This document shows, one piece after another, positions 1 through 64,000 of a DNA stretch of 64,000 nt. Source of the stretch: Rhina ancylostomus (taxonomy: Eukaryota); contig JARFYF010000017.1 in NCBI GenBank assembly GCA_030265395.1, forward strand, positions 26,260,856-26,324,855. The letters are read 5' to 3'. Within the stretch, counting starts at the first letter, position 1. Every line of letters begins with the position of its first letter. The notes beneath the pieces were generated by a model. That model searched no databases, was not told where the DNA came from, and saw only the letters and a list, made by a program, of their open reading frames with translations. The translations under genes were made by a program, and so were the position numbers.

Positions 1-1001
1 ATGAAGACTATGAAAGTGTCATCTATTGAAAGAAAATGGCCAAGTCTGAGTATAGAGCTGTAAGTTGAAGATGGATATAGTGGAGTCTTACTTGCCTATC
101 TCAGAAAATAATACGTTTTACAGAAAATTCCTTCTGGATACTAAATAACATGTACAATTTGTGATAAGATTAGTGGTCTTTTGGTATTCCATGTTTTCCC
201 ATATTCTCAAATCATTAAAATAGAAAACAATTCAAGATAAAGATCAACCAGACTGCTTTCAGTTCACACATTTTAAAATAAATCTAATTATGAAAGTGCT
301 TCAATTTTTTTTACCAATTAGTCAGATATTATCTAACATGTCATCAATTGAAATGCTTTTTGAGATTGTAGACCATTTAGATTTTTCTTAAAGATTTTAT
401 TTTGACTCATGAATACTGATTGTGGATAGATCTGCAGTGTATTTACTGATTCATGTCTGAAAGCCTATTTATTTTAATTTGATATTCAATTTGTATCTTT
501 ATTTTATGATTAATTTACATAAAGCCTGGATGAAAAAGCTAAATACATCACTGCTCTGAAACAATGGATGCTGGTCCTATCTATCAGATGTACAACATCC
601 AGTCTGCACAGTTTAATTCTCAGTTTAATTTTTCAAAGTTCAAAGAAATATTCACTGCTATAAATTATTTTTCCATTTAGCTTCATATATTTCTTTATTT
701 TTCATAATAAAAATGAGATTTAAGTACACCAAAATCTTGATTCTTCAGGTGGACCTCTCAGTTAGCTTTTCAATAGCAAGGAAAGGAAAATGTAGGCACT
801 GACCACAGGGAGATTGTGAAATCAAAGATCGTTTAGGGATTCCAAGCTATAGTTGAATAGGGGGATGTTTGAAGGGTTTTTTTGCAAGAAGCTAAGGGAA
901 TAGGAAGGGAGTGACATTTTAATAAAATTCATATAAATCAGGTGCAAAGTGTTTGGTAATGGTGGAGCTTAGTAAGCAAGAAGAAAGAAACAATGTGGAG
1001 T

Positions 1002-1655
1002 CACAAGAGACTGCAGATGCTGGAATCTAGAGTGAAAAACAAGCTTCTATATGAATTTAGCAGGTCAAGCAGTGTCCGGGGAAGCAAAGGGATAGTCAAT
1101 GTTTCAGGTCCAGGCCCTGCATCAGGACTGACAGTGTAGAGGGAACATAGTCAGTATATAGAAATGGGGGGGGGGAAGGGGGGAGTCAGAGGCTGGCAGG
1201 TGATTGGTGAACCAGGCGAGGTGAGGGATAATGGGCAGATGGAGCCACATGAGGAAGGGGGAGGAGGGAGTTTTGAGACAGAGGCTGATGGGCGATAGGT
1301 GGAAACAGGTCAGGAAAAAATATGAGCAGACAAAGCCAGGTGGGAAGAGTGAACAGGGGAGAAAGAGACAGAGGCTAGAAGGTGATAAATGGAACCAGAT
1401 AAAAGAGGGATGATGGGCCAAGGGAGAGGAAACCCAGGTGGATAGGTGTGTGGGTAATGGGCTGATGAAACCAGATAGGGGAGGGTGATGAATCTAATTA
1501 ATGGGGGAAGGGGATCAAAGAGAGAACAGGACCAAGGTGGACCTGCAGGAGTGGCAAAGAAACACAGAGGGTGTGTGTTACCTAAAATTGGAAAACTCGA
1601 TGTATGGACCATTGGGTTGTTGACTACCCTGGTGAAACATCAGGTGTTGTTCTTA
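1002..1655 (-). mobile_element. Penelope-like element 3' end: GIY-YIG ORF C-terminus, 3' UTR and terminal repeat (pLTR) with degenerate hammerhead core
   Basis: Minus strand ~1652-1578 reads EQHLMFHQGSQQPNGPYIEFSNFR*, matching the vertebrate Penelope ORF end (EQHLIFRLGSLQPxGMNIEFSNFR*). Then a pyrimidine-rich UTR and CAGTC-CTGATGC-AGGGCCTGGACCT-GAAA-CATT-GACTA (rc of 1093-1130). Confidence 0.85.
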
Positions 1656-1686
1656 AAGCAGTGTTACGGAGGCAGAACGTGGAAGA

Positions 1687-1779
1687 GAACATAGAAAATT
1701 AGGAGCAGTAGTCAGCCTTTGAGCCTGTTCTACCATTCAAGACGATCATAGCTGACCCTCTATTACAATATCATGTTCC
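1687..1779 (-). mobile_element. CR1 LINE 3' end fragment
   Basis: gaacatagaaaattaggagcagtag...gagcctgttctaccattcaagacgatcatagctga is the reverse complement of the elasmobranch CR1 3' terminus; it runs into an N gap. Confidence 0.75.
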
Positions 1780-2878
1780 NNNNNNNNNNNNNNNNNNNNN
1801 NNNNNNNNNNNNNNNNNNNNNNNNNNNNNNNNNNNNNNNNNNNNNNNNNNNNNNNNNNNNNNNNNNNNNCGTCTCCTCACCTCTGAATCGTCTCCCCTCA
1901 CCCATCGCCTCCCTCCCACCCCACCCCTCATCTCCCTCCCACCCCACTCAACTAAGTAAAACATCCTCCATGCATCTAGCCTGCAAGCTCTTGGACATAG
2001 ATATAAGGCAGCGAGGGAGGTAAAGGCAGGAAAAACCCATCAAGGTAGTTTGGGACAGGATCACTGAAGGGGTGGAAAACATTGAATTTGAAATAACGGG
2101 GCATGGGAAGCCATCAGAGATCAAAGACAACAATATTAATTGAAATCTACCTCCATTAGAATACCACTACCAGTAGAAGAATCCAAGGAAATATGTGGAA
2201 CCCAGGACATAAAAAAACAGCAGTCAACGTCACAGATAAGCTTTGAAATAGATTTGCACCTTTTGCTAAAACCACACAATGGTGATAGATGGTAGACTAA
2301 TCACAGAATAGAGCTTTACCATTTGCTAAGTTTTTTTTACATTGAAAATCTTAAGTTTTGAAAAGACTCAAGTAGGAGAGAAGGACTTATGTCTTAAAGA
2401 TGAGACTTTGGGTTTACATTTTCAACATATCAAGGCAGTCTGCTCCAGTACAAGGCCCCTTGCTGAGAACACAGAAGTTTTATTCGACTTCAAAGTTTCT
2501 TAGTACTCAGATGTATGTATCAAAATCTATCGGGTTAGGATATGAAATTTCCTGATCTGGGGTTTTCACATGTACTTGGCAAGTGAACATGGAAAAACCA
2601 CCCCTCATGTTCTATTTGTGAAATCTTAAAAGGTTTTGACATTTAGAGTAATTTTTAATTGGTAACAGTGCTAACTGTCTTCTAAGCATTCTTTTATTGC
2701 CGTAAAACTAATCACAGACAAAACCACATTATTATTTCTAAAATATATTCAAAGTAGTTTGTACTTTTCAACCAATTAAATTAAAAGCTTTGTAAAATCC
2801 AAGCGCTTTGTACTAATTAGTCAGACTAAGCCAAATATAAAATTAGAAAATACATATATATTTCCCATGGGATGTTTA

Positions 2879-3120
2879 GGAACATAGAAGTTAGGAGCAG
2901 AGTCGGCCATTTGGCCCTTCAAGCCTGCTCTGCTGCTCAGTACGATCACCCAAATTCAGTACCTTGTTTCTGCTATCTCTCTGTATCCCTTGACCCCGCC
3001 CCCCCACCCCTCAGCCCCAGGAGCTATATCTAAACTTTTCTTGAACATAGTGATTTGGATTCAGCTGCTTTCTGTTGTTGAGAATTCCACAAGATCATCA
3101 CATCTGGGTGAAGAATTTTC
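2879..3120 (-). mobile_element. CR1 LINE 3' end fragment
   Basis: gaacatagaagttaggagcagagtcggccatttggcccttcaagcctgctc...gagaattccacaagatc...ctgggtgaagaatttt; same family as 1687 and 21088. Confidence 0.8.
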
Positions 3121-3329
3121 AGTTTTTGGTGACGTTAGAAATATGCTATTGCATGGGTAAGGATCATAAAGTTCTCAAACACATTGGGCCATACATGAGT
3201 GAAGTGAATGTGTGAAGAAACACCCACAAATAGATGTACTAACTGTGCCAATAAGAGGAAAAGGATACATATGTTTCTAAATTCATATCAGTTAATTATG
3301 TTATAAATCAATTTATATTTTAACTTTTC

Positions 3330-3600
3330 CCTTCTTATCAGATTCCATGATCTGCAGCCTTCCATCACCTCCCAGCCTCTGTTGATATCTCCATCCTTCT
3401 CTCACCAACCTGACTCCATCTGCCAACCCTCACCTATCCCTTTCCAGTTCTCGCCTCACCTTGCCCCCTCTCCTCTTTACACTTGCTATCTCTTCTCTAC
3501 TCTTTCAGTCTAGTTGAAGAGTCTCAGCAGTAAATAATACCATGCCTACACCTTTTAGGGCAGAGCTGAGCACTGAATCCAAATACTGCAGGATTTAGCG
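3330..3600 (+). mobile_element. Degenerate Penelope 3' UTR/pLTR fragment
   Basis: Pyrimidine-rich tract (cttatcagattccatgatctgcagcc...cctcccagcctctg) ending in a decayed core, cagtctagttgaagagtctc; resembles the reverse complement of 1090-1400. Confidence 0.55.
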
Positions 3601-4017
3601 AGTGCACAGCTGGAGAAGCACGGGAAAAGATGACATTGGAGACCTGGGAACAGCCTGTCCATTTTACCAAAGATGGCCTGAAGTTCCCAATGAAAGTGCT
3701 GGACTCCTGTATAGATATATTGCAGCACAGGAAGCCAGCAAGCCAGAAAATGAAGCAGCAGTAAGAAGAAGTGTACAGAGAGATTCATGTTTAAACCAGG
3801 CAGAGAGGTTACCCTCACAAGGCAGGTCAGGGTCAATGGAAACAGCAATAATTCCAATTTACTAACAGCTGTGTGGCCCTCTCATACTTAACACTACACC
3901 AATACTCAGACACACATTTCAAGACTTACACACTTCCAGCTATTCCAACACACTAAGCTGCACTCTCACCCCTCCCATTCAAGAGAGGATGCAGCACAAC
4001 TGCAGACTACAGCGTGG

Positions 4018-4260
4018 AGACACAAGAGACCGTAGATACTGGAAGCTGGAGTGACAACAGTCTGCTGGAGGAACTCAGTGGGTTGGGCAGCATTTATGGA
4101 GGGAAATGGACTGTTGACATTTCAGTTTGAGACCCTTCATCTGGACTGTGTCAGATAATTCCAGTCCAGATGAAGGGTCTCAATGTGAAGCATCAATTGT
4201 CCATTTCGCTCCATAGATGCTGCCTGACCCATTGAGTTCCTCCAGCAGATTGTATTTTGT
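4018..4260. mobile_element. Fold-back Penelope-pLTR-derived miniature element with two inverted hammerhead-like cores
   Basis: Arms ~4055-4148 and 4162-4260 are imperfect reverse complements around a 13-nt loop; the left arm has an extra ~34-nt tail. Possible degenerate TSD: tgcagactacagcgtgg (4001-4017) / tgcaggctgtagcagtgg (4261-4278). Confidence 0.85.
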
Positions 4261-4459
4261 TGCAGGCTGTAGCAGTGGGCTGGTGGGAGGCCCCGTTTTA
4301 CCTATTGACTTTCACCTGTAGGGTAGAGTGCTCACCATCCTATTCTTAGCCAATGGCACTGGAGGGTCAGAGTTAAGATCATCAACAGCAGTTTTTCTTC
4401 TCACATCTACTCTGCCCTCATCCCACAATTTCTTCTACCTTTCAAAATTCATATAGTTT

Positions 4460-5300
4460 AGCCTTCCCCATCCCTTCTCTTCACCATGACAACAAAGCAT
4501 GGGACTAACTCTGCAGAGTACAGCAGGATTCTCCCCGAGGTCTCCAGGAGGCAGTAAGGCTTCTCGATGATGCTGTTGGCAGGCTCACTATTCTCAGCAT
4601 GGCAATGATTGTGACTGTACTCTGTGGCATGGTCAGAACCCTGGGCTACACTGAGCATCCATGAACAGAGGATGTAGGTTATGTCACTCAAGAATCCAAA
4701 GGTTCACCTGATCTAGTGACTGAGTCCTGTGTGGTTCTTGGAATCACATTTTTGACCAGGATCTTCTCTTCCTTCATTAGTCATGCATTTTCTGTAAGTT
4801 CCGCAAGTGATGGCCTTTTGGGATCATAAACAGCTTTGGAATGAAATATGAACACCACTTGGGAGCAGTCTTTCACTTCTAAATCTTCAGAAATCCACAG
4901 TCTGTCCAAGCCTGGCTGGCCCGTGTTGCTGGAGGATATTTGCTCAAGGAGAAGAGATGAATTCTCCTCTCCTTCAGTAGAGAGCCTCCATGACATTGTG
5001 AATACATCAGTGTGCTGCAAACTGCGAGACGAGTCATAAAACAGCTGCTGCTGTCTGCAGTGATTCAGAGGCTGATACATGACACACAACCTCCTCTACA
5101 GACACAGGAATCCCAGCACGGGTGCATACTTACAGCTCAGCCTGAAGGAAGTGGCAGAACTCTGTCACCACTGCCCTTGAAAGTCTTCGCTAGCCCAGAA
5201 ACATTGTTGCTCAGATAGGTGCAAATACAAGACTACTTCCTGCTGTTCAGACCTGACTTCTTCTGGCCCACTGTGTGTTAGTTGCATCAATGTACACCAG
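4460..5300 (-). pseudogene. Old L1/Tx1-type ORF2 AP-endonuclease remnant
   Basis: Minus-strand fragments occur in the expected order: FRLSCKYAP (cf. RLxxVYAP), GLDRLWISEDLEV (cf. SRIDRxxxS), then VKRRDG. Heavily frameshifted. Confidence 0.4.
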
Positions 5301-6179
5301 TTTGACAGGTCAGATTTGAAATGCGGGTTGCATGACAGTTGATGGCAAATCTATGTACTCTATTTGCTTTACAGATGTGAGTGATATGCATGGAACAGCA
5401 TGATCAAAATATTTAGTATGTGCAAGATGCTTTGTAATTAGGAGGGACTGCAGGGTAGGGTGATGGGATAGATATACAACATTAAAAAGAACAACATGTA
5501 CGTAGGCTGGTCATCCAAACCTCTACTGGCATGCTGACAGGTTCTTTGTATGACTGTTGTTGAGGTTGTTGGGGAAGTGAGTAAGGGAATTCTTGCTAGC
5601 TTTGCGCTTGCCGAAAACAACTCATTTCAACTTGGTAGTCTTCAGTGTTTTGCTTAATGTGTGTACTCAGTGGCTAAGGATTGGTCTGGAAATGACCATG
5701 TAGAATTCTTTGTGGGACTAATTTTCATTTCTGTAAGAAAAGAATTGATGTGATTTAATGAGAATAGTTTGTATTAATAATATGTCCTTATCAAAGCTTA
5801 CAAAACCTTCTCCTCTGTAATTTGGAATTCAGAACAACGTCTGCTGGAGCCCAGCTTACCAACACTGCCTCGGTAGAAACGCCTAAACCCTGTCTCCAAC
5901 TTTGGATGTGTAGTGCTTGACCGTTGTTCTAGAAACTGCTGTCAGTACTCTCTCATTTATGAGTTGAGCAAGTTATTGTTAAGTTTGTTCTACTTAATTT
6001 TTTTTGTCTCCAATGTAATATTCATAGCATTTCACTGTGGAATTGGAATGGATTTCCTCATTCACCAGCCTACTCAGATCTGCTGGCCCTGCAATTCCCC
6101 AGAGTTTATGAACTCTCAGCTGGGTCCACAATCAAAGTGGAGAAGTTTTGGCAGAGGAGAGGGAGAGGAGAGGAATTAG

Positions 6180-6292
6180 CTGATGTGGAAACACTCAGCA
6201 GGTCTGGCAACATCTGTGCAAAGGAAAAAAGAGTTAACATTTCAGGTCAAACAGCCTTCATCAGAACAACATTTTCTGTTTTATTTCAGCTT
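6180..6292 (-). mobile_element. Penelope-pLTR-derived repeat with hammerhead-like core
   Basis: rc of 6233-6267 is GTT-CTGATGA-AGGCTGTTTGACCT-GAAA-TGTT-AAC; the family motif ggaaacactcagcaggtctggcaacatc is present. Confidence 0.75.
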
Positions 6293-6769
6293 TCTTGATT
6301 TGTTGTTCTTGTCTGCAGATATTTGATTTCCAAACAGGGTAGCTCTTCCCTTCCCTGGTTTTCACATATCCTAACCACTGTCTGCATCAATCAGCACTGC
6401 TTGGAATAAGAGGGTTAGTCTAAAATTCCACTGTACTTGGAAGAATGGACCCAGGCTGATACTTTAGTGGCAGTCAGCGGGAGTCAAGGTGACACAGCTC
6501 CCTCAGATAACCATGCATTTAACCAACCAGAGACTGGAACTCCAGCATTGTTCTCATCTTGCAGAAGTGGTGGGTCCAGCACACACATGTTCTGCTCCCT
6601 TCTGTATTGTAAATATGCACCTAGTTACATTATCCTTCATGGCTACATCTTTCTTCAATTGTTCTTGTACAAAATCATGAACTGAGAGAGGGAGATACCA
6701 GAAAATTTTGCTCACCCTGCCCTTGAAGCTGTTGGAAATTATACTGAATGTAATACATTAAATGGAAAG

Positions 6770-7597
6770 TTAGCCACAGGAAGAAAGATTGATGGAGTGA
6801 GTGGGTTGAGCGAGGTGTTCTCAGTGTTGAGGTACGAGATGCAGGTGGGGCCTATAGCTGACTCCTCAGTCACAGCTGTCACCCAAGTCATCTTCTGTTT
6901 CACTTGGGGATCCAAGATGCATGTCTCAGAGAATGGAGGGAAAAACATGCCCAATATTGTCCTCATCCTTATGGCCATCTTTGTTTGTGGCTGATCAAGC
7001 TGTGCATAGAAACGAAGTATGCAAACACCAAGTATCACTACATGCTGAGGTTCTACCTGTCCCCAGTGTAGCGAACAATGGGCCTGGCCTCATTCCTACA
7101 CAATGTTCCATGCAGTAGGACTTTGCTGCACCATCTGTCCTTGTAGAAAAGTTCCTTCAGAAAAACACCTTTAACCACAAGTCCATCAGGCAGAGTTCAG
7201 CACAGAACCGCAGGAAAGAGACACAATGGATCCTGTGGAATGGCTTCTGAACCGACTGTCAAAACCATTTGGCAGAATACATCATTGCTTAAACTCAGTA
7301 ATAAGCACAAAGAACTTCTTTTACTCGCAGTAAGAGTGACTTTCTCCTTCAGATCCTTCCTGTACGGTCTGAGTCTCACTCCCAACATATGGTGCCGTCA
7401 AGATGGCTGTGATGAGGATGAGACCTCTTTGTGCACTGTGTGTTTACAAAGAAGGTCTGGAAAAGGATGCAAGGATCCTTGTCAAGGTTCATCCCTAACA
7501 GTTGTGTAACAGAAGACACTGGTCTATGGGCTGTTCCCAGGGACACACACTGAGACAACCATCAAGTGCCACTAGAAGATCATCAACTTGGTGAAAG
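6770..7597 (+). mobile_element. Tx1-clade non-LTR retrotransposon, ORF2 post-RT region and C-terminal Zn-knuckle (disrupted)
   Basis: VTQVIFCFTWGSKM...ENGGKNMPNIVLILMAIFVCG; TVKTIWQN...LSNKHKEL...WCRQDGCDEDET...CVFTKKVWKRMQ. Homologous to the minus-strand copy at 26370-26920. Confidence 0.8.
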
Positions 7598-9117
7598 NNN
7601 NNNNNNNNNNNNNNNNNNNNNNNNNNNNNNNNNNNNNNNNNNNNNNNNNNNNNNNNNNNNNNNNNNNNNNNNNNNNNNNNNNNNNNNNNNNNNNNNNTGA
7701 CTGATGGTCCCTTTAAATAATACACTTGCAGTGTTTGTGCCTAACACTCAGATGTAATTTTCTCTGTGGAATCTACAGTGAGTGCTATTTGCATAGATGT
7801 GCAACAATTTCACAGGTATGGCGTTAATCATGTGTTGGAGAAGGATTAAGACATTACCCCCATGTGACCTCTCCATGTTTCAGGCAAAACAATCCTATCT
7901 GATTCAATTATGCCTAAGGAGATAATATCATTTGCGGTGATTCTTGTGTGAAACAAAATGGCACCAGGGCTTTGGAAATTTAATTTGGTGTGTGCAGCTA
8001 CTCCAATCACACATCCACTGATGTATCTGCCCCAGAGCAATAACCCATTGGCTTTTTTTGCTTTAGTTTTCCAATTATAATTGAAACTGGAAATATTGGG
8101 ATGTAGGATGCCTTCATGTGAATATGAGGCATTTTCCCAGGATGTGGGATAAAATTTACCTCCATTTGCCAAATAGAAATGGTGTAGAGTAGGAGGGTGA
8201 GTTATTTGATTGCCTTTTGAGTTGAGTAATAGCGTGTGCCATGAAGCAAAGAAAAAAATAACCAAACAAATGGGAGCTGGAATAAAGCTATGTTGTCCTC
8301 TCTCCTAATTATAACAATGATTGTGTTTTGTCAAGATACTGGAAGTTCCATAAATAAGTAAGGACCAATTTTGGTTAAGATTTCTTTTTCCCCAAAGAAT
8401 ATGTTGAATTACCATGTAATAAGCATTATCACATTTTTGTTGCCCTTTAAGTGTTTGGTAATCAGGATGCAACTTTACTAACCATAGTTGGATTGTATTG
8501 GGTACAAATTATACTAAGTAATGTAAATGGACTCCGAAAACAAGCAGAAATGAGAAATATGATGCTCTGGGGACTGCTCTTATTTTATTATTTATGAAGG
8601 AGAATATCCCTTTTAGGACTCTTGGGAATCTGTTATTGTGAACAAGAACAAGGATTTTCATGATGTCAAGACTGCTTTGAAAAACATGATTATTTGGACC
8701 TCACAATGTAATAGTTTTATAGAATGTGCAAAAATGATGTTTTTCACCATTTCTTTTCCAGAATATTTGACTAAATTGAATTAAAAGTAGTCACTGGTCC
8801 TATATAATTGGAGTTTGCAGTTTTTACTTCAGAAATAGGTATTTAAACTGTCCATGAATTCTATTTTATAATTTACAGTGGCTTAAACAACATTTTCTGT
8901 AGCCATTTTTGCAGCATTAGGAGACAAAACTTTAATAGATTCAAAAGTTTTAGTGTGCAAGAAAATGAATGTCTAAATTCAGCTTGTATAATTATACTCC
9001 ACTCATGAAGGAAGATTCCTCAACACAGTTGGAATCTGTGGACTAGAAATTGTAAAACAACAGAACAGGTTCATAAAAGCAACACTGAATGGGGGAAGCA
9101 GACAAGGTTGGTGCAAG

Positions 9118-9287
9118 GCACACCAAATGCTGGAGGAACTCAGCAGGTCAGGCAGCATCCATGGAGGGAAATGAACAGTTGACAATTTGGGGTGAGACCC
9201 TTCATCAGTGCTGCATGTCCTGCTGAGTTCCTCCAGCATTTTGTGTGCATTGCTCCAGATTTCCAGAATCTGCAGTGTATCTTGTAC
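9118..9287. mobile_element. Compact fold-back Penelope-derived element with perfect 15-bp TSD
   Basis: CAAGGTTGGTGCAAG occurs at 9103-9117 and 9288-9302. Inverted arms aaatgctggaggaactcagcagg / cctgctgagttcctccagcattt; rc core CTGATGA-AGGGTCTCACCC. Confidence 0.9.
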
Positions 9288-12200
9288 CAAGGTTGGTGCA
9301 AGTGTCCCGAGTAGCAATATTCTCTGATGCTCAAGCCCCAGGACATCCTATGTGATGGCAGAGGGCTTGCACAGTGCACCTTGCACTAAAGCCTTCTTTC
9401 ATTGAGATCCTAGCATTATGGAGAATAGTGATGAAGGATGTCAGTTGAACATTAGACTAAGTGGGAAAGGAAATTTGCAGGTGGGGAGGGTGGGGTGGAA
9501 TTGCCAGAGGTGATGACTGCAGAGTTAGAGATGATTGCTGGAGAAGGTGATTGCTTCAGATCAATCAGAGAGATGATCTGGAAGAGCATCAGGGTTGTCT
9601 GTTGGGGTTGGTTGAGGAGTCAAATAGGTTGGGGATTAAGGGGAAGATGAGTAAACAGAGATAGGATTAGCCAGGAATTGGTTGGGGAGGTAAATTGTGT
9701 GATACTCCACAGGACATTGGCAACAAGGTGATGGTCTCATGCTTTTCCTATTCTACTTGCAAGAAAATGGGTGTCTTAGGCTCCCTGACAGGACCTTTAT
9801 GTAATTCCAAAGCAGGACTCAACCCTCCTGCTGTCAGAGTGTGGGTTTAGCACCTGTCTGAGGATGAATTTTAAACCCCTCCCTCAGTTAGCGATGTTGT
9901 AAAGATTGGCGTTAGGGCATGGGTGTGTGTGTGAAGGGACCTTAAATTTCTAGCTTTAAACATATGCAAGGACATTGATCACCAATTGCACCTACCAACA
10001 TCCAGCTCCATAGAAGCTAATGAAATCCAACTTGTGCTCAAGACATTTATTGTGAGCAACCAAAAATTAATTTTTCCCCAGCTATTTTTATCACACATGC
10101 TGGGTGACCTTTTTTTGGAGGGGCTGGGAGGTGGAATTAAACACAGATTATCACTTGTAGAATAATGGATTGTCTGGGGGCAACAACTGAGACCTGATAT
10201 TGGTGGTGGCTGACATGAAAACAAGTGGAAGAGTTGCATACAGGAGCAGTGAAGCTTAGCTCAGCAAAGACACTTGTTACTACACAAGGCATATTTTTTA
10301 ATGTATTTAATTATTTAATAGATTGCCAGCATTGTGTCACACAGATTAGGCCTCCGTTTGCAGCAGAGACAATGGGGCAATTTTTGTATAATGTACTGTC
10401 AGGCACGAATTTCAGATTTTCACTCTGTCACCTTACTACTTTGCAGCTGCCAATCAAGGAAGAAGCCTAAATTGCGGGTTAACGATATGCAAATTATGCA
10501 TGGTGGTGGTGTAGAAGTCTGCCACAGAGAAAATTTAAAATGGCAGAAAAGAAGAGAAAATAGATATAGAGTCAGCACTTACTTATTGTGGAGATAGACT
10601 TAGGTGTGCTTGCAGGCACAGAGAAGAATTTGAGAATCAAGGGCTCAATGTGGATAAACAATCATAGAGAGGAAAAAGATCAGTAATACCCCACAGGTCA
10701 AGAGATCACCAAACATTAGATGAAAATGGGTTCTGTTCATGCATGGTGTGGAGGGCACAAAACATCCAATATATATTAAAAGTGGAAGAAAATACAGTAT
10801 ATAAGGAGTCACTTAAGATGAGAAGTGAAAATCCAAATTCCACAAAGAAGGTAGGAAAGCCACTGAGGTAGGTACTGAACTAAATGTGTCACAATCAGAA
10901 GTTGCTGGCAGAAATCTGAAGACCACTATTGCTGTAGTAAATCCTGACAAAGGCAGAGATATACAATTGCCCATTAGATAAACTCATCATTGCACTTTTT
11001 AAAATAGCATCATGTTTATTTAACCAATATAAATTGTGTTAATCGCATAGTAACCAAAAATGATTTTCTGAACTTTTATTTATCCTGAAAAAAGCAAGAT
11101 AATCTTTTGACAATGTAAAACCAGTTATATTTTTCAAAATAGGTTCCACATTTAAATAATGACTGAGTCTCACTCAAAGTAAGTGAGGCTTGACGGCTCT
11201 GAATAATTATTTATAAAATTCTCTTGGTCTTAAGTGATTCATCTCTTGCCTGTCGTGCATTTCAATATTGTTAAAGGGGCAGTGTTTTTATACACAGATG
11301 ACACAATTGCTTGTGACTTTACAGATTACTTTTTTCTTGGTTTTAATAAAATCAATTAACTCAATACCCTCTCTATGCTGTGTGGCTGAGGGGTTGATAA
11401 ACTCATGGGCTAAAATTAATGCCCATAGTTAGGGAAGGGGACAAAATCAGTTCGTCTTCCTTCCACAATTTCCAAATAAAATCTGCTGGATAGTGAGTGA
11501 GGACAGTATTACATAAGAGCGTGATATTGACAATGGCTGATAATGCTCATAATTCCTTTTCTGGAGTTATAGGGGCAGTTCCATGATATTAAAATACTTG
11601 AAAGAGATACCATGAGCTCTGTCATTATAACACATGCACCTGTTTCACCTGTTTCTGCTGGAAGTATGGAATCATGGAATCATCCCTCATGCCCCAGTAT
11701 GAGTCACCCTCAATAGGGAGGCTCAAGAAAACTGAAGATGTGTGTGGTCAGAGATGTAAGGAAAAAACATCTTTTGCTTCACAAATATGCCACAGATCAA
11801 AGTGTTATTGTGAGAAACTGGCTTTCTGGTTGTGCCTAGATGTGCATCTGTGCTAAGATCCTTAATATTAAAACATCTCTTCAACAACAAAAGCGCATTT
11901 CTTTTTTTGTTTCTGTTTAATTAATTTGAACAGGCAGAATGATATATTTTTCTAGTGCAGGTATAGAAGAACCATGGTCAATGATTTTTTTCCTTTGTGA
12001 AACAGGCCTGGAGTGGAAATGCCAATCTATTTATGAAATAATTAAAAAAATCAAGAAGTATAAAACACAAATAATGCAAGAAAAACATTTATTTTGGTAA
12101 AATTTATATTTTGAAACTGTCCAATTAAACATGTACTGATCACCATATCTGGCTTCCTGAATTATTCATTAAATACAAATAAAAACAAAAATGATAACTT

Positions 12201-12758
12201 TGATAAAAAAGATTTGCAAGCAAAGTCTAATAATTATGCCACAACAGTTAATTTGACTCAACTAGTACCCATAATATGCAAAGTTATGCAAATTAGTTTT
12301 TTTGCTTCAAGCTATACCCTGTAAATCAAAGAATCACACCATTCAAACTGACTCAGAAATGCTGTTTACTGACATTCATAACAATGTTACAAAATATGCT
12401 TTTCTTATTCGTTTTTGAATAATATAAGCTGTAACTAATTTGGAATAAACTTCAGTGCTACATCAAATTCACCACTGTTGAAATTCACCAAGGTGCAAAG
12501 GTGCTCCAGAAGTTTTCACATCTCTGTACCTATTTTTTAAAAAACTTATCAGTATTATTGAAAGTCATTTAATTTTTGAGCATTTCTTAAGTGGTATTAT
12601 ATGAAGAAATATAACTTTATAAGATTTTGAAATATATGTATTTAATATTAATTGTCTGAATATTCAATCTGGCAGCAATCAGTGAGTTTAAAATGTTTTT
12701 AATTTTCTTAATAAAAATTAACAAGAACTATGTTATTTAACATTAGTAGTTGGTGACT

Positions 12759-12813
12759 GGCATGGACTCTATGGGCCAAAGGGATTGTTTCTGTGCTGTA
12801 TGACTCTATGACT
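12759..12813 (+). mobile_element. CR1/HE1-type 3' tail fragment
   Basis: ggcatggactctatgggccaaaggg...tctgtgctgtatgactctatgact is the 3' stem-loop and terminal repeat of CR1-family elements. Confidence 0.65.
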
Positions 12814-13009
12814 TTGGTTCTGTGAAATTCCTGTCTCTTCCTTCCTAGCCTCCAACAAGAAGATCTCGGCCAACATCATGTCAGCACAATTTTAACGTTG
12901 TTGAAACCATAATCCTTCTCCATCATCTTGTTGAGATTGCTAACGCTGGGAAATTTTGGTCATAACAGCAAATTTACATCTGCATTGGTTAGACATATGA
13001 ATAGTTCTT

Positions 13010-13208
13010 AAAAAAATTACTAGAAACACTCAGCAAGTCAGGCAGCATTCATGGAAAAAGAAACACAATCAATGTTTCAGAGCATTTGATGAAGGGTCTT
13101 TGACCTGAAACATTGGCCGTATTTCTATCTCTGTCAAGGATGCCTGACTTGCTGAGTGTTTCCAGAATTTTCCGTTATTTAAATTTCAGATTTCCAACAC
13201 TTGCATGC
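13010..13208. mobile_element. Fold-back Penelope-derived element with hammerhead-like core
   Basis: Inverted arms gaaacactcagcaagtcaggca / tgcctgacttgctgagtgtttc; core TTGATGA-AGGGTCTTTGACCT-GAAA-CATT at ~13086-13114; tail on the right arm. Confidence 0.8.
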
Positions 13209-15149
13209 CAATAATTTTAGTTGCTTCTGTCCATACAGCACAATTTTTTTATATTCTAAATGCAAAAATGAGTGCAGGTATATTTAAGCATCTATTTCAA
13301 AGGTAAATGTGTGTGCACTTCCAACATTTTGTTTACTCTCTTGTTTTTGCACAGCCATTTTCAATTGCTTACTGCCTACAGAAACAGCCTAAGACTCAAT
13401 TGCAAAGGTCAAGTGGATCATTTTCTTGTCATTAAGGTAATTAATTTGGATGACTTCAACTTACATTTGACTGGATTTTTAAATATGCCACTGGCAGCAC
13501 TACTGCTCCACCAGAAGTTAGCGATTTGGTGTTGATTTGGCAAATGAACTTACTGGCATATGTTTCTTGTGCTCATCTGCAGGGAGATGTGGCTTTTCAG
13601 TTTATAATTTAATCAAAAATTTGTGTTTGTATTGCAAAAAGGGGAGATCTATGTTCCTGAAAGATGAGCAGAGGTTGAATTCTACAGTATTCTGTAATTT
13701 TATCAGATGCACTTAACAGAAGCTGATGTTTCATTTTGGTGACCAAATCACAATGTTTTGCAGCAGACATGTTATCAGATTTTCTGTACATTGTGACATT
13801 TGGAGAAATGTGCCATATGCATTGTAAGCAATTATTAAGTTGTGCACTAAGCATTGAAAATTTTGTAAATTAATCTGTGTTTCATACTTCATTACAATCG
13901 AGCTAATTTTGGAATTTCTCATGTTAATTGATTAGTTGTCTTATAGATGCAGATTAATGGACCCTTGCCTCTTAGAATCCTTTGTGGTGAATTTAATTGT
14001 AGGACTCCTGTTTTTGACCAGTCCATTGAAAATTGATTATTGTCCATTTCATATCAGTTGTCTCAGTGTTTGGAATAAAGGACATTCAATTAAAAAAATG
14101 CATCTTTATTATGTTTCACAGCACAACTGATTTGATAATTACCTTTGAACTTCATACCTTGAAATAAAATAAATGTAAGTAATCCAGAATAAACGGTGAT
14201 TTCAATGTATTTTCCCCAACACTTATTCCTGTTTGCTGTTTCTGCTTATATTCTTCATATAATATGTACAGCACATTAAGTATGCCTGGATGTTTTCTCA
14301 AAGGAAAAAAAGAACCTTATAATTTTCATGTTCTGATCTCAGAACACGCACTAGAATAAACCTGTAATTTTCATCCCCTAATGTCATTCATACAGTTTTT
14401 AATTACAAATACTGTCACCATCTGCTCACCAGTGCAGGCTACTTACCTGCATAACCTGCTTATTATAACAGTCAATTCATAAACTATATCTCAATAAAAC
14501 CATCAAGCTCTATAAAAATAAGTATGCCATTTATATAATATAAACTGATTAGTATTGAGCATGGAACATGGTGCCGACATGCAATATGAATTATGCGGAG
14601 AATGCTATCACATGTCTAGTGGAAAATAAAGCTAAAATATACAAACAGGATTTTGAAACCCATAACAAAAAATGGTTCTAAAATACAGCATTTCTCTAAA
14701 AGTGGAATTAATATAAAGAATCTCTCAGGTTTTAAAATCTAGCTCAACCCAAATTCAATTGCCCTTAATTGAGATGCATTTTATTACTGTGGTGTCTTCT
14801 AATTTTGTCTTACACTGAATCATTTCACATGTGGGTTGGGTTGTCCCTTTACAAAGTAATGACAAATATGCAGAAGGACAAAGAGTTCCTCTGCATCACG
14901 CAGCTGCATTTTTATGTTTTGAACATACAAGTCTTGCAGGATATTGTTTGATTGTATGAGCCATGGTGGTCTAACAGGCAAGGAATTGCTGCCAGAAAAG
15001 TGACACAAGTTCATCTTACCACCATCATCCATCAATACAGTGGAAGAATCCAATACCCAGTTGCACGTTTTCCAGTTTAGTGCTAGTGCTGCCTTCATGG
15101 CAGCATCCTTGTATCTGAATCTGAACAGTACCTGTGCAGTTCTTATTCT

Positions 15150-15475
15150 AGAGTTTTTAGCCCCTACTCTAGGCTGAAACTTCAGTGCAATATTCAGAGA
15201 GCACTGCACTGTTGGACATGCAGTCCCTTATTTGAGATGTAAAACTAAAGCTTAGTCTGCCCTCTCAAAGGGAAGCAACAAGTTCTCTAAACATTGTGAC
15301 TAACATTTATCAAATTATAAACATCACTAAAAGAAATCTAGTCCTTTATATCATGTTTGCATTTCTAAAACTTTGCAGAGCATTAGTTGGCTCTGCATTT
15401 CCATTTCTTTTAGGAGTGACTATACAAAGTTTGTGTATATTTTGGAGAGGTCCTGAAATCTTATAGAGTTTGCTA
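15150..15475 (+). mobile_element. Deu-domain SINE (SacSINE1-like), degenerate
   Basis: ctaggctgaaacttcagtgcaatattcagagagcactgcactgttgga...gagatgtaaaac...gtctgccctctca...aacatcactaaaa...ttggctctgcatttcc follows the DeuSINE consensus order. Confidence 0.7.
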
Positions 15476-15669
15476 TTGTTTGTATTAGAGATTCAGGTTT
15501 CTGGACCCAAACTTGAAAGTGGCACAGTGGGTTTCCAATATTTAATCTGAAGCTGAAAAATAAGGCATTATTTCACATTGACTGAAGGAAAGCTTAATTT
15601 TGAGAGGATCTTTGAAATCCAGTGTTGACCATCATTAACCAGAGAGTGGAAATTATAGGACTATGGTTT

Positions 15670-15985
15670 GTCAGGAACACCTAAAGTCCTTCACGTATTT
15701 TGAAGTTCACAGTTCGTTCCTAATTGTGTAATGAGAAATCACAGCAGCCAGTTACATAGAGTAGCATAGGAGAAATCACCACATTTAACTGACCTGAGGG
15801 TAAGTTAATTTAGTGGAGAGAGGGTTTGTGGAGAGAGGGTATGTGGCCAGGACATCAAAGAAACTTTCTCTTCTTCAGATGGAGCCATGCGAACAGTTGT
15901 TAGCTTCCCACTTCATTGGAATGGGGCACCTCCAACAATGCTGCAGTCATGTCATCCAGCAGTCAATTATCAGCCTAATTAAGAA
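15670..15985 (-). mobile_element. Deu-domain SINE, degenerate
   Basis: ggccaggacatcaaagaaactttctcttcttcagatggagccatg and ggcacctccaacaatgctgca are reverse complements of Deu-domain motifs. Confidence 0.55.
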
Positions 15986-16883
15986 ACATCCTGCCACAAA
16001 ATTGCTGCTACCCGAGCTAATCAGTCAGAATGCTCAAATTTTTAGACTAAAGTGATAATATTTTTCATTTTAGATTGTGAATGAAGTGACAAATTCCTTC
16101 CAAACACAGAAAAAATAGCAAACTGGACAACCATAAAGTCGTGAGCAACTGGTGAGTAAAATATAAACTTCAGGAATTCAATTAATACCGGAAAGAAAGT
16201 CATGTTTATTCATATGTTTTAGGTGGAATTTTCAATGCTCCACCTTTGGGTTAAGTTATCAATTTAAAAATGAGGAAAATCAAAGTACTTTGGTGCGATG
16301 GAGATATTTGGCATAACCTTTCTGTTGGTACTGTGACAAATCATTAAACAGCGTGAATCTGAACATTCAGCAATATAGACATGGATCAAGTTAAAAGGTG
16401 ATATTTTTAGCCAGATTTTCAAACACGCAAAGGATAAACTTGGCAATATAAGATTCACCTCATGTGGGTGGAATCTATAAAGTAAATTAAGGGCTGTAAA
16501 ATTCAGTTTCACCACGCCCATTGCCGCATACTCTTTATTGGTAAATGTGATGATGCAGATTTATGGGGATCATATATGCCTGGAGCTTTGCTGGATTATG
16601 TTAGGGAACCAGAGAACTATTTCCTGAAGATTTTTAATAAATGCATTTTAAGGTTTTTCTTTGTGTATTTGCCTCAGGATAAATCAGGGTTCTCTATGTT
16701 TGAAACAAGTGGATTTGATGAGCCTGATGTTCTTTCTTGTCATTCTTTTTATTTGTATTACTTGTTAAAAAGTAAACATATAAAACAGATTGTTAAGAGG
16801 TCCAGTTCAGCAAGTATTTTAAGTTTGTTTTGTCTTAGTGGCCTCTTTAATTATAGAATTAGTATTTTAACAAATGTAATATG

Positions 16884-16996
16884 GAGGGCTATGTGGGAGG
16901 GAAGGGTTAGATAGGTATTAGAGCAGGATAAAGTGTCGGCACAACATTGTGGGCCGAAGGGCCTGTACTGTGCTGTAGTGTTCTGTGTTCTATGTT
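16884..16996 (+). mobile_element. CR1 (HER1-like) 3' end, relatively young
   Basis: ggagggctatgtgggagggaagggttagata...gtcggcacaacattgtgggccgaagggcctgtactgtgctgtagtgttctgtgttctatg; CpGs are retained. Confidence 0.85.
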
Positions 16997-16997
16997 T

Positions 16998-17190
16998 CAT
17001 AAGAAAAAGATGCAGTAGTAGGCCATTTGACCCCTCATACCTGCTCCACTATTCAAGAAGATCATTGTTGATCTTTCACTTCCTTATTAACCTTATAATT
17101 CCTTACTATCTATGAATTTATCAATCAAAAAACCCATCTGATGTTGCACACCATTCTAGGACAAGGAGTTCATCATTACTTCCTGGGTAT
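16998..17190 (-). mobile_element. CR1 3' end fragment, tail-to-tail with the preceding copy
   Basis: cataagaaaaagatgcagtagtaggccatttgacccctcatacctgctccactattcaagaagatcattgttgatc. Confidence 0.65.
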
Positions 17191-17987
17191 AAAGCAAAAT
17201 ATAACATGATCTAATATTTTTCAAAGGGGCTCACCAGTACATTCTCCTTTTTAGTTAATAGAAAAATAATTGATGTCCTCTGTGTGCAAGCTTCTTCACC
17301 CCAATCTGCATCCTGCAATCTACTCACACATTTTACAACCAAATGCCAAAGGTCAATCTCAAGTAAGTTTACCGCATAGAAGAGGTGATCTGCTCAGTAT
17401 GACTTTCTGAATGAGCTTTCAGCTTAAGTGCCAGAATTTAATATAGTTGATATTTGGCAATTATTATGGATTCTATGTCTGAACAACTTTTGGTGTGCAA
17501 AAGAAAACCTGCCCAACCCATTCATTCTTATATTAACAATCTTAAATTTATCTCTCCAATTAGCAACTCACCAACTAATGGAAATAGTTTTTACCTATTT
17601 ATCTTTTTTTTTAAACCCTTCAGGCAAGTGAATTCTAGGGCAATAAATGCTCAGAATATTGTAATAAGCATAATTTGCTTGTAACGATTTCCATTTATAA
17701 TGACCATGAAGAAGTAATGATCAATTGTTAAATTGGGGATCTGTATTTCCTTAACCTATTCAATGACTAGTGCATACTTATAATATTCCAACAAAATTCT
17801 AAAAGTTAAATTATATCTCTCAACCACTTTTCCATATTTACCACTGAGCATCACTCAAAAAAGCTGTTTAATCATATACCAATTCTCCCTCCTCAAAGAA
17901 TACCTTTAAGGTAAAAAGGCTGAAGATCAGTTTTAATTAATTTTGAATTTGTTTCCTCAGCCACTTAAAGTGCTCCATTTTAATATT

Positions 17988-18230
17988 GTCACCCTCATGT
18001 TCAAATCCCCCCCATAGCTTTTCCTCCTGCTTTCCTGTCACCGCTTACAATGCTCTTCTTTCTTTGTTTTACCATTAGTAACCATGCCTTCAGCCAGAAG
18101 GTCCCTAAGAACTGGAATTCGCTCCCTAAATCTTTCTACCTCTTGATGTCTCCCTTCTTTTTGAAAAGCTCCTAAAAGCTTATTACTTCACCAAGCATTT
18201 GGTCACCAGTTCTAATGCCGTCTTCTTTTG
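17988..18230 (+). mobile_element. L2 LINE 3' end fragment
   Basis: ccatgccttcagccagaaggtccctaagaactggaattcgctccctaaatc...aagctcctaaaagcttattacttcaccaagcatttggtcacc matches an L2 ORF end (AFS..gP..WNSLP..LK..LF) and its 3' UTR. Confidence 0.7.
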
Positions 18231-18322
18231 TTAAAGTTACCTCAGGAGGATGTAGAAGACTCCATGGCATCATTTTGAAGAAGAGTTCTGCCTGTTGTTC
18301 TTGCCAATCTCTCACTCAGCAT

Positions 18323-18740
18323 TAGAATAATAGAAAATTGATAACACAGAAGGCCATTTAGCCTTAGCTGGCTGAAAGATAATTGAATTCCTCCTTTCCA
18401 GACCAGGCCCATGGTCCTTCAAATATACATCCAGGTACCTTTTTAGAGTAATAGGGTTTCTGTCTCTACCAAACTTGTTGGCAGTGAGTTCCAGGCCCCT
18501 AGCTCCCCCTGGGTGAAAAACACTTCTCCTCATCTCTCCTTCAATCCTTCTACCAATTATTTTAAAATTTATACTGATTATTTTTGATCTTTCTGCTAAT
18601 TCTTGTTCATGTGTAGGACCTTATATATTTATTTTATCTCAATAAATTCTCACCTCAGCACCCTGTGTTCCAAAGAAAACCACAAAGCCTTTCCCGTTTT
18701 CCTCATTGTTCAAAATTTCTAGTCCTGGTAAATCTACTCT
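18323..18740 (-). mobile_element. CR1 3' fragment inserted in DeuSINE
   Basis: acacagaaggccatttagcc...ggcagtgagttccaggcccc...gggtgaaaaacacttctcctc...ttccaaagaaaacc; the minus ORF 18312-18533 is CR1 ORF2 C-terminus-like. Confidence 0.75.
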
Positions 18741-18804
18741 GCGTCAAAGAATGGTGATCTAGTTATTATCAAATTGCTGATGGTAGAAGCTCACTATGTA
18801 CGAA

Positions 18805-18963
18805 TTTTTTAAATTAAAAAAAAATTATTTACAGCATGGTAACAGGGCCTTCTGTCCCAACGAGTCCACTCCGCCCGTTTTAAGCCCCAAATTAACCTAC
18901 CTGTATGTCTTTGGAATGTGGGAGGAAACTGGAGCACCCAGAGGAAACCCATGCAGACATGCA
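18805..18963 (-). mobile_element. HE1 / V-SINE, 5'-truncated
   Basis: The rc contains the V-domain tgtctgcatgggtttcctctgggtgctccagtttcctcccacattccaaagac and a CR1-type tail. Confidence 0.85.
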
Positions 18964-19344
18964 GAGTGGCTGCAACATTTTCCACATTAGACCAAGGACT
19001 ACAGTTCAGAGGTACTTTACTAGCTGTAAGCTACCCTTGGATAGCCTCAGAAGAAAGGTAATGATGACATATAAATCTCTTGATTTTGGCTTGGTGGATT
19101 AAAAAATTCTATATAAATGCAGGTTATTGATGTCAGACAATGATATTGAACGATGACCAGTAACTAAATAGTTGATTCATTCAGAATAAAAGGATGTGAA
19201 TGAATGGGAGTAGTTAAATTAGACATTCTCCAATTCAATCAGCTATTGTGGGAGAAAAATATGATGTTCAGACATACATTATATAGAAATCACCTGTTTG
19301 GAATTTTACTCAGTTTAATATAAATTAAAATTGAACCAAAAGCA

Positions 19345-19456
19345 AAATAATACAATGCTAAAAATCCAAAACAAAGAGCTAAAAATACTCAGCAGATGAA
19401 GCAACCTCTTTGAAGAGAGAAATATACATCATTTCAGGTCAATAAACTTTCATCAA
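19345..19456 (-). mobile_element. Degenerate Penelope-pLTR-derived repeat
   Basis: aaatactcagcagatgaagcaacctctttgaagagagaaa...atttcaggtcaataaactttcatcaa (rc TTGATGA...GAAA). Confidence 0.55.
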
Positions 19457-19660
19457 TTGTGCAGTTTCTACATTAGATATCCCAAGCAGCAAGCCGAGAA
19501 TCCCCTTATTCATATTTACCTTTCTTTGATATATCTGGACCAAATGTCTCTATGTTAGTGAACAACATGGAGAATAAATACAAATGTCAACATTATAGGA
19601 ATGAATACAACTGATATCCTTTTTAATGATCTTTCTGTACATCTTGTTAAAGTATGTATT

Positions 19661-19735
19661 TCGGCACAGCTTTGTGGGCCGAAGGGCCTGAATTGTGCCG
19701 TCGTTTTTCTATGTTTCTATGTTCTATGTTTCTAT
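19661..19735 (+). mobile_element. CR1 3' tail fragment
   Basis: tcggcacagctttgtgggccgaagggcctg...ttctatgtttctatgttctatgtttctat terminal repeats. Confidence 0.8.
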
Positions 19736-21087
19736 ATTCACATTCCAGTACAGGTGAATTTGATGGGCTGGGTTTGAAGCTACATTTCAGCAGCTGCTAA
19801 GCCATGAATTTTTATTTAAGTGGCTCTCTGTATGAAACCCAATGTTCATGACGAACACTGGGCCTTAGTTAAAACTTGTCTAAATCTGGATTCCACTATG
19901 AAGAGGGCAGACTGAGAGCAGGGGAGGTATCCACAGCTGAACAACACACTACTTGTTCAAACTCAGCTCGGCCTATTTGTCTTTCTCATTAAACCAAAAT
20001 ACAGAAAAGTATATTTAGTAAATTTGTTTTTAAAGAACATAAGGGACCAGCTTATGATTCCAATGGCTGTAACAGTGGTAGTTTATTCCCTCAGCTGTTG
20101 GCCTTGCATCATTAGATATTGTTTGTTCTTTGGTCAGGAATTCCCTGATTAAAAGCAATAAGTTTCTGAGTGTGAGCAGAACAACTGCTGCACCCACCGC
20201 AGTGGGGCAGGACACTAGGAGATTGACTCAGTCATTCTTAATTGACAGGATCTTTCATGATAATGATAGTGTAACAATTCACAACATCAGAGAAAAGATA
20301 TCTGCGAGTTGTGATACAGCCATAAAACCCAACGTTCTCTACAATGTTCTTACTTCATCTTTACAGCTCTCCCATTTTCCAAAACTAACCTACCTCCCTT
20401 AACCTACAGAAGAGGTTAAACCACCAGTTTATTAATAGAAACACAAATGTCTAACATTTATGATAAATTCTTAAGGCACTTTGATATTGCCATGTGTTAT
20501 GTTTGGGTTATAAGAGAGGGAGCTCCACATTTGCTCTCCACGGTTACAATGTCAGAGAGGAGCTCCTTTATCCCGGCAGGAAGTTCATTGCAGTTCTGCT
20601 GCTGCGGAAGGATATTTTACCAACAAAAGGTGGGAGGCAGCACATGTTAGTAACCAATTTAAACAGACATTACCATTGAGTGAGCACTCTTGGTTTAGTC
20701 TATCTTTAGAAACCTCCATTGTACGATTTGAAGGCCATTTTTAATCAACATCACAGCAAAGAGCAAAAGTGTGTGAAATCATAGTAATTGAACACGACCA
20801 TATAAGCCGGTGAGAGTCAAGTGTCATCACTTTCCTTCTATATCAATACCTGTTGATGGACCTCAGCATCTCTGTCTCTTACAATCATCTCCCCAGCCTG
20901 TGCTCAGTAAAACTCAATTCATATATCACTCATAAGACTTGCAGGATTATTACATGCAGTGTAGCCAGGGGTGAAGAAAAGTTAGATTTCTTTCTGGTAT
21001 GACCATATCACAGACAAAGTTTTGGCCACTTTCTTACTGCCACACTGTACCATCCCATACCCGCTTACTTTCACCTCTGAACCATGG

Positions 21088-21620
21088 GAACATAAGAAAC
21101 AGGAGCAGGACTAGGCCAGTTGGTCCTTCAAGCCTGCTCCACCATTCAGTAAGATCATGACTGATCCATTTTGGGCTCAATTCCACTTTCCCCTGCTCTT
21201 CCTATACCCCTTGACTCCTTTGAAGTTCAAATGCCTGTCAGTTTACACCTTGAATATATTCAATGCCTCCACCTGGGATCGAGAATTCCAAAGATTTATA
21301 ACTTTCTGAGAATAACTTTATCCTCCCCTCCATCTTAAATGGGCAATCCCTTGTTCTGAAATTATGGCTCCGGTTCCAGATACGTCAATTAAGGGAAACA
21401 TTCTCTCAACATTCACCCTATCAATCATTCACAGAATCTTATCTATTTTGTTATAACCCCTTATTTTTCTACACTAAATTAATATGGGTCCAACCTGCTC
21501 AACCTTTCTTCATACGTCAACCCCTCATTCCAGTAGTCAATCCAGTGAACCTCCTTCACACTGCCTCCAATGCAAGGATGTCCGTTCTTCAATGTGGAAA
21601 ACAAATGTGGCCACGATTCT
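21088..21620 (-). mobile_element. CR1 LINE 3' fragment
   Basis: gaacataagaaacaggagcaggactaggcc...gagaattccaaagatt...ccagtgaacctccttcacactgcctccaatgcaag is the rc of a CR1 ORF2 end and 3' UTR. Confidence 0.85.
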
Positions 21621-21644
21621 ATTAGTTTTAAAATAGTTGTGGAA

Positions 21645-22974
21645 AAAATAGGACTGGCTCACAAGTTAAAGTCCTAAATTGAGGCAAGTCAAATTTTGAT
21701 GGCATGAGACAGGAACTTGCAAATGTTGATTGGGAGAGGCTGTTAGTAGTTAAAGGGACATCTGGCAAGTAGGAGGCTGTTAAAAATGAGACAGAGAGTG
21801 TTCAGGGCCATTGTGTCTCTGTTAGAGTGAAGAGCAAGGCTGGCAGTATTAGGGGACCCTGGCTGAAGAAGGATATTGAGGCTGAGGTTAGGAAAAGGAA
21901 GGTGGTATATGTTAGGAACAGGCAATTAGGATCAACCGAATCCTTTGAGAGATGTAGGAGTACACTTAAGAAGGAAATCAGGAGGGCAATAAAGAGGACA
22001 CAAAGTGTCTTCGTCAGATAAGATGAAGGAGACTCCTAAGAGATTCTGTAAGTATGCTAAGAGCAAAAGAGTAACTGGGGAGAGAATGGGTCTCCTTAAG
22101 GATCAGTGTGGTTGTTTGTATGGAGCCACAGGAGATGGGGGAGGTCTTAAATGGATATTTCTCATCTGTATTCACTGTGGAGAAATTCATGGAAGCTAGG
22201 GAATTCAGAAAAGAGAAAAGTAATATCCTGAAACATTTTGACATTATGGAAGTGTTAGTGATCTTAAAGATGGATAAATCCCTGATCAAGTGTATCCTCA
22301 GACTTTTTGGCAGAGATCTGATAGAGATTGTTGTACCTTAGCCACAGGTGAGCTATCGGAAGACTGGAGGGTGGTTAATGTTGCACTTTTATTTAAGAAA
22401 GGCTGCAAAGACAAGCCAAGGAACTACAGGCCAGTGAGCCCAACATCAGTGGTGGGAAAGTTACTGGAGGGGATTCTGAGAGACAGGAAATAACTGCATC
22501 GGAAAGGGAGGACTAATTAGGGATAGTCAGCACGGCTTTGTGTGTGGGAAATCATATCTCATGGAATTTGATTGAGATTTTTGAAGAGGTGCCAAGATGA
22601 TTGATGAGGGCGGTGTGGTAGACATCTACATGGACTTTAACGAGGCTTTTGACAAGGTCTCACATGGAGGGCTGGTCCAGAAGGTGAGACCACATAGGAT
22701 CCAGGATAAGGCAGATAATTGGATGTAAAATTGGCTTGGTGGATGGAGAATGAGGGTGGGAGTGGAGGGTTGTTTTTCAGATTGGAGGCTGGTGACTAGA
22801 GGTGTGCCACAGGGATCGCTGCTGGGTCTCCTGTTGTTTGTCATATATATATTAACAATTTGGATGAGAGTGTAGGTGGCATGGTTGGTAAGTTTACAGA
22901 TGACACCAAAATTGGTGGTGTGGTGGATAGTGAAGAAGGTTGCCGGAGGTTACTTATCTAGATTTAGATCAACT
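21645..22974 (+). pseudogene. CR1 LINE ORF2 reverse-transcriptase region, disrupted
   Basis: LATGELSEDWRVVNVALLFKKGCKDKPRNYRPVSPTSVVGKLLE; SQHGFV; YMDFNEAFDKVSH; GVPQGSLLG; KFTDDTKIGGVVDSEEG. Multiple stops and frameshifts; ends at a gap. Confidence 0.92.
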
Positions 22975-23074
22975 NNNNNNNNNNNNNNNNNNNNNNNNNN
23001 NNNNNNNNNNNNNNNNNNNNNNNNNNNNNNNNNNNNNNNNNNNNNNNNNNNNNNNNNNNNNNNNNNNNNNNNNN

Positions 23075-23420
23075 TATCTGACCCTGGAGAAGATCCTAGG
23101 AGGCTGTCCAGATGAAGTCCTGCTGTGATATCCTACACTTGAGATGATTGTTCTCCAACAACTACATCCATTTTCCAATGTGTCTGGCATGAGTCCAGTC
23201 AGTGGAAAGTTTTCCCCTTGGTCGCCATTGCCTTTAGTCTTTCACCTGCTTTATACCACACTTGGTCAAATTGATGCCAAGGTATACACTCTTGCCTCTG
23301 GATGTTAACTGTTCTGTCCATGCTTGGACTGAGGTTGAGATTCAATTTTGAGTTCTGGCATAACCTAAATTGTGCGCTGGTAAACAGGTTATTTGAATAT
23401 AAATAAAGTTCGCTGGCACT
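23075..23420 (-). mobile_element. CR1-like LINE (second family) RT fragment
   Basis: The rc resembles NLL..AQF.F.Q...VQAWT..L...FDQVW.K...GKTFH.LDS (RT subdomains), degenerate. Confidence 0.65.
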
Positions 23421-50160: not shown

Positions 50161-52054
50161 GCAAAGTGCAAAATGCCTGTAGGGCGGGAAACAGAATAAT
50201 GTATTGTAAAATAAGTTAAATTTTTGTACTGCATAAAGGATGCCGGAGGAGAGGAAATTATTCCTTTTTACTATTATAAATGTAGTTGTTTTATTTGGTT
50301 ACTTTGTGCAGTCATCTAACAGATGTGTAGATATTACATTCCATCTCAAAAGATATGGGTTGCACATCAAGTTAGGGAAGGTAGAGGAACAACAGATCAT
50401 TTCTCATTAACACTAAGGCATTGGACTCTGTGTCCATGAGTCTGCTTTTCAAACTGCCACATATTTATCTTGACTGTAAGGGGTCTAAACTGAACTTGTG
50501 CAGAATGTGAGTATCACCTGGCATTAAAGGACTTGTTCTGAGATGGTGGTTCTGTGCTGGAACATTGCCAACCATGCTTCATAATTCCATCGCTTCACAT
50601 TTTCTTCTGACTGGTGCCCAGATGCAAATGTTGAATTTTACATTCTTTAGTAAAACTGACGTTTATTTCAGTGAGCGGAGAACAGTTTTAAAAATGTGAT
50701 TTTTTTTCAGTACATAAATATGTACAAAATTGATGAATACGTATTGCAGACAATAAAAGTGTCATATTTTATAGCGGTGTCAAGATTAAACCAGTGTAGA
50801 GTCTGGTTTGGTCAGATTATACATTGCAGCCCTGATTCTAAACTTTCAAATATCTTTTCCTTTTCCAATGATTCAGAAAGATAAATTATTTTTGGTGATA
50901 AAGCTTTTATTTTGCACATGCACATGACTAAGATTTAATGTGAAAAATCCTTCTGCAGAGAGAATCTATCTTGCAAAATAAAATCCCACGGGAGTAAGTC
51001 TTAATCGGTACTGCTCTATTTTGCAGTGCAAACTCAATGTACTGAAAAAGGGGGTTTATGCACTTCACACCTTTAAATGATACTTTGAAAATAATCTGAA
51101 AAAATATTCTTACTATTCTCAGCGACTCTAATAGATAGCGTTGTTTGGTGGTTCTCCAGATTAAAATAAAATTAATACATCTCGAATTTGGATTTCTGTA
51201 TATTTTGTGTACAAACATGTAGTACTAATGCTGACCTGGACATTACCCAAAAAATTGTGAAACTGGTATATCCTTGCATTAAGAACTGGCGATCATGGTT
51301 TAGTCCCTTTATGAAGCATTAAAGTACAACATGTGTGGTAATGCTAGACTCAGAGACTGAGAGAGCAACAATCGCTGCACCTCCCAGAGAGAAGACCACC
51401 CTGAGCATGGAGTAAGATGATCACAAATCCATGAGCACAGGTGGTCCTGACACTGGACCCAGCTCCTGCAATCAGTGGCAACACTGGATCATAGATCGAG
51501 CGACTCGTGACCTGTGGTTACTGGTTTAGAGAAGTTTCAATCTGTACTAGGGCTGTCGGCAACAAATTTTGTGGAAATAAATTTTTACAGAGGATGATTT
51601 TTAACACATAAAAATTATATCCCGGGGCACTCTTTAAATTATGCTTTGCTCCTTACTTTCAGCCTGATGTACTCATCGTTGAACTGTGAGTTAATTGCCA
51701 AGATCTTAATTCACAACCTTTTGTTCCAATCTTTGTTGGAAGCTAATGAATGGATCTGCACATGGGATGGCATTATCTTCTGCACAAAATACAAAGGGAA
51801 ATTACATCAAATTTGGAGTGTGATGTCATTCCAATTCCTGGGTAGATGAGGCTCAACAGGAAATGACACAAAGACTCCAAAATCTAATTCAATTTCTTGC
51901 CTATAGTTCTCAGTTATTAGATTATTAAAATTAAAATTCCATCCACTTTTCCTCAGTGTAGTACTGAAAAAATCAAATATTTGTAAATTTTAAGGATGAA
52001 TGAGGAGGTTAACAGCTGAGAGCATTGTACCAGTAGAGGATAGAGCCCTCTGCA

Positions 52055-52350
52055 TCTTAAGGACATTCCAAAGTGCTTCTAAACCTGTGAACTACTTTAT
52101 GGATAAATAGATTAATTTATTCCAATCAGGGCCCTCCAATGAACAGATGCTGTGAATGACCAGTTAATTTGCTCTTTGGAGGTGTTGACTGAATGTGTCT
52201 ATATTACCCCTCTTTGAATAGTGTCTATTATCTCCACCTGAATAGATATCTAAAGACCACACTTCTACCAATGCAGTGCATTGCTTGAGCCTTAATTATA
52301 CCTTTAGGCCCAAGGGTGGGCCTTGAGTCTGTGGTATTGAAAGGTTATAC
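52055..52350 (-). mobile_element. Deu-domain SINE, degenerate
   Basis: aggacattccaaagtgctt...aatgaccagttaatttg...ctctttgaatagtg...tccacctga...caatgcagtgca. Confidence 0.55.
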
Positions 52351-54189
52351 CAAGGCAAACATGTACAAAGATAAAAAGGGACATGTACAATGATGATTGC
52401 TGATCAATGGAGTGTAGAAAAGGTACCAATAACAGAGCACTACCTGCTAGATACAATGGAATGCCTCCACCCAACAACTCGCAGCATTGATTTTCTGCTC
52501 ATTGTCTTAACGTTGAAATTAAACAGCTGTCACCAATACACCAGGCTGCTTCTCTAATCTTCCTTCCTGCATTTAACCCCAATATTGGTTGGAAAGCCAA
52601 GCCATGATTCCATGGATGAACTCCGTGGGATACTGCAGTGCAGAACTGTAGATTAAACAGTAGATCCAGTGAGGTGATGGCCTAGAAGTTATTTCACAGA
52701 GTGCAACATTTATCACACTGTGTGACCACCCATGGAAAATTGAGCCTTAATAACAAATATGGAGTCTGCTTCTGCAAACATAAAGGGGAGCAGTCTTATC
52801 TGTTTTTTAAATCTGATGCATGGATTCCCTGGTAGGTCCTCATGAAGATTTTATTTGATGCTCATTTCCTGTCCACCATCCCTTCCCTCTCAACTGGGCC
52901 ACCCACCACTGGATCTGTGCAGGTGGATTACATGACCAGCTAAGCCAGTTGCCCCAGTTATCAAATATTGGTCCCAACAACGTAGAACAATGGCTAGCAA
53001 AGAGTGCACTTAAATTGAGGGGTGCAAATGATGAATACATCACTGGAGTTGCTGTGCTACAGTGAAAATGAATGCTGCTGACACACAGTCATTAGACCAC
53101 CATAGGAGTCAGATGAATTGGGCTGATGAAACCAAAACCAATACAAAATGAAATAAAAGATGTTATCACTTAGTACATCCATTCATCACTTCTTTTTAGC
53201 TGCCAATATCACAAGGTCATAAACCGTTGAAAATTTTTTTCAACACATTTAGCAAAATGTTATTGGATATATACAGTAGGGATGGCAAAATGCAAACTGT
53301 GCTCCTGTCATCTTCTAGAGGAGAGTATGTATCAATCCTACAAGCTAGAATAATATTTTGTGAAGTTGGTCCACAGAAGATACAAGACTTAGAAATAACA
53401 ATGTGACCGATGAGCTGGTGGGGAATCTGCATCTCAGGCCTGAAGCACAACAACACAGTGTTGCCTGTGACACTGCAAGAAGTTGCCAGTGAAGAGGTTT
53501 GGTGTGCTGATGGTACCAAAGTGCCCTTTGGATTGGGGACCAGAAACTGATTTAGGGCCTGAATAATGAGACACAGAAATTCCGGCCTGAGTTTGCCATG
53601 GATTACAAAGATTGGATTCAAGGCAGAGCAGAGCCCAGAGAGAAGGCCAGAAGCAGTGATGGACTGATGACTGTATGTCAGGAAGTTCACTTGTTTTCAA
53701 GCTTGGACTGTCTTTACAGTCTTTAATCAAGAGCTGGGAGGATATCTCTGCTCATTCTTTTCACCATTATTTTGCCTTTTGAATTGATCATACCCCCATT
53801 CTTTTCCATGTTGCAGAAAAATCTGTATGTTTTCATGACTCAGTAAAGGTATAATAGCATAAGTGGTGATCTGAATATAAAAAAGACAGTCAGGCTCCAA
53901 GTTAACAGAGGTCCAGAGAGGTGCCTGTTGTTAGTTGTAAAGTCACTCAGCAACCAATTCATTTGAAAGAGGACAGAAACAAAATGGTTTTATTCTCCCT
54001 TGGTAGCCCCCATTGCTGCACTACTTAGTCTTTATTCCATACAGGCCCATTTGATGCAGGATCATTCTGCATCCTCGCCACTTCTATTTCCTGAAGAGAC
54101 CGACAAAGTAAAGAGCAGTCTTTTATTGATGCCTGATCGTCTGGTCCCTGACCCCAAAGGCACTTCCGGCATCCCTTGAGTAAATAAGT

Positions 54190-56110
54190 GAATCACAGAA
54201 TCACAGAATGTTTGCAGCAAGGAAGCAGGCCAGTTGGCCCATCATGTCTTTACTGACTCTATGTAAGAGAAGCCCAGCCACTCCCACTCCCCCTTGGCCC
54301 TGTGAGTTATTTTTCTTTCAGATGCTCATCCAGCTGCCTTTTGAATACCACTATTCAATCTCCCTCCCCTACTACTATTGGCAATGTATTCCAGGCTCCT
54401 GTGCACTTATTGGACTAAATGTTTCCCCCATACAACTTTTAGTTCTTTTGTCAATCACCTTCATGCTCTGTTGCCTTGTTCTGGCACCCCTCTTGCCCCC
54501 ACCACCCACCAGCCAATGGGCAATATATTCTCACTTTGTCCATACCTTTCATGATTTTAAATACCTCTATCAGACCTTCTCGTAACCTCTTTTGTCTCAA
54601 GGAGAACAACCAAAGCTTCTCCAGTCTACCCATATAACTGAAATCCCTCATCTCAAGACTCATTTTGGTAAATCTCTATTACTCTCTTTCTAACGCTTTT
54701 ATATCTTTCCTAAAATGAGAAAACAGTAACCGGACACAGTGTTCCAGCCATGGCTGCACCAGTGGTTTATAAAGGTATGTTCATCGCTTCCTTACTCTTG
54801 TATGCCTTTATTAATAAAGTCCAGGATCCCATATGCTCATTCTACCAGTCTCTCTACTTCTCCTTAACATTAATTACTATCCTCCTCATCTTTCTCTGTG
54901 CTTCCAAGTTTTGTGTTGCTTGGAAATTTGAAGATTTCTTTGCTGTAAACCCAAGTGCAAGCCAGTGATATATTTTAGTAAAACAGTGGTTTTCATTCTG
55001 ACCCTGGGAAATTACACTTCCTTCAAGACTGAAAATCAGCCTTTAACTATAATTCCTGTTATATTCACAATCTCCTATCCATACTGCTACAGCTCCTTTT
55101 GTTCCATTGTCTTCAATCCTGATGACAGGATGATGATGTGGGACTTTGTCAATTGAAGTCCATATATACCACCTTTATTAACCCTTTATTTCCTTTATTG
55201 GTCCTCCCTTTCATGGCATCAAAAAAGCTCCTTCAATTTGGTTGGACAAATTTTCCTTCAAAACATTCGTGAGGGAATTTTCTAATTAATCCTTGCCTAC
55301 CTGAATACTACTCAGTCCCTGATTTTTGTTTCTGGAACTTTTCCCACTATCCTAGTCTGTTACTGGGTTTGTCTCTCAAAATTTTTTGAACAAGGATGTA
55401 AAGTTCACAATTTTCCAGTTGGCAAGCACCACCTCTGAATCGCTAAATGTTTAACATATTATGCCCAGGGCTATGCAAATCAACCTCGGATGCATCCCAT
55501 CTGCACCAGGTGATTTATCCACAGTAAGGGTAGTTAGTTTTTCAGCATCTTTGCTTTATTAGAATCTCATCTATTGATTCTCCAGCAGTGTCTTCTTCCT
55601 TGATGTAAAATCCTCATTCAGTACCTCAGCCGTGGCCTCTGATTCCAAGAGTAGATGTCCTCTTTGCTCTCTGATTGACTCCAGCTCTTCTTTGACAACC
55701 TTTTCCTTTTTAATTCCATGTAGAATATTTTTGGAATACAGTCCATTTTTGCTGCCAATGTTTTCTCATGCTCTGTCTTTGCCTCTTTTCTTTCCACTCT
55801 GAACGCTCTGCTCTCAGCCAAGTTCTTGCTTGCGTTAATGATCTTCATTGTCATATAGTCTTTTTTTTCCACTCCATTTTAATCTCTTTCCTTTTGGTCA
55901 TATTTGGAGCTTTGTCTTTAAGTTTCCAACATTTCTTCCTCATGGGAATCTATCTAGAACAGAATTGAAAGACCTCTACTTCAAAGGCATCCCATTGTTC
56001 ACTTTCAGATTGCCTGCCAAATTTTGATTCCAATCTACCTGGATAAGATCAGTTCTTATCCCACTGAAAATGACTCTTCCCCAGTTGACTATCCAAAGCC
56101 CCTTCTACTA
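54190..56110 (-). mobile_element. CR1 LINE, 3' end plus degenerate, internally deleted ORF2
   Basis: Terminal gaatcacagaatcacagaat; MRDFSYMGRLEKLWLFSLRQKRLREGLIEVFKIMKGMDKV; upstream DKSPGADGMHPR-like and EKTLAAKMDCIPKIFY segments. Confidence 0.8.
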
Positions 56111-56195
56111 ATTCTAAAGCTCTAATTAGTGGTGCCAAGCTCTCAAGTAAGCTGGGCACACATTGGAAAATACGTTTGTAGACAATTAAATGTAG

Positions 56196-57232
56196 GTCAA
56201 ATCAAGTCAAGTCACGTCAAGTGTAGTATCATGTGCCCAAGCACGGTGAGGTACTGGTACAATGAAAAGCTTCTTTGCAGCAGCATCACAGGCACATAGG
56301 TTTAGATAAACACAAAATATAAATTACACATACAAGACAGTGAAGAGAAGAAAGACTGTGCAAAACAAGACGTTAGTGCTAAAAAACACAACCAGAGAAA
56401 AGCCCATGGTTGTGCAAGAAGTGGTCTGCCGTGTTCCATTGCTGAGGTAGGACTGGGATTGTGCAGGTCAGTTCCAGAACCTGATGACTGTAGGAAAATA
56501 GCTGTTCTTGAACCTGGTGGTGTGGGACTTCAGGCTTCTGTACCTTATGCCTAGTGGCAGCAGCAAGATCCAGATGGTGGGGATCTTTGATGATAGATGT
56601 TGCTTTCTTGAGGCAACGCCTCCTATAGATGCTGTCAGTGGTGGGGAGGAAGGTACAGAGGCCCAGATCTTGGTGGGTTGATGATGTTTGGAGGGGATGA
56701 TTGTGTTGAATGCCAAGCTGTAGTCAATGAACAGCAGCCTGACGAATGCATTACTGTTGTCCTGATGATCTGGAGCAGAGTTGAGAGCGGTGAAATAGCA
56801 TCTGCTGTTGCTATGTTGTGGTGAAAGGCAAATTGAAGGGGACGCAGGTTATTTCTGAGGCTGGAGTTGATTTGCGCCATAACCAAGCTCTCAAAGCATT
56901 TCATTACAGTGGATGTAAGTGGTAGTCATTGAGGCAGGTCACCATGGTCTTCTTGTGTACAGTACTATAGATGCCCTTCTAATGCAGGTGGGAACCTCAG
57001 ACTGCAGAAGCGAGAGGTTGAAGATGTTGGCATTGGTTTATTATTATCACGTGTGCCGAGGTACAGTGAAAAACCAGTCTTGCATACAGTTCGTACACCC
57101 TTGAATACACCAGACAGCTGGTCTGCACAGTCTTCAGCACTTGGACAGGTACACCATCTGAGCCAGACACATTTTGTGGGTTCATCCTCTTGAAGGATGT
57201 TCTGATGTCAGGCTTGGAGACTGAGATCACAG
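56196..57232 (-). mobile_element. Rex1/Babar non-LTR retrotransposon, truncated and internally deleted
   Basis: ISVSKPDIRTSFKRMNP..SGSDGVP; MKCFESLVMAQINSSLRNNLRPLQFAF; AFNTIIPSK; RYRSLKSHTTRFKNSYFPTVIRFWN; (CTTGA)n-like 3' tail. Confidence 0.88.
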
Positions 57233-57313
57233 TGAATATCTTAGGTTATCAGGATCACACACCAGAAAGTGGGGTTGAGTGATGAAGTGAGAGAGTATAA
57301 TGCTCGGCCTGAT

Positions 57314-57365
57314 CCACTGAAAAATCTGTGGGCAGTGGATCACCCACTAAAAAATCTGTGGGTAG
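57314..57365. repeat. 30-bp-period direct duplication
   Basis: ccactgaaaaatctgtgggcag / ccactaaaaaatctgtgggtag. Confidence 0.85.
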
Positions 57366-59341
57366 ATTCTTCCAGCCAAATGTTTTCTGCTGTGGGCAGT
57401 GAAACTCTGCTATTTTCAGTGTATTGTACCTCTCTGGGTATTTCCCTTCTTGAAACTTGTATCATTTCACTTCCTTGTATTATTTTGACTGCAAATAAAT
57501 TCGAACAAGTAATTGAGACTCTGTGCATTGGCCTGGAAAAGTAGTATTTCCCAGCTTTATAAAGAAAGCAGATGCATGCTGCCCTAAATAGAAAAAGAAT
57601 ATATAGATTACATGGAGGAGGACATACCTTTTGCTTTATAAGTGGCTAAGCCAGTTTATGGAAATCATTACATAGTCATAGACATGAGATTAAATGCCTG
57701 GTTAAAACTTAAGCCACAGTAAACATATTGTTACAATGGCTCTATATATTTTTGTAATCTGACTCTTACTGATAACAAATCCAAGCTAACATTTCCCTGA
57801 TGATGAGAACTTTGAATTCTATTATGAATTACAATGCGAAATCTACACAGTTATAAAATAACAGTGTTGCAGTCCTTTGGCCTTCCATGTACCCAGACTG
57901 TCATACTTCGTATGTGAAAACACTTTTAAGAAGAATTGAATTTAAAAGGTTAATTGTAAGTTCATTGTAAATTTGCATGGTGCTTTTAAGAATATTATTT
58001 AAAAAGCCCATATGAACCGGTAGCAACGGAAGTTAAAGACACCAGAAAAAAATGTGAGTGGCAAGCCAGGACAGGAAATGTTATTAGGCTTTGACCCAAA
58101 TGGCATAGATGAAATGTGTGTGCTTATGTTGCAATGACATGTTCTTTTAACAATGATAAACTGCAAAGTGCTGAAAATGAGTTTGCTTATCCATGCTTGC
58201 ACCTTCAAAGTTTTCACTTTTTTTTACAGTACTTAAGAGGTTATCAGATTGTTTTTTGATCTCTGTAAGGCACAAGTGGCAACAAATTATGTTACCTACA
58301 TTATAAGGAAAGCTTCACAAGGATACAAAGAATAGTTTACATAGAAAAGCAAAAAGGGACAATCCAAACAACATTTTTCATTAAAATATATTTTACAGCA
58401 TAGTTCAAGTCCCTAAAGCCATCATATAACCCTTGTTTGATACTGTATTCTTTACAACATTACACATTGTTCAAATATTGAATGTCTTTGTGAGTTCCAT
58501 CAAAACACTGACACTCACTGATACTCCCACAATGCATTCACCCCACGCACACTCATCTCTACACTTGTCTGCATGTTTTCTTTTTAAAGTATACTTAATC
58601 TTTTGTCCCACGCAATCCCTTTCACCATCTCACAACACCATTTCATCCGCCTTGAGTCTCTCTTGTCTCAGCATTACTGTCAGCAACAGTTTGCTGTCTG
58701 TCCAACAAATCTTCCTTCCAAGCCTTAAGAAACCTCCAGAACTACTGTCATGGCAGGATTTCCACCTGTTTACTGACAGAGGAAACACAAGGCTGGATAG
58801 CAGAGGTGGAAGTTTGGTTAGGGGTGAGTTATTCTAATTCATTCACATTTAGCTGCTTAGGGTGTTTCTTGCTGGAAGTGATGCAAGGCCACAAAATTAT
58901 GTGGCATATTTTCCTTCATTACATTCATTATTAAATTGATGAAGTGTCAGAACACAACAAGTGTTCTGCATTGGTGGGATATGTGTTTCTCTGTTAAAGG
59001 TATAGAGGTCACAGCAGAAGGTAGAATCCACGTGTCTGATAATCCCTAATATCAGGCTTTTCCCAGTATTATAAATGGCAGCAATGTTATTTTTATTTCT
59101 GCTCCCCCCTTTAAATCACTGCAAGTTTTTAGAAACTGTAGCAGCCACTTCACATTCCCTGCGCATTTCTCTATCAGTGACCACATTACCTGTATCCCAC
59201 CTAAAAAAACTGAACCTGCGATCTCTGTAGTGCATCCATGGTGCTACTATTTTGCATAACTTCTTTGTCTTTTGTTATGAAAGTTTAAATTGGTTTATCA
59301 ATATGGCTTAACTAATACTTCTCATTTCTCATATTTTCTCA

Positions 59342-59630
59342 TGACACGGAATGAGGCCAGTTGGCCATAAGATCTCTCTGCTGGTTCCTGGAGTAATCCC
59401 ATTCCCCCACATCCTATTCTTTTTCCTATTACTCCAATATCATTAGTATCTACCTACATTAGAGGAAATTTACAGCACCCAGCAACCAGGCTTTTAGGAA
59501 GTAGGAGGAAACTGGAGAACCCAGGGAAAATGCACACAATCTTACGAAAAACTTGCAAACTCCACACAGACAGCACTGGAGGTCAAGACTGAATTTTGTT
59601 CTTGTTGGAGTGTGAGGCAGCAGCGCTGTA
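59342..59630 (-). mobile_element. HE1 / V-SINE, near full length
   Basis: The rc has a tRNA-like head (gcgctgctgcctcacactcc), V-domain gtctgtgtggagtttgcaag...ctgggttctccagtttcctcc, and a CR1-type tail. Confidence 0.8.
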
Positions 59631-60687
59631 TGGCATGAGAGTTTGAAATGTGTTGTAGCCTGTATTTGATGGGATGGGATGGGTTGTTGCTACTAATGAA
59701 GGCATTAGAAGTCAGAGATCAAGTGTGGTGAAATACTTTAATTTTCTTTATTTTTCAATTTTTTTAAAAGTTTAATGCATTTTAAATAAATGTATTAATG
59801 TTCACATGTATTTAATTGTTTTCTAATTACTTACATAGGGAATACTGAAGGTGCATCAGGAGAGTCCAGGACAGGCTTTATTTCCAGTTGCTCACTGCCT
59901 AGTTTGTTTCTGTGCCCTGCTCTGTCATTGGGAGGCAGTGACACCGGCAGGACCTCACCGAGACATGTGAACAAATCATGTAATGTCTATGCAGTGCCAG
60001 GGTTATTTGGAATTCAGCCACAAGGCATGGGCCAGGCTAAATACCATCCAGCTCATTGACAGCATATTCCAAATTAGCGCCATTTGATGCAAGTTTGGTG
60101 GAGTACATTTTATGTATTTGCCACATAACATAATCAGGACCTGCAGGCTTTTGCCTAGCCCTCCATATATTTCCTATGGAAGAAACTCCTTGAACAAACT
60201 TGCACCCAGAAAAGGGGAAAAAATTGTGCTGTTGCTGCTGTAGAACTGCAAGGTCTGTGTTGATGATGATGCAGCAGGCAGCTGATGAAAGGCAGTCACT
60301 CTCCTGCTCATCCAAGCAGGTTTGAAGAGGTTGCTGGCAGATCTACCTCAGGTCTTCTCATTTGAAGCCGCTGAATTCAACCCCTAATGTCAGACGTCAT
60401 CACCTCTGTTCTAATTTTGGACCTCACAAGGAAATGAGCACTCCTTGACTTTCTCCCTCTGTTTTTGTGATAATCAACACATTGTCTTGATCACAGAAGT
60501 AAAGATAAATGCTTTGAGGCCTCGTGCCATTTTTGGGGATGCCTTCTCACCACATGTTGGTCTGATGTTGTTTCATTATTAATTAGCATTGGCTCGCCTG
60601 GTCTACATTGAGCTGAGTATGCGTGTGGGAAAGATCAAGTTTATTAATGGTGTTCATTCCTGCCAACTCCACATGCAGGTGGTACTT

Positions 60688-60815
60688 CCAAATGAAGGGT
60701 CTTGACCCCAAGTGTCGACTGTCAGTTTCCCCCCATAGATGCTGTCTGACCCATTGAGTTCCTCCAGCAAATTGTCTGTTGCTCCAGATTCCAGCATCTG
60801 CAGTGTCTGTGTCTC
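60688..60815 (+). mobile_element. Penelope-pLTR-derived repeat (solo arm with tail)
   Basis: CAAATGA-AGGGTCTTGACCC-CAAG-TGTC-GACTG...gagttcctccagca...ccagattccagcatctgcagtgtctgtgtctc. Confidence 0.85.
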
Positions 60816-62109
60816 CAAGTCTGTATCCATGATCTTACTCTGAATATGTTCACAGCACCAAATGGTTGCTTGTTAAAGGAATCTTGCTGAGCTTCTGATA
60901 GTACATGTCCCTTCCCAGAGTAACCTACAGCAAATGTTTGCTTATTTCAGGATTTTGGCTGTTTACCCTCATGGTTGTTATGAAATCACCATTGTTATTT
61001 TTCTTGCTGCCACCTATAGAATATACAGTATGTTATTTAACATGATGCCCTTTCTGGCAGTCCCCATGTTGAACAAAAATTTTTGTCTCTGTGGCAACCT
61101 TGAACAAAGCAGTAGATAATGAAAATATTCTTTGTGCTTTCTTTGTGGTCCTCATTCACTTCAAGAATGTTTGCTTGAGTTCCTTGTGGTTTCTCATTGG
61201 ATTTACTGCTTTTCTGCCTGGCTGTATGTGAACCATCGCTATCTGCAGTCATTATACCTTGTCTGCCTTTGTAGGCTGACACTATACATCCCATGTTCCT
61301 GCAGGTAAAACAACAAACCATCCTAAGATGAGAGAATTTCACACCCACCTGACTCTGGTTCAAAAAAGAAGCCACCACCAGTGCCTCAAGCTTGCAAACT
61401 GCATGCACATATGCATCCTATGCTGACTGAAACACTCTTGTGTATTTTGATACCATTTCCATGGCAGCAATGACTTTACATGCCCGGTCAAAGGTGATAT
61501 CTTGTGTATTGAAGAGTTTCACCTGAATGTGCTCATCTTTACAAACAATTCAATTCCTCATTGTCCATTCTAGGAACATAGATAATTTCTTCAGACTTTT
61601 GGCAGTGATTGCCAAATTTATTATTCTCAAATTTTTTGATGGTGCTGGGTTAAAGATGATCTTGTGGCATTTCATTAATCTAGTTCAACAGAACATTATT
61701 GTCAGCAAATTAACTAATGTTGAGCAGGTACACAAATTTATCTCTATTTTTCATTCACGAATATTCTCGTTTTGTGTACTCTCACCTTCACCCATTACTT
61801 CTGTAAAATTACTGAAATAGAAAAATGTCTCCAATCACTCCAATTAAATGTTGAAAGTCTCCTGCAATTAATCATAGTTGCCTAATTTGCAGATATACCC
61901 TGTGTAAGTATGGCCTCCCATCTTCTTTGTGCTCTGTTTCATCTTCACTATCTTCTAATCTTTTGAACTGTGGTCTACAAGTTTCACTTGCCATCATTTC
62001 CTTCAGTGAAGTTTCTGATAGTTTCTAGTTCACCCCAAGTATACATGGCCTTACAATTTCCACCAGGATTGTTCTGTCTCACATGGACGGNNNNNNNNNN
62101 NNNNNNATC

Positions 62110-62880
62110 CTCATTGCCGGTATCAATCCATTGTGCTATTTACCATCATGGTTGTTTTGAAATCCCTATTGTTACCTTTCCTGCTGCCGTGCTCTAGGAA
62201 ATGGATAAGGACTCAAGAACTAAAAGAAGGTAGGGCAGTTTATTTGATATCCCTCCCAAGTGCTAGCCAGAGAAGGCACAGTCCATGTAACATTGACATC
62301 ATCAGCATAATTACATACATTACACTGCCAATCCTGAGAACTGACTCTGTTTCAGTGAAGAGTGTAGGAGGGCAGCGCCAGGAGCAGCACCAGGGTCCAT
62401 CTAACAATAAAGTGCTAAGTTGATGAATTTATTACATCAAAGAACCATGTGCTGCTAAATAACAGCAACAGGATGCTACAGACAGAGCAACACAACTCCG
62501 CAACAAACAGATTACATTAAAGCTTTCTGGTTTTACTACATCTTGGTGACAATGGGCAATTAAACAACTTATGAGGAATGGAGACTCCATGAAAATCCCC
62601 AACCTCAATGAGAGTAGAGCCCTTCTCAAGAGTGTAAAAGGCTGAAGTACTATAACCATCTTCAGTCAAAAGTATAAAGTGGATGATCCCTCAGCTCCCT
62701 CCCAAGGTTTCTAGCATCATAGATCTAATCTTCAGACAATTCAATTGGAACGTATCACTAATCCTTCATTGTCACTGTGTCTAAATCCTAAAACTCCCCA
62801 CCCAACGGCACTGTGGAGTACTTTCATCTGAAGGACTGCAGCAGTTCAAAAAGATATATAGCCATCCACTCTGCTCACTT
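62110..62880 (+). mobile_element. CR1-like LINE (second family): upstream ORF2 region fused to the 3' end by a large deletion
   Basis: ggagactccatgaaaatccccaacctcaatga...catcttcagtcaaaagtataaagtggatgatccc, then ccttcattgtcactgtgtctaaatcctaaaactccc...ggactgcagcagttcaa. Confidence 0.6.
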
Positions 62881-64000
62881 TTGTAACATGGTAGCCAACT
62901 ACTGTTATCACACTGTAGGACTGGTTTCTATTTTTTTGTCAGTTCCAAGGTTGTTAACCTTAGAAATAAATCTGCAAGGGTACACAGCCAGCCTGAAATA
63001 CAACCAGAATAAACAGTGTAAAGTGGCTAAGATGGATTAGTCTCAAGAATCTAGTGTTAGGGGTCAAACCAAATGGGGATCCTCCAAAGTCAAGAGTTCA
63101 ATTTTAAAACCTGGAGCAAGGCATCAAGTTTTTTTTTGAGCTTTCTTTCATTTTTCCTCTTTTAGTTTTTGTCTGCTGATCTTGCTTCATTACTGGCTCA
63201 CAAGTTCACATTCTTTTAAATTTCACCTGTCAAGGTTCCAGAGCAGCCTTTTGACTATCTGGGACACAATTCAGAATTTGTTAATGTAAGCATGATGTGC
63301 AAATGTGCCATACTGTGCCATTATTTCATAATTAATCCTGAACAGAACCAGATGTAAACAATGTAGCTCAAAGGCATTCAGAATTTTAGGCGGTAGAAAA
63401 TCAACAAAGAAGAAATTATAATATTAACATGACACTAAATTTTAAAAATAAATGGGGGTTAAAAAGCCCCAGAAAACATGCACTAGAATCACAATTCATA
63501 ATTAATCTGCACCCATTTGACAGAAACCCCATGTTACTCATCATCATGATCTCAGTGGCAAGTCAGCACTAATATAACATTTATTGCCCCAGCGCATCAC
63601 TTGGGGACCTAGTGCCAGTTCTACATGGCAGGTGCTGATTAGAGTTCACCTGCACTTCCTGTAGGGGAGGTGCAACTAGTGATGAAGTCACTCCAGGGCC
63701 TCAACAACTTGCAGGCTGTTGAGGCTGTATGCAGGGAGCATCACATTTCTGAGGTGCAGGAAAGGAGATCTTGGTAAATGAGATGGAGAGGATGAGGAAG
63801 AAATACCACCCACTGGGTCCTCCATCCAGAGCCCTCCAGACAGACACCAACCAGGCACTAGAAGGAGGCAGCTGTCAACATCAATGTCATCAGTGAGCGG
63901 ACAATGCTAGTGAATATATTATCAGATGCCTTCTTTTGTCAACTTTACACTGTTGAAAGCATTGAAATCCCTTATTTACCTACTTTCACTGGATTTAGCC

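Follow-up and report, generated by a model that had tools for sequence, protein, structure and literature searches.

Penelope-like elements with an endonuclease (EN+ PLEs), as described in the portions of PMC8557442 cited here, contain a single ORF with a reverse transcriptase (RT), a CX4CxxC linker and, at the C-terminus, a GIY-YIG-type domain. Their insertions show heavy 5' truncation, an adjacent inverted 5' copy, a 30-40-bp tail on one end, a hammerhead ribozyme in the pseudo-LTR (pLTR) and target site duplications (TSDs). Minimal hammerheads have been reported in Xena, Poseidon and Neptune elements of fishes (Cervera and De la Pena 2014, PMC4209133, in part), and sharks and rays are not named in the cited parts of that paper. 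The metazoan PLE motifs are minimal type I hammerheads with a CUGANGA core, an extra nucleotide before stem II, a G-C first pair and a palindromic stem III, and they occur mostly as single dispersed motifs with some opposite-strand pairs (PMC4209133, in part). In PAc, a Poseidon element of Anolis, the hammerhead lies at the ORF start, RT initiates internally in vitro at two start sites that define the tail, both target strands are cleaved and extended, uncleaved RNA serves as template, and hammerhead mutants still insert (cited passages of PMC11167929). Non-LTR retrozymes are ORF-less, carry a type I hammerhead and are related to PLE pLTRs (bioRxiv 10.64898/2026.07.22.740005 and PMC7229834, both in part); their monomers are dispersed (same preprint), and they are defined by head-to-tail tandem units, with intact ribozymes in at least two of them.

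The repeats described here share the traits listed for EN+ PLEs, the RT and the GIY-YIG-type domain being candidates read from translations, and those listed for the metazoan PLE hammerheads; inverted 5' arms, tails on one side and TSDs, here of 9-15 bp, had already been described for PLEs. They are like PAc in the hammerhead at the ORF start and, on the reading given below, in the two internal RT starts that would define the tail, the cleavage and extension of both strands and the uncleaved RNA template. With non-LTR retrozymes they have in common the absence of an ORF, the type I hammerhead, the relationship to PLE pLTRs and the dispersed monomers. Unlike EN+ PLEs, most insertions here consist only of a 100-140-nt module with a sharp common 5' edge. 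Compared with the elements in the cited parts of PMC4209133, the family is, on extrapolation, more numerous by about two orders, and amplification also extended to subfamilies whose core has A at position 4 or C at position 9. PAc belongs to a different clade; unlike PAc, the present family has a conserved ATG downstream of the ribozyme, and microhomology of 2-5 nt between target and tail end is common, whereas priming in PAc was reported as non-homologous (PMC11167929, in part). Unlike non-LTR retrozymes, the family showed no uniform tandem arrays among 205 arms in 0.86 Mb, has its pairs arranged head-to-head and carries mostly broken cores.

We analysed a 64-kb stretch of Rhina ancylostomus DNA (the window), in which a sequence-only reading had listed 13 repeat loci. 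All 13 proved to be real: they were matched by profile HMMs in 17 arms (E 6e-7 to 1e-56), and the reversed window gave 0 matches at E<=1 with the same profiles. The features are given below by position and strand.

1000..1131 (-), terminal module with a tail of ~35 nt (nhmmer 186.5 bits together with its UTR); hammerhead with the non-canonical C at core position 9, start-codon region decayed
1132..1577 (-), pyrimidine-rich PLE 3' UTR / pseudo-LTR, common to ORF-linked loci
1155..1160 (-), TATA-like box TATATA, a putative promoter element by its sequence; begins 31 nt upstream of an initiator-like A at 1129 (family position -31/-30)
1578..1655 (-), PLE ORF end: the final ~24 codons plus the stop, encoding the C-terminus of the GIY-YIG-type domain; truncated here on the 5' side
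3330..3536 (+), UTR remnant and the hammerhead's 5' half in broken form; ~100 nt of the unit are missing downstream
4014..4148 (-), tailed arm of a fold-back pair, subfamily A1, A at core position 4
4158..4275 (+), arm of the same pair without tail; 86% identity between arms, no TSD found at 4014..4275
6180..6267 (-), subfamily B copy, strict hammerhead motif retained
9103..9302 (both strands), fold-back insertion with a perfect 15-bp TSD (9103-9117 and 9288-9302); arms 9119-9213 (-), tail-less, and ~9200-9287 (+), tailed and 5'-shortened
13013..13215 (both strands), subfamily B fold-back pair; 13018-13083 (-), tail-less, and 13085-13215 (+), tailed
19345..19455 (-), heavily decayed subfamily B copy (23.1 bits, E 5.9e-7)
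28631..28946 (both strands), subfamily B pair with arms separated by non-element DNA; tailed 3' part 28642-28709 (-), tail-less ~28840-28946 (+) with a short UTR piece
30565..30668 (-), subfamily B copy, strict hammerhead motif retained
44185..44299 (-), tail-less subfamily A2 copy with broken core
45819..45883 (-), subfamily B copy, 3' part only, without hammerhead
47791..47917 (+), tail-less subfamily B copy (47803-47905) starting at the stem I edge, including a 12-bp TSD with 1 mismatch (47791-47802 and 47906-47917)
60687..60817 (+), tailed subfamily A1 copy with broken core, starting at the stem I edge

The observations of the sequence-only reading were confirmed in part. The stretch 1002-1655 had been taken to be continuous with a PLE ORF end, and the translation of 1581-1649 (-) was identical at 16 of 23 positions to the C-terminus of the GIY-YIG-type domain of another locus. 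Most loci had been said to contain CTGANGA...GAAA-NN-TH, and the strict motif was found in 2 of the 13 (6180 and 30566). The proposed division into two stem I groups, GTC/GAC and GTT/AAC, is real (branch labelled 97*), with the GTC group dividing further. The inverted head-to-head pairs at 4018, 9118, 13010 and 28631 and the TSDs at 9118 and 47805 had not been noticed.

The repeats, 100-140 nt in length, derive from the terminal module of PLEs that probably bear an endonuclease, and are decayed copies of it. The module comprises a minimal hammerhead, the first ORF codons in frame and an optional tail of ~35 nt. It is placed after the ORF stop and UTR and also immediately before the ORF N-terminus, and both placements were seen in L318/L323. 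Its junction with the ORF emerged only from a targeted search; 186 tailed copies, when compared, had no common sequence beyond the tail. In the majority sequence of 25 loci, an open frame can be followed from MLPDLL across the tail and on into the N-terminal domain. The module was seen ahead of the ORF at 17 loci, of which 6 started at the stem I edge and 3 carried the UTR. ORF-bearing copies exist for both the GTC and the GTT groups. RT-like motif stretches with broken frames are readable at L045, L187, L190 and L193, and we take them to be the DKG region, GxAMG and YIDD. DKG is also named in the cited part of PMC8557442. A linker of the CX2-5CxxC type between RT and endonuclease was found, as CX4CxxC, at L036 and in the homolog P0001, and in decayed form at L045 and L033. 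A GIY-YIG-type domain with a CCHH motif is visible in translations; Pfam and PDB searches of element translations gave no domain above cut-off, PF01541 reaching E 0.053, below the cut-off, in 1 of 14 sequences scanned. The homolog search returned two eukaryotic proteins. No intact ORF was found in 20 stretches of 10 kb, and the long "open frames" listed in search tables are ones that pass through N. The source element is probably a PLE of the Neptune/Nematis type.

As the sequence-only reading had proposed, the family consensus has the geometry of a minimal type I hammerhead with a palindromic stem III. This stem, which would allow a dimer, is ACGU in the consensuses, with a weak predicted duplex (-3.1 to -3.5 kcal/mol). 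The CUGANGA/GAAA/NUH core and stems I and II are present in the A3 and B consensuses and in the U4 part of A1; the U4 form occurs in 11 of 31 A1 copies, the majority having A4, which is outside the canonical core. The consensuses of A2 and A4 have C at position 9 and fall outside that core. Across groups, stem I covaries from GUC/GAC to GUU/AAC. The motif is mostly broken in genomic copies: the strict core was found in 11 of 108 arms of the genome sample, with the stems also kept in 5. An Rfam scan of the window gave no match to a hammerhead model at E<=10, and its two plastid matches reflect the fold-back at 9118.

At least five subfamily groups make up the family, whose density was ~200 insertions per Mb. 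ORF-less copies had been claimed to far outnumber ORF-linked ones, and this excess was upheld: an ORF-end link was seen in 9 of 205 arms, a lower bound for linked arms. The short copies have shared boundaries rather than random truncation points. Two fixed 3' ends lie at ~+100 and ~+135. As for 5' ends, 53 of 176 uncensored arms start at -5..+4 of the stem I A, compared with 11 over the 35 nt that lie upstream; starts at +9..+24 account for 34 more arms, and a shoulder of 15/176 at +25..+34 spans the cut site. TSD mapping served as a check on alignment artefact as the cause of the pile-up, and 10 of 13 starts mapped in this way fell within -6..+5 of the junction, in agreement with it. The starts are heterogeneous: roughly half of the edge copies still have the C before the A, and in roughly a fifth the start falls after the G. 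The pile-up at the stem I edge rather than at the cleavage site is the one unexpected trait of the family.

TSDs were found in 13 of 126 copies (0.9 expected), and a stricter anchored search gave 4/50. Inverted pairs numbered 26 against 2 expected. Only one tail was present in 31 of 42 pairs (21 expected) and a TSD in 9 of 42 (0.3 expected); inverted pairs and one-sided tails also occur on RT-bearing copies. Both arms fell on one subfamily model in 41 of 42 pairs. Chimeric pairs from two subfamilies were considered and rejected, L194 being the single possible case, with no TSD seen.

A TATA-like or A-rich island lies at about -31..-29 in all three models. The exact TATA-like motif at -31/-30 was present in 19 of 60 long A12 copies and was weak in group B. 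The stem I edge matches an initiator 31 nt below the TATA-like box, and the putative promoter likely sits upstream of the short copies. A branch point, a pyrimidine tract and a splice acceptor can also be read from this stretch. A rotifer pLTR has a TATA box and an Inr and includes the first ORF codons (PMC3846280); the D. virilis Penelope has a TATA-less promoter and an intron ending at helix I (PMC2377424; PMC4209133, in part).

Where the base before the starting A was not the C, it was G in 45, 50 and 42 of the first 100 matches listed for three subfamily probes, counted by hand, with 25% expected. The extra G was present in 43 of 74 non-UTR loci (p 2e-9), whereas long copies had G at that position in 0/36. 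It lay outside the TSD in 6 of 8 TSD-defined single copies, and arm-to-arm junctions, which contain no target DNA, had it in 17 of 29 cases. A TG of the target site as its source fits L147 and L261 and fails for those six of the eight TSD-defined cases and for the arm-to-arm junctions, and was rejected. The base before the extra G was T in 28/43, beyond what a cap alone explains; fillers of up to 29 nt occur, and G was found in 9 of 30 A2/A4 loci fetched. An untemplated G has been read as a copy of the cap for LINE-1 and SVA (PMC4859970).

We consider it probable from these sequence features that the repeats are by-products of an autonomous PLE, internally primed near the mRNA front and run off its capped 5' end. 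The TATA-like box at -31 and the initiator, whose A would be the stem I A, would start a capped Pol II transcript. The endonuclease would nick both target strands, and RT would begin at either of two internal sites, as in PAc. Copies that run off the end would copy the cap as an extra G. Extending one strand would leave one stub by itself; extending both would leave a fold-back carrying one tail. Longer copies would be ordinary 5'-truncated cDNAs primed in the downstream module. The uncleaved ribozyme would be a passenger and probably not the cause of the copies' spread. On balance, we lean towards transcription starting at the first strand of hammerhead stem I, with the ribozyme serving as capped mRNA leader and priming there making mostly promoterless stubs; such stubs would lack the TATA box and would therefore be dead on arrival.

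The sequence-only reading had proposed that the ribozyme-bearing terminus spreads by itself as a small SINE- or retrozyme-like element. A short non-autonomous master of this kind, starting at the hammerhead, transcribed and mobilised in trans, would account for the shared 5' and 3' boundaries and for the excess of ORF-less copies, and non-autonomous PLE derivatives are in print (PMC8557442 and bioRxiv 10.64898/2026.07.22.740005, both in part). A cap G would also fit a short master made by Pol II, for example a truncated copy keeping its TATA box. Against it, the tree gave no short-only clade: edge-start and long copies were intermixed, requiring 31 changes against 27.9 when shuffled (107 rows), and 495 of 500 shuffles required as few or fewer, in a tree of low resolution within subfamilies (100 columns, 79/104 forks open) where young short-only lineages could hide. 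An edge start was seen again in each subfamily and among ORF-bearing copies. A pattern search of five consensuses, both strands included, matched no Pol III A or B box, only 5 of 205 arms had another arm on their own strand within 60 nt, none of them in a uniform array, and PAc requires ORF sequence beyond the tail (PMC11167929, in part). The intermixing in the tree, the absence of arrays among the 205 arms and the lack of Pol III boxes in the five consensuses leave the self-spreading element unsupported, and we regard a short master as unlikely; the earlier interpretation as a whole is partly supported.

Plain 5'-truncated cDNAs from the 3' module, piling up at stem I not through a transcription start but through RT stalling or cDNA fold-back at the ribozyme, or through exonucleases trimming the RNA as far as the protected ribozyme, would agree with the PLE norm of 5' truncation and inverted arms (PMC8557442, in part), with the coincidence of the edge and the stem I base, with the spread of starts over several nucleotides and with the arms starting at +9..+24. 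An RT moving 3' to 5' would enter the ribozyme from its 3' side, but it is at the opposite side that the peak is seen, and truncation predicts neither the extra G outside the TSD nor the -31 spacing; we think this explanation quite unlikely. The 5' ends might instead be set by RNA processing, through a UTR intron spliced to stem I or through hammerhead self-cleavage. A donor-like CAG|GTAAC at the ORF stop, an acceptor-like Yn-CAG at stem I and the D. virilis precedent (PMC4209133, in part) speak for splicing, and the shoulder across the cut site for self-cleavage. No exon remnant was found upstream of edge-start copies, most of which retain the acceptor G or AG; a 22-nt probe for the spliced junction had 0 matches in the genome, where the unspliced donor had 201, and an 18-nt probe gave 2 against 1 for the control, neither followed by a hammerhead core. 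Splicing was dropped as the main route on the missing exon remnant and the negative junction probes. Self-cleavage products would lack the core, yet most copies contain it, and no peak lies at the cleavage site. RNA processing as the main route is largely refuted, and we hold it to be very improbable.

As first stated, the finding is mostly ordinary, because its element class, ribozyme and insertion architecture were already known. For the PLE transposition cycle and the role of the hammerhead (PMC8557442 and PMC11167929, both in part), the statistics of the ends give a testable model in which transcription would start at stem I, the cap would be copied, short copies would be by-products in cis and cleavage would be dispensable. 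Run-off from a capped transcript, if true, would explain why PLE hammerheads are mostly single and dispersed, without SINE-like masters. Most retrotransposition events would then yield promoterless run-off stubs, hundreds of thousands per genome, and lineages with non-canonical cores would have transposed well. As fossils, the stubs would document where transcription of a Neptune-type element starts, its cap and its two-ended priming.

As shown by BLAST with eight window copies followed by profile HMMs, all 13 loci proposed in the sequence-only reading belong to one family and comprise 17 arms; the same searches of the reversed window, used as a control, gave no match. On the sense strand, this Penelope-like element (PLE) terminal module runs stem I, core, stem II, GAAA, NNUH and stem I, followed by about 70 nt and an optional tail of about 35 nt. 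The proposal that most copies carry the hammerhead motif was not confirmed: the strict motif is kept only at 6180 and 30566, and 3330 and 45817 are partial. Head-to-head pairs were found at four window loci, and 9118 and 47805 showed clear target-site duplications (TSDs). The following window features lie outside the arms.

28709-28796: non-element DNA that separates the two 28631 arms; it repeats 28323-28410, about 300 nt upstream, in inverted orientation at 80% identity, and is possibly locally templated filler at the junction
6961-7285 and 26508-26847: another dispersed repeat, unrelated to the PLE module family (self-BLAST)
2879-2948, 16998-17073 and 21087-21166: more dispersed repeats, likewise unrelated (self-BLAST)
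22014-22949 and 56379-56848, both minus strand: LINE-reverse-transcriptase-like fragments from the stop-to-stop ORF list, the LINE family resemblance being presumed

To count the family in the 2.2 Gb genome, presumably that of a shark or ray, we sampled 863,897 non-N bases in 100 stretches of large contigs, each 10 kb long and placed at a round coordinate. Short models found 174 arms, and none on reversed sequence. Extended models raised this to 205 arms, which group into 179 insertion units (26 pairs among them); the density of about 207 units per Mb extrapolates to roughly 4 × 10^5 units genome-wide. Divergence from the subfamily consensus was 8-21% outside CpG. ORF-less copies dominate, as had been claimed from the window: a linked ORF end, no more than 800 nt away, was found for at least 9 of the 205 arms. 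GIY-coding remnants occurred in 17 of the 100 stretches and the RT core in 2.

The parent element was traced from window 1581-1649 (minus strand), whose translation agrees at 16 of 23 residues with the C-terminal end of a GIY-YIG-type domain found at another locus (L044). This stretch was found at 29 further loci with differing upstream reach, the longest taking in a CX4CxxC linker and, beyond it, RT-like sequence. Such a linker marks Neptune and Nematis PLEs in the account of Craig et al. (PMC8557442), and the longest ORF-linked copies share it with them. ORF-linked copies were present for the A12, A3 and B models, one B copy (L131) extending to the RT. No Pfam PLE domain scored above cut-off in the translated ORF-linked copies, and 20 fetched 10-kb stretches contained no intact ORF. 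One RT-bearing copy (L194:4312-6479) combines an A-type 3' end with a B-type arm that sits inverted at the 5' junction; this copy, in which no TSD was seen, is possibly a two-template chimera.

The module probably forms the 5' part of the mRNA. Locus L318/L323 reads UTR (the pyrimidine-rich stretch after the ORF stop), module, ORF N-terminus, RT, and again UTR with the 5' half of the module. Thirty loci were fetched with the sequence that follows its tail, and in the majority sequence of the 25 alignable ones a frame stays open from MLPDLL, across the tail and on into the N-terminal domain. The module lay directly upstream of the ORF in 17 of the 30; 6 of these started at the edge, by the A of stem I, 3 carried the UTR and 8 started further in. 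ORF-bearing copies and stubs therefore end at the same edge.

Cervera and De la Pena (PMC4209133) described a canonical minimal type I hammerhead geometry, and the A3 and B consensuses, with that of part of A1, conform to it. Stem I shows compensatory change between the GTC/GAC and GTT/AAC groups, and stem III is a palindromic ACGU. Both core boxes were kept in 11 of 108 sampled motif-covering arms, and the stems as well in 5. Core position 4 is A in most of A1 (18 of 31 copies), and position 9 is C in both A2 and A4, so lineages with non-canonical cores were also amplified. Whole subfamilies (A1, A2, A4; window 1002, 4018, 44185) are of this kind, yet widely amplified.

Arm starts were mapped in 176 uncensored arms, 29 of the 205 being left out for N, locus edge or missing 3' part. 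Starts fell within −5 to +4 of the stem I A in 53, in the 35 nt upstream of the edge in 11 and at +25 to +34, around the cut site, in 15; 28 extended past −40. Starts mapped by TSDs, independently of the models, were at the edge in 10 of 13. In long copies, an island that is TATA-like or rich in A lies near −31, and the edge itself matches the initiator consensus YYANWYY. Among non-C bases preceding A-start copies, G is over-represented (45, 50 and 42 of 100 among the matches listed for three probes, counted by hand). G preceded the A-start in 43 of 74 non-UTR loci; of 8 cases with a TSD, 6 had the G beyond it, and 17 of 29 arm-to-arm junctions contained the G. In LINE-1 and SVA, untemplated G at the 5' end is interpreted as a copy of the cap (PMC4859970). 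Against a cap stand the upstream C kept in about half of edge copies, the T preceding the extra G in 28 of 43, and G in only 9 of 30 fetched A2/A4 loci. Splicing was rejected as the main origin of the edge: there was no exon remnant, and the junction probe found no spliced genomic copies, against 201 matches for the unspliced donor. The ORF stop (window ~1578-1583, L032-L059) overlaps a splice-donor-like CAG|GTAAC, and an acceptor-like tract closes the UTR.

The 3' ends form two groups, near +100 and +135. Inverted pairs numbered 26 against about 2 expected by random placement. A set of 42 pairs, 30 of them from the sample plus the window and 12 found at search loci, included 31 with exactly one tail (21 expected) and 9 with TSDs (0.3 expected). 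Inverted pairs, one-sided tails and TSDs are known PLE features (PMC8557442; PMC3846280), and the end groups and pairs agree with PAc, the Anolis Poseidon PLE, for which reverse transcription in vitro is described as beginning at two internal sites with both strands extended (PMC11167929). TSDs often open with CA or CCA, matching the last bases of the tail (for example L014, L019, L027, L205, window 9288), which suggests 2-5-nt microhomology at priming.

Independent spread of the short form was weighed on a tree built from 75 edge and 32 long arms (107 in all), with too-short and intermediate arms left out. At the low resolution of this tree, the edge/long label changed 31 times against 27.9 when shuffled, and every larger clade held both kinds. 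The family consensuses contained no Pol III boxes. The bioRxiv text (10.64898/2026.07.22.740005) takes intact units in tandem as the defining trait of retrozymes, whereas no uniform tandem arrays were found among the 205 arms of the 100-stretch sample.

The element class and its features are already known, and shark motifs may be listed in the supplements to PMC4209133 and that preprint. A TATA, initiator and cap reading for PLEs was not found in our literature search, which covered the main text of largely open-access papers. Most likely, stubs are made from a capped mRNA started in the pseudo-LTR (pLTR), by internal priming and run-off. The pLTR promoter would initiate this mRNA at stem I. 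A pLTR promoter is also described for Penelope of D. virilis, there TATA-less (PMC2377424). The RT-endonuclease would then nick the target, and the RT would prime at one of two sites, either about 100 nt or about 135 nt from the cap, then run off. Extension of one strand would give a stub, and extension of two a fold-back with one tail. Such stubs would be without the TATA-like box at −31 and so unable to propagate.
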